Source: Alphaproteobacteria bacterium (GTDB taxonomy: Bacteria; Pseudomonadota; Alphaproteobacteria; UBA828). From it: a stretch of DNA of 64,000 nt. The notes beneath the pieces were generated by a model. The model made no database searches. It saw only the letters and a list, made by a program, of their open reading frames with translations, and was not told where the DNA came from. The stretch is taken from contig OZ243972.1 of assembly GCA_965214705.1 (NCBI GenBank), positions 608,001-672,000 on the forward strand. Reading direction: 5' to 3'. The translations under genes were made by a program, and so were the position numbers. Positions 1-64,000 of the stretch are shown here, piece by piece. Positions within the stretch are counted from its first letter, which is position 1, and every line of letters starts with the position of its first letter.

Positions 1-1
1 T

Positions 2-589
2 CTGAGGCTTTCCGACATTGAAATAAATTCGAAGGATACTAAACTCTCTTATGAAGATGTCACCGAGTTCAAAAACCACCAGCCATGGAACGATAGGATT
101 GACAAATTTGCTGTTAAATTTCGAAACGATGATTTTTCGAAGTACATTTCCATTAGTGGAGGGACGGAGAATGACAACGACATTTATGTTTCTGGCGATG
201 ACGCTGCATGGGTGACGGGCGCATCTAAAGAGATACGGAATAAAATGAGAAGATATACAAGGTGGTACGGAGTATTTTTCAAAGACATTTTTTCGGGGTT
301 TCTCTCGTTCGCATTCGCATACATTGCAATCTTGGCATTGATAATATTCATGTATTCTGAATTTGCAGAATCTGAGATCGTGAATAGGAACTACACGTCG
401 GACAAAATATCATGGCCCGCCATATTGGTGTGGATAGCTCCTTTCCCAATTCTAATGTTGATGTTTCGTTTTGCTCCAAAGACATCGAAGATCGTTCAAG
501 ACAAGAAAAAACATAACGTTCTCGCAATATGGGGTCTATTGATAGGTCTCGGTGGGCTTGCGGTTGGCCTCGCAAAACTCTTCTTCTAA
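2..589 (+). CDS. Low-GC hypothetical membrane protein, 5' end outside the window
   Basis: Frame open from position 2 (LRLSDIEINSKD...) to TAA at 589; about three hydrophobic segments in the C-terminal half; clearly more AT-rich than the rest of the window. Confidence 0.7.
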   Translation: MRLSDIEINSKDTKLSYEDVTEFKNHQPWNDRIDKFAVKFRNDDFSKYISISGGTENDNDIYVSGDDAAWVTGASKEIRNKMRRYTRWYGVFFKDIFSGFLSFAFAYIAILALIIFMYSEFAESEIVNRNYTSDKISWPAILVWIAPFPILMLMFRFAPKTSKIVQDKKKHNVLAIWGLLIGLGGLAVGLAKLFF

Positions 590-781
590 TCCGCGTGGTT
601 TCCTCTATGGCAGAGAGACTGACGATGACTGATCGAGAAGGGCGCGTACTGGCAGAAACGCGGTGTCCCCAAGTTCTTTGGCGCCCTCTTAGACCAGAGG
701 CTCGCTCACCAACCATTTGGAAATGTCAGTCTCGAATCTCTGGCGAAGAGCGGCAAATGGAGCTTCTTGCTTCGGGTGTCG

Positions 782-967
782 GGAAAAGGTGAGGAGTGTA
801 CCGCCGTAGTGGGCTGCATCTAGGCCTCGGACCGCGACGGTGAGGAGATCTTAGACCAGCCGCTCAATGTCGGCCTGGCCCCAACGGTATCAACGCTGCC
901 AGCGGGGCACGACGTACTGGACCTGTCCGTTCAGGAGCTCCAAGAACTCGATGTGGTGGGCGTGCAT
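782..967 (-). pseudogene. DUF262 (GmrSD/ParB-like) N-terminal remnant
   Basis: Manual translation from ATG 967: MHAHHIEFLELLNGQVQYVVPRWQR*YRWGQADIERLV*DLLTVA...HYGGTLLTF, matching the DUF262 pattern YxVPxxQRxYxW...L..D...HY/FxG, with two in-frame stops. Confidence 0.7.
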
Positions 968-973
968 GGGTTT

Positions 974-1015
974 ACCATTTTCTGTCTACAGTGCACCATT
1001 TTCTGTCTACAGTGC
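974..1015. repeat. Perfect 21-bp tandem duplication (ACCATTTTCTGTCTACAGTGC x2)
   Basis: Copies at 974-994 and 995-1015; the unit spans the stop codon of the Type IIG gene. Confidence 0.95.
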
Positions 1016-4000
1016 GATCTCCGCGTCCGGGTCGCCGGCGGTCAAGGCGTTCATCCAGGCGAGGCATAGGTCGCGGGAACGGTAGGTGCCGTAGGCGGCG
1101 GTCTCCTCGCGCTCGACAGTTGGGAAGGTGGAATAGATGTAGCGGACTTCGTCGCGGTCGGTGACGCCGTAGAGGTAGAAGTATACGGCGTCCAGCTTCG
1201 CGCGCAGATGGAGGCGGCGTTCCTCGTCCCATGCAAAGGGCGGCAGCACGTTGCCAGCGGCATCGACATGGCCCATGTCGAGGGCGAAGGGGGCCATGTC
1301 GTAGGCCGTATAGGTGAGCTCCAGTACCGCCTCGCGCACGATCTCGCCCGCCACCTTCGGCCCAAAGCCGACATTCTCGTAACGGTCGGGTGGGACGACG
1401 GGGAGCTGTTCGACGGCGAAAAGACTAAGATGGTTAGTTTGCACTTTTTGACGTGTTACAAAGTCCATGGGAATGGCGTTTAGATTGGCTGAAAGCAGCC
1501 ACTCGTTACGATCCGATGTTTCGGGAATAAGAATAGGAACAAGATCATTGAAGCCGACTGCCGGAAACAATGAAGCAATAAATGTTCGAATATTTGTAGT
1601 CGATGTGACCCTCTTAAATCCCAAAATCCACCTTGATGTCGGGGGGCAGATGCACCGAGACTCTGGAACCCAATACTGCGGGTCGGGAAGCCAGTGTGGA
1701 TCTCTTTTCTGCTCTGGAGTTGACGGAAATGGCTGAGCAGGTCTGTGCAAATTTTCTGGGTTAATTTTCACACTTGCAGCGCGATGGTCAAATGCCTGCA
1801 CCATCTTGCCTTCGTAGAGAGGCACCCAGTCGCCGGTCGGACTGGAAAAACGATTGCTGCCAATAGGCCATGCTCCCTCCGCATTCTCCAGCTCTTCGCG
1901 TGTACGGAACAAATGAGAGTCTTTATCGCTATCGAACATGCGAACATGTTTCAATGGCCACGCCTTCACTTCCTCACCAGACGAGCGGTCCACCAACACC
2001 GGCAGACGACTGTACATCACGGTGGCGAGCGCGGCGTCGCGCCTGCTACGAAAGATCGGGGCCGTACCTGTGTTGGGATTGACACGGGCGAAGGCTTCTG
2101 CCGTCAGCGGGAAGCGGCGCTCGGCGTCGTCAAGTTCAGCGACATCCTGAAGAAAGAAAGCACACTGCGCGGCGTCGGGGAGTGGGGACGGGCTGGCGAC
2201 GAAGGCACAAAATTTGAAGCGGCTGTCGACGTCAGGGAAGAAGGGCGGTGCGTCGTAGCGCGTACGCCGGTTCTCGAAATCGTAAAGCGCCTTCAGCCGC
2301 CCTTCCGTAGCCACTCCCCTGAAGAAACGTGAGGCGGTTTTGCCTGATGCGACGACCGACGGTACAAGAAGACCGACCATGCCGTCGTGTTTTGCCAGCG
2401 TCATCGCGCGCTCGACGAAGAGCGAATAGAGATTCACATCGCGGCTGGAGAGTAGCGGATAGTCTCCCGAACACCGCGCCACGCGCGTGGCCATCACCTT
2501 CCGTTCGCTAGCCCACGCAAATTCCTGCGCAAGCGGATCGTCGTTCCGCTCCAAATCTGCGATCATGCGATCGCGTTTAGCGGGCCGTGGAGCCAGCGCG
2601 ATCTCCGGTCGCCGCGTGGCGAACCACTCGACCTGTTGCAGCTTCATCCGGTCCCAGGGCGGATTGCCGATCACCGCGTCGAAGCCGCCTTTGAGGTAAG
2701 CGCTCTCCCAATTCGTCCACACGCCGGGGAACGCCGCCTGCCAGTTGAGAAAGCGCTCTTCCGCGATGAGGCGCCGGGCATCACCCAACAGTTCGATGAA
2801 CGGTGCACTCTCCGCTCGCTCCGTCGATACCTCTACTCGGCCCAGCGCGATGTCGATGGGATCGCCAAGCAGGCCGCCGAAGAAGGATTGCAGTGCGGTC
2901 CTGCCCTCGTGGTCCTTGACCTCCAGCCAGTCGAGGGCGTGCACGAGGGAAAGGACGGCATTCAGCGGCGCCGTGGCCTCCTCCACTTCGGCGAAGGCTT
3001 CGGCGGATCGATGCGCCTCCGCGATCTCGGCATCCGTCAGGCCTTCGATCGTCTGCATCGATTGCGCGGCCCGCTCAGCCTCGGTAACGGAGCCGTGCAG
3101 GAGCAACGGGCTGCCATAGTCGGTCGCCTTGTCGACCCCACTGCGCGCCCAGGCGCCGAACAAGCTGTCGCCGCAGCGGAGGTGGTGATCCAGGAAGCTG
3201 AGCGGCGCGCCCACCGTGAAGGTGTGCAGCCAGAGCGCCACCTTGGCGAGCTCCACAGCCATCGGGTTCTTGTCGACGCCGTAGACGCAGCGCTTCAGCA
3301 CCATGCGACGGACGATGTGGCGGTCGTCGAGCCGGTCGCGGTCAATGGTCCAGTTGCGCTCTTCCGCGTTTGCGACGATCCGCTCGCGGATGGCCTGAAT
3401 GCGGCCTGCGAGCGGCGAGGCGTAACCCTCCACGTCCGCTTCCGCTTCTGCCATGGCCGCGATCACCCGGTCGGCGAGGTAATCCACCAGGCTGACCAGG
3501 AAGTGTCCCGACCCCATGGCGGGATCGCAAACCTTGAGGGAGAGGATCGCCTCGGCAGGGTCGTGTTCCGCTAGGCGCGCCACGGCCCGCTCGCGGGCGT
3601 GTCCTGCTCCGGGCGCTCGCCCGGCTCTTTCCATGAAGCCGTCCACGCGAGCCTGGACCAGGGGGCCGATGGTCTCCTCGACGATCAGTCCCACTAGGTC
3701 GTCGGGCGTGTAGTAGCTGCCCGAACCCTTGCGGGCGAAGATGTTGGGGCGCACGGCCACCGCGTCGCCTTCGCGGATGAGTTCATGCTCCAGCAAGCGC
3801 TCGTAGATCGAGCCGAGCTGGCGCACGCCGAGGTCGCGATAGTTGATGTAGTGGCGGCGCCCTGCCTCGTCCTGTTCGAACGAAAGCGCGTCGATGACGT
3901 CCGCCATCACCCGGTCGCCGAGCCGGATGCGGTCGAGCAGCGGCACGCGCGCACGGTCGAACAGGCCGCCGTTGTACGGCGGCAGCCCGATGGCGGCGTC

Positions 4001-5086
4001 GCCACGGTCCACGGCCCGGCAGAGATCGTCTACCGCCGACCAGTAGCGGGCAGCGTGTTCCGAGAATACGTCCCCGCGGTCCTTGCGGTCGCCGATATCG
4101 CCGCGCACCTTGTCGCGCAACCCGTAGTCGTCGTAGCGCTCGTCCCGGACCGGCAGCAGGTCGCGGTCCTCGGCATAGAGGATGAACAGCAGCCGGTAGA
4201 GCAGGATCAGCGCGGCCTCGCGCACCTCGGGCAGGGGCGCGTCCGGCGCGGCAGCGGCAATCGCACTGGCGAGTTCGGGGAAGACCTGGCCGAAGACCAG
4301 ATCGGAGAGGCTGGCGGCAACACGCTCCTCGTAGAAGCGGCCTTCCTCGATGGCGCGCTGATGGAAGGTGCGCTCGTCTACCGCGCCGGGCAGGAAGGCC
4401 TCGCGCCGGAAGACCAGCGCGAACAGCTTGAGGCAGTGGCGCCGCTCCTCGACATCTAGGGCGAAGAGGCCGTCGTTGTGGCCGGGAAGGTCGAGGATCG
4501 CTGGGAGATCGACCTCGAAGAACTGTTCGGAAACCGAGCGCGCTCCTTGGTAGTAGAGCCGCCAGCGTGCGCCGTTGGTGAGAATGGCCCAGCGCAGCCT
4601 GCCAGTGGTCAGATCGTCGACACGCCGCAGATAGCGCAGCATCTGGGTCGATGGCGCCGTCTCTTCGCCAGCCCTGCCGGAGCGACGGTCGAGCGGGCGC
4701 CGCCAGCGCTTCGACTCCACCACCGCAAGACCGTGCTCGTAACGCCGCCACTCTTGGGCGAAGCGGTTGGCTCGGCCCTTCGCCGCATCGTCTGCGAACA
4801 GCAGGCCGTCCGGCACGTCGTCCCGCCTGATCGCGCTCAGATTCTGCTGCCGCAGGCTCGCCGTCCAGCCGATGGTCCTGAGCACGGGCCAGATCAGGTC
4901 GTCTTCGGTCTGGCTCTCGTTGGGTGCGGCGGCGAAGGGGAAGCCATCGAAAACGGTCCGCAGCGCGGCTTGGAGTTTGTCGAGCACAGCGTCGTCAATG
5001 GCTTCCCAATCAGCCGTCTCGGCAACGGAGTCGCACAGAAAGTCGTTGGCGAAGAGACTGCCCTGGAATACAGCGTCGAGGCTCAT
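1007..5086 (-). CDS. Type IIG (Eco57I-like) fused restriction endonuclease / N6-adenine methyltransferase
   Basis: N-terminal PD...ExK nuclease (PDGLLF...VVESKR, QMLRY, LTNG); SAM motif DPAMGSGHFL; catalytic GNPPW; GSYYTP; C-terminal TRD. Start taken at ATG 5086 (ORF track gives 5113). Confidence 0.9.
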   Translation of the reverse strand: MSLDAVFQGSLFANDFLCDSVAETADWEAIDDAVLDKLQAALRTVFDGFPFAAAPNESQTEDDLIWPVLRTIGWTASLRQQNLSAIRRDDVPDGLLFADDAAKGRANRFAQEWRRYEHGLAVVESKRWRRPLDRRSGRAGEETAPSTQMLRYLRRVDDLTTGRLRWAILTNGARWRLYYQGARSVSEQFFEVDLPAILDLPGHNDGLFALDVEERRHCLKLFALVFRREAFLPGAVDERTFHQRAIEEGRFYEERVAASLSDLVFGQVFPELASAIAAAAPDAPLPEVREAALILLYRLLFILYAEDRDLLPVRDERYDDYGLRDKVRGDIGDRKDRGDVFSEHAARYWSAVDDLCRAVDRGDAAIGLPPYNGGLFDRARVPLLDRIRLGDRVMADVIDALSFEQDEAGRRHYINYRDLGVRQLGSIYERLLEHELIREGDAVAVRPNIFARKGSGSYYTPDDLVGLIVEETIGPLVQARVDGFMERAGRAPGAGHARERAVARLAEHDPAEAILSLKVCDPAMGSGHFLVSLVDYLADRVIAAMAEAEADVEGYASPLAGRIQAIRERIVANAEERNWTIDRDRLDDRHIVRRMVLKRCVYGVDKNPMAVELAKVALWLHTFTVGAPLSFLDHHLRCGDSLFGAWARSGVDKATDYGSPLLLHGSVTEAERAAQSMQTIEGLTDAEIAEAHRSAEAFAEVEEATAPLNAVLSLVHALDWLEVKDHEGRTALQSFFGGLLGDPIDIALGRVEVSTERAESAPFIELLGDARRLIAEERFLNWQAAFPGVWTNWESAYLKGGFDAVIGNPPWDRMKLQQVEWFATRRPEIALAPRPAKRDRMIADLERNDDPLAQEFAWASERKVMATRVARCSGDYPLLSSRDVNLYSLFVERAMTLAKHDGMVGLLVPSVVASGKTASRFFRGVATEGRLKALYDFENRRTRYDAPPFFPDVDSRFKFCAFVASPSPLPDAAQCAFFLQDVAELDDAERRFPLTAEAFARVNPNTGTAPIFRSRRDAALATVMYSRLPVLVDRSSGEEVKAWPLKHVRMFDSDKDSHLFRTREELENAEGAWPIGSNRFSSPTGDWVPLYEGKMVQAFDHRAASVKINPENLHRPAQPFPSTPEQKRDPHWLPDPQYWVPESRCICPPTSRWILGFKRVTSTTNIRTFIASLFPAVGFNDLVPILIPETSDRNEWLLSANLNAIPMDFVTRQKVQTNHLSLFAVEQLPVVPPDRYENVGFGPKVAGEIVREAVLELTYTAYDMAPFALDMGHVDAAGNVLPPFAWDEERRLHLRAKLDAVYFYLYGVTDRDEVRYIYSTFPTVEREETAAYGTYRSRDLCLAWMNALTAGDPDAEIAL

Positions 5087-5346
5087 GCACCCATAGTCCG
5101 CGAATCGGCCCATCGTTTCAGCGTGACGCCATAAGCCTTCATCGCCATGGGAGGGTCAATAGCGATGCGATCCAACGAAATAACGAGCTGTTCGTTTCAA
5201 CGGCGGCAGAACTGAAGGTCACGAATAATCCGGGGTAGCGGATGTTCTTCAGCAGGCAACCCGGCAGGGTGGGTACCCAACGCCGCCGAGGCCGAACTCT
5301 GACCAACCGCGGCGGGAACTCGACATATCGCTAGAGCATGCAAACC

Positions 5347-6513
5347 TCACGAACGAGACACTGAGATGGGCTCACCGCCATGCATTGCCCGCGCGACGGC
5401 AACGCCAATACGCTCCGCCGCCGCCTCGGTCTCGCGGTCACCGACGTGGGCGTAGCGCAGTGTCATGCTCGGATTTTTGTGACCCAGAAGGCGGGAGACA
5501 ACCGGCAGCGGGACGCCTTGCAGGACGGCGTGGCTGGCGAACGAATGTCTGAGGTCGTGAATCCGCACGTCCTCGATCCCGGCTTCCCTTCGCACAGAAC
5601 GCCAGAGCGGCAGGTGATGCGAAAGAGGACGACCGGGGTTCGACGGCGCAGGGAAGACGTAGGCGCTCTCCGAGCGCGACTGGCGCTCCAGAATGGCGCG
5701 AGCCTGCACGTTCAGAAAAACCCGCCGCGGCCCGGTCTTCGCATCGATCAGATTGAGCGTGTCCCCGTCCACGTCCTGCCAGCGCAGAGTCAGGACCTCG
5801 CTCTTCCGGCAGCCGGTGAGCAAGAGAAGACGGATGACGTCCGCCTGTCGCGCGCGCGACGGTCGCGCGTGATCGTGGCGATCCAGGGCGTGATGAAGTC
5901 GGCGGACTTCCTCGCGCGACAAGAAGCGGGTGAGCTTGGCACCGGGGTTCCACTTGATGCCACGCGCGGGGTTCGCCTGGATATGGCCGCAGACGATCGC
6001 ATGATTGAGAACCCGGCTGAGCAGGTTCAACGCCTTGTTGGCCGCGCCCGGCGTGGTCCGGCTGCATTCGTCGAACCAGCGGGTCACATCGGCGCGGGTA
6101 ATCCGGTCCAGCGGCAACGAGCCGAAGGCGGGCAGCAGTCGCACGGAGACGATCCTGGCAAAGACTTTCCGCGTCGACGGCTTGCCCCGCTCGAAACACG
6201 TCCGCCCCGGACCCGCGACAAATTCCTCGAAGGTGGGCACCTTGTCGCGCCGCGCCTGGCCGGATCGTGCGCCGCTCTCAATGGAGACGCACTGGCTGCG
6301 CGCCTCCTCGATCTTCATCAACGACGCAGGCCCGAGCGTGATCCTGCGCGCACTGTCCTCGCCCTTCCGCCAGTATATGAAGCTCCGGTGCCCCGACGGC
6401 CGCACCCGAACGCCGAGACCCGCATGGCGCGTGTCCCAAACGGTATACTCGCGGGCCGCCGGTACCAGCTTCGCGACACTTGCGTCAGTCAGACGCCTCC
6501 TCTTCACGGCCAC
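5347..6513 (-). CDS. Tyrosine integrase with arm-binding domain (second gene of outer tandem pair)
   Basis: N-terminal WD...GLGVRVRPSG arm-binding motif; TGCRKSE, KTG, HDLRH, LLGH and MTLRYAH catalytic set intact. Confidence 0.92.
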   Translation of the reverse strand: MAVKRRRLTDASVAKLVPAAREYTVWDTRHAGLGVRVRPSGHRSFIYWRKGEDSARRITLGPASLMKIEEARSQCVSIESGARSGQARRDKVPTFEEFVAGPGRTCFERGKPSTRKVFARIVSVRLLPAFGSLPLDRITRADVTRWFDECSRTTPGAANKALNLLSRVLNHAIVCGHIQANPARGIKWNPGAKLTRFLSREEVRRLHHALDRHDHARPSRARQADVIRLLLLTGCRKSEVLTLRWQDVDGDTLNLIDAKTGPRRVFLNVQARAILERQSRSESAYVFPAPSNPGRPLSHHLPLWRSVRREAGIEDVRIHDLRHSFASHAVLQGVPLPVVSRLLGHKNPSMTLRYAHVGDRETEAAAERIGVAVARAMHGGEPISVSRS

Positions 6514-6516
6514 GGA

Positions 6517-6735
6517 TCAACCCTCGAGGGCTGCGCCGACAACGTCCACCGCCTCGCGCACCATGGCGTCGGACAGGTGGATGTACTTCAGCGTCGTCGC
6601 CGGATTGCGGTGTCCGAGAAGCCGGCCGATGGTCAGCACCGTCTCGCCCTGCGCGAGCGCCATGCTGGCATGCGTGTGTCGGAGATCGTGAAGGCGGACA
6701 TCGTGCAGGTCAGCTTCTTCCCTTACACGATGCCA
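6517..6735 (-). pseudogene. 3' part of the split outer integrase A
   Basis: WHRVREEADLHDVRLHDLRHTHAS...LLGH...TTLKYIH...; continues in frame from the 5' part at 47528-46614. Confidence 0.9.
6724..6735 (+). repeat. attL core direct repeat TACACGATGCCA
   Basis: Identical to 46614-46625; encodes W-H-R-V on the minus strand in both halves of the split gene. Confidence 0.9.
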
Positions 6736-6853
6736 CGCACCTTCGGTTCTAAGTGACTGATTCGATTGCAATGGTCTTCCGTTTCTATTGCCACAGGGCG
6801 CGGAATGCAAGCCCGTTCCGCACCCCGCTGCAACAGATCGGAGACGCGCGATC

Positions 6854-7981
6854 ATGCCGACCATCCACCTCACCCAGCGCCGGGTCGACGCCCTTCGGCC
6901 CCGCCGCAAGGTGCGCGATGTCCGGGACGCCGAACTCAAGGGATACGGCGTCCGGGTCATGCCCTCCGGCACCAGGCGCTACTTCATCCACAGCCAGCAC
7001 AGGGGCAAACGGGTCTGGAAGATCATAGGCGACGCGGCGGCGATCACCGAGCCCGAAGCACGGGCCAGGGCCAGATTGATGCTGGCTGCGCTGCGCGACG
7101 GTCGGGAGCCAGATGCGGCGGACGCCGGCGGCACCCTCTTCGAGACCGTCGCCGAGGAGGTCTTCGAGCGCTACGGGCGGCGCTGGAAGCCCCGCACCCT
7201 GGAAGTGAACCGGGCCTACCTGCGAAGGCAGATACTGCCTTTCTTCGCGGGCAGGCCCATCGGAGAGATAACACGGGAGGACGTGCGGGCCTGGTTCCGC
7301 GGGCTCCACGCGACGCCCGCCGCCGCAAACCGCTCGGCGCCCATCCTCTCGGTCATCATGCAGCAAGCCGAGGTCTGGGGATACCGCCCGGAGGACAGCA
7401 ACCCCTGCGCCGGCATCCGTCGCTACCGGCAGGGGCGGTCCGAGCGCTTCCTCACCCCCGAGGAGTATCGCCGCCTCGCCTGCGTGCTCACCCGGCACGA
7501 GGCCAGCCGCCCCCTGCACGTGGCCGCCCTGCGCCTGCTGCTGCTCACCGGGTGCCGCAAGTCGGAGATCCTCACCCTCCAATGGTTCTCCTACCGGGAG
7601 GGGCGGCTCTATCTGCCGGACAGCAAAGTCGGCCCGCGCACGGTCTGGTTGTGCGAGGCGGCACGCGATGTCCTCGACCGCCTGCCCCGGTCGTCCGGAT
7701 GGGTCTTTCCAGTCGGCGGTTTGCGCACCCCGTGGCTGTGGCTGGATTACTTCTGGCGCGGCGTGAGGGAGGAAGCCGGGCTGCAGGATGTCCGCCTGCA
7801 CGACACCAGACACTCATACGCCAGCATGGCGCTGCTCTGCGGCGAGAGCGTGCGCACCGTCGGCCGCCTGCTCGGTCACGAGAAGGCGTCGACCACCCTG
7901 AAATACGCCCACCTGTCCGACGCCACAGTCCGCGAAGCGGTCGAGACCCTGTCTCCCGTTCTGTCGGGGAGGCAGGCGTGA
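6854..7981 (+). CDS. Tyrosine integrase A of inner element
   Basis: 375 aa from ATG 6854; arm-binding N-terminus (DAELKGYGVRVMPSG); TGCRKSE, DSKVG, HDTRH, LLGH, TTLKYAH. Confidence 0.92.
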   Translation: MPTIHLTQRRVDALRPRRKVRDVRDAELKGYGVRVMPSGTRRYFIHSQHRGKRVWKIIGDAAAITEPEARARARLMLAALRDGREPDAADAGGTLFETVAEEVFERYGRRWKPRTLEVNRAYLRRQILPFFAGRPIGEITREDVRAWFRGLHATPAAANRSAPILSVIMQQAEVWGYRPEDSNPCAGIRRYRQGRSERFLTPEEYRRLACVLTRHEASRPLHVAALRLLLLTGCRKSEILTLQWFSYREGRLYLPDSKVGPRTVWLCEAARDVLDRLPRSSGWVFPVGGLRTPWLWLDYFWRGVREEAGLQDVRLHDTRHSYASMALLCGESVRTVGRLLGHEKASTTLKYAHLSDATVREAVETLSPVLSGRQA

Positions 7982-9150
7982 AGGGGCGGAGGGTCCGACT
8001 GACCGACGCGGGCGTCGGCAGGTTGAAGCCGGGCACCACGGAATACGCGGTCTGGGACAGCGAGGTGTCCGGCCTCGGCGTGCGGGTGCGCCCATCCGGG
8101 CATCGCAGCTTCGTCTGGCACGGGCGCGTCCGGGGAGAGCCGGTCAGAGAGACCGTCGGCCCGGTCGCGCTCATGACCGTCGAGGACGCCCGGAAGGAGG
8201 CCCTGGCGCTCCGCCTGGGAACCGCCCCGCGCGCGGCGGAAGGACGTTCCGGCGTACAGCTGTTCCGCGACTTCGTCCTCGATGAGTGGTTGCCAGCGTA
8301 CCGCCGCCGCTGCGCGCCATCGTCCTGCCAATTCGCCAATCGTGTGTTGGAACGGCAGCTGATCCCCGCCTTCGGCCGCCTCCCGCTGGACGCCATCCGG
8401 CGTATCGACATCGAACGATGGTTCGACGCCTACAGCCGCACCGCGCCGGGCGGAGCCAACAAGGCGCTCGAGATCCTCGGCCAGATCATGAACGCCGCCC
8501 TCGCCGCCGGCCATGTCGGGACCGCTCCCGTCAAGGGCATCGCCAAGAACCCCCGCCCGAAACTCACCCGGTTCCTCTCCGCCGAAGAGATCGAAAGGCT
8601 TCACCGCGTCCTTGATCGGCAGGTCAGTGAGCGGCCCTCCCGCCGGCAACAGGCCGACGTCATCCGGCTACTTCTGCTCACTGGCTGCCGGGTGGGCGAG
8701 ATCCTGAAGCTCCGATGGTCCGAGGTCGACGGTGACCGCCTCGATCTCGCCGACACCAAGACCGGGCCGCGAAGGGTCTGGTTGAGCCAAGCCGCGCAGG
8801 CCATCCTCGCCCGCCAGCCGCGTGCCGCAAGCCCTTACGTGTTCCCGTCCCGGAGGCATCCCGACAAGCCGCTCTCGCACTCCCTGTGCCTCTGGCGCCG
8901 GGCACGGAGGGAGGCCGGGCTCAGCGACGTCCGCCTGCACGATCTCAGGCATACCGTAGCCAGCCAGGCCGTCGCCCGGGGCGTTCCCCTGTCCACCGTG
9001 GCGGGCATGCTCGGCCACGCCGATCCCACAATGACCCTGCGATACGCCCATGTCGCCGATCGCGACCTGCAGGCCGCCGCCGAGCGCATTGGAAAGAGCA
9101 TTGAGGCCGCAATGGCGGGTGGCGAGCCGCCGGCAGAAGCGTCGTCCTGA
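7978..9150 (+). CDS. Tyrosine integrase B of inner element
   Basis: GTG start overlapping the intA stop (GTGA); VKGRRVRLTD...WDSEVSGLGVRVRPSG; TGCRVGE, KTG, HDLRH, MLGH, MTLRYAH; clear homologue of 5347-6513. Confidence 0.92.
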   Translation: MKGRRVRLTDAGVGRLKPGTTEYAVWDSEVSGLGVRVRPSGHRSFVWHGRVRGEPVRETVGPVALMTVEDARKEALALRLGTAPRAAEGRSGVQLFRDFVLDEWLPAYRRRCAPSSCQFANRVLERQLIPAFGRLPLDAIRRIDIERWFDAYSRTAPGGANKALEILGQIMNAALAAGHVGTAPVKGIAKNPRPKLTRFLSAEEIERLHRVLDRQVSERPSRRQQADVIRLLLLTGCRVGEILKLRWSEVDGDRLDLADTKTGPRRVWLSQAAQAILARQPRAASPYVFPSRRHPDKPLSHSLCLWRRARREAGLSDVRLHDLRHTVASQAVARGVPLSTVAGMLGHADPTMTLRYAHVADRDLQAAAERIGKSIEAAMAGGEPPAEASS

Positions 9151-9214
9151 AGACACGATGTGCGGGCAACAGTTCGACGTCCACGACCGTGAATTCAGCG
9201 TGTGTCAGAGAACG

Positions 9215-9350
9215 AATTCGGCACTTTCGTTGGAGCAGAGTGTCCGAGTCGAGGGCGGCAGTTTCGCCGAGCATGCTGACAGCGGTGGCGAAGCACACGG
9301 TATGCCCCTCCAGGACGGCGCGGTGACTGATATTGGCGGCGATGGTGGAC
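9215..9350 (-). pseudogene. IS21-family IstB ATPase internal fragment
   Basis: KSTIAANISHRAVLEGHTVCFATAVSMLGETAALDSDTLLQRK resembles the IstB segment just after Walker A. Confidence 0.55.
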
Positions 9351-9616
9351 TTAGGCTGCCGCCAGGATGCGCCGGAACAGGAAGGCGGCATTGCTACCGA
9401 ACACAGCCTCGAGTGTCAATCGGCTTTCAAAATTGACCCCCTATCGGCGTCCAAAATTGACCCCCCTGAGTGGCACGTCGGAGGTTGTCCCGGTAGCCAA
9501 TAGGGGGGACCCGCGCGGCTTCGCGTAGCGCTCGCCGCTACGCGGAGCGAAGCCGCGCGGGGGGTCCCTGTTGGCCCACCGGGGCAAGCGGGCCGCAGGG
9601 GAGGCCCGCGTTGGGG

Positions 9617-10345
9617 TCAGGAGCGGTTCTTGAAGCGCCAGCTCTCGTTGCCGGTCTCGATGATCTCGCAATGGTGAGTGAGACGATCGAGCAGGGCCGT
9701 GGTCATCTTGGGGTCGCCGAAGACGGACGGCCACTCGCCGAAGGCGAGGTTGGTGGTGATGATGGTGGAGGTGCGCTCGTAGAGCCGGCTCATGAGGTGG
9801 AAGAGCATCTGCCCGCCGGTCTGAGCAAAGGGCAGGTAGCCGAGTTCGTCGAGGATGACGAAGTCGCGGCGGCCGAGCTGGTCTGCGGTGCGGCCCTGGC
9901 GTCCGGCGCGGACCTCGGCCTCGAGGTGGTTGACCAGGTCGACGACGTTGAAGTACCGGCCGCGCGCGCCCTTTCGGATGCAGGACCGCGCGGTGGCTGT
10001 GGCAAGATGGGTCTTGCCGGTGCCGGTACCGCCGACCAGGACGATGTTGCGCTTGCTCTCCAGGAAGCCGCCCGTGGCGAGCTCCCGGATCAGGGGCTCG
10101 TTGACCGGCGAGGCGGCGAAGTCGAAGTCGGCCAGCTCCTTGGCGGTGGGCAGCTTGGCGGAGGCCATCTGGTACTTGATCGAGCGCGCCTTCTTGTCGG
10201 CGATCTCGGCCTTCAGCAGCGCACCGATGATCTGCTGCACCGGGTGACGGCGCTTGAGGCCGTCGGCGAGGATGTCGTCGTAGACGGCGCGCATGCCGGC
10301 GAGCTTGAGCCGGGTCATCATCTCCAGCACCTCATGACGCTCCAT
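9617..10345 (-). CDS. istB: IS21 helper ATPase
   Basis: GGTGTGKT Walker A, ILDELGY, TTN, LDRLTHH. Confidence 0.95.
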
Positions 10346-11849
10346 GACCGGCCTCCCTCAGGCTGTCGTAGCGCTGACAATCGGCAACCGGGGTGTGGCG
10401 AAGCTGCAGGCTCTCGGGCGTCGGAATGTCTGCCGGCGGCGCCGGCTCACGCTGCCGGGCGAGGATGTTGAGCACGACGTCGGCACTGCAGACACCATCG
10501 GCCAGCGCTTCGGCACAGGCCGCGTCTACCGCCTCCAGCCCGTCCTCCAGAACCGCTGCGAGGATCCTCACGATCTGCCTGTCGCCGTCGTCGCGGCCGG
10601 AAAGCCGGCCGCGCATGCGCCCCAGCGCGCCGGGCAGGTCCCAGTCCTTGAAGGGCGCGCCGTTGCGCAGCGCGCCGGGCTTGCGCTCCAGAACCGGCAC
10701 GTAATGCCACGGATCGTAGGCGATCTCCCCGCGCCCGAAGCGCCGGGAATGTTCAGCGACGGTCTCGCCATCCTGGCGGATGACGATCCGATCGGCATAG
10801 GCCCGCACATCCACAGGCTGCCCCACCGCGCGGGCGGCGACGCTGTAGTGGTTGTTGTCGAAGCGCACCAGACAGGTCTTGGAGACAGACGCGCCATTGG
10901 TGGCATGGAAGCCGTCGAAGGGGCCGCGGTAGGCCATCAGGAAGCGCTGCTCCTCCTCGAACACCTGCCACACCGTCTTGCCCGCAATCGTCGGATGCGG
11001 CCGCTTCTTGGCGTCCTCGATGCACCGATCCATAAGCCAGGCGTTGATCTCGTCGTAGGAGCGGCCCCGCGGGCTGGGCACGAACATGCGGCCGCGGACG
11101 TGGTCTACCTGCTTCTCGACCTGACCCTTCTCCCACGCCGCGCCAGGCGTGCAGGCCACCGGCTCGACCAGATGATGCGAGCACATCTCAAGGAAGCGGC
11201 GGTTGAAGACGCGCTCCTTGCCCACGAACACTGTCTGCACCGCCGTCTTCATGTTGTCGTAGATGCCCCGGGTGCAGACCCCGCCGAAAAAGCGGAAGGC
11301 ACGATCGTGCGCCTCGAACACCATCTCCTGACCTTCGCGGGGAAAGATCTGGACCAGATACATCCGGCTGTGGCACAGCCGGATGTGCGCCGCCTTCACC
11401 CGGGTCGTGGTGCCAGACAGAACCGCGTACTCGTGGCTCCAGTCGAACTGGTAGGCCTCGCCGGGATCGAAGACCAGCGGCACACAGGCCTCGGACGGCG
11501 TCAACAGCCGCCGCCGACGCCGCCAGGCCTTGGCATAGCGGCGTACCGCGTCATAGCCGCCCTCATAGCCCAGCGCCGCAAGGCCCTCATGAAGCCGCAG
11601 AAGAGACAGCCGATCACGGCGCTTCTTCTTCTCGTTGGCCTCCAGTTGCCGCTCAAGCTCGTCCACCCACGGCCCCAGCTTCGGCATCGGCTGGATCGCG
11701 CGCTCGTAGCTCGACGAGGTCTCGTCGCCGCGCAAAACCTTGCGCACCGTGTTCCGGGAAACCCTCAAATCCCGAGCGATCTTCTTGATCGGAACGCCCT
11801 TCACGAAATGATCCCGACGGATCCGTGCAATCGTCTCCACAGTCAGCAT
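10332..11849 (-). CDS. istA: IS21 DDE transposase
   Basis: N-terminal HTH; [24 protein letters not shown]. Confidence 0.95.
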
Positions 11850-12559
11850 CTCCCCCTCGCCTCGTCCGTCCAACGACGAGGCGTGTTCATGGTCACCAAT
11901 CCAAGGGGGGTCAATTTTGGACGCCGATCACCCCCAAGAGGGGGGCACTTTTCCACGCTTAACAACAGCCTCGAGGATGTGCGCTTCGTCCACGATCAGC
12001 AGATTCAGGCGCGCGAGGAACCGCTTGAAGGCGGGAACGGCGAGGTTGCGCATCAGCCACGCGTGACCGACATCTGGAGTGGCGATGACGATCCGCGCCC
12101 TCTCAAGCGCTTCCTTGCGATCCGGTTGCGGCACGTCGCCGGTGACGATTGCAATCCACTCCCCGGGCATCCCCGCCATCTCGAGAGCCCGCCGCCAGCT
12201 TACATCCTGGTCGGCCGCGAGCGCCTTGAGCGGATAGAACACCAGGATCCGGGCATCACCGTCATCCTGAAGCGTCTTGAAAGCCGCGGCCTGGAACACA
12301 AGCGACTTGCCAGACGCGGTTCCCGTTGAAAGCACCACGTTGCTGCCGGCCGCAAATGCTTCCAGTGCGAGGGCCTGATGCCGCCAGAGAGCGCCTTTGA
12401 GCGCGTCGTACGCCAGTAGCCAGCTGCTGACGGAGCCTCTCCGGCAAGTATCCGGGACTGGCAAGATCCTCTCTTCGCGCGCCGATAGCTCAAGCCGAGC
12501 GACGACGGAGTGACCCGCGTCCCTCAGTTGTCCCTCGAATACCTCAACCCAAGTTGGCA

Positions 12560-12745
12560 GTGCGCCGTGGAAAGGCGCTCTCTTTCAGCGGGTGCGAATC
12601 CCGCCCGACAACTGTCGCTCCGGTTGGTAGCAGCCAGGGCGGTTCATGGAGGTGACGACATGGGCTGAAGCACCTTGGTGGAAAAGGGCCACCATTGGGT
12701 GGCTCAGCGACCGTGCGGGCCGGAACGTGAGTGAACGCAGCTTAG
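12560..12745 (+). mobile_element. Group II intron 5' fragment (part of domain I), truncated
   Basis: Begins GTGCG (GUGYG consensus) exactly where the helicase frame ends; CGCTCTCTTTCAGCGGGTGCGAATCCCGCCCG, GGTGAC...TGAAGC and AACGTGAGTGAAC resemble bacterial IIB intron domain I; no RT ORF or domain V. Confidence 0.7.
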
Positions 12746-14224
12746 CCAGGGGCCGCGCCACCACCGTCGAAGAGCACAAACCGAAGGCGCACCAACGCGC
12801 CGGCGTCGAGGCCACCCGCGCCCAGCTGGAGAAGAACGCGCGCGATATCGGGCCCCATGTCCACGCCTACATCGTCGCGCTCATGAAGCGGCAGAACAAT
12901 CCGGAGTTCGGCTTCCGTGCCTGCTACGGCGTCCTCCGGCTGGCCAAAAGCTACGAGCAGGACCGCTTCGACGGCGCCTGCCGCTACGCGCTCGAACTCG
13001 GCACGCGGAGCTACCGCGGGCTCGAGAACATCCTGCGCACCGGCGCGGACCGCGCCGCCGCCGAGCAGGAACCCGAGACCATGCCCATCGATCATTCCAA
13101 CATCAGAGGACCGGAGGCCTACCGATGACCGAAAACCCCGTCTCCCACCCGCTGGCCGAGCGCATCGCCTCGCTGCGCCTGCCAGGCATGCACGCCGCCT
13201 TCCTCGAGCAGGTGGCGCGCAACGACCTCGACGACATGCCCTTCGAGGATCGGCTCGCGCTGCTGATCGATCGCGAGATCGCCGAGCGCCGCTCCAGGGC
13301 CCTGCAGCGGCGCCTCAAGAGGGCGCAGCTGCGCCATCAGGACGCCTGCTTCGAGGATATCAACCTGAGCCGTCCGCGCGGCCTCGACCGCAGTCTCGTG
13401 CTCGGCCTCGCAGACTGCGCCTGGGTCCGCAACGGCGCCAACATCCTGATCACTGGACCGTGCGGCACGGGCAAGAGTTGGATCTCCTGTGCCCTTGGCC
13501 ACAAGGCCTGCCTCGAGGGCCACATCGCCCAGTACCACCGCGTGCCCAGGCTGCTCACCGAGCTGCGCATCGCCCATGGCGAGGGCACGACCCCGAAGCT
13601 CTACCGCGACCTCGCCCGCATTGAGGTGCTGATCCTCGACGACTGGGGCATCGCGCCCATTGATGCGGCTCGCGCGCGCGATCTCCTCGAAATCCTCGAC
13701 GACCGCTTCGGCCGGCGCTCGGTGATCGTCACCAGCCAGTTGCCGGTGGCCGATTGGCACCGCCAGCTCAACGATCCCACGGTCGCCGATGCCATCCTCG
13801 ACCGCCTCGTCCATGGTGCCATCCGCATCGAGCTGCACGGCACGTCCATGCGTATCGACGACGCTGCCGCAGGGAAAAAGGCATGAACGCGACTACAGAG
13901 CGCCGCGCTGCGCGCGGCGTGATCGTCGCTCCGCTCCGGGGCGTCGGAGGGGCGGGACGGATGGTGCCAGGCATGGCGCGCGCGCCGCCAGACGCGTGAG
14001 ATGTCTCACGCGCCGCGCGCGCACCATGCTCCACCGCCTTGCCACCGGGCCTTCGGCGGTGGTACCGATCACGGAGAAATCGCGGAGGGAGAACCGCCCA
14101 CAAAAACGTAACCGCGTCGCTTCGCTCCGGGGTGGCTACTTTGCTGAGATCGGGTGGCTACTTTGGATGAGATTCGCCGGCTACTTCGGGTGAGATTCAC
14201 CGGCTACATTGGTGAGACTGGGCA
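12746..14224 (+). mobile_element. Truncated second IS21-family element (istA 3' end, istB, right-end repeats)
   Basis: IstA C-terminus (FRACYGVLRLAKSY...HSNIRGPEAY) ending 13128; four ~23-bp GGCTAC(T/A)T...TGAGA repeats at 14130-14220 typical of IS21 ends. Confidence 0.85.
13125..13886 (+). CDS. istB: IS21 helper ATPase
   Basis: GPCGTGKS, LILDDWG, TSQLPV, ADAILDRLVH. Confidence 0.93.
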   Translation: MTENPVSHPLAERIASLRLPGMHAAFLEQVARNDLDDMPFEDRLALLIDREIAERRSRALQRRLKRAQLRHQDACFEDINLSRPRGLDRSLVLGLADCAWVRNGANILITGPCGTGKSWISCALGHKACLEGHIAQYHRVPRLLTELRIAHGEGTTPKLYRDLARIEVLILDDWGIAPIDAARARDLLEILDDRFGRRSVIVTSQLPVADWHRQLNDPTVADAILDRLVHGAIRIELHGTSMRIDDAAAGKKA

Positions 14225-14317
14225 AACCCGCAGGTGCGGAAGAAGATTGAGGACGCTTATCCGGAACTCTGTGCAACAGGGCTGTACAAGAGCCGGAGTG
14301 CGTGGGCTTCGTAGTAG

Positions 14318-17300
14318 TCAACTGTGGAGCTTGGGAATCCGTCCATGCTCGAGCAACTCAAATGCTTCGAGCACGTAGCGCTGCGTCCGATACTCGCCGA
14401 AAGCCCGCATTTCGTTCTGCTTGAGGGATGGGAAGGATGAGCTTGGTGCCTGTGCATCCAAGATCCACTCGAGATCGGAACGAGTGATCCCGTACATCTG
14501 AGCAAAGATCGCATCCAATTCGCAGCGGAGACCGTGGCGGCGGTCATCATTCCAAGAAAATGGCGGCCCATCAAAACCAAGATCGTTGGCGAAGCTCCTA
14601 ATTTCCTCGGATGTATAAGTCAATTCCAAAACCCGCGGAACTATAAGTTGGACGTACGGATGGCCGGTGCTGCTTTCCCTTAAGTACGCATTTGGCGGCA
14701 AGAGAGGAAGTTGCTTGAGAATGAAAAAATTCATGTGGACACCACCAACGGAAAAGCGTGCGGCCCAGTCGAGAGGGAGACTGTTCAGATTTGCCAGTAT
14801 CAATGCAGATGAGATTGAGCGACCGAAGGCGTATTCTATCGTTGGGGCACTATTGCCCAAACCGCTTTTGGGCGCATTTGCTGTGACAAGAGTCCGTTCG
14901 TTTGTGGCGTTCGTAATGTCGCGAAACGCGTGAAACCACCTCGCAATTTCCGTTCGAACGAGGGGCCCTCCGTCGCTCACAGCTGCGGCTCGCAGGAAGG
15001 TGGCGATGGATGTTCGTTCGTTGGTTGCGTTTGTAACTTTCCTGAATACGAGGATCCAACTGTAATCACTACCGCTGTATTGCCCACTGCTGCAATCGGA
15101 ATCATGGCTACGACCCCAGTCCGTTGGTCGGTCGCTCGGACGATATCCCGAAGAGTGAGTTGCGAGCCAGTTCCGTAAGAGTGTCGAATACAGCTCGGCT
15201 CGGCTCGGCTCGGCTCGGCTCAACAATTGCGTAGTGTTTCCGCTTATGTCAAGTCTTTCCGCAACTTCTTCTTCCGGAACCCAGTATCTCGGAGTGGCGA
15301 CCGCGGACGGATCGGACTTCTCGTCCGCCGTCATCGGTCTGGCATTTCCGTTTCGGATGTCACGGTCGGAGACGCCGTCGAATGTGGCAAACCTGTGGTC
15401 GTACTGATGGAAGAGCTTCGCCTCATAGAGCGGCAGATATCTCTCGTCGCCTCGGACGAACACGTTATTGTCGAGTTCCCATCCTTCCTCCTCCATTTCC
15501 TGTCGGGTCTTGAACAGACCCGAGTCGTTGGACATATCGAACATACGCTGGAAACTCACGCCCCACGGGTTCTTTTCGGGCTGAGAACCGGTGGTTTCCT
15601 TCCAGAACACTCCGGCTCTCCGGTACATCTTGCGTGCGATGTCCATGTCTCGTCTCGTGCGGAAGATTGGGCAGGTCCGGGTGTTGGGGTTGAACAGCGA
15701 GAAGTCTTCGGCGCTGAGCGTGAAACGTCGCTCGGGTTCCTTTAATTGCTCCGCCTGATGCAGGAAGAACGCGAACTCGGCTTCAGGTACGGGGTTGCCC
15801 TTGCCGCTCAATGCGAGGAGGCAGAACTTGATCCTGCTATCAATGCCTGGGAAGACTTTCTCGCGGTTCTCAAAGTCATACAGGCTGACAAGCCGTGACT
15901 GGGTTACGGTGTGCTCGAAGAACGCCCTGGTGGAGTGGTCCGTGGCGATGCCCGTGGGCACGATCAACCCGGCCCGGCCCTGAGGCTTGACAAGCTGCAG
16001 GAACGTCTCGGCGAAGACGGCATAGGTGTTCAGGTCGCCGACGCCAGTGAGCGGGTATCGGCCTGCGGTCCGGGCAAACTGGGTCGTCGCCTCGGCTTCC
16101 CGCTTTGCGGCTTCAAACTCCTGGTACAGAGCTCTTTCCGCCGGGAGCGCGTCATCGCGATTCAATTGTTGGATGAGACGATCACGCGCAGCCTTGTTCG
16201 GCGCCGCTGCGATCTCCGGGGAACGAGAAGCGAAAAACTCCTGCTCCTGCAGCTTGATGCGTTCCCACGGCGGGTTTCCGAGAATAGCGTCGAATCCGCC
16301 GTCCTGCATGATCTCGGCGAACGCGAGATGCCAGTGATGAAAGCGGTAGGTGTGGCTGAGGTCTCGGACAAGGTTTTCGACACCGGGGCGCCGTGGGACG
16401 TTGCGGTCGAGGCGATCGATATCCTCGCTGAGAGGCACGATGTCGAGGCTGTCGCGCGTCTTTGGCGCGAAGTACGTCCCGACGAAGAGGTCGGCGCGCA
16501 TGGCCTCGCGGGCGCGGGTCTCGTCGCGCAGCACGGCATGCCAGGTCGCGCGCTTGCGCTCCACTTCTTCCAGTGTTTCCTCGGGCATGGCGTCCAGGTC
16601 GAGGCTCGAGATGGCGACCTCCATGACGGCATCCTGATCGAAGAGGCCGCGTTGCCCCCGATGCCGGTTGTTCCTCTTGAGGTCCCTGCAGACGGCCTTG
16701 TCATCGCCAGTCAAGGGCTTGTATGCGTCAGGAGTAACGCCGTTCGCCATGATCTCGGGATCGAGAATGCCGACCAGGCTGTCGCCCTGAAGGATGTGGG
16801 GATCGAGGAACGTGAGCGGCTTGCCGGGCTCGACCGTCTCCATCCAGAGCGCAGTCTTGCAGAGTTCGACGGCGAGCGGGTTCCGATCGACGCCATAGAT
16901 GCAGTGCTGGACCACCTCGCGCAGCGCGTGCTGGCGGGTACTTTCGTCCGACGTGTCCGCGCCGGACTCGATACGGGCGATCTCGGCGGCAAGGCGGCGG
17001 GCCGCAGCCAGCAGGAAATGCCCGGAGCCGCAGGCTGGGTCGACCACCTTCAGGTCGAGAATCGCGGCGCGCGGATCCTCGGGGCGTGCTTTGACGGCGT
17101 CCGCGATAACGGGGTCGAGCGTCGACTTGATGAGCTCGCTGACCAGCGACGGCGGCGTGTAGTAGGAGCCGGTGAGCTTTCGCTCGGACCCCTTGGCGCG
17201 TTCGCCATTTCCTTCACCGGTGAAGGCGAATGTCCAGGGCGAGGCGTCCACGTCGATGACCGGACGAAGCTCCAGAAGGCTCTCGTATACGGAACCCAAC

Positions 17301-18568
17301 TCCTCCGTATCCATGTCCCGGTAGTTGACGCGGGCGAGGCTGTTGCCGGAACGGAAGAACGCGAGGGTGCGGACGGCTTTGAGAAGATGATTGTTGGCGA
17401 TGGCGGCACCGTCGAGGTCGGGACATTCGCCGTCTCGGAACAGGCCACCGAGTGGCGGCAGCCCCAGTCCAGGAGCGCCCTGGGCTAGCGCGCCAAAGGT
17501 GATCTGAAGCCCTTGCCAGAGGTCGCGGTTCTCGTCGTAATGGCGGCGGCGCAGCGCGCGCTCGCGCAGCCGCGAGAGCGCGTAGCCGTTCACGAACACT
17601 GCTCTTTGTTCGTCCGCGGCGTCCGGCGCGTGAAGCAGGTTGCGCTCCTCGGCGGTGAAGAGAAAGAGCAGGCGATAGATGAGCCGAAGGAGCTGCTGGA
17701 AGTAGAGCTCCGATGAAAGCGCGCCGGTTTCGAGCGCTTCGCGCAGCTCGGTGTTCGCCGGATGGCGAAGGAACCCGTTTCCGATTTGACGCAGCGCGTC
17801 GGTGACGCCGTCACGGAGATTCTCCCGAATGCGTTCACCGGTCTCCTGCGCCTTGGCCCGCCAGGACTCGATGATGCAGCTCGACGGCTTGTCGTCGAGG
17901 GGCCGGAGGCGGCTTGAATGGGCGGTGAGCCAGAGGGCGGCGAAGTCGGGGTAGAGCTCTTCCGCGAAGACGAGGTCAAGGTCGGCCTCGATGTAGGACG
18001 GCCGGGTCAAGCTCGGATTGTCGCGCAGGATCCGGAGCTTGGAACCGTTGGAGATCATGCCCCACAGCGCAGCGTCCTCGGCATTGAGGTACTCCTGCAT
18101 CATGCCCTGTGGCGCCTGCCGTCGGCCGTCGTGACCGAGACGCGGATCGGCCCTGTCGAGGTCAAAATCGTGCGTGACGAGCAGCAGCGGCACGGCGCCT
18201 TCGCAGGCGCGGTGTGTCAGCCGGAACACGCGGCCTTCCAGCACGACGCTGTCGGCCGCTATAAGATCGTCGTAGCCGAGGAGCGAACGCAGGAAGGGGA
18301 CGAGCCATTCTTCGACGTCGACCTGGGGCGCGGTGAGATCCCGGCGGGGACGGCGCTCTGAATAGCGTCCGTAGAGATCGTTGGCGATGCGCCAGTAGCG
18401 GGCAAGCTCCTCCTTGATTGCAAGCGATTTCGAGAGGCCGTAGTCGGCGCCGGTCTGACGGGAGGCTTCCAGCGCGGCGACAGCGTGCAGGAATTCCGAG
18501 GGGAGGATGCCCCCTTCAATCTTCAGGGCCGTGAAGCCGCGGCTAGCTCGGACGTTCGCCATGGTCAC
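14318..18568 (-). CDS. N6-adenine DNA methyltransferase (DrmMI/Type IIG-like) with internal SSR and triplicated TRD segment
   Basis: GSYYTP, DPACGSGHFL, GNPPW; N-terminus lacks an obvious PD-ExK; start overlaps the SNF2 stop (GTGA); SRAEPSRAE encoded by the SSR. Confidence 0.9.
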   Translation of the reverse strand: MTMANVRASRGFTALKIEGGILPSEFLHAVAALEASRQTGADYGLSKSLAIKEELARYWRIANDLYGRYSERRPRRDLTAPQVDVEEWLVPFLRSLLGYDDLIAADSVVLEGRVFRLTHRACEGAVPLLLVTHDFDLDRADPRLGHDGRRQAPQGMMQEYLNAEDAALWGMISNGSKLRILRDNPSLTRPSYIEADLDLVFAEELYPDFAALWLTAHSSRLRPLDDKPSSCIIESWRAKAQETGERIRENLRDGVTDALRQIGNGFLRHPANTELREALETGALSSELYFQQLLRLIYRLLFLFTAEERNLLHAPDAADEQRAVFVNGYALSRLRERALRRRHYDENRDLWQGLQITFGALAQGAPGLGLPPLGGLFRDGECPDLDGAAIANNHLLKAVRTLAFFRSGNSLARVNYRDMDTEELGSVYESLLELRPVIDVDASPWTFAFTGEGNGERAKGSERKLTGSYYTPPSLVSELIKSTLDPVIADAVKARPEDPRAAILDLKVVDPACGSGHFLLAAARRLAAEIARIESGADTSDESTRQHALREVVQHCIYGVDRNPLAVELCKTALWMETVEPGKPLTFLDPHILQGDSLVGILDPEIMANGVTPDAYKPLTGDDKAVCRDLKRNNRHRGQRGLFDQDAVMEVAISSLDLDAMPEETLEEVERKRATWHAVLRDETRAREAMRADLFVGTYFAPKTRDSLDIVPLSEDIDRLDRNVPRRPGVENLVRDLSHTYRFHHWHLAFAEIMQDGGFDAILGNPPWERIKLQEQEFFASRSPEIAAAPNKAARDRLIQQLNRDDALPAERALYQEFEAAKREAEATTQFARTAGRYPLTGVGDLNTYAVFAETFLQLVKPQGRAGLIVPTGIATDHSTRAFFEHTVTQSRLVSLYDFENREKVFPGIDSRIKFCLLALSGKGNPVPEAEFAFFLHQAEQLKEPERRFTLSAEDFSLFNPNTRTCPIFRTRRDMDIARKMYRRAGVFWKETTGSQPEKNPWGVSFQRMFDMSNDSGLFKTRQEMEEEGWELDNNVFVRGDERYLPLYEAKLFHQYDHRFATFDGVSDRDIRNGNARPMTADEKSDPSAVATPRYWVPEEEVAERLDISGNTTQLLSRAEPSRAELYSTLLRNWLATHSSGYRPSDRPTDWGRSHDSDCSSGQYSGSDYSWILVFRKVTNATNERTSIATFLRAAAVSDGGPLVRTEIARWFHAFRDITNATNERTLVTANAPKSGLGNSAPTIEYAFGRSISSALILANLNSLPLDWAARFSVGGVHMNFFILKQLPLLPPNAYLRESSTGHPYVQLIVPRVLELTYTSEEIRSFANDLGFDGPPFSWNDDRRHGLRCELDAIFAQMYGITRSDLEWILDAQAPSSSFPSLKQNEMRAFGEYRTQRYVLEAFELLEHGRIPKLHS
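15193..15221. repeat. Pentanucleotide SSR (GCTCG)5+GCTC, i.e. (GAGCC)n on the coding strand
   Basis: Read directly; lies in the MTase coding sequence just upstream of the repeated TRD segments. Confidence 0.95.
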
Positions 18569-21423
18569 AGGGATGCCATGGGCATGAAGACGTACACGCC
18601 GATTTTGTCGACGGGTAGTGCCGGAACGACGTCGTAGCGCAGCCCCCTGGCGTCGCTCGCCTCGCGGACGCGGCGATGGTCTGCGAGCAACCCGCGGGCC
18701 TGCTCATGGGCAACGCGTGCGAATGCGTCTTCCATCCCCGGCAACGCGTCGAGGGCCTGCCGTACGAGGTGGACCTTCTGGCCGTCCGCCATGTTTCGTC
18801 CGGGCTCCAGCGTGAGAAGCGACAACGCGTCGTCCTCGGTCATTATTTCGGGACTGGCGCCGCCCCGGACCGCAACGCCCAGACACTCCTCGGCGAGAAG
18901 TGACCTGAGCGGCGAGAAGCGGCCGTCCGGCCCGCGCCGCTCTATCTGGAGTTGGCAGCGCAGGCGCAGGAGATAGAGCACGGTGCGGGTGTCGACCGCG
19001 CGCGTGAACATCGCCCCCGCGCGGGCGCCGATTTTCGGATTGGTAGCGTCGAGCGCCTTCTCGGCGACATAGTCCGCCAGCACTGCCACAAGCGGATGCG
19101 CACGGTGGATATAGTCCGCACCGGCCGGGGCGGGCTGGGCGAAAGCGATCTTCGCCGATGCATCGAATCCGATGGCGTCGAGACGATCCTGAAGGGGCTT
19201 CGGGAAATGAACGACCGGCATCCGGCAATAGCCGTCCCGTCGGTCAATAGCAGCGCCCAGGCGCTCTGCGGACAGACGCACGAAGCGGTCGACATCGCTG
19301 GGACCGCCCAACACCGATACGGCTTTGCGCCATTCGGGAAGCACGTCGTCCGGGGTCAGGCGGCGCTGGGCGAAGACCGTGCGCGTCATCCGGTTGCTGG
19401 CCGTGCGCCATGCGTCGTCCACTTCGGTCTCGGTCTCGGCGAATTCGAAGGCCATTTGGTCGGCCCGGGAATGTCTGCCGCGGTGAAGCAGGACGGCCTT
19501 CATGATGGCGTCGATCACCTTGTTGTTGTCCGCGGGCAAGGGCACGGCGACGCCGAGTTCCTTGCGGATCTTTTCGGCCTTGCGAAGGATCACGCGGAGG
19601 ACGGCGCCGTCGACGGGATTGTTCTCGCCGTAGAGCATGAGCGCGCGAACGGTGCGGGAAGCTTGGCCGAAACGGTCGGCTCTGCCCTCGCGCTGTTCGT
19701 GGCGGGTCGGATTCCAAGTGAGGTCGTAGTGGACCACGGCGTTGAAGTGGTTCTGGAGGTTGACACCTTCGGACAGGCAGTCAGTGGCAACCAGGACGGG
19801 CGTAATCTTCTCATCGAGTTCACCGAGCGCCTCGACCCGCTCTTCGCGTTGATCGGAAGTGAGCTCCCCGGTGACCACGGCGACATGGGCATTTCCGGCA
19901 CCCAACGCCTGCTTCAGTTCGTGGCCAACATAGTGCGCGGTGGCGATGTAGCGGCAGAAGACGACGGGCCGGAAACCGTCGAGCACGAGCCGGCCGACCT
20001 CGTCGATCAGCGCCGTGAGCTTGGGATCGTTCCTCGGACCGCGCAACGAATCCGCCCGGTCGATGAGCTGGCGCAGGGCCTTGGCATCCTCGGCCTCGAC
20101 GGTGCCGGCGGGAACGCTCTCGGTGAGGGCGAGTGAGTCGTCGGCCGTCTCGTCCATCACGGTTTCGCCTGCCTTCCGGTCCAGGTGTTCGACCTGCGCA
20201 TCCTCCGTGTCGCCCTCGGTTGCCTGGAGACGGGTTCGAAGCGCGAGCGACGCGGCGGCCGGGCTTGAGGAAGCGCAGCGCAGCAGCGCGAGCGCGGCCC
20301 ACCAAGACATTCGTTGCTGAAGCCTGGTCCCTTCCGAAGTGCGGTCGACCATGGTTCTTGCGTAGTCGAGGACGTCGTCGAACAGGCCGCCCCATTCGCC
20401 GGTCAGGCGGTAGGTCGCTTCCCGGCTTTCGCGGACCGGAAAGCCTGCCTCGTCCTTCCACTCGGCGATGTCGCCGCGTCGGCGCTGCACGAAATGCAGC
20501 GCGAGTTCTTCGCGCAAGCGGCGGCGCATCTCGCCTTCGGGTGCGTCGGCCAACGCCATGAATTTCGTTTCCAGCAAGCCAAGCAGGTTGTGAAAGGCGG
20601 TGTCATCGCCCGAATGCGGTGTCGCGGTGAGGAACACCATGTGCCGGCGCGGCTCGCTGCCCGCGAGGCCTTTGAGAAGCTGGTAGCGCTGGTGTCGGGT
20701 ATCCGTGTTCGATCGCACGCAGGCGTGCGCCTCGTCGACGATGACGAACTCCGGGCAGGCGCGAAGGAAATCGCTGCGGCGCCGATCCGACTTGATGTAG
20801 TCGAGGGAGACGACCGTATAGGGATGCACCTCGAACACTGACTCATCCGGGCGAAGACCCCGCTCCAGGCGGGTGGCGGTGCCGGTGCGCACGACCTCGG
20901 CGTCGATGGCGAACTTCTCCGAGAGTTCCCGTTGCCACTGTTCGCACAGGTGGGGCGGGCAGATGACGGAAAGGCGCTCGATCTCGCCCCGGTCGAGCAG
21001 TTCCCGCGCGATCAGGCCTGCCTCAATGGTCTTGCCGATACCGACGTCGTCGGCGACGAGCAACCGGATGGTGTCGAGCTTCAGGGCCATGAGCAAGGGA
21101 ACGAACTGATAGGCGCGCGGTTCGACATTAAGATTGCCGAAGCTGCGGAAAGGTCCCGCGCCGGCACGCAACTTGAGGCGAAGCGCGTCGCGCAACAGCA
21201 GCGCTGCCTGCTGGGAGCCTGGCGCGTCGGGATTGGGAAGATCGAACGTCGCGGGCACCGGCGCCTCGGGTTCGAGCGGAAGGTAGATGAGCGTCGCATC
21301 GTCTTCCGCGCCGCCGAGCGGACGAAGCTTGAGGAGATCGTCGCGCGGCTCGGGGAGGACCACCCACTCGCGGTGCCTCGCCCTGACTAGGTCTCCCGGC
21401 ATGAAGGTGATCGCCGCGTCCAT
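18565..21423 (-). CDS. SNF2-family helicase (DrmD-like)
   Basis: ADDVGIGKT, IVDEAH, LTATPH, SEGVNLQ, WNPTRHEQREGRADRFGQ; PGDLVRAR..EWVV N-terminus. Confidence 0.92.
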   Translation of the reverse strand: MDAAITFMPGDLVRARHREWVVLPEPRDDLLKLRPLGGAEDDATLIYLPLEPEAPVPATFDLPNPDAPGSQQAALLLRDALRLKLRAGAGPFRSFGNLNVEPRAYQFVPLLMALKLDTIRLLVADDVGIGKTIEAGLIARELLDRGEIERLSVICPPHLCEQWQRELSEKFAIDAEVVRTGTATRLERGLRPDESVFEVHPYTVVSLDYIKSDRRRSDFLRACPEFVIVDEAHACVRSNTDTRHQRYQLLKGLAGSEPRRHMVFLTATPHSGDDTAFHNLLGLLETKFMALADAPEGEMRRRLREELALHFVQRRRGDIAEWKDEAGFPVRESREATYRLTGEWGGLFDDVLDYARTMVDRTSEGTRLQQRMSWWAALALLRCASSSPAAASLALRTRLQATEGDTEDAQVEHLDRKAGETVMDETADDSLALTESVPAGTVEAEDAKALRQLIDRADSLRGPRNDPKLTALIDEVGRLVLDGFRPVVFCRYIATAHYVGHELKQALGAGNAHVAVVTGELTSDQREERVEALGELDEKITPVLVATDCLSEGVNLQNHFNAVVHYDLTWNPTRHEQREGRADRFGQASRTVRALMLYGENNPVDGAVLRVILRKAEKIRKELGVAVPLPADNNKVIDAIMKAVLLHRGRHSRADQMAFEFAETETEVDDAWRTASNRMTRTVFAQRRLTPDDVLPEWRKAVSVLGGPSDVDRFVRLSAERLGAAIDRRDGYCRMPVVHFPKPLQDRLDAIGFDASAKIAFAQPAPAGADYIHRAHPLVAVLADYVAEKALDATNPKIGARAGAMFTRAVDTRTVLYLLRLRCQLQIERRGPDGRFSPLRSLLAEECLGVAVRGGASPEIMTEDDALSLLTLEPGRNMADGQKVHLVRQALDALPGMEDAFARVAHEQARGLLADHRRVREASDARGLRYDVVPALPVDKIGVYVFMPMASL

Positions 21424-21440
21424 TTCCTGTCCTCCAGATC

Positions 21441-24400
21441 TCATTTCGGGGCCGACGACGCGCCCGGCCCGAAAACCCAAGCGTACTCGTCAACAACGCG
21501 GGCCCACGATGTCCGATCCTCGTCGAAGCGCACGACCGTGAGTCCGGCGTCGTGGAGGCGTCGGGTTACCTCGGCGTCGAGGGTCTGTTGGCGATCGCCT
21601 CGATGGTGAGGGCCGTCGATATAGACCAGGGTCTGATCAGCGGTGTAGGCGAAATCGGGCCGAGTATCGAATTCCTCCAGGTAGGGCTGCGCCCGGTCGG
21701 GGAGGCGGTAACCGTTGTCCTTGATGTAGCGCAGCCAAGCCTTCTCCAGAGCGGAGCCGGCGACGTTGTTCAGTTCCTCGAAGTCGTCGCCGGCGCTTGC
21801 GGAATGGCCGAGGCTCCTTCGCTCGCCGCGGGTCAGCCGGCATAGCAGATCGAGCATGGCTTCGTCGCGCCGGTCGATCATCGGATGGTCGGGCTGATTG
21901 TAGTAGCTCAGCAGGCAGCGGTAGCAACCAGCCTCGCAATCACTATCGCGGTTGTCGAGGTCATCCCATCCGGTCCAGCGTCCGGAGCGCGATGTGTAGT
22001 GGCAGACTTCGAGCGCCTTGCGGGCGATCCGGCCAAGCGCGCCGGGATCGCTGGCGAGACGCGTAAGAACGCCCGCGCCGCCTTCGGCGGACTCGTAGAA
22101 CAGGATGGTGGTGCGGTTATCGCGGTCGGGCAGCGGCTCGGCGGCAAGCTCCGCTTCCTCAAGTTGAAACTCTTGCTCGATGCCACGCTTGATGGCGTAT
22201 TGCAGGGAGACCATGGCCGTCTCGCTGAGATCGACCGTCGGACGAAGCACGAGGACGTTGCGGGTATCTTCGACGAAGGGGGTGATGCGCTGGACGCTTT
22301 TTCCGTCCCGCACGGCGTCGTCTTCCGCGTCGGTGGGCGCCTGCGAGTCTTTGGTCCATTCGCCGGTGTTGGCATCCACGCTGAAGCCGTAGACGGATTT
22401 CTCCTCGCGACGGCGCCAGCCGAGATTGATGCGCCAGAGCGTCGAGGCCGGGCCGTAGCGCAATTCCAGCAGGGTCTGGCCGCTTTCCTCGACGGCGAAA
22501 CTCTCGACGCGGGCGCGGCCGTTCTCTTCGCTGTAGCGAAGCGTGGTAACCATTTCGTAACCTTGGCGCTGGCGTTCTTCCTCGTCCGAAGTGATTCGGT
22601 TCACCCGCTGGGTCGACACCTGTTCGATGCGGTAGAGATTGAGAATCGCTCTCCCGCCATCCAGACGCGCGTCGCAACTGACGCAGCGTTCATAGTCCTT
22701 CTGATCGCCGAAGTGGCCGTAGCCGCAGGCGGGACAGATGCGCGCGGCCTGAACCGGGAGCCTGGCCGACGCGGTCACGCCGGCTTCGTCGCGAATGGAC
22801 AGGATGGCGCGGCGCACGCGGTAGGTGCTTCCCTCGTGATAGATGATGGACTGGGGGCCGAACTCGGTGAGGCCGAGAAAGCGGGGCCGGCTCAGGAACG
22901 AGTCGCGGGCCACCTTCTCGCGGCGGCCCGGAACGAAGGCCATCAGCGGCAGGCGCGGGAAGTTGTAGCCTGGCAGGAACCCTTCGGCGGCTAGATAGCG
23001 ATAGGTGTAGAAGTCGGAATTCATCGTCGGCCTGCTGTGCAGAAGCAGGTTTTGCTGGGTGTACGCTTCGTCGTACCGTGCCTTGGCTTCGCGGCGCTCC
23101 TGTTCGGTCGAGGCGGCGTTGTTGACGACATCGTTGGCGAACTTCATCTGGTTCGCCGTCGCGCGAAACAGCGAACGCCAGCGGCCGAACGCGTCGTCGA
23201 AGCGACGATCGGCGGAATTCATCGCGTTGGCCAACCATGTGTCGGTGTACCAGGGGGCGGCTTGCCGCGAGAGATCCGGCGTGAGTGTTGAAAGAATGCG
23301 CTGCGCGCGGACGCTCGCATCGCTGACCGCCCGGGGGGATCGGATCTGCTCGGCGATCTGGTCGTGCAGGGGCAGCGTGTCAGGCTTTTCCCGGTCGAGC
23401 ACGTCACGCACGGAGGAGCCGAGCATGATGCCGGTTTCCGCGAGCCAGACGGCCTGAAGGTGGCTGCGGATCAGGTCCTCGTTCGCGAGATCGATGTTCG
23501 GGGGATTGACGGCGCCAGCCACCATGCGCGTCGGGTCGGCGAAGAAGTATTGGTCATGCGGCGACTTCGCGGCGCAGTAGGTGACGACCAGCGCAGGCTG
23601 GCCGCTGCGCCCGGCCCGCCCGCTGCGTTGGGCGTAATTCGCGGGCGTGGGCGGCACGTTGCGCATGTAGACTGCGTTCAGCGTCGAGATGTCGACGCCG
23701 AGTTCCATGGTCGGTGAGCAGAACAGTATGGGCAGCCCGGCGGGTTCGAGACCCTTGCGGAAACGGAGCTCACGCTCCTCACGGGCATCGGTGTCGACCT
23801 GGGCGGTATGTTCGCGCGCCTCGAGCTGGTGGAGAAGGCGGTCGTCGCTGTTGAGGAGCACGGCCACGTTCTCGTAGAGGTTGCGGAAAAACACATTGGC
23901 CGCGCCCAGGTCCGCCGTGGCCTCTCCGGCGAGGCGCCATTCAAGCACCGAACCGTCGATGCGGTAGCCGGTGCGATCGCCGTCGAGGTCCTGTGGCTCG
24001 ACATAGCCGTAGGTGGCAAGCACGCTCAGGAGGTCGTCGATGACGGTGTTGTAGACGTCCTCGTCGAACTTGGGCGGATAGCAGGGATTACCCTGCCCCC
24101 AAAATGACTGGGACTTCACCTTGCGGCCGAAAGCTGATCGGTGAGACATATGAAGAATGCGAAAATCCCGCCGGGGTCCGCGGCCGCCGGGTCTGGGCAC
24201 CATGAAGGCATGAGAGAACAGGCGCTCTTCCTCCGATAGTCCCCACGGCTCCTTCAACTGGTTGAAGCTTCGGTTGCGTATCTGTTCTTGAAAGTTCGGA
24301 TCGAGGTAAATGGTCTTGATGCACAGCGCTCTTCGCATGCGCTCAAGAAGGTCACTTACTAATTCGAAGCGGCGCGTGGGCTCGATGGAGCCGAGCAGCG

Positions 24401-26669
24401 GATGCCGTGCGCGCCATTCCTCTTCATCTTCGCAGCAATCCATGAGGCCTCGGTAGCCGATGTCCAGCAACTCCAGCTGCTCAAGATTGGGGTTGGTGAT
24501 GCGCCAGCCGCGCTGCAAATCGAAGTAGAGCCGGTAGCCGAGTACGTCGCGAAGCGTCTTGATCGTGTTCTGGGCCTTGATGCCCTTGGCCTCGGCATTG
24601 GCTGAGTAGTCCCACGCGTCTAGGTGCAGGCGGGCGAGCACGGCCTGGGTCAGAACGTCGTCGGTGAGCAATCCGCCGGGCTCGGCCCGAATGGCAGAAA
24701 GGAGCGCGCCCCGCAGCAGCAGAATCTGTATGAAGTCGTTGAAGTGGCCGGCCTGGAGGCTTGCGTCCTGACGGTTGTCGGTGAACGCGAGTAGCTTCTT
24801 GGTCTGCTCGTCGAGGTCTGCGCCAATGAGATGCTTCAGCGAGGAGAGCGCCAGCACCGTCGTGGCGGAGCTCCGGCCCTCGCTAGAGAGCCCCGAGAGC
24901 TTGGTCATGTCGCTCCGAACGCTGCCGTCGTAGTAGGCGTCGCAATCCGGATGCAAGCAGAAGCGGAAGGGTCCCGGGATGAACCAGGCGGGCAGGCCGT
25001 CCACAGACACGGCACCTCGCGTATCGACCCGGACACCGAAGGGCCGGTAGCGGCGGAAATGGGACTTGAGCCGGGTCTCGTCGCCGCGGAATTCCAGCCA
25101 GTCCTCCGGGTACTGGTTCTCGGTGTCCGTAGGATCGAACAGTCCGAAAGGGTCCGGCATGAGATAGCCGAACTGGACGTCCTCGTCGTCGTTGGATCGT
25201 TCGGACAGGTCGCGGGGTTCGAAGGCGTGCGGCTGCTTGCCGACATGCTTCGCCCAGACCGGCAGGTATTCCTGGCCGCAGGCGCGGCAGAAGGCGAGGG
25301 AGAAAAGAGAACGGTCGCGGTCTCCGGGTTTGAATTGCTGCCCGTGCAGGGTGAGATACCGCTCGTCCGGCGCTTCAAGCGTCGTGTAGGCGTTCCAGGC
25401 GCCGCTGATGAACTGGTGCAGCCGGAAGGCGAAGAAGCTCTGGCCTCGCTCATTCCGGCTTCGGTGGGCGGTCAGGAGAAAGTTCGCTAAATAGTCGCGG
25501 CAATGCTGCGCGTCGAGTCCGCTGTCGACGGAAAGACGATCCGAAGCCTGGAGAACGGTCAGCGGACGCGAAATTCGCACGAGCTTGCCGCCTTGCTCTT
25601 CGAGCCCGAGATTGCGCTCCACCCAGGTCGCGGCCGGGTGGGCCGCGAGCGCTTGATGTGTCGGATTCGCGGGAACGCCCCGCTCGATGGAGGCGCGCAG
25701 ATCGGAGCTGCTCAGGCTCGCGTCGTGGTCGGTGACCGGCCGTAAAGTTTCCGAAACGACATTGCCGGGATCGACAGTTGCACCGAACAGGCGGCTTGCG
25801 ATGGCCGCAACGGCGGCGTTCCGGTCGTCGGGCGAGCCTTCGGAGGCCATCGTCGCCGAGGTGCCGATACAGAGAAGGCGCTCGTTGAACCTCTCCCGGA
25901 CGCGTCGGACGAGCATGGCGACATCGGCCCCCTGCCGCCCGCGATAGGTGTGCAACTCGTCGAGAACCAGGAACCGGAGTCCCTTGGCGTGTTCGCGGAT
26001 CGCCTTGTCAGTCTCGTGGAACCGCGTCATGACCAGCTCGAGCATGACGTAGTTGGTCAGCAGAATGTCAGGAGGGTTCTTTGCGATCCGCTCGCGTTCA
26101 TCCTGCGATTCCTGCCCGGTGTATCGGGCGAACGTGACCGGCTCGCCGCCTTCGCCGTAACCGAGCCGCAGATACTTCTCCAGTTCCTCGCGCTGGCTGT
26201 TGCAGAGCGCGTTCATCGGATACACGACGATGGCGGTGATGCCCTTGCAGGCGTCGCCGGCACGCTTTCGCCGCAATACGTTGTCGACGATCGGGATGAA
26301 GTAGGCGAGCGATTTGCCGGAGCCGGTGCCTGTGGTCAGGACGTAGCTTTCGACCCGTCTAGCGATTTCGATGGCCTCAGTCTGGTGCCGGTGGAGCAGG
26401 AGTCGCTCGCCGAATGTGTTGTACCCACGCTTCAGCCGGAACACCTTCGCGCACTCAGCATCGAGCGTGCCGTCAGCGACCAGGTCGTCGATATATCCGC
26501 CGGGCTCGAAGTTCGGATTGAGCTGGATAAGCGGGGCGGGCCAGAAGTGGCCCTCGGCGTAGGCCGCATCGACTTCGCGGGAGATGTCCTCGGAGCGGAT
26601 CCTGGCGAAGCTTCGGGAGAAACGCCCGTACTCGGCGACGAGTTCCTCCCGGAAGGCGAATACGTCCAT
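21441..26669 (-). CDS. Large YprA-family DEAH helicase with Zn fingers, DUF1998 and C-terminal Vsr/DUF559-like nuclease
   Basis: TTGTGSGKS, LDELH, SATM, SPTMELGVD, QRSGRAGR; CRAC, CPAC/CVSC; CEAGCYRCL (DUF1998); PDFAY...YIDGPHH. Confidence 0.9.
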   Translation of the reverse strand: MDVFAFREELVAEYGRFSRSFARIRSEDISREVDAAYAEGHFWPAPLIQLNPNFEPGGYIDDLVADGTLDAECAKVFRLKRGYNTFGERLLLHRHQTEAIEIARRVESYVLTTGTGSGKSLAYFIPIVDNVLRRKRAGDACKGITAIVVYPMNALCNSQREELEKYLRLGYGEGGEPVTFARYTGQESQDERERIAKNPPDILLTNYVMLELVMTRFHETDKAIREHAKGLRFLVLDELHTYRGRQGADVAMLVRRVRERFNERLLCIGTSATMASEGSPDDRNAAVAAIASRLFGATVDPGNVVSETLRPVTDHDASLSSSDLRASIERGVPANPTHQALAAHPAATWVERNLGLEEQGGKLVRISRPLTVLQASDRLSVDSGLDAQHCRDYLANFLLTAHRSRNERGQSFFAFRLHQFISGAWNAYTTLEAPDERYLTLHGQQFKPGDRDRSLFSLAFCRACGQEYLPVWAKHVGKQPHAFEPRDLSERSNDDEDVQFGYLMPDPFGLFDPTDTENQYPEDWLEFRGDETRLKSHFRRYRPFGVRVDTRGAVSVDGLPAWFIPGPFRFCLHPDCDAYYDGSVRSDMTKLSGLSSEGRSSATTVLALSSLKHLIGADLDEQTKKLLAFTDNRQDASLQAGHFNDFIQILLLRGALLSAIRAEPGGLLTDDVLTQAVLARLHLDAWDYSANAEAKGIKAQNTIKTLRDVLGYRLYFDLQRGWRITNPNLEQLELLDIGYRGLMDCCEDEEEWRARHPLLGSIEPTRRFELVSDLLERMRRALCIKTIYLDPNFQEQIRNRSFNQLKEPWGLSEEERLFSHAFMVPRPGGRGPRRDFRILHMSHRSAFGRKVKSQSFWGQGNPCYPPKFDEDVYNTVIDDLLSVLATYGYVEPQDLDGDRTGYRIDGSVLEWRLAGEATADLGAANVFFRNLYENVAVLLNSDDRLLHQLEAREHTAQVDTDAREERELRFRKGLEPAGLPILFCSPTMELGVDISTLNAVYMRNVPPTPANYAQRSGRAGRSGQPALVVTYCAAKSPHDQYFFADPTRMVAGAVNPPNIDLANEDLIRSHLQAVWLAETGIMLGSSVRDVLDREKPDTLPLHDQIAEQIRSPRAVSDASVRAQRILSTLTPDLSRQAAPWYTDTWLANAMNSADRRFDDAFGRWRSLFRATANQMKFANDVVNNAASTEQERREAKARYDEAYTQQNLLLHSRPTMNSDFYTYRYLAAEGFLPGYNFPRLPLMAFVPGRREKVARDSFLSRPRFLGLTEFGPQSIIYHEGSTYRVRRAILSIRDEAGVTASARLPVQAARICPACGYGHFGDQKDYERCVSCDARLDGGRAILNLYRIEQVSTQRVNRITSDEEERQRQGYEMVTTLRYSEENGRARVESFAVEESGQTLLELRYGPASTLWRINLGWRRREEKSVYGFSVDANTGEWTKDSQAPTDAEDDAVRDGKSVQRITPFVEDTRNVLVLRPTVDLSETAMVSLQYAIKRGIEQEFQLEEAELAAEPLPDRDNRTTILFYESAEGGAGVLTRLASDPGALGRIARKALEVCHYTSRSGRWTGWDDLDNRDSDCEAGCYRCLLSYYNQPDHPMIDRRDEAMLDLLCRLTRGERRSLGHSASAGDDFEELNNVAGSALEKAWLRYIKDNGYRLPDRAQPYLEEFDTRPDFAYTADQTLVYIDGPHHRGDRQQTLDAEVTRRLHDAGLTVVRFDEDRTSWARVVDEYAWVFGPGASSAPK

Positions 26670-26860
26670 CAGCGGCTCCTCGACCCCGCGTCGTTGGCGC
26701 GCGCCTCGATCGCGGCGCACCGCTCCATCAGCGCATCGCACGCTCCGGCGTCATCAAGCAGCATGCCATCGGCCAACATCCGTGCATAGTCATCGGCGAG
26801 TACGGCAAGCGCGGCGCCGGCGGGCACGAGTTGCAGGTCGCCGGATACCGCTGCTTCGTA

Positions 26861-28526
26861 GTAACTGCCCAGGTCGCTTACTGAGGTGATTCCGGTGTTG
26901 GGGAGTTCTTGCCCGGTAGGCTCACGCGCACTTGACGGTGGCGATGAGTTGGTCCGATGGGCTGATCAGGGCTTCGATGATGTTCCAGCCCTGCTTTCTG
27001 GCGGTGGTGATCACGCTGCGCAGGATGGCGAAGTTCTCGGCCCCCTTTGCGGATCGGAAGCCGCCGGAGATCTTCTGGCGCAGCTTCATCATCCGCAGGT
27101 CGCGCTCGGCCTCGTTGTTGGTAAACGCCACTTCGGGGTCGGTCAGGAAGCGGAGAACCGCGCATTTTCGATCGCGCAGGCGCAGGGCGAGGTTGTGGCC
27201 GATCCGCCGCTTCTTGCGTCCCCGCTTTCCGGGCTTGGGAGGCGAGAGCGGCGGCTGGCTCTCGTGGAAGGCCAGCGCCTCGGCAATGATCTCGTCGTAT
27301 CGGCGCTCGATCAGCGCCACAAGCGTCGCCGGAACGGCGATATCCTTGTCCTGCGCGATCCGGGCGGCGCGATTGGCCCGGCGCAGGAGCTGCTGCATGC
27401 GTCCGGCCCAGCCTTCCCCTTCGATGTCCACCAGCGCCTGCAACTCCCGCAGGTGGTGGGCGTTGCACAAGCCGTGCTCCACCCCCTCCAACGTGAAGTA
27501 CGGCTTCCAGTGATCGTGAACGACGATACCGGAAACACCCAAGAGCAGGTCGCCGCGCTTGGCGCTGACCCGGAATGCCGCCAGATGCGGCGTGCAGATC
27601 ACATGGAGCCACTGCGTTTGCCCGCCAATCCGGAACCCGGTCTCGTCGAGGTGCTTCACCCGCGCCGTGCCCGCCGCAAGCTCCTGTATGTGGGTGGCAA
27701 CTCCCCGCAGCCGATCGGCCGCCCTCTCGCTCATCGCCGCCAGTGTCGCAGCCGTCACCGGCGCGCCGAACAGCTCCGCCATCACCTGCGACAGCCGGTC
27801 CTCCGGCAGGAAGTGGGCGTGCTGAAGGTAGACCGCCACGCCTGCAATGCGCGACCCGTACTGCACCGGTGCCGACACCCCCTCGGGGAACGCTGCACGG
27901 GTCAGCGTGCCGCAATGCCCGCAGCACTTGGCATGCGCCCGGTGCTCGGTCACCTCCAGCGCACGCGCCTCGGGCAGGTCGAAGACCTGGCGGGCGTGCG
28001 ACACCCCTGCCGTGGCCGCCGCCGACAGGGACGAACCGCATCCCTCGCAGGCAGCCGGAACGTGGTTCTCCACCCGGTCCGGGTGATCCGTGCGGCGCAA
28101 CGTCTCGCCCTTGTGGCCGGGCTGACCGCCCGGCTTGCGCCCCGATTTGCCCCGCTGGCTTTGGGTCCGCCGCTTGGCCCTCGGCTTCTTCAACCCATCG
28201 CTCGACGGCGGCTTGGCGCTGTTGCGACTGCTCAGTCCGAGACGGCGTTCCAACTCCTCGATACGCTCGACAAGACGCGTGTTTTGTTCCTCCAGCCGCG
28301 CATTCTGCTGCCGAAGCCAGGCGTTCTCCTCCTCCAGGCGAGCGATCTTCTGCTCGGAACTTTCGGGCCGTGCCCCCGTTGAAGGGCCGCGCGGCGACTC
28401 GGGATTGCTCATGTCGTTGTTGAGTCATTTTCCGAAACTTCCGTCAACCCCCTCGTGTCAACTCCAAACTGGCCGTGCCTCAACCCCAAGGTTCAAAATG
28501 ACAAATCAGACAACCTGGGCAGTTAC
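26861..28526 (-). mobile_element. Complete single-ORF IS66-family element (ISBst12-like)
   Basis: IRs GTAACTGCCCAGGT / ACCTGGGCAGTTAC; 8-bp TSD GCTTCGTA (26853-26860, 28527-28534). Confidence 0.93.
26922..28412 (-). CDS. IS66 TnpC transposase
   Basis: Coiled coil, NSAKPPSSD, GGQPGHKG, Zn ribbon, HLDETG, CNAHHLRE, TNNEAERDLR. Confidence 0.94.
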   Translation of the reverse strand: MSNPESPRGPSTGARPESSEQKIARLEEENAWLRQQNARLEEQNTRLVERIEELERRLGLSSRNSAKPPSSDGLKKPRAKRRTQSQRGKSGRKPGGQPGHKGETLRRTDHPDRVENHVPAACEGCGSSLSAAATAGVSHARQVFDLPEARALEVTEHRAHAKCCGHCGTLTRAAFPEGVSAPVQYGSRIAGVAVYLQHAHFLPEDRLSQVMAELFGAPVTAATLAAMSERAADRLRGVATHIQELAAGTARVKHLDETGFRIGGQTQWLHVICTPHLAAFRVSAKRGDLLLGVSGIVVHDHWKPYFTLEGVEHGLCNAHHLRELQALVDIEGEGWAGRMQQLLRRANRAARIAQDKDIAVPATLVALIERRYDEIIAEALAFHESQPPLSPPKPGKRGRKKRRIGHNLALRLRDRKCAVLRFLTDPEVAFTNNEAERDLRMMKLRQKISGGFRSAKGAENFAILRSVITTARKQGWNIIEALISPSDQLIATVKCA

Positions 28527-28586
28527 GCTTCGTAGTTGATTCGCGTGCCGCTCGCGTCGTTTTCGAAGTGGATAAAATTCCAAAGT

Positions 28587-30190
28587 GTAACTGCCCAGGT
28601 CGCTTACTGAGGTAATTCCGGTGTTGGGGAGTTCTTGCCCGGTAGGCTCAGGCGCACCTGACGGCAGCGATGAGGCGATCGGAGGGGCTGATCAGGGCTT
28701 CGATGATGTTCCAGCCCTGCTTCCTGGCGGTGGTGATCACGCTGCGCAGGATGGCGAAGTTCTCGGCCCCCTTTGCGGATCGGAAGCCGCCGGAGATCTT
28801 CTGGCGCAGCTTCATCATCCGCAGGTCGCGCTCGGCCTCGTTGTTGGCAAACGCCACTTCGGGGTCGGTCAGGAAGCGGAGAACCGCGCATTTTCGATCG
28901 CGCAGGCGCAGGGCGAGGTTGTGGCCGATCCGCCGCTTCTTGCGTCCCCGCTTTCCGGGCTTGGGAGGCGAGAGCGGCGGCTGGCTCTCGTGGAAGGCCA
29001 GCGCCTCGGCAATGATCTCGTCGTATCGGCGCTCGATCAGCGCCACAAGCCTCGCCGGAACGGCGATATCCTTGTCCTGCGCGATCCGGGCGGCGCGATT
29101 GGCCCGGCGCAGGAGCTGCTGCATGGGTCCGGCCCAGCCTTCCCCTTCGATGTCCACCAGCGCCTGCAACTCCCGCAGGTGGTGGGCGTTGCACAAGCCG
29201 TGCTCCACCCCCTCCAACGTGAAGTACGGCTTCCAGTGGTCGTGAACGACGATACCGGAAACACCCGAGAGCAGGTCGCCGCGCCTGGCGCTGACCCGGA
29301 ATGCCGCCAGATGCGGCGTGCAGATCACATGGAGCCACTGCGTTTGCCCGCCAATCCGGAACCCGGTCTCGTCGAGGTGCTTCACCCGCGCCGTGCCCGC
29401 CGCAAGCTCCTGTATGTGGGTGGCAACTCCCCGCAGCCGATCGGCCGCCCTGTCGCTCATCGCCGCCAGTGTCGCAGCCGTCACCGGCGCGCCGAACAGC
29501 TCCGCCATCACCTGCGACAGCCGGTCCTCCGGCAGGAAGTGGGCGTGCTGAAGGTAGACCGCCACGCCTGCAATGCGCGACCCGTACTGCACCGGTGCCG
29601 ACACCCCCTCGGGGAACGCTGCACGGGTCAGCGTGCCGCAATGCCCGCAGCACCTGGCATGCGCCCGGTGCTCGGTCACCTCCCGCGCACGCGCCTCGGG
29701 CAGGTCGAAGACTTGGCGGGCGTGCGACACCCCTGCCGTGGCCGCCGCCGACAGGGACGAACCGCATCCCTCACAGGCAGCCGGAACGTGGTTCTCCACC
29801 CGGTCCGGGTGATCCGTGCGGCGCAACGTCTCGCCCTTGTGGCCGGGCTGACCGCCCGGCTTGCGCCCCGATTTGCCCCGCTGGCTTTGGGTTCGCCGCT
29901 TGGCCCTCGGCTTCTTCAACCCATCGCTCGACGGCGGCTTGGCGCTGTTGCGACTGCTCAGTCCGAGACGGCGTTCCAACTCCTCGATACGCTCGACAAG
30001 ACGCGTGTTTTGTTCCTCCAGCCGCGCATTCTGCTGCCGAAGCCAGGCGTTCTCCTCCTCCAGGCGAGCGATCTTCTGCTCGGAACTTTCGGGCTGTGCC
30101 CCCGTCGAAGGGCCGCGCGGCGACTCGGGATTGCTCATGTCGTTGTTGAGTCATTCTCCGAAACTCCCGTCAAGCCCTTCGCGTCAATTC
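28587..30190 (-). mobile_element. Second IS66 copy, one end disrupted by ISAs1/MITE insertions
   Basis: Begins GTAACTGCCCAGG at 28587; nearly identical to the first copy. Confidence 0.88.
28648..30138 (-). CDS. IS66 TnpC transposase (copy 2)
   Basis: 496 aa; differs from 26922-28412 at only a few residues. Confidence 0.94.
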   Translation of the reverse strand: MSNPESPRGPSTGAQPESSEQKIARLEEENAWLRQQNARLEEQNTRLVERIEELERRLGLSSRNSAKPPSSDGLKKPRAKRRTQSQRGKSGRKPGGQPGHKGETLRRTDHPDRVENHVPAACEGCGSSLSAAATAGVSHARQVFDLPEARAREVTEHRAHARCCGHCGTLTRAAFPEGVSAPVQYGSRIAGVAVYLQHAHFLPEDRLSQVMAELFGAPVTAATLAAMSDRAADRLRGVATHIQELAAGTARVKHLDETGFRIGGQTQWLHVICTPHLAAFRVSARRGDLLSGVSGIVVHDHWKPYFTLEGVEHGLCNAHHLRELQALVDIEGEGWAGPMQQLLRRANRAARIAQDKDIAVPARLVALIERRYDEIIAEALAFHESQPPLSPPKPGKRGRKKRRIGHNLALRLRDRKCAVLRFLTDPEVAFANNEAERDLRMMKLRQKISGGFRSAKGAENFAILRSVITTARKQGWNIIEALISPSDRLIAAVRCA

Positions 30191-32340
30191 CAGGGCGGAT
30201 TTGTACTTCAGCCTTTGGCCTGGCCGGCCAGCGAGTTGCCTGAAATAGCGGACTTGCTCCCCGTGTCCTGATATGAGTGCCGCGAGGCAGCCGTGGGGAC
30301 TGGCAAGCTGTGGCAGCTCTATCGGAGGTGGTGGTCGACATCGTGGCGGCGGAGGACGAGGCCCGCTTCCGCGACTTGATGCAGACACACCACTACCTCG
30401 GCGCGGTGCCGGGGATGGGCGAGACCGTGCGCTATGTCGCGCACCATCGAGGGCGATGGCTGGCGTTGGCGGTCTTCTCGGCAGCGGCGCTGAAGTGCGG
30501 TGCGCGCGATCGCTGGATTGGCTGGGACCGCGGCCTTCAGTTCGGTCGTCTTCACCTGGTCACCAACAACTCGCGCTTCCTGATCCTGCCCGGTGGTCCA
30601 CGCAATCTCGGCTCGCGGGTGCTCTCGCTGTGCACGCGCCGTCTGGTCAGCGATTGGCCGATCCGCTTCGGTCACGACGTGCTGCTGGCGGAGACGTTCG
30701 TGGACCCGGCGCTCTTCCGGGGCACGGTCTACCGCGCGGCCAACTGGATCGAGGTCGGGCGCACCCGCGGCTTCGCTCGCGGTGGGGCCGGCTACAGCGA
30801 GCACGCACGGCCCAAGCGCGTGTTCCTTCTTCCCCTGTCCCGCACCGCGCGGGCCCGGCTGCGGGCCGACGATCTCGACCCCCGTCTGCGACATGGAGTG
30901 CCGAAGATGACGCTCACCGCCGCACAGATGCGATCCCTCCCCGAGTTCTTCCAGGGCATCGACGATCCCCGCCGCCGCCAGGGCCGGCGCCATGCGCTGC
31001 CGACGGTACTGGCGCTCGCCGCCGCCGCGACGTTCTGTGGCATGCGCGGCTACAAGGCGATCAGCGAATGGGTCGACGACCTCAGTCCCAGGGTGCTGCA
31101 GCGCTTCCGCGTGCGCCGCCGCGACGGCCGGTACCGCCCGCCCAGCCTGTCGGCGATGCGCAGCCTGCTGATCCGCGTCGATCCGGTCCAGCTCGACGCC
31201 GCGCTCAGGGCCTGGCACGAGGCCCACGGCTCGGGCGACAGCGCGCTGGCCATCGACGGCAAGACCATCCGCGGCGCCATCGATGACGATGGCACGCAGG
31301 CTCATGTGCTCGGCATCATAGGCCACGACACCAAGGCGCCCTGGGGTCAAAAAAAGTCGGCATGAGGCCCGACGCCGACGACGGGGAGAAGCGCACCAAC
31401 GAGATCGGCACCATCATCCCCCTGCCCGGACTTGATCCGGGTATCGAGACGGTGCCCGACATCGCGGGCCGCACCGTCACCGCCGATGCTCTGCTCACCC
31501 AGCGGGCGCTGGCCTCCTATCTGCGCGACCGCGGTGCCGACTATCTGTTCACCGTCAAGGGCAACCAGCCCACCTTGCTCGACGACATCCGGCTCACTCT
31601 CGACGAGGCCATCGCAGGCCGCGCGCCGGACTTCGCGGACGAGAGCCCCAAGCCCGAGCACGGCCGCCGCGAGCGGCGCTCCATCTGGGTCTCCAGCGAG
31701 CTCAACGACTACCTCAACTTCCCCGGCGTCGGACAGATCTTCGCCGTGCGGCGCGAAACCCGGCACGTCAAATCCGGCAAGAGGAGCTGCGAGACGGCTT
31801 ACGGCGTCACCAGCCTGACCCCGCAGGCCGCATCGCCGGAACGCCTGCTCACCCTCAATCGCGGGCACTGGACCATCGAGGCGGCCCATCACATCCTCGA
31901 CTGGAGCTTCGACGAGGACCGATGCCGTATCCGTTCAGGCTACGGTCCGGAGAACATGACCCTGCTGCGGCGCTTCGCCATCGGCGTTATCAAAGGGCGC
32001 GGGCTCGCTGTCGCCGAGACCATGCGCAATCTGGCCAGGAAACCGAGGCGGGTTCTCGACTTCCTGAAAATGACCGACAACGTCGCTCCGCGGACAGCGC
32101 CCAGCTGACCGCCCCCTCCGGGCCGCGTCCATCGCTGCGACGCCAACCTTCGGAACGCCGGGGGCGAGCGGTCATGTCCAGATGAAGCCGTGCTCGACCC
32201 TCGCGGCCAAGGGCAGCGCTATGCGGCGGCGCGATGACGGCCAAATCCGGTGGCCAGCCCCGCAAGGTCCTCAACGAAAGCGGGTGGAGCATGATTGAGT
32301 GCCGTCAGCCAGCGGCGAAAATCAGAACGAATTTGCCGTG
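30191..32340 (+). mobile_element. ISAs1-family element with N-terminal DUF4338 domain
   Basis: IRs CAGGGCGGATTTGT / ACGAATTTGCCGTG; 8-bp TSD GTCAATTC (30183-30190, 32341-32348). Confidence 0.88.
30277..32108 (+). CDS. DUF4338-ISAs1 transposase in two frames joined by a probable -1 frameshift
   Basis: ORF1 30277-31365 (HHYLG, RDRWIGW, NNSRFLILP, ETFVDP, GTVYRAANW, then DPRRRQG, IDGKT); ORF2 31362-32108 (RTNEI, TADALLTQ, VKGNQ, HW.IE, FDED); A-AAA-AAG at 31350-31356. Confidence 0.85.
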
Positions 32341-32349
32341 GTCAATTCC

Positions 32350-32522
32350 CAGGGCTCGTTTTTTGTCGACCCGGCGGGCGGCGTGGCGTGCTCAGCGGTC
32401 CATTTGGGGGCGCGTTTCGTTGTCGGCGTGCCGAATTGAGCCTCATGGAGGTGCCGTCGACCCCGCCGCAGGCAACTTCGCAGTGGTCGCCGACACCCAA
32501 TCACGACAAAAAATTGTTCCTG
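32350..32522. mobile_element. 173-bp MITE with ISAs1-like CAGG ends
   Basis: IRs CAGGGCTCGTTTTTTGTCG / CGACAAAAAATTGTTCCTG; 10-bp TSD CGTCAATTCC once the adjacent ISAs1 is removed. Confidence 0.7.
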
Positions 32523-32534
32523 CGTCAATTCCTC

Positions 32535-32895
32535 GTAACTGCCCAGGTTGTTTCTGGGGATGATTCCGCTGTTGGGGAGTTCTCGCCGGGTCGGCTCACG
32601 CGCACTTGACGGTGGCGATGAGTTGGTCCGATGGGCTCATCAGGGCTTCGATGATGTTCCAGCCCTGCTTTCTGGCGGTGGTGATGACGCTGCGCAGGAT
32701 GGCGAAGTTCTCGGCCCCCTTCTCGGATCGGAAGCCGCCTGAGATCTTCTGGCGCAGCTTCATCATCCGAAGGTCGCGCTCGGCCTCGTTGTTTGTGAAC
32801 CCGACCTCGAGGTCGGTCAGGAACCGGAGCACCGCGCACTTGTGGTCGCGCAGCCTCAAGGCCAGATTGTGACCGATCCGTCGTTTCCGGCGTAC
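32535..32895 (-). pseudogene. Third IS66, 3' fragment
   Basis: GTAACTGCCCAGG end plus TnpC C-terminus (TNNEAERDLRMMK...); more diverged than copies 1 and 2. Confidence 0.88.
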
Positions 32896-32920
32896 CGCTT
32901 ATGCACGAAGCTCCGGTGAA

Positions 32921-35336
32921 CAGGGCGAATTTGTTCAAGCCTGATTTTTGAGTTCTGCGCTACGAGTTGACCTTGGGTCTGGTCAGCGCGCGCCAACCCT
33001 GCTATGGATTGAGGCGACTGGATTCGCGGTGTTCTGCTGCGGATCGGCTTCGAGCAGGGGGACGGTTTCTACGGTGGATCTTTCCGAGGTCGATGTCGCT
33101 GCTGTCCGGCCGCAGGACGAGGCCCGGTTCCGCGCGCTGATGGAGGGGCATCACTACCTGGGTGCGTCTGCGAAGGTGGGGGCGAGGGCGTGGTACGTCG
33201 CCCATCGGCGCGGCGAGTGGCTGGCGCTGGCCGTGTTTTCGGCTGCGGCGCGCAAGTGCCGGGCGCGGGACGAGTGGATCGGCTGGGACTTCCGCACGCA
33301 GCACGGGCGGCTGCATCTGATCGCGAACAACGCGCGCTTCCTGATCCTGCCGGGACGGGGTGTTCCGAACCTCGGCTCGCGGGTGCTGGGGCTTTGCGCG
33401 CGGCGCTTGGCGCGCGACTGGCCGGCCCGCTTCGGCCACCCCGTGCTGATGCTGGAAACATTCGTGGACGCGGCGAGGTTCCGGGGCACGGTCTACCGGG
33501 CGGCTGGATGGCTGGCGGTCGGCCAGACCCGCGGCTTCCGGCGCCACCGCTCGGGCTATGTCGCCGGCTCGACGCCGAAGCTTGTGCTGCTGCGCCCCCT
33601 GGTTCCCGACGCCTGCCGCCGGCTGTCCGCTGCCGGGCTGGATCGGGAGTTGTGGAAGAAAGGAGTTCCGAGAACCATGATCAGCGCCGCTCAGCAAGAG
33701 TCGCTCTACGCCTACTTCAAGGACATCGACGACCCCCGCACGCGCAAGGGACGGCGGCATTCGCTGCCCAGCGTGCTCGCGCTTGCGAGTGGCGCGACGC
33801 TCTGCGGCATGCGAGGCTGGAAGGCGATCTCCGAGTGGGTCGACGATCTCGGCGAGAAGGCGCTGGCCCGCTTCGGCGTGCGGCTGCGCGACGGGGTGCG
33901 CCGGCCGCCTTCGATGTCGACCATCCGCAATGTGGTGATCCGGGTGGACCCGGACCAGTTGGACGAGGCGTTGCGCAAGTGGCAGGAGGCCCACGGCTCA
34001 GGCGACGCGGCGCTTGCCATCGACGGCAAGACCCTGAGAGCCTGGCCGGAAATGAATTGAGTGGAATCAGACACTTGTGATTCACTGCCTGTGCTTCACA
34101 ACACGGGGAACACAAGATGTGAATCGACGCCAACCGGGAGAAGTATGAGCGCGGGGGGCTTCGCGCACTCGCCTAGCTCCTGATCGCCAGCATCCAGCCC
34201 TTCATCTGGAGACTCGCAACGCTATGAAAATAAACGATTCATTTCCGGCCAGGCTCTGAGGGGGGCCATCGACGAGGACGGGACCCAGGCTCATGTCATG
34301 AGCGCGGTCGGGCACGAGACCAAGGCCACGCTCGCCCAAAAAAACTTCTCCTGAAAGTCGGGGCCGACGAGGAGACAAAGCGCACCAACGAGATCGGCAC
34401 CGTGACGGCGCTGGTGGACCTGATCCCGAACATCGCGGGCAAGACGGTCACGACGGACGCGCTGCTGACCCAGCGCAAGTTCGCCCGCTACCTGCTCGAC
34501 CGGGGCGCGCACTTCATGTTCATCGTGAAAGGGAACCAGAAGACCATGCGGGACGATGTGACGCTGCTCTTCGAAGAGGCGCCGGAGCGTGAGCCCGACT
34601 TCGAGGAGGAGGCCGCGCTGTCGCACGGACGCATCGAGCAGCGGGCAATCTGGACGAGCACGGAGTTGAACGGCTTTCTCGACTTCCCGGGCGTCGGCCA
34701 GGTCTTCATGATCGAGCGCTCCCGCCAGGACAAGAAGACCGGCGAGACCGGTACCGAGACCGCCTACGGGATCTCCAGCCACACGCCCGGCACGGCCAAC
34801 GCGCAGAGCCTGCTCGCCCTCAACCGCGGCCACTGGTGCATCGAGAACAGCTCGCACCACTGCCTCGACTGGACCTGGGACGAGGACCGCAGCCGCATAC
34901 GCACAGGCTTCGGCCCCGAGAACATGACCCGCCTGCGGCGCTTCGCCATCGGCCTGATCAAGGGCCGGGGGCTCGAGGTCGCCTCGACCGTGCGCAGGCT
35001 CGCCCGCAACGTCCGCGCCGTCCTCGACTTCCTGAAAATGACCGGGAACACCCAGCCGAGGACCGCAAAGCGCGCCGCGCCGGCCTGAACCCCGGCGCCC
35101 GGCAAGCCGGGCGCAAAGATCGTACCTGCCCTCGCTCCCGACCACGCCGGTGGCGCAATCCATCATGTCGGGGCACCGCCAAATCGCGTCGGCACCGCCC
35201 ACACGGTAATGCCAGAACCCTCTGACCGAACCGGATGCTCGGCCAGACCCCGCCGCAAACCCCGTAACAAAGCCGATCCGCACAACCCGTGGCCAGAACT
35301 CAACCGCCTACCAGCCGCTTGGACAAATTTGCCCTG
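32921..35336 (+). mobile_element. Second DUF4338-ISAs1 element, inactivated by a MITE
   Basis: IRs CAGGGCGAATTTGTTCAAGC / GCTTGGACAAATTTGCCCTG; ORF1 ~33074-34354 interrupted at 34038-34256; ORF2 to 35088; A-AAA-AAC at 34339-34345; flanks do not match. Confidence 0.86.
34038..34256 (+). mobile_element. 219-bp internally deleted IS5-family (IS1031-like) element / MITE
   Basis: Perfect 20-bp IRs GAGCCTGGCCGGAAATGAAT; 3-bp TSD TGA; interior keeps decayed transposase ends (ANREKYERGGLR; LLIASIQ..I.RLA). Removing it restores DGKTLRGAID. Confidence 0.85.
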
Positions 35337-35400
35337 CGCGCTTGACCGCTCCGCCTTTCTGGAAGTGCGGCTGCGGTGATGGCGAAGGAGACGGACCGGA

Positions 35401-35882
35401 TCAGATCGGCGGAACCATAAGGCGCATCAGTTGGCTGGCCGCCAGCACGGTCATGCCGAACATGAGGTGGGCGAGAACCTTGTCGTAACCGCGCACGCGG
35501 ACATGGCGGCCGCCGAACTCATCCTTCAGCCGCCCGCTGATCCGCTCGGACCCCGAGCGCACGACGTAGCGACGCTCCTCGGGAAAGACCAGACCGAGCG
35601 TCCGCCGCGCCTTCTTCTCACGCTTCAACGCCTCTTGCATGTCGACCGAGCTGCGCGGGTTCACGTCGATGATCGGCTTGTGGCCCAGCAAGATGCTGTG
35701 CGCCCAGATCTCGATGCAATCATAGGCCGCGTCCATCAGGTCATAGAGGCTCTCGACCCGCCCGGCCGTCAGGGTCCCCAACGGAATCGCCACCTGGGAG
35801 TCATGCGTCGACGCAGACGTCATGATGCAGCTGATGGGGACCCCGCCATCGGCGGTATCGACGTGCAGCTTGTACCCGATCC
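35401..35882 (-). pseudogene. DDE transposase C-terminal fragment (IS4/IS5/IS1182-like)
   Basis: WIGYKLHVD...SASTHDSQ...LMDAAYD...ERISGRLK; N-terminal half absent. Confidence 0.75.
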
Positions 35883-36006
35883 AGGAGCTGAGTTGCGCCG
35901 CGCTGATTGACACCGCGCCGCCCTGCGTCGACAGCCAGGTACCCAACTCGAACCAGTTTCGGTTTTTCACCACGACTTCTCCATCGCCCCGTTATGATCT
36001 TGCGTC

Positions 36007-39000
36007 ATGGTCGCGACGGTCCGCAACCTGACCTCTTCGTCTGCCACGTCGGAGTATTTCCGCCAGGACGGCGGCTACTACTTGAGGAAGGGCGAGGGCG
36101 CTGCCGACCTTCGCGCCAAACGTGCTGAGCACCGGAACGCGAGCACCTGGCACGGCGCGGGCGCGGTTGCCCTGGGACTGCATCCCGGCAAGCCGGTCGC
36201 GGCGGGCGCTTTCGAGAAGCTTCTTCAGGGCCATGTGATCGGGACGAGGGCTCGGCTCGGGCGGCCGCGCGACGGGCAGCACGAGCACCGTCCGGGCTTC
36301 GACATCACGTTCTCGGCACCGAAGTCGGTGTCGCTGGCGGCGCTTCTGCCGACGGAGGAGCACCCGCACGGCGACCGGATGGTGATTCGCGCACACAATG
36401 CGGCGGTGCGCGAGACGCTCGACTGGATCGAGGGGTCGCTGCTGGAGACCCGGGGCTGGGACCCCGCCACCGGCAGGCGGCCGCGGGTGAAGGCGCCCTG
36501 GATGGTGGCGGCATTGTTCCGCCACATCGCGAGCCGCAACCTCGATCCGCAGCTTCACACGCACGCCGTGATCGCCAACATGACCCGGGACGAGGAGGGG
36601 CGGTGGAAGAGCGTGGAGCCGACGCTGCTGCACCGCAATGCGAGATTGATCGGGGCGTATTACCGTGACCGGCTTGCGCGGCAGCTGATGGAGAGAGGAT
36701 ATACGATCGTGCCGGCGATGGTGGGCCGGCTGCCGAGCTTCGAGCTTGCGGGCTACGGCCGGGAGGTGCGGGAAGCGTTCTCGACGCGCCGGCACGAGAT
36801 CCTGGCCTACGTGGACGAGAAGGGCTGGGACCGCAGCACGGACAGGATGCAGGCGGCGACGCTGGCGACGCGCAAGCGGAAGGCGGAGCCGGTGCGGGCG
36901 CAGCTGCAGGAGCGATGGCGGGTCCGCGCTCGGGAATTGCGCCTCGACACGGCGCTCGCGGAGGCACGCGCCGGGCAGCCGATCGTGCTGCCGGAGGGCC
37001 CGTCGGCGCTGGCGATCGTGCGCCGCTGCATGCGCCAGCTGGAGGAACGGCAATCGGTCTTCTCCGAACACGATCTCGAGGCGCTTGCTCTCGGCCATTC
37101 GCCGGGCCGGCATTCGCTCGGAGAGATCCGGGACGCGGTCGCCTGGCTGGTCCGCGACGGCCACCTGGTCGAGGCCCAGCTGCGGCGCGCCGACCGGGCC
37201 TTCGTCACCGACCGGGCGCTGAAGGCAGAGCGGTCCACGATCGCGATGATGAAGGCCGGGATCGGAGCCGGCGCGGCACTGGCCCCGGAGAAGGACGTGG
37301 CGGCCCGTCTCGACGGCGCCGGCCTCACCGAGGGACAGGAAGAGGCGGTTCGCACGATCCTGCTGGCGCGCGACCGGGTGGTCGGCGTGCAGGGCCGGGC
37401 CGGGACCGGCAAGACGACGATGCTGCGCCAGGTGCGGGCGCTTGCCGGGGAGAAGCCGGTGTTCGGGCTCGCGCCCTCGACCGCCGCGGCCGCGGTGCTG
37501 GGGCGAGAGACCGGCATTCATGCCCGCACGCTTCAGTGGTTCCTGGCGCGCCGCCGGGGGGCGGGCGCCAGCGGACAGGCGCTGGAGGCGTTGAGAGAGA
37601 CCTTCGGTGGCGCGGTGCTGGTGCTGGACGAGGCCTCGATGGTGTCGACCGACCAGATGCGCTCTCTGCTGCGGGCGGCGGACGAGCTCGAGGTTTCCCG
37701 CATGGTGCTGGTGGGCGACAGCAGCCAGCTCCGCGCGGTGGAAGCGGGCCAGCCGTTCCGGCTGCTGCAGCGGGCGGGGATGACGACGGCGGCGATGGAC
37801 GACATCCTGCGCCAGCGGAACCCGGAGCTGCGGGCGGCGGTGCAGGCGGTTCTGGCGGGCGATCCCGGCGAGGCGGTGGAGCTGCTCGGCAGCAGCGTGC
37901 ACGAGGTGGCGCACGAGGAGCTCGGCGAGAAGGCGGCGCGGGCCTGGCTGGCGCTCGACCCCGCCACCCGCGACAACACCCTCCTGGTCGCACCCACCCA
38001 TGCGCTGAGGGAAAAGATCAACGGAACCGTCCGGGAAGCACTGGCGAGTGAGGGGGTGCTCCGGGGGAAGGCGCTCGGGATCGAGCGCCTGGTCAGCCTG
38101 GGCATGACCCGGACCGAGAAGGGGGACGTACGCAACTACCGGGAAGGGGATCTGGTGGTGTTCCACCAGGACCTGGTCAACTACCGGCTGAAGAAGGACG
38201 AGATCCTGACCGTGACCGGTATCGACTACGACCGGGTGATGCTTCTCCATCCCGACGGCAAGCCGCGCTGGATCCGCCCGGCGGGCTCGGTCCGTTACCA
38301 GCTCGACGTCTACGAGACCCGTCCCATGGAGGTCCGCGCGGGCGACCGGATTCGCTGGACCCGGAACGACAGGAAGCGCTCGCTCGTCAACGGCGAGCGG
38401 GCCGAGGTGGAGGGGATCGCCAAGGACCGGGTGCGGTTCAGACTGGCGGACGGGCGGGGGCTGTCGCTGCGGTTGGACGATCCGCAGCTGCGGCATATCG
38501 ACCACGCCTGGAGCTCGACGGTGCACGGCGCGCAGGGGAGCACGGCGGACGGGGTGATCGCGGTGCTGGATTCGAGCCACGGCGCGCTTGCCGACCAGTC
38601 GACCTTCTACGTCGAGATCAGCCGGGCACGGGACCGGGCGGTGGTGCTCACCGACAACGCCGAGGAGCTGGTGAAGGTTCTGGCCGACAACACCGGGGAG
38701 CGTCCGACGGCGATCGAGGCGATCGACGCACCGCTCGAGCTTGAGCCCGAGGAGATCGTCCGGCTGCTGGCGGAGAACGAGCCGGTCTGGACACTGCGCG
38801 CGGAATGGGAGGCGCTGGAACGGCGGGCGCAGCGCGAGGGTACGGTGCTGTTTCTGGTGGAGGGCTACGGGACGCTGATCGGACGCGCGCAGGAGCTCGC
38901 CGGGAAGCCGGACCTGCCGGCTGCGACCAGGGAGGTCGTGGACGGGCTGCTGGCCTACGACCGCGCCTGCCGCGAAGGGGACAGGGCGGCGGTGGAGTTT

Positions 39001-41448
39001 CTCGGGCTTCTCGATGGGCATGACGCGAGGAGGCGCGGGCTGGACGAGGCCGCCGGGTCCGCAGCGTGCCCGGTTGCCGAACTGGAAGACTACCTGGACT
39101 GGCGGGAGACGTCGGAGCGGCTCGCGGCGAACGGCAAGGTCCTGCTCGTGGAGCTGGGCGAGCGCGCGGGCGAGGCCGGCGGCACGATCTCCCGGCGCCT
39201 CGGGGAGTTCGCCGACCTGCTGGCGGTCGACGACGCGGTCCTCGAATTCGACACGCTGCGCCGCGAGGTGGCGGCGCGGGCCGCGGCGGAAGGCACGATT
39301 CCGTTCTACGCCGAGGGCCATGACGCTCTCGTCGAGCGGGCCACGACACTCGCCAGGCTGTCCCCCCTCCCGGCATGGGCGCTGGCAGCGGCCAGGGAGG
39401 TCCTTGACCATGCAGAGGCATGGGAAGAACGGAAGGCGGCAATCGTCGCGCTTCATGGAATGGCGGTCCGGCTTCTGGACGAGCGCACGACGCTGGAGGA
39501 CCGCGCCCGCACGGCTGGCCCGCCCATGTTCACCCCGCCCACCGAACTGGCGGGCTATGCCGACTGGCTGGCGCGTTGCGGGGAGGCGGGCGAACGCTGG
39601 CGCGCCATGCGTGAAGAGCCGGATTTATGGCAATCCCATCTCGACCGGATGAAGGATGAAGCGGGTGAGATCGCGGCCGCCGTCAAACGGCTCGACGAAC
39701 TCGGCGATCACGACCTGGCCTGGGCGGGGGTGTTCCAGAAGCGTCTGGCGATGGCGGAGCGGGAGAAGGCCGGGACCGTCATCGCCTTCTATCTGCCGGG
39801 CTGGGAGGAGCTCGTCGAGGCGGCCCGCGCGCTCGGCGAGCGGGAGGGCTTGCCGGACCAGGCCAGGAAAATGGTGGAGCGGGTGCTGGACTACGACCGC
39901 GAACGCAGCACGGAGCGCGCCACCGTCGACGGTTTCCTCGAGGGAGCCGAGCGACATGGGCAGTACTGGAAGGACCTGCAGGAAGAAGCGAAGCGGCGGA
40001 CCGGGCAGGACCCGGACTTCCTCGTCACCGGCCTGGACGGCTATCGGTCCCTCAGAGACTTTTCGGCGAATCTGTTGACCACGGGACGCAAGATCCACAA
40101 GGACGAAGACAAGGACAAGGACAAAGACATCTATGCTCCCCATCTCGACCGGATACCGGGCGTCAGGGATACGCTGGCTGCCGCGCTGGAGCGGATGGAG
40201 AGTCACCATCTTCTCGACCGCTTCGTCTCGGTGAAGGCCCAGCTCGAGGGCGCGAAGCACAGCGCGCTCGAGAAGGGCATATCGCCCGCCGATGACGAGG
40301 GGTGCGGCAGGGCCATCGCCCGGGCGGAGCACCTTGCCAGGGAACCGGACCTTGACGAGGCGGCCCGGCGCTGGCTGCAGGCCGAGATCGACGACCATGC
40401 TGCGCTGTCAGCCCATTGGGCGGCGTTCCAGCGCCTGTTCCGGGAGGCGAACGAGCTGGACGAACAATACCGCCATCTCGAGGAGCGCGCGGCGCGCGAG
40501 GCACTGCCGCTGTCGCTGCTTGCCGAATGGCCGGCATGGCAGGAACGAAGCCGCGACTTCGAGGATGACGTCCGGTGGGCGCGCTACGACGACGACGACC
40601 GGGAGCGCTGGCAAGGCCGCCCGGACATGCTCGAGCGCATCGAAGAAGGACTTCGGCACGCAAGCGAGCGGAAGACCATTCCCGAGCGGGAGCAGGACCG
40701 GATCGCACGGATGGTGGGCGCCGAACTGGCCCGGCTCCGCGACCCCGGCGCCTCACATGCATTCACCGGACCCTGGACGGGGCAGGAGCCGCTGCTCGCG
40801 GGCGAGCGGATCAGTCTGCGGCCATCGGAGGACGGGCCGCGTCTCGAAGCGGTGGTGCGCCGGCCCGGACGGGCGGGTGGATGGACCCCCGACGACGTGG
40901 TGGAGCTCGAGTGGGTTGCGGCCGCGGCGGGCCGCATGCCCGAAGAGCAGGTGACGCGAATGTCCTGGCTGGAGCTCGCGGGCTGCAACGTCATTCAGGC
41001 GGAGTGGAGCGACGAGAGGCTCCGGCAGGCGGAACGGGAGCGCCAGCGGCCCGAACCCCCGGACCGCTATCCGCTCGCCTGCTCACGGGATACCACCAAG
41101 GGCGACCGGTTGTGGTGCAGCGAGGTCGGCGAAACGGAGACGGCGGCGCCGGAGAGCGCGCGCCTGGGCCGCCCGGCGGTCGTGCAGATCGAGCTGGAGG
41201 TGGTCGACAGAACGGCGCGGAAGACCGAAGCGGAGGACCTCTGCACGCTTCGCGAGCTCTCTCGTTCGGACGACGAGCCCTGTCAGGAACTCAGCCTTTC
41301 GCTCCACGAACTCATGGCGTTCGCGCGAGCGCGCGCATTCCGGGACGAGGACGAGCGCTGGTCCGAGGCGCTCGCCCAGAAGATGGAGCTGGACCAGAGA
41401 CGGGCCATATTGCAACAGGATGGACCGCACTACGTCATGAAGCTCTAG
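36007..41448 (+). CDS. MOBF relaxase-helicase (TrwC/TraI-like) with long repetitive C-terminal extension
   Basis: N-terminal tyrosines (EYF...GYY), DITFSAPKSVS, HIASRNLDPQLHTHAV; RecD-like GRAGTGKT, LDEASMV, TVHGAQG, YVEISRAR. Confidence 0.93.
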   Translation: MVATVRNLTSSSATSEYFRQDGGYYLRKGEGAADLRAKRAEHRNASTWHGAGAVALGLHPGKPVAAGAFEKLLQGHVIGTRARLGRPRDGQHEHRPGFDITFSAPKSVSLAALLPTEEHPHGDRMVIRAHNAAVRETLDWIEGSLLETRGWDPATGRRPRVKAPWMVAALFRHIASRNLDPQLHTHAVIANMTRDEEGRWKSVEPTLLHRNARLIGAYYRDRLARQLMERGYTIVPAMVGRLPSFELAGYGREVREAFSTRRHEILAYVDEKGWDRSTDRMQAATLATRKRKAEPVRAQLQERWRVRARELRLDTALAEARAGQPIVLPEGPSALAIVRRCMRQLEERQSVFSEHDLEALALGHSPGRHSLGEIRDAVAWLVRDGHLVEAQLRRADRAFVTDRALKAERSTIAMMKAGIGAGAALAPEKDVAARLDGAGLTEGQEEAVRTILLARDRVVGVQGRAGTGKTTMLRQVRALAGEKPVFGLAPSTAAAAVLGRETGIHARTLQWFLARRRGAGASGQALEALRETFGGAVLVLDEASMVSTDQMRSLLRAADELEVSRMVLVGDSSQLRAVEAGQPFRLLQRAGMTTAAMDDILRQRNPELRAAVQAVLAGDPGEAVELLGSSVHEVAHEELGEKAARAWLALDPATRDNTLLVAPTHALREKINGTVREALASEGVLRGKALGIERLVSLGMTRTEKGDVRNYREGDLVVFHQDLVNYRLKKDEILTVTGIDYDRVMLLHPDGKPRWIRPAGSVRYQLDVYETRPMEVRAGDRIRWTRNDRKRSLVNGERAEVEGIAKDRVRFRLADGRGLSLRLDDPQLRHIDHAWSSTVHGAQGSTADGVIAVLDSSHGALADQSTFYVEISRARDRAVVLTDNAEELVKVLADNTGERPTAIEAIDAPLELEPEEIVRLLAENEPVWTLRAEWEALERRAQREGTVLFLVEGYGTLIGRAQELAGKPDLPAATREVVDGLLAYDRACREGDRAAVEFLGLLDGHDARRRGLDEAAGSAACPVAELEDYLDWRETSERLAANGKVLLVELGERAGEAGGTISRRLGEFADLLAVDDAVLEFDTLRREVAARAAAEGTIPFYAEGHDALVERATTLARLSPLPAWALAAAREVLDHAEAWEERKAAIVALHGMAVRLLDERTTLEDRARTAGPPMFTPPTELAGYADWLARCGEAGERWRAMREEPDLWQSHLDRMKDEAGEIAAAVKRLDELGDHDLAWAGVFQKRLAMAEREKAGTVIAFYLPGWEELVEAARALGEREGLPDQARKMVERVLDYDRERSTERATVDGFLEGAERHGQYWKDLQEEAKRRTGQDPDFLVTGLDGYRSLRDFSANLLTTGRKIHKDEDKDKDKDIYAPHLDRIPGVRDTLAAALERMESHHLLDRFVSVKAQLEGAKHSALEKGISPADDEGCGRAIARAEHLAREPDLDEAARRWLQAEIDDHAALSAHWAAFQRLFREANELDEQYRHLEERAAREALPLSLLAEWPAWQERSRDFEDDVRWARYDDDDRERWQGRPDMLERIEEGLRHASERKTIPEREQDRIARMVGAELARLRDPGASHAFTGPWTGQEPLLAGERISLRPSEDGPRLEAVVRRPGRAGGWTPDDVVELEWVAAAAGRMPEEQVTRMSWLELAGCNVIQAEWSDERLRQAERERQRPEPPDRYPLACSRDTTKGDRLWCSEVGETETAAPESARLGRPAVVQIELEVVDRTARKTEAEDLCTLRELSRSDDEPCQELSLSLHELMAFARARAFRDEDERWSEALAQKMELDQRRAILQQDGPHYVMKL

Positions 41449-41627
41449 AGAGCGATCCCGCCCGCACCGTCTGCCTCGACGAGGATTCTCAGGACCTGTC
41501 GCTCGTGTCTTGCACTCTTTGCCGTGAAGGAGGCCGGCGAGCATATGGAAAGCACTTTCTTGATCGCCGCGTTCGGGTCGCCGCACGTGCAGCGCCGCCG
41601 GCGGCCGCCTCCCCGTCGGCGACACGC

Positions 41628-42641
41628 TCACGTCTCGTCCCAGCCCGCCCGGTGCCTGGCCGCATCGCCGAAGAAGGCAAGGCAGGCCCGCGCCAGCGAC
41701 CTCTGCCTCCCCGCCTCCGTGAGCACGGCGTGGAAGCTCCTGCCGGTCTCGACGAAGCCGCCCGCCTGCATCACCAGAGTGCCGGCCTCCACGTGTCGTC
41801 CGATCAGATGACGCCAGCCGAGCACGAGGCCGCGGCCGGCAACGGCCGCTTCCAGCGCCTGGGCGTGGCTCTCGACGACTTCGTGCCGGGGGGCCGGGGC
41901 CGGACGGCCGACGGCCTCGAACCAGCGCTCCCAGGACGCTCTGCCCTTGTCGGGCCCCGCGAGATCGAGAAGGGTCAGCCCCTTCCAGCCTGCCGCAGGT
42001 TCGTTCAGAACCTGCGCATGAGCGGCGGCGTAGCCGGGAGAGCAGAAGGCGCTGACGGCTCCCATGGCAATCGTCACGCGGTGACCGGGTGCGGCAGTCT
42101 CCGCGTCCCAGGTCAGCATCACGTCGGCGGCGGTCTCCGGCGGCGCGGGCGCCGCTGCGTTCGTATGGGCGAGAATGCGGATCCGGACGTGATCTCCAAG
42201 CGCCGCTTTCAGCGCCTCGTACCGCTGCATCGCGAAGAGATGCGACAACTCGCCCGGACAGGAAATCGCCACCTCCGTCCCGTCCTCGCCGGAGTGTTCC
42301 GCGATCTCCGCAGCACCCTCATGGAGAGCCTTGAGAGCCACAAGGACCGCTTCGTGAAAGCGCAGCCCCGCGTCGGTCAGGCTCACGCCTATCCGGGAGC
42401 GCTCGAACAGCCGTGCCGAGAGCTGGTCCTCCAGGCGCGCAATGAGCCGGCTGATCGCTGACTGCGAGGTGCCGAGTTCCCGCGCCGCATGGGAGAAGCT
42501 GCCGTGCCGCGCCGCGCTCTCGAAGGCGATCAGGGCGCTCATGGAGGGAAGCCGGTAAGGGATGCGATCGCTCAAGGGCGCGCGGGCGCGGCCAGAGCGC
42601 GCGTTCTCGTCCTCGCGCCGCGGCTCTACGTCCTCTGCCAT
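41628..42641 (-). CDS. LysR-family regulator (GcvA/AmpR-like)
   Basis: LPSMSALIAFESAARHGSFSHAARELGTSQSAISR HTH; ALEAAVAGRGLVLG. Confidence 0.9.
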   Translation of the reverse strand: MAEDVEPRREDENARSGRARAPLSDRIPYRLPSMSALIAFESAARHGSFSHAARELGTSQSAISRLIARLEDQLSARLFERSRIGVSLTDAGLRFHEAVLVALKALHEGAAEIAEHSGEDGTEVAISCPGELSHLFAMQRYEALKAALGDHVRIRILAHTNAAAPAPPETAADVMLTWDAETAAPGHRVTIAMGAVSAFCSPGYAAAHAQVLNEPAAGWKGLTLLDLAGPDKGRASWERWFEAVGRPAPAPRHEVVESHAQALEAAVAGRGLVLGWRHLIGRHVEAGTLVMQAGGFVETGRSFHAVLTEAGRQRSLARACLAFFGDAARHRAGWDET

Positions 42642-42724
42642 GCATTCCTCCCCGGCACGTATCGCCGTGCGCGCCCGGCCTCTGCCGCCGCCAGGCGTTC
42701 AGGCCGCCAGAACCCTGCCAGGCC

Positions 42725-43022
42725 TCACTCCGCCTGCGCCGGCGCCACGCGCTTCGTCAGCGTCACCACGTTGCGTCCGTCCTGCCGGCGGTAAGCCACG
42801 CCGTCCATCGTCTTGCGTACCAGATAGATGTCGAGACCACCCATGGCGCGATCCTCCAGCGGAGCGGATAAATCAGGCGTAGGCGCCTGCAACGGGTCGA
42901 ACGCCCATGCCGTCGTCCGCGATCTCCATCACCAGCGCTCCGCCCTCAAGGCGGAGGACGAGATCGACCCGATGCTCCCCATCGTCGTCGTAGCCGTAGC
43001 TGATCGTGTTGGTGACCACCTC
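42725..43022 (-). pseudogene. RsbW-like anti-sigma / HATPase, 5'-truncated and frameshifted
   Basis: EVVTNTISYGY...IADDG, one extra base, then AFDPL...LEDRAMGGLDIYLVRKTMDGVAYRRQDGRNVVTL. Confidence 0.78.
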
Positions 43023-43235
43023 ACTCGCACGCGTCGCAGGCTTCCATCCCAGCAAGCGCCAACCCCTCCCCGGAACCGAGAAAATCTGGCAGGCATGGCA
43101 ACGATACAAAGCCGGCATCGACTTCATCGACGCATGGATCGACATCGAATGAAAGAACCTTCTCAGCAGTGAGAGATTGAAAGGGCCTGGGCGGGTGCCG
43201 CCAGCACGTGCGAGCCCTGTTCGCGGCGAGCCCGC

Positions 43236-43427
43236 GTGCGCTCCCCCGAGTATCGAGGACTGCCGCCATCTCAGCCCCTCTTCACCATCGTCGAGATCGC
43301 GACCGGTCTGGAGTTGGACACATTCGAGACCGAGGCCGAGGCGGCGGCCGCGCTGGCGTTTACCGGCCTCGGCCCAGGCGACGTCGAGATAGTCTCGGAC
43401 AACACGGCCGCGCTGACCGCGTGGTAG
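43236..43427 (+). CDS. Small hypothetical protein (63 aa)
   Basis: Acidic, protein-like composition, high-GC3 codons; no family recognised. Confidence 0.45.
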   Translation: MRSPEYRGLPPSQPLFTIVEIATGLELDTFETEAEAAAALAFTGLGPGDVEIVSDNTAALTAW

Positions 43428-43499
43428 CCGCCGGTGTCGCATACGCCGTGCCGCGCGCCATCCCTGAACACCTTGCGACCTTGGCCGGCACCGCCGGCT

Positions 43500-44834
43500 T
43501 CAGGTCCACCGCCACAGGAGGTCCTTCGAGATCTGCCTCGCGATCCTGTCGCGCTGCCGCTCCAGGCCGTTGTGCGCCGACCCGAACTGTCGCCCCTCCA
43601 GCCGGATCACCCTGCCGATCCGCTTCATCAGGCGGTGGGCCTCTTCCTTCTTCTTCTCGTATTCCGCGTTGCCCAACCCCATGACCTCGATCACGTAGCG
43701 CACCTTGTCGCTGCCGTCGATGGAGCCGCCCGGGTGGCTAAAGGTGAGGAGGGCGTCCGGATGACAACGGCCGTCGCGCACCCGTATCGGGAAGAGCGGC
43801 TTCTCAAGCTCGACCCGGACGACACCGCCGAGCGCCTCCTGCGGCTCCTTGCCGCGCCGCAGATCCTCGACCAGTCGTGGAAGCGACAGGAGCGCCTGGC
43901 GCTCGTAGTCCGACTCCACCGGGATCGGCAACGCCGGCGAGGCAATCGGCTGCGCATACGCCATGCGGCACTCCCACCCGTGCATGTCTGCGGATCGCGC
44001 CAGCGCGCCCAGGAAGAGATAGGGCCCCTCCACCCTGTTGTTGTGGATGAGCCGGGAGACCACGGGAGACGTCACCCTCACATGGCCAGCGCCCCCGGTC
44101 TTGCCGTTGATCTCGTGGCCCTCCACATCGTGCGCGACCCAGCACAGGTAGCCGCAGGGCGGGGGATCTTTCGGCCAATGCCGCGCGCGCTCGTCCAGCC
44201 TTTCCCGGAACTCACCCGAGTGCCAGCTCGCGGGGTCCGTGCACAGCACCTCCGACGCCGGAACCCCCGGCGCGACGGGGAACGCAACTGCGGCGCGCCT
44301 GAGTTCCGCGAGCCAGTCCGCCGGTGACTGAAACCGCTCCGCGCCCGCCAGCGTGTGCAGCCGCGCCGCCCGGATGAAGCACTTGAGCATGTAGGCCACG
44401 ACCGGGACCGACCGGCCCGTCCCGCTCCAGGGCTTGTGTTCCAGGTCGCGTTCTGCCGAGGCCTCGACGTCCCGCTCGTGCGACAACGGATTGAAGAAGA
44501 ACCGGGAGGCGCCTTGCAAGTGTTGCAAGCGGAAGACGCAGTTCCCGGCATGCGGCACGGAAGCGTCGGGAAGGTTACCGAGACGTATGCTGCGCTTACC
44601 CCGGGCGGGCACGATGACAGGCTGCTCCAACCCCTCGGGCAGACAATCGCACAGGATCCAGCAATCCGCGTCGCAGAGGGCCCTGATCACAACGGCGTAG
44701 AGCATTCGCACCGCCGGGTTCGCCTTCCGGCGCCTTACGATCGCGTCCTTGCCCTCGCGCAGGGCGCACTCCTCGAGAAACTGGAGCCACCGGACGTGCT
44801 CCCGGCTGAAGGCCCTTATGACCTCGAGAGCCAT
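43500..44834 (-). CDS. Hypothetical protein with CxC...H...C Zn motif and PD-(D/E)XK-like C-terminus
   Basis: WILCDCL...HAGNCVF; PDALL...YVIEVMG...YEKKK; GGAGG RBS upstream. Confidence 0.65.
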   Translation of the reverse strand: MALEVIRAFSREHVRWLQFLEECALREGKDAIVRRRKANPAVRMLYAVVIRALCDADCWILCDCLPEGLEQPVIVPARGKRSIRLGNLPDASVPHAGNCVFRLQHLQGASRFFFNPLSHERDVEASAERDLEHKPWSGTGRSVPVVAYMLKCFIRAARLHTLAGAERFQSPADWLAELRRAAVAFPVAPGVPASEVLCTDPASWHSGEFRERLDERARHWPKDPPPCGYLCWVAHDVEGHEINGKTGGAGHVRVTSPVVSRLIHNNRVEGPYLFLGALARSADMHGWECRMAYAQPIASPALPIPVESDYERQALLSLPRLVEDLRRGKEPQEALGGVVRVELEKPLFPIRVRDGRCHPDALLTFSHPGGSIDGSDKVRYVIEVMGLGNAEYEKKKEEAHRLMKRIGRVIRLEGRQFGSAHNGLERQRDRIARQISKDLLWRWT

Positions 44835-45144
44835 GATCGTCCCTCCGATGCCCTCCGCTGCACTTCACCGACAGGAGCGCCGGGACGCCGGCGCCCGAAA
44901 CGATCGCGGGAAGAGCGCCAGCGCCTGGCCTGGACCCGCTCGATGCAGCGCGGCGAGCGCTCCCGCCATTCGTCGACCGGCCCGATCCCCTCGGCCACGG
45001 CCTTCGCCTCGGTGATCAAGGGGCGTCATTGGAGGTGTCTCCGTCTTCTCAGCCCGACACCGTCGATAGTACAAGCCCGCTCGGGTCGACCTCGCCCCTT
45101 CTCACCAGACTGCCGCACGTGTTCGCCGATCTGCCTGCCCGCAA

Positions 45145-45645
45145 TCAGAACAGCTCCTTCTGACCGGAGTCGCCGACCCTTTTCTTGCGGCGTGCCGGCT
45201 TCTTCGGTTTCTGCGCCGCTGCCGGCGCCGTCCGTACAGTCGGCATGAATGCGGCGGCGATGATCGCCGCCCGCTCGTCGCCGAACACTTGTCCAAGGAG
45301 CGCCTCGGCGTCACTGCCCCGGCCCTGCCGGACCATCGTCTCAAGCCGCGCCTTCAGCAGCGCGCCGAGGTCGTCCGTGACCTGCGAAGGCGCGTCGATG
45401 TCCGAGCGCAGGCTCCGGGCATGCTCGCTCACGGCCCGAGACACGGACTTCTGCTGTTTCTCGTCGAGCACCAGCCGGCGATGCTTCCGCGGAAGGAGGT
45501 CCACCGTCAATGCGCAATGGACCACCCAGGCCGACACCGACATTCCGGCCTGGTCCGCCCCAGATTGCACGTCGGCCCACTCCTCGTCGGTCGCGGAAAT
45601 CGTTTGTTCGGTCCCCGTCCTGCGCACGCGCGGCTTCCTCATCAC
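45145..45645 (-). CDS. Ribbon-helix-helix MobC/TrwA-like protein
   Basis: TISATDEEWADVQSGADQAGMSVSAWVVHCAL. Confidence 0.72.
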   Translation of the reverse strand: MMRKPRVRRTGTEQTISATDEEWADVQSGADQAGMSVSAWVVHCALTVDLLPRKHRRLVLDEKQQKSVSRAVSEHARSLRSDIDAPSQVTDDLGALLKARLETMVRQGRGSDAEALLGQVFGDERAAIIAAAFMPTVRTAPAAAQKPKKPARRKKRVGDSGQKELF

Positions 45646-45965
45646 CCCCGTGCCTCTTCGCAGAGCAGCAGAAAGCGCACCACTTCATGGATCGCCAGGA
45701 TCGCCTTCCCGCCGTCCTGCGCATCGACAACGATGCTCTTCGACCGGGCAAGAACGCGGCTGTCCTCGTAAAGGCGACGCTGCGCATCCTCGGCAAGCGC
45801 CAGCGGGTGACCGGGCGGCTCCGGAGGAGCGCCCGCGCTCGCAACCTGGCGGCAGCACAGAATGATCAGACGCGAGAGCGGCATCCCCGCCTTCTTGGCC
45901 CGCCGCCGCATCTTCTCTCGCTTCTCTGGGGAGCAGTAGATGCAGCGCTTCTTCGCGAGGTTCAC
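45642..45965 (-). CDS. Ribbon-helix-helix MobC-like protein
   Basis: IYCSPEKREKMRRRAKKAGMPLSRLIILC; stop overlaps the next start. Confidence 0.68.
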   Translation of the reverse strand: MNLAKKRCIYCSPEKREKMRRRAKKAGMPLSRLIILCCRQVASAGAPPEPPGHPLALAEDAQRRLYEDSRVLARSKSIVVDAQDGGKAILAIHEVVRFLLLCEEARG

Positions 45966-45978
45966 GGCACCTTCCGCT

Positions 45979-46311
45979 TCATCCCAGATCGCCCTCGCCC
46001 TTGATCCAGGCGTCCACCTTGCCCACCGCCCTCTGCCACAGCTCTTCGCCCATCTCGCCGTCGTTCGCGAGCCGCAGCCGCTGCAGTTCTTCGAGGATCA
46101 ATACCGCCTTCACCGCTCGCTGCAGCACCGGCGAGGGCAGACCGACATCGGTCGGTTCGGCCCGCGCCTTGCCGTCGAGGCAGCACCGGATGACGTAGTC
46201 GGAGTTCGACAATCCCGCCGCTTGCGCGCCTTCGCTGATCTCGGCCCACTCGGCATCGGTTGCACCGACCCAGCGCTGCTTCCGCTTTTCGCCCTTTTGT
46301 CTCGCCGGCAT
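45979..46311 (-). CDS. Ribbon-helix-helix MobC-like protein
   Basis: VGATDAEWAEISEGAQAAGLSNSDYVIRCCL. Confidence 0.72.
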   Translation of the reverse strand: MPARQKGEKRKQRWVGATDAEWAEISEGAQAAGLSNSDYVIRCCLDGKARAEPTDVGLPSPVLQRAVKAVLILEELQRLRLANDGEMGEELWQRAVGKVDAWIKGEGDLG

Positions 46312-46471
46312 CGGCCCGTCCGCGTCGCTATGGAGAAAATCCGATATCGCCCGCTAATGCACCACTATAACCATACGTCTCGAATATCTACCTTCGGCCC
46401 TCATCCCATCAGCCGCAGAATACTGCGCACATGATGGCCTCTTCAACACCCGAGCGTCACGGTCGCAACAG

Positions 46472-46511
46472 GACAGACAATTCCTGCCATGGCGACATGA
46501 CAGACAATTCC
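46472..46511. repeat. 13-bp direct repeat GACAGACAATTCC in candidate oriT/attR region
   Basis: Copies at 46472-46484 and 46499-46511 in a lower-GC non-coding stretch between the RHH genes and attR. Confidence 0.7.
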
Positions 46512-46613
46512 ATGGTTGACTATACGATAACCCTATGATATACAACACGAGAAATGGAAAACCATCGCATATCGTGTCAGCCTACGAACCACCGATTCGT
46601 CGTTGAAAGTTTC

Positions 46614-46625
46614 TACACGATGCCA
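46614..46625 (+). repeat. attR core direct repeat TACACGATGCCA
   Basis: Identical to 6724-6735. Confidence 0.9.
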
Positions 46626-47528
46626 GACGCTGCCAACCGACGCTGCATGCAGGAGGCCGTTCCTTGGCGAGGGGAAAACCCAGACGGCAGTGCGGGGCAG
46701 GCCGTCGAGGATGGCGCGCGCGGGGGACGAGAGCCAAACCGTGCGCGGCCCGACCTTGCTATCCGGGAGGAACAGCTTGCCCTCGCGGTAGTAGCGCCAT
46801 TTCAGGGTGACGATCTCGCCCTTGCGGCATCCAGTGAGCAGCAGCAGCCGAATGATCGCCACGGCCTGCGGGTGGTCCGCCTCATGGCTCGCCAGCACCG
46901 AGCCCAAGCGACTGACTTCGGCCGTCGACAGGAAGCGCTCGCGCCCTCGGCGCCGGTACCTCCTGATGCCCGCGCAAGGGTTTGTCCGCTCGGGCCGGTA
47001 GCCGTAGACCTCGGCCTGGCGCATGATGACCGAGAGGATGGGGGCCGAGCGGTCAGCAGCTACGGGGGTCTCGTGAAGAGAGGCGAACCACTGTTGGACA
47101 TCACGGGCAGTGATGCCGGTTATCGAGCGTCCCTCGAACCAGGGCAGGATCTGCTTGCGGTAGTAGCCTTGGTTGACCTTGAGCGTGGACGCCTTCCAGT
47201 TCCGGGCGTAGCGGCGGAAGACTTCGTCGGCGACTGTCTCGAACGGGGTGTCAGGCACCGCCGCAGTCTCATCGGCTGTTCCCGTCCGGATGGAGGCCAG
47301 CATGGCCCTGGCCCGCTCACGGGCCTCGTTCACGCCGATGGTCCCGGCTTGGCCGAGCATCTTCCAGGTTCGTCGACCGTCGTGCTGGCTGTGGATGAAG
47401 TAGCGCTTGGCGCCCGAGGGCAGAACCCTGACGCCGAAGCCCTTGAGTTCCCGGTCTCGGATGTCGTATGCGGCCCTGCGGGGCTTGAGCGCATCGATCC
47501 GGCCTTGGTTGAGACGAAGCGTTGCCAT
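46614..47528 (-). pseudogene. 5' part of the split outer integrase A
   Basis: MATLRLNQ...DRELKGFGVRVLPSG...TGCRKGE...DSKVG...VWHRV, then unrelated sequence; lacks HxxR and Y, which lie at 6517-6735. Confidence 0.92.
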
Positions 47529-47624
47529 AGGATTTCCTCCTGCACTTCCTGTTGCAGCCGGGGCGAAAACGGGGACCGAATTCGCCCTTGTCGGCCAAGA
47601 ACAGGAGGAAAAAGCAACGCTAAG

Positions 47625-47649
47625 TCAGTACATTAGCACCGAAGGTGCG
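47625..47649 (-). other. Conserved terminal motif of the outer element
   Basis: CGCACCTTCGGTGCTAATGTACTGA vs inner CGCACCTTCGGTTCTAAGTGACTGA (6736-6760): 21/25 identical, about 120 bp upstream of intA in both. Confidence 0.78.
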
Positions 47650-47979
47650 CTTGTCGGTGTGTGTCCTGGTTGCCTTGATGTACATGGCGGCGCCGTTTCT
47701 GCGATGCCTGTTTCGCATACACGGCGTTCGCGGCATCTGGCAAGAGGGATATCGACTCAACTCCAAAGTCCTGGCCCCACAATTGGCTTCCAGGACCACG
47801 AATGGCAAATGTGGGTCTCAGGTGTCCTCCAACCCCAACATCTAGTGGTTCAGCGCCGCAAAACTGGCTCGAACAGGCTCGGCTGGTCGGAAAAAGTGCC
47901 AACTTGGGTAGAGCGCAATTTGCCCGCCGATGCCTCATCCGCCGAACGGCGACACCATCATCGCTATTGGGAGACGAAC

Positions 47980-48804
47980 ATGGAGACTTCTCTTCAGGGC
48001 CGCCGCGCCCTGGTTACCGGGGCGGGAAGCGGCATCGGTGCCGCCATCGCCGAGGCCCTCGCGCGCGAGGGGGCGCATGTGGCGATTCACGCGCGCAGCG
48101 AAGAGCGCGCCCGACCGACCGTCGATGCGATCGAGGCGGCGGGAGGCCGCGCGTTCGCCGCCACGGCCGACCTCCGCGACCGCGCGGCTATCGCCCCGAT
48201 GTGTGATACCGCTGTCGAGCGGCTCGGTGGGCTCGATATCCTGGTCAACAACGCGGGCACCTTCGTCCGCAAGCAGGTGGGCGAGATGGACCTTGCGAGC
48301 TGGGACGCCATGGTCGAGATCAACCTCACCGCCCCCTATCTGGTGACCCAGGCCGCGCTGCCTGCAATCACGGCGTCGGAGGCGGGCGCATCCATCATCT
48401 TCATCTCCTCGATCGGTGCGGGCGCTTTTTCCTCGGGCTGGGGCGCCTACGCGATGACCAAGAACGGCCTTATCGCCTTCATGCGCTGCCTCGCGGACGA
48501 GCTCGGCGGCGACGGCGTCCGCGTCAACGCCATCTGCCCCGGCTGGGTCGAGACCAGGATGGCGCAGGACACCCACCGGAGCATCGCGGCGGATCTCGGC
48601 GTCGACTACGAGACCTTCTACGCGGAGAACATGCGCGCCAACATGTTGGGCGCGCTGGTGACCCCCGACAGCGTCGCCGACATCGCCGTCTTCCTCGCGA
48701 GCGATTGCAGCCGCCACATCACGGCGCAAGAGCATACCGTTTGCGGGGGCTGCAGCCCCGGCAACAACGCCAAGCCGGCCGAGGAGACCGAGGCGTCCGA
48801 ATAA
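47980..48804 (+). CDS. SDR-family oxidoreductase
   Basis: TGAGSGIG, NNAG, YAMTK, NAICPGWVET. Confidence 0.93.
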   Translation: METSLQGRRALVTGAGSGIGAAIAEALAREGAHVAIHARSEERARPTVDAIEAAGGRAFAATADLRDRAAIAPMCDTAVERLGGLDILVNNAGTFVRKQVGEMDLASWDAMVEINLTAPYLVTQAALPAITASEAGASIIFISSIGAGAFSSGWGAYAMTKNGLIAFMRCLADELGGDGVRVNAICPGWVETRMAQDTHRSIAADLGVDYETFYAENMRANMLGALVTPDSVADIAVFLASDCSRHITAQEHTVCGGCSPGNNAKPAEETEASE

Positions 48805-48895
48805 GCACGGCACCGGCGACTCTGGGGCTGGAGGGGCGGGCTGGTGAGTGGCCCCACGCCCACCTCTCCCTGTGCTTGGGGGTTCGCTGCAAGTT

Positions 48896-48933
48896 AAGGA
48901 TTGAGCAGGTTCCATGGAGCCTGCTCAATCCTT
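48896..48933. repeat. Palindrome with perfect 14-bp arms (terminator or REP-like)
   Basis: AAGGATTGAGCAGG-N10-CCTGCTCAATCCTT. Confidence 0.6.
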
Positions 48934-49391
48934 CAAGAGATTGCTCCCCTGCCGATGATCCGCTTTCACATGCGGACTACGAAGGACCTACCTGAATGCG
49001 TCGATTTGATCGCCCTCAAGGATTTGCTCGTAGACAGCTCCTCTTGTCCCGTCTTCCCATAGCTGTTGATATCTTCTCTCTCCCAACGAGACGAGCTTGT
49101 TGCAAAACACCGTTTGCCCGAATTTCTGCCTCATTTCAGGTAGTGTATCAGTTTAACTTTTCTGCGTGACTTTACCGGGACCTACCGCACTTGCGGCTCG
49201 TATCGGCGTTTCCACGGCTGAACCCCGCGCGCCACCAGATTCACAGATTCACGCGATATTCATAGAATAAACATAGGAAAGCCCCACATATATATGGATA
49301 CGTCACATAATACCTCCCTCATTGTGTATAATATCGGCGGTTCAGGTGAGTCGAAGCCAAAACCTGTGGCCAACGCGCAGGCGAGCCTCAC

Positions 49392-49772
49392 ATGCAACGT
49401 CCCATCGCCATTATGCTCGCTTTTGTCCTATTCGCCTTCTTAGCGACCGACGCGCTGGCCCACGGTGGAGGTCTGGATCGCTACGGGTGTCACCGGGAAA
49501 CGGCTACTGGTGGCTACCACTGCCACAATGACGAAGAGGAGGTTGATTGGGGTTTGGTAGCTGGAGTTGTAGGCGGTCTGATTACCCTAGTTTTCGTCCT
49601 TCGCTGGCTTCAGCCTGACAACCCGACCTATGGACTCCAGCTTTCCGTTGACGCTGATGGCACCACCGACATTGGCTACCCCATCGGGAATTCGCACCAG
49701 ATAGGCATACGCTCGATACCCTCTACTGAGGGCGACAATACGGCGCTCACCTACTGGCGGCTGCGGTTTTGA
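49392..49772 (+). CDS. YHYH-domain exported/membrane protein
   Basis: Signal peptide, AHGGGLDRYGCH...GGYHCH, one TM segment, C-terminal Phe. Confidence 0.8.
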   Translation: MQRPIAIMLAFVLFAFLATDALAHGGGLDRYGCHRETATGGYHCHNDEEEVDWGLVAGVVGGLITLVFVLRWLQPDNPTYGLQLSVDADGTTDIGYPIGNSHQIGIRSIPSTEGDNTALTYWRLRF

Positions 49773-49801
49773 TTCAATGAAATGACCTCCAAATCCATAA
49801 T

Positions 49802-51475
49802 CCTAAATCCCGCAGTTGGTTTCGGGGCCGATCACGAAAAAGCCTTGTAGGCTAGGGGCATGAGCGAATCGAAACAGGCCCTTGAGGCTCACCCTGCGGG
49901 TGATGGTCCCAGCACTGCGCGGGAGCTCGCCCGAGAGGCCGTGAAGGTGGACACCTTCGGCGGCACCGTCCACGTCGAATGGGACCCGGATGCGGCGGCC
50001 ACACCGCTGGGTCATCTGGTGTTCTTCGCCGAATACCTGAAAGTCAGCGGCCGCTTCGACGCGCTGGTGGCGGACTGCCCGCTGCACTACACGAGCCCGA
50101 ACGCGCCCTCGAAGCGGGACGTGCTGGGGACGGTGATGCTGTCGGCCCTCGCAGGACACTGGCGCTACGCGCACATCACGGCGCTGCGCGGCGACGGCGT
50201 CAATCCGTCGCTGTTGGGCATGACCAAGGTGGCGAGCGAGGACTCGGTTCGGCGCGGCCTGGGACGGATCGACGCGGAGGACGGCGCTTCCTGGCTGCAC
50301 GGCCATCTCGACGACACGGCGCGGCCCTTGCTGAGCGAGCCGTGGGTTCTGGATTGCGACACAACGATCAAGCCGCTCTACGGCCACCAGGAGGGGGCTG
50401 TGGTGAGCTACAACCCGAAGAAGCCGGGCCGTCCGTCGCATGCCTACCATGCGTTCCTGATGGCGGGCACGCGCCTTGTTCTGGACGTCGATGTCGCGCC
50501 CGGGAACCGTCACCACTCGAAGAACGCGGCGCCTTCGCTGTGGGCCTTGCTCGACCGCCTCGGCCGTGAGAACTGGCCGCGGCTCGTACGGGGCGACAAG
50601 GACTGGGGCAACGAGGGCAACATGGCGTCGTGCGAGGGGGCGGGTCTCGACTATCTGTTCAAGCTGCGCCTGACCAAGGGCGCGCGCCGGCTTGCCGAGT
50701 GCCTGATGACGCGGGACGAGTGGACGGACGCGGGCCCGGGCTGGTCGGGGATCGAGGCCGAGCTTCGCTTGCATGGCTGGAGCCGGACGCGTCGCGTGGT
50801 GGTGCTGCGCCGTCGGCTTCCCGGGACGGTGGCGCTGACGCGCGCAGACGACGGTCAGGGCGATCTCTTCTGGGCCGACGCGCAGCCTGGCACCAAGGTG
50901 TGGGAGTTTGCGGTTCTGGCGACGTCTCTGGATCTGGAGGTTCTCTCGATCGCCCAGCTCTACCGGGATCGGGCGGACGCGGAGAACGGCTTCGACGAGT
51001 TGAAGAACCAGTGGGGCTGGGGCGGCTTCACCACGCGAGACCTGAAGCGCTGCCAGCACATGGCCCGGCTGATCGCGCTCATTTACAATTGGTGGAGCCT
51101 GTTCGTGCGCTTGGCGGACCCCGATCACCACCGCGAGGCGATCACCAGCCGACCGCTCCTGCTGCATGGGGTTGCCCGCCAGACCCATCACGCCGGTCAA
51201 ACCCGGCTGACGGTGACGTCGAGCCACGGGCGGCGGGGGGCCGTGGTCGCGGCGTTGCGGCGGATCACCGGCTTCTTCCAGACTCTGCTGACAAGTGCGG
51301 AGCAGTTGAGCGCTGAGGATCGCTGGCGCCGGATCCTGGCGGAAGCGCTGAAGAAGTACCTCCGGGGCCGCCAGCCGGGTCGCCAGCCCTGGATTCCACC
51401 GCCTCGGCCTGCGCTGGCAGGCTGAAATTGAGCCCGGAAATCGACCGATCATCGCCCCCAACTGCGGGATTTAGG
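49802..51475 (+). mobile_element. Complete IS1380-family element
   Basis: IRs CCTAAATCCCGCAGTTGG; 5-bp TSD ATAAT (49797-49801, 51476-51480). Confidence 0.9.
49860..51425 (+). CDS. IS1380-family DDE transposase
   Basis: LDCDTT.KPLYGHQEG, RGD..WG, YRDRADAENGFDELKNQWG. Confidence 0.9.
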   Translation: MSESKQALEAHPAGDGPSTARELAREAVKVDTFGGTVHVEWDPDAAATPLGHLVFFAEYLKVSGRFDALVADCPLHYTSPNAPSKRDVLGTVMLSALAGHWRYAHITALRGDGVNPSLLGMTKVASEDSVRRGLGRIDAEDGASWLHGHLDDTARPLLSEPWVLDCDTTIKPLYGHQEGAVVSYNPKKPGRPSHAYHAFLMAGTRLVLDVDVAPGNRHHSKNAAPSLWALLDRLGRENWPRLVRGDKDWGNEGNMASCEGAGLDYLFKLRLTKGARRLAECLMTRDEWTDAGPGWSGIEAELRLHGWSRTRRVVVLRRRLPGTVALTRADDGQGDLFWADAQPGTKVWEFAVLATSLDLEVLSIAQLYRDRADAENGFDELKNQWGWGGFTTRDLKRCQHMARLIALIYNWWSLFVRLADPDHHREAITSRPLLLHGVARQTHHAGQTRLTVTSSHGRRGAVVAALRRITGFFQTLLTSAEQLSAEDRWRRILAEALKKYLRGRQPGRQPWIPPPRPALAG

Positions 51476-51594
51476 ATAATGGCTCGCCAGAGCGGCAACC
51501 CCTTACGGACCGCGCGGAGCATTTAGCCTCTTCGTTGACACGCTCTGCCCCATATGCTCCGGTTGGGTACGGTCATCTAGCGGGGACAGACACC

Positions 51595-51744
51595 ATGAGA
51601 TTTGTGATCATCGGGCTCGCGGCCATCGTGCTTCTGGCGGTCAGCGTATCGCACGGCCCGGCTTTCTCTCACTCTGGCGGCACGGATTCCTATGGTTGCC
51701 ACCACAACTGGGCCAATGGCAGCGGCGCTTACCACTGCCACTAA
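51595..51744 (+). CDS. Small YHYH-domain secreted peptide (49 aa)
   Basis: Signal peptide then SHSGGTDSYGCH...AYHCH*. Confidence 0.75.
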   Translation: MRFVIIGLAAIVLLAVSVSHGPAFSHSGGTDSYGCHHNWANGSGAYHCH

Positions 51745-51785
51745 TCGGGTTACCGGCGCCTCCACCGCCCGGCACCTCCTATCAC

Positions 51786-52817
51786 CTAAGTTGAGATCAT
51801 CTTCTTCTCGATTCCGACACCTGCCGCGATCGCGCGCTCGTATTCGAGCGGCAAAGTCGCGGAATCCTGAAGCGCGATTCCCGTCGAATCGAACAGCGTG
51901 ACCTCGTCCGCCGAGGTTCGACCGGGGATCTTGCCCGTGATCACCTCGCCGATATCGCCGGCGACATCACTCTCCCGAAGCTCGCCCCTGGTCAGCGGCA
52001 CGTTGATCTCGCCGTCGGTGATGCACTGGCGCATGTCGTCGACGATGATCCGCGAGCGGCGCAGGATTTCGACATCGAGCTCCTGCGTGCCCGCGAGACC
52101 GCCGCCGAGGGCCGCGATATGCATGCCGTCTTCGATCAGCTCGTTGCCGAGGACCGGCGTTTCGCCCGTCGTCCCGGTGACGATGACATCGGCGCCCGGC
52201 ACCACGTCTTCGAGAACGGTGGAGGGCTTGATCGCGAGGTCGGGGTGCTGCGGCTGCTCGGCCGCCATGAACGCATCCAGCGTCGCCTGGGTCCGGCTCC
52301 AGACCCGCACCTCCTTCCACTCATGCGTGGCCACGCAGGTGCGGAAGGCGCCGGTGTTCACATCGCCGGCCCCGACCAGCGCCAGAACCGAGGAGTCTTC
52401 GCGCGCCATCCACTTCACGGAGACCGCGCCGGACGCGCCGGTGCGCATCAGGGTGTGATGGGTGCCGTCCACGATAGCCAGTGGAAAGCCGGTCTCGGGC
52501 TCGGTGTAGATCAGGATCGAGAACACGGTGGGAAGATTGAACTTCGCACGGTTCTCGAAGCGGATGGAGACCCACTTGCACGCAGCCGCGGCGGGTGCGG
52601 CCTCCGGCTCCTCGATGTAGGACGGCATGATCTCCCACTCGCCCGGATACTCGTCGAGCACGATATGGCCCTTGGGCTCCATGTAGACCCGCCCCTCGCC
52701 CATGCGCCGGAACGCGGTCTCCACGCAGCGGACGTACTCTTCGGGCTCCAGCAGGCCGATCATTTCGCTGCGGCTGAGAATCAGGGTCTTGCGATTGCGC
52801 CAGCTTGTGTCCGCCAT
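51786..52817 (-). CDS. Ornithine cyclodeaminase / mu-crystallin family protein
   Basis: CKWVS, MRTGASGA, FDSTGIALQD. Confidence 0.88.
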   Translation of the reverse strand: MADTSWRNRKTLILSRSEMIGLLEPEEYVRCVETAFRRMGEGRVYMEPKGHIVLDEYPGEWEIMPSYIEEPEAAPAAAACKWVSIRFENRAKFNLPTVFSILIYTEPETGFPLAIVDGTHHTLMRTGASGAVSVKWMAREDSSVLALVGAGDVNTGAFRTCVATHEWKEVRVWSRTQATLDAFMAAEQPQHPDLAIKPSTVLEDVVPGADVIVTGTTGETPVLGNELIEDGMHIAALGGGLAGTQELDVEILRRSRIIVDDMRQCITDGEINVPLTRGELRESDVAGDIGEVITGKIPGRTSADEVTLFDSTGIALQDSATLPLEYERAIAAGVGIEKKMIST

Positions 52818-52971
52818 GGCTTGCCTGCTCCTTTCTCGGCTCTCTTCCTCGGGTAGGGTTCCGGTCACTATACGGTCAACCGCGCGCGAAGGCCGTGGGA
52901 AGAGCCGGCAGGACGCGCTATAACCTGCCGAGGGTCGGGCGTGAGCCGGCCCGTGGGCTGCGAGGACCGCC

Positions 52972-53166
52972 ATGCTGGCCGAGATTCTCGAAATCGTCGT
53001 CTACGTCCTGATGGGCGCGGTCGTGGTCGCGCTCGTTCTCGGGCTCGGCGCCATGTATTCCGGCGGCAAGAACAGCAAGAGCAATCTCTTCATGCGCTGG
53101 CGGGTCGGGCTCCAGTTCGCGGCGATCGCGCTGCTCGCGCTCCTGGTGTTCGTCGTCCAGAAGTAG
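52972..53166 (+). CDS. HIG1-domain twin transmembrane small protein
   Basis: SNLFMRWRVGLQFAAI between two TM helices; usual neighbour of pduO in Alphaproteobacteria. Confidence 0.85.
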   Translation: MLAEILEIVVYVLMGAVVVALVLGLGAMYSGGKNSKSNLFMRWRVGLQFAAIALLALLVFVVQK

Positions 53167-53169
53167 GCA

Positions 53170-53724
53170 GTGGTCCGCCTCACCAAGATATATACCCGCG
53201 GCGGCGATGCGGGCGAGACCTCGCTCGGCGGCGGCGCGCGGGTGAAGAAGCACGACGCCCGCGTCGAGGCTTACGGCACGGTGGACGAGGCGAATGCTGC
53301 GATCGGCCTCGCGCGGCTGGAGACCGACGGCGAGGCGGATGCGATGCTGGAGCGCATCCAGAACGACCTCTTCGACCTCGGCGCGGACCTCTGCCGGCCC
53401 GGATCACTCGACGAGGGCCTGCGCATCGTCCAGTCGCAGATCGACCGGCTCGAGGGCGAGATCGACGCGCTCAACGAGCGCCTCAAGCCGCTCGAATCCT
53501 TCGTCCTGCCGGGCGGCGCGCGCGCGGCGGCGGCCCTACATCTCGCGCGCACGGTGGTCCGCCGCGCCGAGCGCCTGATCACGGCGCTGGCGGAAACCGA
53601 GCCGGTCAATCCGCTGGCGGTAATCTACGCCAACCGGCTCTCCGACCACCTGTTCGTACTCGCCCGCCACCTCAACGACGACGGCACGACCGACACGCTC
53701 TGGGTCCCCGGCGCCAACCGGTAG
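53170..53724 (+). CDS. pduO: Cob(I)alamin adenosyltransferase, PduO type
   Basis: KIYTRGGDAGETSL, AYGTVDEAN, ARTVVRRAER, NRLSDHLF. Confidence 0.93.
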   Translation: MVRLTKIYTRGGDAGETSLGGGARVKKHDARVEAYGTVDEANAAIGLARLETDGEADAMLERIQNDLFDLGADLCRPGSLDEGLRIVQSQIDRLEGEIDALNERLKPLESFVLPGGARAAAALHLARTVVRRAERLITALAETEPVNPLAVIYANRLSDHLFVLARHLNDDGTTDTLWVPGANR

Positions 53725-53744
53725 GGAGCACCAGAACGGCGCAA

Positions 53745-53907
53745 AGCCCCCGAGATCATGCGCTCGCGGCCGCTATTCAGGAGGGCCTTGAGAGCGGCGT
53801 GAGCGACAGGACCGTGCCCGACATCATGGAAGACGTCGAAGCACGGCTTCGCGCCGACGGCCGCTTACAGGATGATACGGAAGGCGGTTGACTATCTCGA
53901 TAGGTAA
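53745..53907 (+). pseudogene. ParD/ParE toxin-antitoxin junction remnant
   Basis: AIQEGLESGVSDRTVPDIMEDVEARLRADG (ParD-like C-terminus) overlapping AAYRMIRKAVDYLDR* (ParE-like N-terminus). Confidence 0.55.
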
Positions 53908-53919
53908 GGAGGCAGCTGG

Positions 53920-56814
<2,895 letters not shown>

Positions 56815-56902
56815 CGCGGTCGTTCCTTCCCTGTCGGCGGGCGTCGGCTTATGGGTGCCGCGTCCCGCAAGCGCCTTGTCGTCGCCCCTGCAGGCGACGC
56901 GG

Positions 56903-57286
56903 TTAGTCGTCGCCGAGCCCGCTGACGTAGTCGGCGTAGGCCGCTTCGTCCATCAGCCCGTCCAGCTCGCCGGGCGCGCTGAGCCGGAGCTTGAGGAACC
57001 AGCCCTCGCCGGTGGGCTCGCCGTTCACCAGTGCGGGGTCATCCTCCAGCGCCTGGTTGACCTCGACCACCTCGCCCGAGACCGGCGCATAGACCTCGCT
57101 CGCCGCCTTGACCGATTCGACCACGGCCGCCTCCTCGTTCTGGGCGACCGTCCGGCCCACCTCCGGCAGCTCGACGTAGACCACGTCGCCGAGCTGATCC
57201 TGCGCGTAGTCCGAGATACCGACGGTGCCGATGTCACCCTCGACCCGCACCCATTCGTGGTCCTTGCTGTACTTGAGCCCGCTCAT
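56903..57286 (-). CDS. gcvH: Glycine cleavage system H protein
   Basis: [22 protein letters not shown] lipoyl motif. Confidence 0.97.
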
Positions 57287-57299
57287 GGAATCCTCCGGC

Positions 57300-58418
57300 T
57301 CAGCCTCGATGATAGTTGTGGGGGACGAACGGCAGCTTGACGATGGTCGCCGGCCGGGGCTTGCCCCGCACCAGCAGCGACACCGGTCTGCCGGTCTCGG
57401 CGGACTCGGCCGCAACGTAGCCCATGGCGACCGGCCCACCTGCGCTCGGCCCGAAGCCGCCGCTGGTGACGATGCCGATTTCGTCGCCGTCCGCGTTCAG
57501 AATCGCCGTGCCCTCCCGCGCCGGGGCCCGGCCATCGGGCAGGATGCCGACGCGCCGGCGCCGGGGGCCCTCCGCCAGCTCATGCTGAATGCGCGGGGCG
57601 CCGGGGAAGCCGCCCTCCTGCCGGCGGCGCTTGCCGATGGACCACGCAAGCCCAGCCTGGACAGGCGAGGTGGTCTCGTCGATGTCGTGACCGTAGAGGC
57701 AGAGCCCCGCCTCCAGGCGAAGCGAATCGCGGGCGCCGAGCCCCACCGGCTCGACCTCGGGCTCGGCGATGAGCCGCCGCCAGAACGCCGCCGTCTCGTT
57801 TGCGGGCAACGATACCTCGAAGCCGTCCTCGCCGGTGTAGCCCGAGCGCGAGATCAGCGCGTCCACGCCGCCGATGGTGAACCAGCCGGCGGTCATGAAG
57901 CCGAGCCCGGCGCATCCCGGTGCATGGCGCTCGAGCACCGCCGCCGCCTTCGGCCCCTGCAGCGCGACGAGGCCGCGGTCGGCGAGCACCGTCATGTCAA
58001 CGCCGGCATCGAGCCGGCGTTCGAGATGGGCGATGTCCGTGTCCTTACAGGCCGCGTTTACCACCAAAAGGAGCCCGTCGTCGGTGCGGGTGGCGAGCAG
58101 GTCGTCGAGGATGCCGCCGTCCTCGTTGGTGAACTGGGTGTAGCGCATGGCCCAGGGCGCGAGGCCCGCGATATCCCCCGGCACGAGGCGCTCGAGTGCC
58201 GCAACCGCGCCGTCGCCAGTGAGCCGCAGCTGGCCCATGTGCGAGACGTCGAAGAGGCCGGCGGCGGTCCGCGTGTGCGTGTGCTCCGCCATGATGCCGG
58301 CCGGATAGCGCACCGGCATGGCATAGCCGGCGAATGGCACCAGCGTGGCGCCGAGGGCACGGTGCTCGACGAATAGCGGCGTTCGGGCGAGGGCGTCGGT
58401 GCCGGCGTCGTCGCTCAT
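57300..58418 (-). CDS. gcvT: Glycine cleavage aminomethyltransferase T
   Basis: [31 protein letters not shown]. Confidence 0.97.
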
Positions 58419-58475
58419 GGCATCTCCCAGGCAAACAAAGGCGTCCGTCAACGATCCCGTGCGGGATCGTCCGGT

Positions 58476-58678
58476 GCCCCCTCTGTCTCGGAACCTGAGA
58501 GATTAACCGGGCGGCCGATTGCTCGGCGCCGGCTTACCCCGTCGGTGAGGCGGCGTGGCGTGCGCCGCCTGCTTTCCAGAGTTGCATCCCCCCGCGGTCC
58601 CTGGTGCCTGAGAGTTTCCGGGACGCTTGCTCCTTCGGCGCCGCGTGGCCGGGCCACGCGAACTCTCCCGCGGGGTTC
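58476..58678 (-). promoter_or_regulatory. Tandem glycine riboswitch
   Basis: Two aptamers upstream of gcvT: GGGAGAG...CGCCGAAGGAGCAA...AAACTCTCAGGC and CTCTGGAAAG...CACCGACGGGGTAA...AATCTCTCAGGT...ACAGAG. Confidence 0.95.
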
Positions 58679-58766
58679 ATCTGCAAGACCGGTGCGGCAA
58701 TACTACTGACTTAGCCGCGGCGGTCAACAGCGGTCGGACCATTGGCATGGAGAGGAAGAAATCGGG

Positions 58767-58795
58767 CGGGGCCGCCCCATCGAGAGGCGGCCCCG
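58767..58795 (-). terminator. GC-rich hairpin downstream of phoX
   Basis: CGGGGCCGCC-N9-GGCGGCCCCG followed by TTTCTT on the minus strand. Confidence 0.55.
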
Positions 58796-58813
58796 AAACG
58801 GCAGAGCGATCGG

Positions 58814-60727
58814 TCAGCCGATCGGGCCGCCGTCGTCGTGGGTGATCGCCACCACGGACGAGCGCGGCGCGGCATCGCCACCCTCGGGGAAATGGCTGTC
58901 CCCCTTCTCGCCAGGATGCTGGATGCCGATGAACATGGTCTTGCGGTCGGCGCTCCAGGTGATGCCGGTGACCTCGCATTCCCTGGGGCCCACGAGGAAG
59001 CGACGAATCTCGCCGGTGGCAGGATCGCCGAGCAGCATCATGTTGTTGCCCTGGCCGGCGAAATCGCCTTCGTTGGAGTACTTGCCATCGGTCTGGATCC
59101 AGAGGCGGCCTCGGCTGTCGAAGGCGATGCCGTCCGGCGAGTTGAACATGTTGTCGGCGTTCACATTGGCGGAGCCCGCACGCGCGTCGGCGTGGACCGT
59201 CGGGTTGCCGGCGATGACGTAGAGGTCCCAGGCGAAGGTATCGGCCGCGTGGTCGCCGCCGCCGGGCGTCCATCGCACGATCTGGCCGTACTTGTTCCGC
59301 TCCCTCGGGTTGGGGCCGCCGACCGGCGTCAGGTCGCCGCCCGCGTTGGGCTTGACGCCGCGGTTCTTGTTGTTGGTGAGGCAGCAGTATGCTTCGACCT
59401 TGTTCGGGTTGGCCGCCACCCACTCAGGTCGGTCCATGGTGGTGGCGCCCACTGTCGATGCCGCCTGGCGGGTGTGGATGCAGACCTCGGCCTGGGACGC
59501 CATGCCCGTGGTCTCAGGCGTGAGCGCGAGCCACGTGCCGGTGCCGTCCTCCGCGAACTTGGCGACGGAAAGCGAGCCGCTTTCCAGCAGGTCGCCATTG
59601 TCGCCGCCTTCGGCATAGACGCCATCGCTCACGAAGCGGTAGAGGAATTCGCCCCGCTCATCGTCGCCGAGATAGACGACGACCCGGCCGTCGGCGGCGA
59701 GCGTCACCTCCGCGTTCTCGTGCTTGAAGCGGCCGAGCGCCGTGCGCTTCTTCGGCGTGGCCGCGGGATCGAGCGGGTCGATCTCCACCACGTAGCCGGC
59801 GCGGTGCGGCTCGTTGGGGTGCTTGGAGACGTCGAAGCGCTCATCCGTCATAGCCCAGGCATATCCGCGGTCTTCCGCCTTGATGCCGTAGCGCTTGAAG
59901 CCTGCAGGCAGCACGAAGTCGGGATCGCTGGACGAAAAGTAGCCGTTGAAGTTCTCCTCGCAGGCAAGATAGGTGCCCCAGGGTGTGCGCCCGTTGCCGC
60001 AGTTGTTCCAGGTGCCAAGCGCGGTGATGCCGTCGGGGTCGGCGGCGGTCTTCACCAGGTCGTGGCCGCGCGCGGGTCCGGTGATTTCCATTGGCGTGTC
60101 CGGCGTGATGCGGCGGTTGTAGGGTGAATCCTGGATGATCCCCCAGGCACCGTCGTCTTGCGCGATCTCGACGACGGAGACACCGTGGCCGGCCTTGCAC
60201 TTGCGCACGTCGTCCTCGGTCTCCGGCTTCCCCGACTCGCGGTTGGCGAACATGATGCCGAGGTTCACGTACTCGTTGTTCGCGGTGAGCACGCTCTTCT
60301 CGCCGTCGGAGAAGAGCGCCATTCCGTCGCAGTTGTCGCCGAAGGCCATCTCCTGGCTCTCGCCGGTGCCGCGCGTTGCATGGTCGAACGTGGCGCCGTT
60401 CGACCAGAGCGGGTCGCCCCAGCGGGCCACAACCTGCCAGCTGTAGCCGTCCGGCAGGGTGACCGTGTCGAGGCCGTTGGCGGCGACCGGCGTGAAGTCG
60501 AGGCCCGCCGCCCCGGCATGAGCCAGAGGCACCACCATGCCGCCGGCGCCCAGGACGAACGCGCTCACGCCGAATGCAGCGCCACCTTCCAGAAAGCCGC
60601 GCCGCGAGATCGCTCGCTCGGCGAGCCGCTCGAAGTCGGTTGGTAAGGCGTGCCGGTCGATCATGTCGCCGGGATCGTTCTGTGAGACCGCGTCGCGCGC
60701 GGCCACCGCGTCATCGCGCATGTCCAT
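58814..60727 (-). CDS. phoX: PhoX alkaline phosphatase (Tat-exported)
   Basis: SRRGFL Tat motif; NNCGNGRTPWGTYLACEEN, GRFKHE, MDRPEW, SPDG, QHPG. Confidence 0.95.
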   Translation of the reverse strand: MDMRDDAVAARDAVSQNDPGDMIDRHALPTDFERLAERAISRRGFLEGGAAFGVSAFVLGAGGMVVPLAHAGAAGLDFTPVAANGLDTVTLPDGYSWQVVARWGDPLWSNGATFDHATRGTGESQEMAFGDNCDGMALFSDGEKSVLTANNEYVNLGIMFANRESGKPETEDDVRKCKAGHGVSVVEIAQDDGAWGIIQDSPYNRRITPDTPMEITGPARGHDLVKTAADPDGITALGTWNNCGNGRTPWGTYLACEENFNGYFSSSDPDFVLPAGFKRYGIKAEDRGYAWAMTDERFDVSKHPNEPHRAGYVVEIDPLDPAATPKKRTALGRFKHENAEVTLAADGRVVVYLGDDERGEFLYRFVSDGVYAEGGDNGDLLESGSLSVAKFAEDGTGTWLALTPETTGMASQAEVCIHTRQAASTVGATTMDRPEWVAANPNKVEAYCCLTNNKNRGVKPNAGGDLTPVGGPNPRERNKYGQIVRWTPGGGDHAADTFAWDLYVIAGNPTVHADARAGSANVNADNMFNSPDGIAFDSRGRLWIQTDGKYSNEGDFAGQGNNMMLLGDPATGEIRRFLVGPRECEVTGITWSADRKTMFIGIQHPGEKGDSHFPEGGDAAPRSSVVAITHDDGGPIG

Positions 60728-60829
60728 CTCCCGTGGTCGAAGTGTGGTTCTGCACCGAAACCCGCACCGCCCTTCCAGCGCTGCAGATGTAACCGGGGAT
60801 AGCGCCAGCCGGTTACGGCCCGTCGTAAC

Positions 60830-60851
60830 TCGTGTGACAGTCTCGTGACGC
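60830..60851 (-). promoter_or_regulatory. Putative Pho box
   Basis: GTCAC repeats with 11-bp spacing (CGTCACGAGACTGTCACA) about 105-125 bp upstream of phoX. Confidence 0.6.
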
Positions 60852-60883
60852 CGCGCGGCGCAGGCCGATGGCCCGGCCCGACG

Positions 60884-60907
60884 GCGCTCCCTTCGGGAAG
60901 GGAGCGC
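60884..60907. terminator. Hairpin after the Mo-hydroxylase operon
   Basis: GCGCTCCCTT-CGGG-AAGGGAGCGC. Confidence 0.55.
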
Positions 60908-60921
60908 TTTGCGAGTCTTCC

Positions 60922-61935
60922 TCAGCCGCTGGCCTGCGCCCTCTTCTCGTCGAGAGCGCGGAGGACCACCTCCGGCGTCACCGGAATCTGGGTGATGCGG
61001 ACGTCGAGCGCGTTGTTGATGGCGTTCACGATGGCCGGGATCGGGCCGTTGGTCACCATCTCGCCCACGCCCTTGCCACCGTAGGGGCCGCTCTCCGCCG
61101 GGTATTCCAGCACCTCGCAGGTGACCTCGGGCATCTCCGACGCGCCGGGCTGGAGGTAGTACTGGAAGTCGACCGGCGCCGGGTCGATAGCCGGATAGCC
61201 GGGCGCGGTGGTCTCGTAGAGCGCGTGGCCGATGCCCATCCAGGAGCCACCCACGATCTGGCCCTTCACAAGATCAGGATTCACCTGCTGGCCCACCTCG
61301 TAGACGCTCTTCATGTCGAGCACCTCGACCATCCCGGTCTCGGTATCGACCTCGACCTCGACGATGGTGCAGGCGTGGGCCTGGGTGGAATCCGGATCGC
61401 ACTCCCCGGTCTCCGGGTCCATCGGGCTCGGCGGCTTGAGGTAGGCGCCGCGCCCGGCAATGGTCTTGCCGTAGCCGAAATGAGCGGCGCCCGCGACCTC
61501 GCCGACTGAGACCGACCTCTCGGCCACACCCTTGATGTGGACGTTGCCGTCGCCGTCGGTCTCCAGGTCCTCCGGGCTCGCCTCCAGCAGCTCTCCGGCG
61601 ACCTCCAGCATGGCCTTGCGCGCCTCTTGCGCCGCCATCACCACCGCGTTGCCCGCGCGATGCGTGGTGCGGCTCGCGAAGGTGCCGGTGCAGTGGGGGC
61701 CGGTGTCGGTATCGGCGGTCTCCACCACGATGCTCTCGTAGGGGACGCCTAGTGTCTCCGCCGCGATTTGCGCGAGCACGGTCCTGAGACCCTGGCCGAG
61801 ATCGACGCTTGCCATGGTGACGACGAAGTCGCCCGCCGGAGTCATGTGGATCAGCGACTGGGTGGGGTCGCCGCCCAGGTGCATTCCGGTCGGATAATTC
61901 ACGGCCGCGAAGCCGGTGCCCCTTACCTTGGCCAT
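60922..61935 (-). CDS. Xanthine dehydrogenase-family Mo subunit, C-terminal (medium) part
   Basis: MAKVRGTG start at 61935; DLGQG, TFASR, GQIVGG, GGKGVGE. Confidence 0.9.
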   Translation of the reverse strand: MAKVRGTGFAAVNYPTGMHLGGDPTQSLIHMTPAGDFVVTMASVDLGQGLRTVLAQIAAETLGVPYESIVVETADTDTGPHCTGTFASRTTHRAGNAVVMAAQEARKAMLEVAGELLEASPEDLETDGDGNVHIKGVAERSVSVGEVAGAAHFGYGKTIAGRGAYLKPPSPMDPETGECDPDSTQAHACTIVEVEVDTETGMVEVLDMKSVYEVGQQVNPDLVKGQIVGGSWMGIGHALYETTAPGYPAIDPAPVDFQYYLQPGASEMPEVTCEVLEYPAESGPYGGKGVGEMVTNGPIPAIVNAINNALDVRITQIPVTPEVVLRALDEKRAQASG

Positions 61936-63281
61936 CAGCTTGCCTTTCTGTCCCAGGAGGTCATCGCTTGGTAATCCGCCGGTAGCTCGTGACCTGCAAG
62001 CCTTGCCGCCGCCTGGATGGTCTCCACCATCGCCGCGTCCTCGTTCACCTTGCGGTGCGCCCGCATATCGCCGTTGCGGTAGGCGTTGAGCAGCCTGAGC
62101 TGCCACGGGTCCATGCCGATGGTCTTGGCGACCTTGTCCATCTGCAGCTCGATGGCGAAGGAGGCCGCCATCACGCCGAAGCCCCGCATGGCGCTCGACG
62201 GCGGCCGGTTGGTGAAGACCACCCGCGCATCGACCCAGACGTTGGGGATGGTGTAGGGCCCCGGCATGTGGCCAGCGTGCTTCATCGAGCCGTAGGAGCT
62301 GAAGCGCAGATAGGCGCCGGAATCCTGGTAGGAGGTGATCTTGCGGGCGACGATGCGCCCGTCGTCCATCACCCCGTCCTTGATGAAGAGCCGCCAGGCG
62401 GAGCGGGTGGAGCTGACCTGCATCTCCTCTTCCCGCGTGTATTTGAACTTGACCGGGCGCCCGGTCCTCATCGCGGCCAGCACCGAAATCGGCTCGACCG
62501 CCACGTCCACCTTGCCGCCGAAGCCGCCGCCCACGGTGCCGCCGAGGAAGCGCAGCTTGCCCGGCGCCAGTCCCAGGATGGCGGCGGTGTTGTCGCGGGC
62601 GAAGTGAACGGCCTGCGTGTTGGTGTGTACCGTGATGCGCCCGTCGCCGCCGGGCTTCGCGATGCAGCCGTTGGTCTCCATCGGCGCCTGCTCGATGGGG
62701 CTGGTTTGGTACTTGTCCTCGACGATGTGGTCGGCCTCGGCGAATCCCTGCTCGACATCGCCGAAGCGGATCTGCGCGGCCGCGTGGTCGTCCGGGTAGA
62801 TGTAGTGGTTGTTCGGCCAGTGGGCGGTCAGCGCCGGCAGCGAGCCGGAAATCGCCTCCTCCACGTCGAACACGCCGGGGAGCGGGTCGTACTCGACCTC
62901 CACCTTGGCGGCGCCGGCGCGGGCGGCCTCGGCGCTCTCGCCGATGACGGCGACGATGGGCTCTCCCCGCCAGCGCACCTTGTCGAAGGCGAGGATCGGC
63001 TCGTCTTCCGGCCCGACGCCCACGGCGGCGAGGCCGTTCCACACCTTCTTGCCGGGCAGGTCCTCGTGGGTGAGGACGCAGACGACGCCGGGGCTCGCCT
63101 CGGCCGCGCTGGTGTCCACGCGCACGATGTTGGCGTGGGGCTCCGCGCTCCGGTGCATCTTGAGATGCAGCATGCGCGGGTAGTGGACATCCTCGTAATA
63201 GGTGGTCTGGCCGCGCGCGTGGCTTTCGAGATCGCGCTGCCCGACGTTCCGGCCGACGACGCCGAGTTCCTTCATCGACAT
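61935..63281 (-). CDS. Xanthine dehydrogenase-family Mo subunit, N-terminal (large) part
   Basis: EQAPMET, VGGGFGGK, SAMRGFG. Confidence 0.92.
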   Translation of the reverse strand: MSMKELGVVGRNVGQRDLESHARGQTTYYEDVHYPRMLHLKMHRSAEPHANIVRVDTSAAEASPGVVCVLTHEDLPGKKVWNGLAAVGVGPEDEPILAFDKVRWRGEPIVAVIGESAEAARAGAAKVEVEYDPLPGVFDVEEAISGSLPALTAHWPNNHYIYPDDHAAAQIRFGDVEQGFAEADHIVEDKYQTSPIEQAPMETNGCIAKPGGDGRITVHTNTQAVHFARDNTAAILGLAPGKLRFLGGTVGGGFGGKVDVAVEPISVLAAMRTGRPVKFKYTREEEMQVSSTRSAWRLFIKDGVMDDGRIVARKITSYQDSGAYLRFSSYGSMKHAGHMPGPYTIPNVWVDARVVFTNRPPSSAMRGFGVMAASFAIELQMDKVAKTIGMDPWQLRLLNAYRNGDMRAHRKVNEDAAMVETIQAAARLAGHELPADYQAMTSWDRKAS

Positions 63282-63772
63282 TAGCTCGCCTCCTCCCCGG
63301 TATCCGAGAGCGCCTGTGCGGCCTGCTGCACCGCGCGGACGATGGGCGCGAACCCGGTGCAGCGACAGAGATTGCCCGAGAGTCCCTCCACGATCTCATC
63401 GCGGCTGGGCGCCGGGTTGCGGTCGAGCAGCGCCTTCGCCGCCACGACCATGCCGGCGGTACAGTAGCCGCACTGCGCCGCGTAGTTCGCGACGAACGCC
63501 TGTTGCAGCGGCACGATCGCGTTGGTCTCGTTGAGGCCTTCCAGCGTCGTCACCTCGGCGCCCTCGGCCCGCTCGGCAAGCGTGAGGCAGGAGAGGCGCA
63601 GCTCCCCATCCACCAGCACCGAGCAGCTGCCGCAGCCACCCTGGCCGCAGCCGCTCTTGACCGCGGTGAGCTCGAGGGTGTCGCGCAGGACGTCCTGCAG
63701 GGTCGCCAGCGGCTGGATTATCACGGCCTCGTCACGGCCGTTGACCGTGAGGCGTATCAGCTTGTCTTCCAT
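63281..63772 (-). CDS. 2Fe-2S subunit of Mo hydroxylase
   Basis: CGQGGCGSCSV, QCGYC, NLCRCTG. Confidence 0.95.
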   Translation of the reverse strand: MEDKLIRLTVNGRDEAVIIQPLATLQDVLRDTLELTAVKSGCGQGGCGSCSVLVDGELRLSCLTLAERAEGAEVTTLEGLNETNAIVPLQQAFVANYAAQCGYCTAGMVVAAKALLDRNPAPSRDEIVEGLSGNLCRCTGFAPIVRAVQQAAQALSDTGEEAS

Positions 63773-63794
63773 CGTTGCCTCCCGCTCAACGTCG

Positions 63795-64000
63795 TCAGGC
63801 GAGTGCCGTCAGCACCCGGCCGACGAAGACGCCGGTCATGCGCCGGCGATACCAGTCGGTCGCGACCGCGTCGGTCTGGGGCGCGACCGCGCCTTCGGCC
63901 GCTCGGGCCGCTGCCGTTATCGCCGCCTCGTCCAGGCTGGAGCCGATTACCGCCTGTTCCGCCGCAGCGCAGCGCAAGGGGTGCGCGTGCGCGCCGCTCA
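63795..64000 (-). CDS. FAD-binding subunit of Mo hydroxylase, 3' end
   Basis: AAAEQAVIG...PQTDAVATDWYRRRM; operon position; truncated by the window edge. Confidence 0.85.
   Translation of the reverse strand, partial: SGAHAHPLRCAAAEQAVIGSSLDEAAITAAARAAEGAVAPQTDAVATDWYRRRMTGVFVGRVLTALA

Follow-up and report, generated by a model that had tools for sequence, protein, structure and literature searches.

Does the long insert that splits an integrase gene in this locus represent a mobile element nested inside a relative, and does it control the element that it interrupts? The window analysed here is a stretch of 64,000 nucleotides (positions 608,001-672,000 of the forward strand of OZ243972.1, assembly GCA_965214705.1, Alphaproteobacteria bacterium, UBA828). 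Its source genome, labelled G000, is a metagenome-assembled genome (MAG) of an uncultured sponge-associated bacterium, with counts of 133 for integrase-like stretches and of 36 each for intact tandem pairs and relaxase-domain matches.

On the reverse strand, the open reading frame at 46533-47528 is integrase-like as far as ...GSVWHRV and continues into unrelated sequence; the integrase reading resumes in the frame at 6517-6972, on the same strand, with WHRVREEADLHDVRLHDLRH. Both breakpoints carry the 12-mer TACACGATGCCA, which occurs exactly twice in the window when up to one mismatch is allowed (0.13 copies expected by chance; at least two copies in 2 of 100 shuffles). The inner element measures 39,890 bp (window 6736-46625) and cuts the outer intA exactly at this direct repeat (Table 1). 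Once rejoined, the 301 and 72 codons of the two parts encode a protein of 373 aa that aligns end to end with the inner IntA (375 aa), with 62% identity in the N part and 65% in the C part. The outer intB (6513-5347) directly follows the rebuilt gene. ARAGORN and Rfam found no tRNA or ncRNA at either junction, which rules these out as the target of the inner or outer element.

Table 1. Features of the nested pair of elements, in window coordinates.
Feature	Position	Strand	Basis
Outer cargo within the window	1..5346	-	Pfam, PADLOC
DrmMI-like / type IIG methyltransferase, outer cargo	1007-5113	-	Pfam, PADLOC
Outer intB, 388 aa, intact	5347..6513	-	ORF; Pfam Phage_integrase, Arm-DNA-bind_3, SAM-like
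Outer intA 3' part, 72 codons + stop, starts WHRVREEADL	6517..6735	-	ORF, alignment
Left 12-bp direct repeat TACACGATGCCA (attL core)	6724..6735		Repeat search
Inner left end, starts with family end motif CGCACCTTCGGTTCTAAG, 118 bp ahead of intA	6736..6853	+	Motif comparison
Inner intA, 375 aa, intact	6854..7981	+	ORF, Pfam, alignment
Inner intB; probable GTG start at 7978, overlapping intA stop	7978..9150	+	ORF, Pfam
Later arrivals inside inner element	9559..14223		Pfam, Rfam, repeat copies elsewhere in G000
IS21-family copy, istA/istB, inside inner element	9617-11873		Pfam
DEAD-helicase gene fragment inside inner element	11928-12464		Pfam
Group II intron fragment inside inner element	12586-12730		Rfam
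Partial second IS21 inside inner element	12736-14223		Pfam, repeat copies
Inner cargo: DISARM-like defence trio	14318..26741	-	Pfam, PADLOC
DrmMI-like methyltransferase, inner cargo	14318-18568	-	Pfam, PADLOC
DpdE/DrmD-like SNF2 helicase, inner cargo	18565-21480	-	Pfam, PADLOC
DruE-like DEAD helicase with MZB/DUF1998 domain, inner cargo	21441-26741	-	Pfam, PADLOC
IS cluster: two IS66-family copies, two DDE_Tnp_1-type IS copies, further fragments	26860..35973		Pfam
Inner MobF/TrwC relaxase-helicase, 1813 aa	36007..41448	+	Pfam, NCBIfam
Three small NikA-like (ribbon-helix-helix) genes near inner right end	45145..46311	-	Pfam
Inner right end, low G+C, ends in TTTC directly before repeat	46300..46613	+	Sequence inspection
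Right 12-bp direct repeat (attR core)	46614..46625		Repeat search
Outer intA 5' part, 301 codons, ends ...GSV before repeat codons WHRV	46626..47528	-	ORF, Pfam, alignment
Outer intA-proximal end, family end motif (CGCACCTTCGGTGCTAA, - strand)	47529..47649	-	Motif comparison
Last 265 bp of 2.16-kb IS interrupted by outer element	47650..47914	+	Repeat copies in G000
Outer element's own 12-bp repeat (CACACCGACAAG, - strand)	47650-47661	-	Repeat search

Where an earlier note on this DNA had proposed to look for an uninterrupted allele, uninterrupted paralogues were found on C1 and C3 of G000. At G000:C1:3355432-3358069 both outer halves align, with a single 12-mer at their joint (93.5% over 1301 nt with window 46615-47914; 96.4% over 1349 nt with window 5387-6735). 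The C3 paralogue has the exact 18+12+18-nt empty-site sequence (48 nt, C3:2068579), and the C part of the outer intA is 100% identical in amino acids to C3:2068597-2068812. The nearest two relatives are the same for both outer halves: the N part is 91.7% identical in amino acids to both, and the C part 100% and 98.6%. In the next tier of relatives, these values drop to 79% and 87.5%. The halves thus do not group with different integrase lineages, which the earlier note had named as a refutation. The exact repeat junctions and the uninterrupted paralogues thus bear out its central claim, an element of about 39.9 kb inside the integrase gene of a relative. The 12-mer at both junctions, the in-frame protein of 373 aa colinear with the inner IntA (intact 373-aa paralogues exist) and an insert encoding the same integrase type in the opposite orientation were all confirmed.

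The insert was also correctly assigned to the integrative mobilizable element (IME) type. Its recombinase genes lie at one end, 118 bp from a left end whose motif, directly next to the repeat, is common to 39 element ends in G000 and to orthologues in other genomes, and a perfect 12-bp repeat flanks both ends. Orthologues of the inner IntA in other genomes are 89-94% identical (for intB, the stretch scanned with Pfam was 7984-9150). The relaxase matches Pfam TrwC (E=7.8e-74) and NCBIfam MobF (239 bits, cutoff 100). Matches of the NikA-like genes to Pfam were above the curated cutoff for 45979-46311 only, and their order is repeated in sibling elements and in the outer element. Within the right end, the 13-mer GACAGACAATTCC occurs at 46472 and again at 46499; the last bases of this end, TTCT-ACACG, are common to the inner element and two sibling elements. 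Genome-wide scans with PF03135, PF02534, PF10412 and PF12846 gave no VirB4 or coupling-protein gene in C1:597,587-655,649; the inner element thus has a relaxase and, for these four families, no match to a mating-pair formation system of its own. Possible helpers in G000 are elements with TrwB and a VirB4-like AAA_10 gene. The IS cluster has multi-copy matches elsewhere in G000 (86-100% identity). The defence trio was compared to a DISARM set of DrmMI, DrmD, DrmA, a DUF1998 protein and the PLD-domain protein DrmC. DrmMI-like, DrmD/DpdE-like and helicase+MZB proteins were present, with mixed best PADLOC names (DpdE, DruE), and no PLD-domain protein was found among the ORFs scanned.

The outer element spans 58 kb including its guest. 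The inner insert lies fully inside the window, as the earlier note had it, but the outer element extends beyond it, starting 10.4 kb to the left, with its far end at G000:C1:597,575-597,586. Genes in the part left of the window encode three IS transposases, a TrwC relaxase of 1028 aa and two NikA-like proteins. The remainder of the interrupted IS and the second copy of the outer repeat are found at G000:C1:597,575 and leftwards, and the outer lineage has three insertions at this same IS position in G000. Outer IntB is 54% identical to inner IntB and 96% identical in amino acids to the paralogue at C1:3356943. Both elements share the end motif and an architecture of IntA/IntB, cargo, MobF/TrwC relaxase and NikA-like genes, with no T4SS match in the scans above. 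With this common organisation and the IntA (62-65%) and IntB identities, guest and host are indeed relatives.

Pfam assigned a Phage_integrase catalytic domain and an Arm-DNA-bind_3 domain to all four proteins (inner and outer IntA and IntB) and, together with the alignment, identified them as DUF4102 (IntSXT-like) tyrosine recombinases. The positions that we take to be the Arg, Lys, His-x-x-Arg, His and Tyr motifs are kept in the alignment of IntA and IntB. In loci from other genomes, IntB directly follows every full-length IntA (26/26). G000 contains 39 left ends of the family, and for 13 of them a 10-12-nt repeat was read 13.9-94 kb downstream, adjoining a low-GC right end. As similarity between paralogues stops at the end of intB, a basic element of about 2.5 kb made of intA and intB alone was considered; it was rejected because the repeats lie 14-94 kb downstream. 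Among 67 distinct flanks, positions -11 to -7 of the core were A in 53, C in 56, A in 54, C in 62 and C/G in 60. Other lineages keep their sites across copies and species (the flank GGAATACACCTTAAC was found in G000, L070, L084 and L088), which fits homology-dependent recombination. Sibling elements about 90% identical differ in the 5-7-nt variable part of the core, each with a perfect repeat, and a strict homology rule leaves these differences unexplained.

Inner and outer elements are IMEs of one family, and the genus, made up of uncultured Alphaproteobacteria that live with sponges, is rich in its members. The family would be driven by its two adjacent tyrosine recombinase genes and would integrate by conservative site-specific recombination. 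On the element, the site would combine the right end, a short Y-ACAC-(C/G) core with about six further bases, and the conserved left-end motif CGCACCTKCGGTKCTAA; the chromosomal site would have the 10-12-bp core in common with it. We infer joint action of IntA and IntB, a crossover within the core and a remaining ability of the element to excise.

The literature searched contained no description of this family, nor of an element that integrates into the integrase gene of another. Passages of PMC9585547 and PMC12942858 describe nested ("Matryoshka") ICE/IME composites of Firmicutes, element inside element with their own att repeats at several levels; elements with a single tyrosine integrase gene, or with two side by side, are among them (PMC9585547, in part). 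The nested pair resembles them, as portrayed there, in its site-specific insertion inside another element, but their targets are conjugation-module or other genes, whereas here the target is a relative's recombinase gene in an uncultured alphaproteobacterium, and host and guest are both of one IntA/IntB family. Because nested integrative elements are already known, the pair alone is a modest addition. SSV-type ("suicidal") archaeal integrases, as outlined in parts of PMC7253208, likewise have an int gene that is cut by integration and would be rebuilt by excision. Their attP lies within their own gene, whereas here the guest intA is intact, 118 bp inside, and the host's intA is the attachment site; self-splitting was therefore rejected.

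Tn554, SEs, GInts and RITs need two or more tyrosine recombinase genes side by side in order to move, according to portions of PMC10214605 and PMC3414803, with three recombinase-like genes each in GInt and RIT. SEs are organised as intA-tfp-intB-srap, with one large recombinase, a 6-bp footprint and no direct repeat (PMC10214605, in part). The present pair differs by two abutting genes of ordinary size (375 and about 390 aa), a DUF4102-type arm domain in both, and 10-12-bp repeats. SE, GInt and Tn554 were rejected because no tfp/srap, ginC/ginD or tnpC lies between intA and intB, and direct repeats replace the 6-bp footprint; RIT (ritA, ritB, ritC), because there are only two recombinases, and the gene after intB is the istB of an IS21, encoded on the opposite strand. 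BIM, with one recombinase and an SMC-domain partner in the relevant part of PMC3414803, was rejected as the second gene is a full tyrosine recombinase. The inner and outer IntA and IntB resemble the IntSXT subgroup of ICEs and genomic islands, which combines an N-terminal DUF4102 arm-binding domain with a catalytic domain (PMC8138268, in part). Its members, as covered there, each work alone and mostly target the ends of tRNA or conserved genes, whereas here a pair would act at junctions devoid of tRNA.

XerC/XerD at dif is a heteromeric tyrosine recombinase pair whose proteins lack an arm-binding domain. By analogy, IntA and IntB would each bind one half of an asymmetric core, Y-ACAC versus CGCACCTKCGG.

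Why was intA hit? In other genomes, 8 of 10 orthologous loci of the inner lineage are located at the hairpin GTTTCCGT-TTCAC-ACGGAAAC and two at TTGTGYCACACGTGCTC. The other three copies in G000 occupy the same two sites. Neither these nor the ten orthologues lie inside an integrase gene, and dedicated targeting of integrase genes by the inner lineage is not supported. We consider a landing at a secondary site by conservative recombination, with no dedicated switch, to be the likely explanation. The element would normally use the REP-like hairpin or the second site; here the look-alike core, antisense of the W-H-R-V codons in a relative's intA, would have served instead, splitting the gene. The insertion would be tolerated because the target belongs to a redundant mobile element. 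Against this reading, the usual sites are present and vacant in G000, so that the choice of the intA site lacks an explanation. The event was recent and local, since no further genome among the 21 of the genus has the nested junction.

A selected antagonism or switch, in which the guest disables a rival's recombinase, rides in it and re-arms it on excision, appears unlikely to us. Family ends inside integrase genes do recur in G000 (3/39 versus 0.64 expected; P=0.026, or P=0.14 if half of the genome is closed to insertion): besides the present case, one lies at the E-Y-T-V-W codons of an intB and another where an intA encodes its catalytic Tyr. Two further cases, in two other genomes, affect an intA and an intB, each at its R-H-T-x-A codons, and a separate ICE-like lineage shows eight insertions at D-x-K-T-G codons in five genomes. 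Because of the excess in G000 and the two additional cases, the family may prefer integrase genes. However, only 1 of 14 known inner-lineage copies lies in one, the identical site of the C3 paralogue was left vacant, and IntA paralogues could supply the lost function. Enrichment of the core motif as the cause of nesting was also rejected, as integrase genes hold 1.65% of the sites and 1.64% of the bases.

That repeats of this MAG were wrongly joined, and that the nested structure exists in no cell, seems very improbable in spite of its repeats (integrase-like stretches number over 130, and there are dozens of IS copies) and an estimated contamination of 8.7%. Misjoins are expected within long shared sequence rather than a 12-mer, and both junctions fall where elements of the family naturally end, exactly on a 12-bp repeat without mismatches. 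Moreover, a 357-nt contig with 0 mismatches in three public runs spans 46287-46643; it supports the right junction only, extending 30 nt beyond it where 31 nt had been set for bridging. The assembly itself may have been built from these three runs. Slightly less probable still is a split by homologous recombination or rearrangement between related elements, although G000 offers many intA copies (57-92% identical) as substrates: the joints share 12 bp only, inner and outer intA are in opposite orientation and 62-65% identical, the breakpoints are conserved element termini and not homologous gene positions, and no hybrid intA was seen at the joints.

Returning to the secondary-site landing, recombination between the 12-mers would restore intA, as the earlier note had proposed: the in-frame joint is identical to a natural paralogue, while excision as such is predicted. 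In contigs of four public runs compared with window 44500-48500, loose ends at 46614 resemble the empty site, but the paralogue at C3:2068579 is identical over 48 nt. These contigs are therefore uninformative on excision; the matches listed included no loose ends of a circular form. The same masking of the excision product by the paralogue leaves the proposed switch or dedicated competition unsubstantiated. Immobilisation of the outer element, also proposed, is doubtful, since two intact, near-identical IntA paralogues with the same att specificity (same IS site and same 12-bp repeat) could complement the broken gene in trans.

The nested pair offers a clean comparison, made by nature within a single genome, of both att sites with an empty paralogous site and with the sites that the lineage usually occupies. 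Greater novelty lies in the ICE-like lineage, whose D-x-K-T-G sites are the catalytic-lysine codons of integrase genes. Its elements are about 60-67 kb, with a relaxase, a coupling protein, a VirB4-like gene and the core CGACAGMAAGAC. It is conceivable, though we hold it only tentatively, that the tandem-integrase elements of these sponge-symbiont genomes form a guild using each other's recombinase genes as landing pads, with the ICE-like lineage specialised for D-x-K-T-G of IntA, IntB and its own kind, and the nested pair a looser instance. If so, this would be hyperparasitism between mobile elements: a self-transmissible arrival would disable the integrase of a mobilizable element, which it may later carry or mobilise. 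At least one lineage appears to target a catalytic motif that integrase genes conserve, and the constant core of the family is five bases. If the targeting is real, it would make competition between mobile elements, through inactivation of one another's recombinases, open to test, and would provide a pair of recombinases for which a short overlap sequence may define the target.

An earlier note on this DNA held that one mobile element splits the integrase gene of a relative. The gene in question, intA of the outer (host) element, begins as a minus-strand integrase ORF which resembles its family up to ...GSVWHRV and is followed by unrelated sequence. A second minus-strand frame picks up the gene at 6735 with WHRVREEADLHDVRLHDLRH. 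The two pieces comprise 301 and 72 codons and align end to end with IntA of the inner (inserted) element, at 62% and 65% identity. When the window was searched with up to one mismatch, the 12-mer TACACGATGCCA was found at 6724-6735 and 46614-46625 and in no third place (0.13 expected; two or more copies in 2 of 100 shuffles). In the raw sequence, the W-H-R-V codons read antisense as this 12-bp repeat at both joints.

The source genome (7.92 Mb in three contigs) is metagenome-assembled, with 8.7% estimated contamination; the window corresponds to C1:608001-672000. It also contains two paralogues of this intA that have no interruption. The one at C1:3355432-3358069, on the same contig as the window, aligned with window positions 46615-47914 at 93.5% and with 5387-6735 at 96.4%. 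The two alignments abut at the 12-mer, which is present there only once and has one base changed. The exact 18+12+18-nt sequence of the empty site is present in the paralogue on C3, another contig of this genome. Both pieces of the outer intA have the same two nearest relatives (N part, 91.7% amino acid identity; C part, 100% and 98.6%), the next tier being at 79% and 87.5%, respectively. Thus, the halves do not group with different integrase lineages, the outcome named in the note as evidence against its reading. ORFs, repeat, colinearity and uninterrupted paralogues together confirm that the insert splits an integrase gene at a 12-bp direct repeat. The N part (46626-47528) was clearly more diverged from the two paralogues than the C part or IntB (96% and 95%; both within 5347-6735), and a mosaic or gene-conversion boundary may lie near the insertion site.

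Features of the nested elements and of two insertions elsewhere in the genome (window coordinates unless preceded by the contig name C1).
Feature	Coordinates	Strand	Remarks
Outer intA, 5' piece	start 47528	-	
Outer intA, 3' piece	stop end 6517	-	
Outer intB, complete	6513-5347	-	directly after outer intA 3' piece
Outer methyltransferase	1007-5113		DrmMI-like
Outer relaxase			TrwC, 1028 aa; with two NikA-like genes
Inner element (insert)	6736-46625		39,890 bp, one repeat counted
Inner intA	6854-7981		inner intB directly behind
Inner cargo			DISARM-like trio: large methyltransferase, SNF2 helicase, DEAD/DUF1998 helicase
Inner relaxase			MobF/TrwC, 1813 aa
Inner further genes			LysR regulator; three NikA-like genes
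Later arrivals in inner element			many IS (IS21, IS66, DDE_Tnp_1 types); group II intron fragment
intA split by second-type element	C1:1983299 and C1:1923058		
intB split by second-type element	C1:3009618 and about C1:3077190		perfect repeat CGACAGCAAGAC

Genome-wide profile scans found no coupling protein or VirB4-like gene inside the inner element, and its gene content is that of an integrative mobilizable element as usually defined. Near its right end, two copies of a 13-mer lie 27 bp apart and are a candidate arm site. ARAGORN called a 93-nt tRNA-Arg(GCG) at 41902-41994 (minus strand), within the LysR-type ORF at 41628-42641; this is probably a false call.

The plan of the outer element, 18.2 kb long without its guest, matches that of the inner one: split intA, intB, methyltransferase, three IS transposase genes, relaxase and NikA-like genes. 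The motif at its intA-proximal end is also the end motif of the inner element. The second copy of its own 12-bp repeat, CACACCGACAAG, lies beyond the window at C1:597,575, 58,063 bp from the first. The flanks beyond both repeat copies belong to one 2.16-kb IS encoding a 654-aa DDE transposase, part of which lies at window 47650-47914. This IS is highly repeated in the genome, at 99-100% identity (71 blastn rows, the majority covering its full length). Since IS sequence resumes beyond both repeat copies, the nesting has at least three levels, the outer element in an IS and the inner element in the outer one; the inner element in turn contains IS copies. To the right of the elements the DNA is ordinary chromosome, with a tandem glycine riboswitch (58475-58680, minus strand) upstream of a glycine-cleavage T protein gene (57300-58451).

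In this genome, tblastn detected 133 integrase-like stretches, 93 of them full length, amounting to 130 kb or 1.64% of the sequence. Intact IntA-IntB pairs number 24 of the first type, to which both nested elements belong, and 12 of a second type (about 40% identical). Catalytic residues are retained in both IntA and IntB. All 18 of the genus genomes sampled contain the family, and at each of the 26 loci with a full-length IntA in other genomes, IntB comes directly after it. Pairs also occurred on a chromosome-scale MAG titled Vicinamibacterales (locus L077) and on a contig titled Amylibacter (L072), which reflects transfer to organisms outside the genus or else a mistake in binning or labelling. 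Small proportions of words were shared between the query and metagenome runs from sponge, coral and seawater, which is not evidence of habitat. The genome gave 36 TrwC relaxase-domain matches versus only 4 VirB4-like AAA_10 matches, and a genome-wide scan for PF03135 gave no match; mobilizable elements are far more numerous than possible helpers.

The motif CGCACCTKCGGTKCTAA was found at 39 element ends, about 105-120 bp upstream of intA. Within the 16 bases before it, A-C-A-C-(C/G) is constant at -11 to -7 and the other positions vary (67 distinct flanks from this and other genomes). For 13 of the 39 ends, a 10-12-nt repeat of this 16-base stretch could be read 13.9-94 kb downstream, beside a low-GC right end. 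This anatomy fits conservative site-specific recombination, in which an element site composed of right end, core and left-end motif would recombine with a chromosomal site through a common 10-12-bp core. The asymmetry of the core, with Y-ACAC on one side and CGCACCT on the other, and the pairing of recombinase genes suggest that each protein may occupy one half-site, by analogy with XerC/XerD. Beyond the anatomy of the DNA, every step of this mechanism is inferred.

In Firmicutes, "Matryoshka" nesting of ICEs and IMEs has been described, as have elements whose tyrosine integrase genes are single or form an adjacent pair (PMC9585547). For SSV-type integrases, the gene that is split is their own (PMC7253208). 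BIM, RIT, SE, GInt and Tn554 elements differ from IntA/IntB elements in gene content or footprint. The literature searched gave no account of the IntA/IntB family or of insertion into another element's integrase gene.

Within a lineage, the site is retained from copy to copy and between species. The outer lineage has three copies with the same IS position, IS flank and repeat, two of which show the 12-bp repeat and continuing IS sequence at both ends; another lineage, with flank GGAATACACCTTAAC, is found in this genome and at three loci elsewhere. In other genomes the inner lineage is represented by 10 orthologous loci, whose IntA is 89-94% identical. Eight of them are inserted at a REP-like hairpin, GTTTCCGT-TTCAC-ACGGAAAC, and two at TTGTGYCACACGTGCTC; the lineage's three other copies in the source genome occupy the same two sites, and unoccupied copies of both are available there. 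The hairpin family that the inner lineage ordinarily uses for attachment, AGAGCGTTTCCGT-N5-ACGGAAACGCTCT, has 17 sites in this genome (e.g. C3:2033498), often followed by TTGTCGCTCACGGCAGCC. A search of the 20 other genus genomes did not recover the nesting junction, and integrase genes hold no excess of the core motif (1.65% of motif sites versus 1.64% of bases). On this evidence, landing in intA is not special for the inner lineage, and the insertion is most simply read as a recent event at a secondary site with a look-alike core, which is tolerated since the gene struck is a redundant mobile gene. Recurring insertions into integrase genes count against a plain secondary-site reading. In the source genome, an intB is interrupted at its E-Y-T-V-W codons by a 15.6-kb element, and the element hosting this intB is bounded by a 21.9-kb repeat pair (C1:360465-382339). 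At C1:3006934-3008808, another first-type element has landed in an intA at the codons for the catalytic tyrosine; the intB of this inserted element is itself split by an ICE-like element. In other genomes, one intA and one intB carry elements at their R-H-T-x-A codons. Three of the 39 ends fall in integrase genes versus 0.64 expected (P = 0.026, or 0.14 if half of the genome is closed to insertions), the element copies not being independent.

The note also proposed that excision rebuilds intA, that the insertion immobilises the outer element and that it may act as a switch. The mechanism and the identical natural empty site both lead one to expect that excision would rebuild intA; excision itself was not observed, and contigs resembling the empty site are accounted for by the C3 paralogue of identical sequence. 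Immobilisation is doubtful, because two paralogues of this IntA remain intact in the genome and share its att specificity. Nothing bears on an excision-controlled switch. Altogether, the observation is confirmed and its interpretation is partly supported.

A stronger pattern is seen in the second type, a separate lineage. Eight of its elements, spread over five genomes, each interrupt a different IntA, IntB or second-type gene directly after the D-x-K-T-G codons GACAGNAAGAC, which include the catalytic lysine. Four are in the source genome (C1:1923058-1983299, C1:3009618-3077190, C3:225392 and C3:2284482) and one each at loci L023, L027, L041 and L066 from other genomes; both joints were mapped for two of the eight. 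Of 30 second-type loci, one of which had no upstream sequence, five are closely preceded by the N part of an integrase that breaks off at residue 260-276. Judging by coordinates, genes for a TrwC relaxase and a TrwB coupling protein and a VirB4-like AAA_10 gene all fall within three of the four elements of the source genome. From this content, these three look like self-transmissible ICEs of about 60-67 kb. The pattern is the basis for proposing that the lineage targets integrase genes, and among the leads found here this ICE-like lineage most merits follow-up.

What the first reader, a model, noticed from the sequence alone, without database searches (positions are those of the whole stretch)
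14825..15170. Array of three diverged specificity cassettes inside the methyltransferase TRD, one hidden out of frame
Seen: in frame, WILVFRKVTNATNERTSIATFLRAAAVSDGGPLV (15058-14939) and WFHAFRDITNATNERTLVTANAPKSGLGNSAPTI (14938-~14830). Just upstream, the +1 frame reads LTLRDIVRATDQRTGVVAMIPIAAVGNTAVVI (~15160-15060), a third homologue, while the annotated frame there looks like junk. The copies are well diverged at DNA level, and the related gene at 1007-5086 has only one. Inference: this segment probably contacts target bases, so the array may store alternative specificities chosen by frameshift, deletion/recombination or alternative folding. I know no description of this mechanism.
Basis: partly seen in the sequence, partly recalled or inferred. 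Interest (0 to 1): 0.88.

Follow-up and report, generated by a model that had tools for sequence, protein, structure and literature searches.

The report
Repeat-driven frame switch in a methyltransferase
A defence-type DNA methyltransferase gene carries a slippery 5-base repeat followed by look-alike protein segments written in different reading frames, so a change in repeat number should decide which segment and which protein tail is made; the layout recurs in many bacterial phyla.

Summary
In the 1416-aa methyltransferase gene (14318-18568, minus strand), cassettes B and C are in frame and cassette A sits in the +1 frame.

- A non-triplet repeat (units of 1-10 nt, 5-49 copies) sits at the same site.
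- Staggered cassettes follow: A(+1)-B(0)-C(0), or X(+2)-Y(+1)-Z(0).
- The N-terminal body is in frame 0 in 6 loci, +1 in 10 and +2 in 5.

A is under purifying selection in its own frame (dN/dS 0.31, no stops). The annotated frame across A is only kept open (no stops, dN/dS 1.45). The +1 frame ends at a GTGA/ATGA stop-start overlap in 19 of 20 loci, held by synonymous codon choice.

My reading: slipped-strand phase variation chooses between a fused full-length enzyme and shorter, cassette-capped or split forms. A role in target specificity is unsupported, because the cassette is among the most conserved segments. No structure could be predicted, and switching within one population was not shown. 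I rate it a new variant of C-terminal phase variation.

The parts
14318..18568 (-). N6-adenine DNA methyltransferase gene, 1416 aa, DrmMI / type IIG-like; currently in the fused (frame 0) state
   Evidence: ORF, translation. Pfam Eco57I 5.1e-19, N6_Mtase 8e-10, MmeI_Mtase 9e-7. PADLOC DrmMI 1.4e-75 over residues 459-769.
15278..15292 (-). Codons for PRYWV, the last conserved anchor before the variable linker
   Evidence: Present in the window and in 115 of 120 database relatives. The repeat begins 50-96 nt after it in all repeat-bearing loci.
15193..15221 (.). Perfect pentanucleotide simple sequence repeat, (GAGCC)5.8 on the coding strand; proposed slipped-strand switch
   Evidence: Tandem Repeats Finder: period 5, 5.8 copies, 100% matches. 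It is one of only 4 pentanucleotide repeats of 4 or more copies in the 7.9-Mb genome. Same-genus genomes carry 9 copies, or at least 16 and 25+8 copies of the same unit on the two contigs that break there. Contigs of run X6 break exactly at 15184-15228.
15064..15159 (-). Cassette A, read in the +1 frame; the same DNA is read in frame 0 as an unconserved linker in the present state
   Evidence: In 13 loci, the A frame has 0 stops, 47% identity and dN/dS 0.31; frame 0 has 0 stops and dN/dS 1.45; frame +2 has 35 stops.
15108..15110 (-). First stop (TAG) of the +2 frame, inside cassette A, 27 codons after the repeat
   Evidence: +2 frame translation.
14957..15058 (-). Cassette B, frame 0
   Evidence: Conserved in tandem with C in close relatives. 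dN/dS 0.28.
14977..14980 (-). GTGA: the TGA that ends the +1 frame (71 codons after the repeat) overlaps the GTG codon of Val in the third strand of B (frame 0)
   Evidence: RTGA is present in 19 of 20 loci. Val is GTG in 8 of 8 (gene-wide share 0.29) and Ser is AGY in 13 of 13 (gene-wide share 0.36). 81 of the 120 best short database proteins start exactly here.
14837..14938 (-). Cassette C, frame 0; the counterpart of the single cassette of ordinary relatives
   Evidence: In alignment A3 the single cassette of ordinary relatives aligns with C. dN/dS 0.19.
14321..14836 (-). Conserved C-terminal module that is fused only in frame 0
   Evidence: Alignments A3 and A5. No Pfam family and no solved relative.
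18565..21480 (-). SNF2-type helicase gene just upstream, overlapping the methyltransferase start
   Evidence: Pfam SNF2-rel_dom and Helicase_C. PADLOC DpdE 4e-199 and DrmD 2.7e-86. NCBIfam DISARM_DrmD 329 bits, below its cut-off of 610.
21441..26741 (-). 1766-aa DEAD-box helicase with an MrfA Zn-binding (former DUF1998) domain and a weak DUF559 match
   Evidence: Pfam; PADLOC DruE-like.

Best explanation
The three cassettes belong to a conserved phase-variation module in the methyltransferase of a DISARM-like defence operon.

Layout. A hypermutable non-triplet repeat sits in a permissive linker about 20 codons after PRYWV. Behind it lie homologous copies of a roughly 35-aa element (W..FRDIT.aT.ERT...P..GvGN..P), staggered in different reading frames. 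The open frames form a staircase.
- In the window's type, region A is open in frames +1 and 0, and region B in frame 0 only.
- In a second type, region X is open in all three frames, Y in +1 and 0, and Z in 0 only.

How it would work. Repeat length modulo 3 sets the frame in which ribosomes leave the repeat. That frame decides which cassette caps the roughly 1100-aa N-terminal body, and whether the conserved C-terminal module stays fused.

The window itself.
- Present state (frame 0): one 1416-aa chain of linker, B, C and tail.
- One more unit or two fewer (+1 frame): a chain of about 1197 aa ending in cassette A plus a short tail, stopping at TGA 14979-14977. That TGA overlaps a GTG from which the last 220 aa could be re-initiated.
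- One fewer unit (+2 frame): a stop inside A.

Shown: the layout, its conservation, selection on both frames, and all three states in nature. Inferred: that slippage happens within populations, and that the short forms are functional, most likely a cassette-capped enzyme lacking the C-terminal module or carrying it as a separate chain. The system would then toggle its activity rather than choose among target sequences.
For: 1. A perfect 5-nt repeat lies directly upstream of A and such repeats are rare in this genome: 4 pentanucleotide repeats of 4 or more copies in 7.9 Mb.
2. Twenty-one loci with the region covered share the layout, counting the window: 17 from one-genome-per-species collections, 3 from metagenomes. 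Record titles span Alpha- and Gammaproteobacteria, Rhodothermales, Acidimicrobiia, Bryobacterales, Longimicrobiales, Caldilineaceae and Verrucomicrobiae.
3. All carry a repeat with a unit of 1, 4, 5, 7, 8 or 10 nt (5-49 copies) at the same site. The units differ between loci.
4. Four further assemblies break inside the repeat: L012, L015, L019 and G014.
5. A is +1 relative to B in all 14 type-1 loci, as it is in L172 and in G014's contig L171. In the 6 type-2 loci the cassettes are spaced by 113 nt.
6. Frame of the N-terminal body relative to the tail: frame 0 in 6, +1 in 10, +2 in 5 of 21. N-terminal frames stay open for at least 1150 codons in most loci.
7. Selection, type 1: A in its own frame has 0 stops in 13 x 38 codons and dN/dS 0.31 (B 0.28, C 0.19). 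Frame 0 over A has 0 stops and dN/dS 1.45. The same offset over B and C has 12 and 23 stops.
8. Selection, type 2: X has 0 stops in all three frames. Y has 0 stops in +1 and 0, and 25 in +2. Z is open in frame 0 only. dN/dS is 0.34, 0.17 and 0.16.
9. The +1 frame meets RTGA at one fixed codon in 19 of 20 loci, with GTG 8 of 8 and AGY 13 of 13 against gene-wide shares of 0.29 and 0.36.
10. About 60 more distant relatives have one cassette and no repeat there. Some have 100-150 aa inserted at that very site, so it tolerates insertions.
11. Contigs of two runs bridge the region without a single difference, so the layout is not an assembly chimera.
12. 1131 database proteins of 121-385 aa match the last 220 aa, and 81 of the best 120 start at the RTG. 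The split state is therefore common.
Against: - No direct evidence of switching within one population. Only contigs were available. Runs X4 and X5 show the reference length, and the break of X6's contigs at the repeat is only a weak hint.
- Most loci are metagenome-assembled genomes, and repeat lengths, above all homopolymers (L013, L014, L016, L041), can be mis-assembled.
- My repeat scan of the other loci looked only for non-triplet units. Only the window was scanned for all periods.
- In the window's type the +2 frame gets no cassette, so "every frame has its cassette" holds only for type 2.
- In 5 of 14 type-1 loci the +1 frame stops before the RTGA.
- A Shine-Dalgarno test at the RTG was inconclusive: 4 of 19 sites in the best tenth, p = 0.11, with the window's site at the 53rd percentile.
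- L026, L029, L039 and G012 carry further breaks and may be decaying.
- What the short forms do is unknown. No structure or complex could be predicted.
Confidence: 0.75

Rival explanations
1. Split-enzyme variant of the main reading. In the +1 state the ribosome terminates at the TGA of RTGA and re-initiates on the overlapping GTG or ATG. The cell then makes the N-terminal body capped by A plus a separate 220-aa C-terminal chain that re-associates. Repeat length would switch between a fused and a two-chain enzyme, changing dose or regulation rather than presence of the tail.
For: - RTGA is present in 19 of 20 loci and held by synonymous codon choice: GTG 8 of 8, AGY 13 of 13.
- In type 2 the +2 frame ends at TTGA at the first residues of Y in 3 of 6 loci (L010, L018, L039), with the rare Arg codons AGA or AGG there and in L089, which ends in CTAA at the same place.
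- Two relatives without a repeat (P0003, P0045) have A fused in frame to the rest of B, C and the tail, so an enzyme carrying A plus the tail is tolerated.
- 81 of the 120 best short database proteins start at the RTG.
Against: - The Shine-Dalgarno test was inconclusive.
- The first +1 stop lies upstream of the RTGA in 5 of 14 type-1 loci.
- Gene callers favour 4-nt overlaps, so the starts are not independent evidence of initiation.
- No binding prediction was possible.
Confidence: 0.3
2. One reading: the cassettes contact target bases, and the array stores alternative methylation specificities chosen by frameshift, recombination or alternative folding.
For: - The cassettes lie downstream of the catalytic domain.
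- DrmMI-like genes are known targets of programmed inversions that alter their coding sequence (PMC9881135, passages read).
- In NgoAV a poly-G tract switches a truncated and a fused HsdS with different specificities (PMC9577141, passages read). Long and short forms could therefore differ in target.
Against: - The cassette is among the best conserved segments, with R1216, R1225 and P1233 nearly invariant, and nearly identical in unrelated single-cassette relatives.
- B and C are always together in one frame.
- Spacing is constant, so no recombination variants were seen.
- The alternative frames end the protein soon after their cassette.
Confidence: 0.1
3. Plain ON/OFF phase variation. Only frame 0 matters, and A (or X and Y) are decaying relics of old duplications.
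For: On/off switching by repeats is the common case in methyltransferases (abstracts of PMC5909438 and PMC7383803 in the listing). In the window's type the +2 frame simply truncates.
Against: - A, X and Y have dN/dS of 0.31, 0.34 and 0.17 and no stops in their own frames, across loci that are only about 59% identical in DNA over cassette A.
- Cassette-specific features are shared by orthologues, not by neighbours within a genome. An example is the residues following the RT of the motif (TG..AMIP in A). This argues against gene conversion.
- Stops are placed by synonymous codon choice.
Confidence: 0.07
4. Artefact: a chimeric assembly or sequencing frameshift errors; or programmed ribosomal frameshifting rather than DNA slippage.
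For: Many loci are metagenome-assembled genomes, and homopolymer lengths are error-prone.
Against: - A 1252-nt contig in each of two runs covers 14420-15671 with 0 differences.
- The same layout recurs in 21 loci.
- No conserved slippery site was seen at the A/B junction when the loci were read (by eye, not a formal scan).
Confidence: 0.03

Closest known systems
C-terminal phase variation (Helicobacter canadensis, Neisseria gonorrhoeae)
   Same: A repeat tract late in a gene switches the encoded C-terminus between the three frames, sometimes fusing to the next ORF (PMC2823697 and PMC5320596, passages read).
   Different: In those cases the alternative ends are short, unrelated stretches behind homopolymers, in host-adapted pathogens. 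Here the alternative frames each encode a conserved homologue of the same structural element, under purifying selection, with dual or triple coding. The repeats have 1-10 nt units and the bacteria come from many environmental phyla.
Repeat-driven phase-variable DNA methyltransferases (phasevarions: Type III mod, Type I hsdM/hsdS)
   Same: A non-triplet repeat inside a methyltransferase gene, with tract length differing between genomes (abstracts of PMC5909438, PMC7383803 and PMC4417156 in the listing).
   Different: Those repeats give simple on/off switching and usually sit early in the gene. Nothing in what I read of them (abstracts) describes conserved out-of-frame modules.
NgoAV Type I system of N. 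gonorrhoeae
   Same: A poly-G tract switches between a truncated HsdS and a fused HsdS1-HsdS2, both active (PMC9577141, passages read). This is a precedent for split-versus-fused forms set by a repeat.
   Different: NgoAV concerns a separate specificity subunit with two unrelated target-recognition halves. There is no staggered homologous cassette, and the specificity change there is proven whereas here it is untested.
Cj0031 Type IIG enzyme of Campylobacter jejuni
   Same: A fused restriction-modification-type enzyme that phase-varies through a poly-G tract (PMC4889913, abstract in the listing; also cited in PMC9881135).
   Different: On/off switching only. It is a different subfamily, with no alternative-frame cassettes reported in what I read.
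Programmed inversions in DrmMI-like genes of DISARM-like loci
   Same: The same kind of gene, and the same kind of locus with one CDS encoding helicase plus DUF1998, is a target of programmed variation (PMC9881135, Table 3 and discussion passages).
   Different: The mechanism there is site-specific inversion of coding segments, not repeat slippage with frame-staggered copies.
Class 1 DISARM (Serratia sp.)
   Same: An SNF2 helicase, an N6-adenine methylase and a helicase with DUF1998. Loss of the methylases did not cause autoimmunity there (bioRxiv 10.1101/2021.12.28.474362, abstract and passages), so a switching methylase can be tolerated.
   Different: Here helicase and DUF1998 are fused in one 1766-aa protein and no PLD protein was found among the proteins scanned (the 3 operon genes and 7 other ORFs of the window). 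The curated NCBIfam cut-offs are not reached.

Membership tests
Class 1 DISARM methylase DrmMI | N6-adenine methyltransferase domain matching DrmMI models | tested here: met
   PADLOC DrmMI PDLC02643 E = 1.4e-75, but only over residues 459-769 of 1416. Pfam Eco57I and N6_Mtase.
Class 1 DISARM methylase DrmMI | Operon with DrmD (SNF2), DrmA (helicase), DrmB (DUF1998) and DrmC (PLD) | tested here: inconclusive
   An SNF2 helicase is adjacent, but NCBIfam DISARM_DrmD scores 329 bits against a cut-off of 610. Helicase and MZB/DUF1998 are fused in one protein. No PLD domain was found in the 3 operon proteins scanned. ORFs beyond 26741 were scanned only against PADLOC, with no hit.
Repeat-mediated phase-variable (contingency) gene | Non-triplet repeat inside the reading frame | tested here: met
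   (GAGCC)5.8, 100% perfect, at residues from about 1116.
Repeat-mediated phase-variable (contingency) gene | Tract length differs between related genomes and changes the frame | tested here: met
   Same genus: 5.8 copies (window), 9 (G012), and at least 16 and 25+8 on G014's two contigs. Across 21 loci the frames are 0, +1 and +2 in 6, 10 and 5.
Repeat-mediated phase-variable (contingency) gene | Reversible length variation within one population | tested here: inconclusive
   Only contigs were available. X4 and X5 equal the reference, and X6's contigs break at 15184-15228.
C-terminal phase variation | Repeat in the last part of the gene, with a different C-terminus in each frame rather than loss of the protein | tested here: met
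   The repeat lies at 79% of the gene. After it, 290, 71 and 27 codons are read in frames 0, +1 and +2.
Type IIG restriction-modification enzyme (MmeI-like) | N-terminal endonuclease domain fused to the methyltransferase | tested here: inconclusive
   There is no MmeI_N match for this protein at E <= 0.01. The paralogue has a weak one (E = 0.0058, below cut-off). MmeI_Mtase scores 28.7 bits against a cut-off of 27. PADLOC type IIG models match parts of the protein.
Translationally coupled gene pair (stop-start overlap) | Overlapping ATGA or GTGA at the junction | tested here: met
   Present in 19 of 20 loci and maintained by codon choice; window GTGA at 14977-14980.
Translationally coupled gene pair (stop-start overlap) | Ribosome-binding signal or demonstrated re-initiation | tested here: inconclusive
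   Duplex energies with a generic anti-Shine-Dalgarno motif are not clearly better than background: 4 of 19 in the best tenth, p = 0.11. Re-initiation itself cannot be tested with these tools.
   Variability is not met: the cassette is among the most conserved segments. DNA contact is not testable because the structure tools were off and there is no solved or Pfam relative.

The most novel reading that the evidence does not exclude
The locus is a three-state protein switch written in overlapping frames. A hypermutable repeat, a staircase of dual- or triple-coded cassettes, and stop-start overlaps (RTGA, TTGA) pass ribosomes down one frame at a time. The same DNA would then yield a fused enzyme, a two-chain enzyme or a truncated one. 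Under this reading the methyltransferase body always ends in a proper cassette, while the attachment or dose of the conserved C-terminal module, and with it defence activity, is varied stochastically. This would be a general frameshift-proof gene architecture, spread by horizontal transfer across phyla.
Probability: 0.3. Interest if true: 0.9.

Novelty: new variant of a known kind. Interest (0 to 1): 0.8.

Why it matters
Phase variation by simple repeats is known mainly from host-adapted pathogens and is usually seen as an on/off switch. This locus departs from that picture in three ways.

- **Breadth.** The design is conserved and horizontally spread. It occurs in 21 loci from at least seven bacterial phyla, and more than a thousand database proteins match the split-off tail.
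- **Coding.** The DNA behind the repeat is under selection in two or three frames at once, so each frame yields a defined product. That is a rare, clear case of functional overlapping coding in bacteria.
- **Biology and annotation.** It points to stochastic control of a DISARM-like defence system in environmental bacteria. It also warns annotators that many two-gene pairs, a methylase plus a 220-aa hypothetical protein, are one switchable gene.

It is directly testable with locked-repeat constructs.

Tried and rejected

No fold search was therefore possible.
- Sequence and profile searches of the Protein Data Bank. The whole protein matched only weakly in the catalytic domain, E = 0.016. Profiles of the N-part (A4) and the C-fragment (A5) gave 0 hits at E <= 10.
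- Pfam scan of 50 C-terminal regions at E <= 1: no shared family. I recalled a likeness of the cassette-plus-helix pattern to the C-terminal domains of other gamma-class methyltransferases. It stays an untested recollection and I do not use it.
- ESM Atlas: sequence not held, for the window's fragment and for a stored homologue.

**Tests that were inconclusive**
- Shine-Dalgarno test at the RTG.
- Reads. Only Logan contigs could be laid, so minor repeat lengths cannot be seen.

**Readings considered and rejected**
- Programmed ribosomal frameshifting: I saw no conserved slippery site at the A/B junction when reading the loci.
- Concerted evolution between cassettes: orthologous cassettes share cassette-specific features across genomes.

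**Slips corrected**
- Two coordinate or frame slips gave errors. The first was corrected. The second was replaced.
Full report
**1. The observation**

The finding lies in a 1416-aa ORF on the minus strand, 14318-18568.
- Cassette B starts at W1171 (15058) and cassette C at W1211 (14938). Both are in the ORF's frame.
- A third copy, A (LTLRDIVRATDQRTGVVAMIPIAAVGNTAVVI, about 15159-15064), lies one base downstream, in the +1 frame.

A is a true homologue. BLASTP against the single cassette of a distant relative gives E = 9e-8, and hhalign against a 47-sequence profile gives 96% probability. At the DNA level only 33 of 105 columns are invariant among A, B and C. The paralogue at 1007-5113 is 30% identical and has one cassette.

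**2.

Thirty bases upstream of A lies a perfect pentanucleotide repeat, (GAGCC)5.8, at 15193-15221. In the whole 7.9-Mb genome only four pentanucleotide repeats reach four copies. Behind the repeat, the three frames run as follows:
- Frame 0: 290 codons, to the gene's stop.
- Frame +1: 71 codons, through A, to TGA 14979-14977.
- Frame +2: 27 codons, to TAG 15110-15108, inside A.

**3. The gene and its neighbours**

The protein has Eco57I, N6_Mtase and marginal MmeI_Mtase domains. It matches PADLOC DrmMI (E = 1.4e-75, residues 459-769) and type IIG models.

Two genes lie upstream on the same strand and overlap in a chain. One is an SNF2 helicase, DpdE/DrmD-like. The other is a 1766-aa DEAD-box helicase with an MZB (former DUF1998) domain. 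NCBIfam's DISARM_DrmD model scores 329 bits against a cut-off of 610. The locus is therefore DISARM-like, not a certified member.

Loci of this kind, with helicase and DUF1998 in one CDS, are described as targets of programmed inversions in their DrmMI-like gene (PMC9881135, passages).

**4. Relatives**

A protein search with residues 1000-1416 gave 6981 hits among 8000 scored candidates. In the best 60 proteins:
- B and C stand in tandem about 40 residues apart in nearly all.
- Many carry 5-aa or 8-aa peptide repeats at the same place. These are the translation of non-triplet DNA repeats. Over all 120 listed hits they were detectable in 34 of the 115 with the PRYW anchor, a conservative count.
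- These are followed by about 45 unconserved residues.

I fetched DNA for 80 loci from one-genome-per-species contigs, 78 from metagenomes and relatives in the same genus.

**5. The layout across loci**

Twenty-one loci, counting the window, have the region covered and share the design. All have a repeat 50-96 nt after the PRYWV codons. Unit lengths are 1, 4, 5, 7, 8 or 10 nt and copy numbers run from 5 to 49. The units differ between loci. My scan of the other loci looked only for non-triplet units.

| Locus | Repeat |
|---|---|
| Window | (GAGCC)5.8 |
| L009 | (GCCGA)38 |
| L039 | (GAGCA)49 |
| L020 | (CAAC)37 |
| L033 | (AGAGCAGC)18 |
| L018 | (AATCAAGCAG)9 |
| L013 | C29 |

Four more assemblies break inside the repeat: L012, L015, L019 and G014.

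Two architectures exist.
- Type 1 (15 loci, the window included): A in +1, then B and C in frame 0. A-to-B spacing is 107 nt in 13 of the 14 loci measured, and B-to-C is 120 nt in 11 of the 13 that have a C.
- Type 2 (6 loci): X in +2, Y in +1, Z in frame 0, spaced by 113 nt.

About 60 more distant relatives have one cassette, no repeat there, and their cassette aligns with C. Some of them have 100-150 aa inserted at exactly the site where the repeat sits, so the site tolerates insertions.

**6. All three frame states occur in nature**

| Frame of the N-terminal body relative to the tail | Loci | Count |
|---|---|---|
| 0 | window, L010, L011, L013, L014, L016 | 6 |
| +1 | L009, L018, L020, L021, L029, L033, L039, L089, L156, L172 | 10 |
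| +2 | L017, L025, L041, L090, L026 | 5 |

Apart from the frame jump at the repeat, most genes are intact. N-terminal frames are open for at least 1150 codons, and the tail frame is open from before the repeat to the end. L026 (an insertion of about 530 nt), L029, L039 and G012 have further breaks.

Within the window's genus the same unit occurs 5.8, 9, and at least 16 and 25+8 times on G014's two contigs. A search for short proteins like the last 220 aa found 1131 of them. Of the best 120, 81 begin exactly 14 residues before the W of cassette C. The split state is therefore common in public data.

**7. Selection in overlapping frames**

Type 1, 13 loci x 38 codons:

| Region read | Frame | Stops | Mean identity | dN/dS |
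|---|---|---|---|---|
| A | own (+1) | 0 | 47% | 0.31 |
| A | 0 | 0 | 26% | 1.45 |
| A | +2 | 35 | 36% | not computed |
| B | own (0) | 0 | 41% | 0.28 |
| C | own (0) | 0 | 54% | 0.19 |

The offset that is open over A carries 12 stops over B and 23 over C. So A is read as protein in +1, and frame 0 across it is merely kept open.

Type 2, 6 loci x 36 codons:
- X has no stop in any of the three frames.
- Y has none in +1 and 0, and 25 in +2.
- Z is open only in frame 0 (14 and 12 stops in the other two).
- dN/dS is 0.34, 0.17 and 0.16 in the cassettes' own frames.

The open frames thus form a staircase: each frame reaches one cassette and closes soon after it.

**8. Placement of the stops**

The +1 frame meets a TGA that overlaps the Val or Met codon of the third strand of B or Z (RTGA) in 19 of 20 loci. 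Val is GTG in 8 of 8 and the next Ser is AGY in 13 of 13. The gene-wide shares are 0.29 and 0.36. Relatedness of the loci inflates any formal P value.

It is the first +1 stop in 9 of 14 type-1 loci, and five stop earlier. In type 2 the +2 frame ends at TTGA on the first residues of Y in L010, L018 and L039. The rare Arg codons AGA or AGG stand there and in L089, which ends in CTAA at the same place.

A test for a ribosome-binding signal before the RTG was inconclusive: 4 of 19 sites fell in the best tenth, p = 0.11, and the window's own site was average.

**9. Is the assembly sound, and does the tract vary?**

Contigs of two runs cover 14420-15671 without a difference. In a third run of the same organism the contigs stop on both sides of the repeat, at 15183 and 15229. 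The layout is therefore not a chimera. The break is only a weak hint of length heterogeneity, because contigs cannot show minor variants.

**10. Interpretation**

The best-supported reading is slipped-strand phase variation that selects among alternative C-terminal ends. Each end begins with its own copy of a conserved structural element. This extends the known class of C-terminal phase variation (PMC2823697, PMC5320596; passages).

What the shorter forms do is inferred, not shown. There are two options.
- They may be cassette-capped enzymes lacking the conserved tail.
- As the RTGA overlap suggests, they may be two-chain enzymes whose tail is re-initiated. Two relatives without a repeat (P0003, P0045) have A fused in frame to the rest, so A plus the tail is a tolerated combination.

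A precedent for truncated and fused forms that are both active is NgoAV (PMC9577141, passages). In Serratia's Class 1 DISARM, loss of the methylases caused no autoimmunity (bioRxiv 10.1101/2021.12.28.474362, abstract and passages). A switching methylase need not be lethal.

**11.

"Chosen by frameshift" fits. "Alternative specificities" does not.
- The cassette is among the most conserved segments, with R1216, R1225 and P1233 nearly invariant in 50 sequences.
- It is nearly identical in unrelated single-cassette enzymes.
- B and C are not alternatives to each other.
- Whether the segment touches DNA could not be tested. Structure and complex prediction were off, and no solved or Pfam relative exists for the C-terminal 370 aa.

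**12. Novelty**

Eight full-text searches found repeat-driven methyltransferase switching, C-terminal switching, NgoAV and inversions in DrmMI-like genes. None showed homologous cassettes staggered over reading frames behind a repeat. Supplements could not be read. I class it as a new variant of a known kind.

Noticed in passing
G000:C1:3425222-3425271 (L167:7223-7272): A second repeat with the same unit, (AGCCG)10, is the longest non-triplet repeat found in the genome. It lies 66 nt upstream of an ORF of more than 2554 aa with SWM_repeat, PKD and Big_5 domains, and may be another contingency locus.
   Followed up: partly
G000:C1:1444214-1444239 (L168) and G000:C2:618750-618771 (L169): Long homopolymers: C26 inside a 573-aa ORF without a Pfam match, and G22 at the edge of ORFs without a Pfam match.
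   Followed up: partly
window 13125-13886 (+) and 14134-14217: An IstB-like IS21 ATPase gene and a 23-nt tandem repeat (3.7 copies) lie directly downstream of the methyltransferase gene.
   Followed up: no
window 1007-5113 (-) and 6766-9150 (+): The single-cassette paralogue (DrmMI/type IIG-like, 1368 aa) lies next to a 794-aa phage-type integrase.
   Followed up: no
P0003 and P0045 (database proteins): Two relatives without a peptide repeat have cassette A in frame, joined to B minus its first strand, then C and the tail. This looks like a fixed A state. Their DNA was not seen.
   Followed up: partly
L026:5180-5640: A Bryobacterales locus has about 530 nt inserted between B and C, which also shifts the frame. 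The copy is probably decaying.
   Followed up: no
L012, L015, L019 (contig ends); G014 contigs C79 and C142 (L181, L171): Four assemblies end or break inside the repeat, as expected for a long or heterogeneous tract.
   Followed up: partly
cassette A of type-1 loci (window about 15105-15100): A-specific Met-Ile or Met-Thr (ATGA) in 10 of 13 loci overlaps the second +2-frame stop. It could pass ribosomes from +2 to +1, but codon choice gives no test here.
   Followed up: partly
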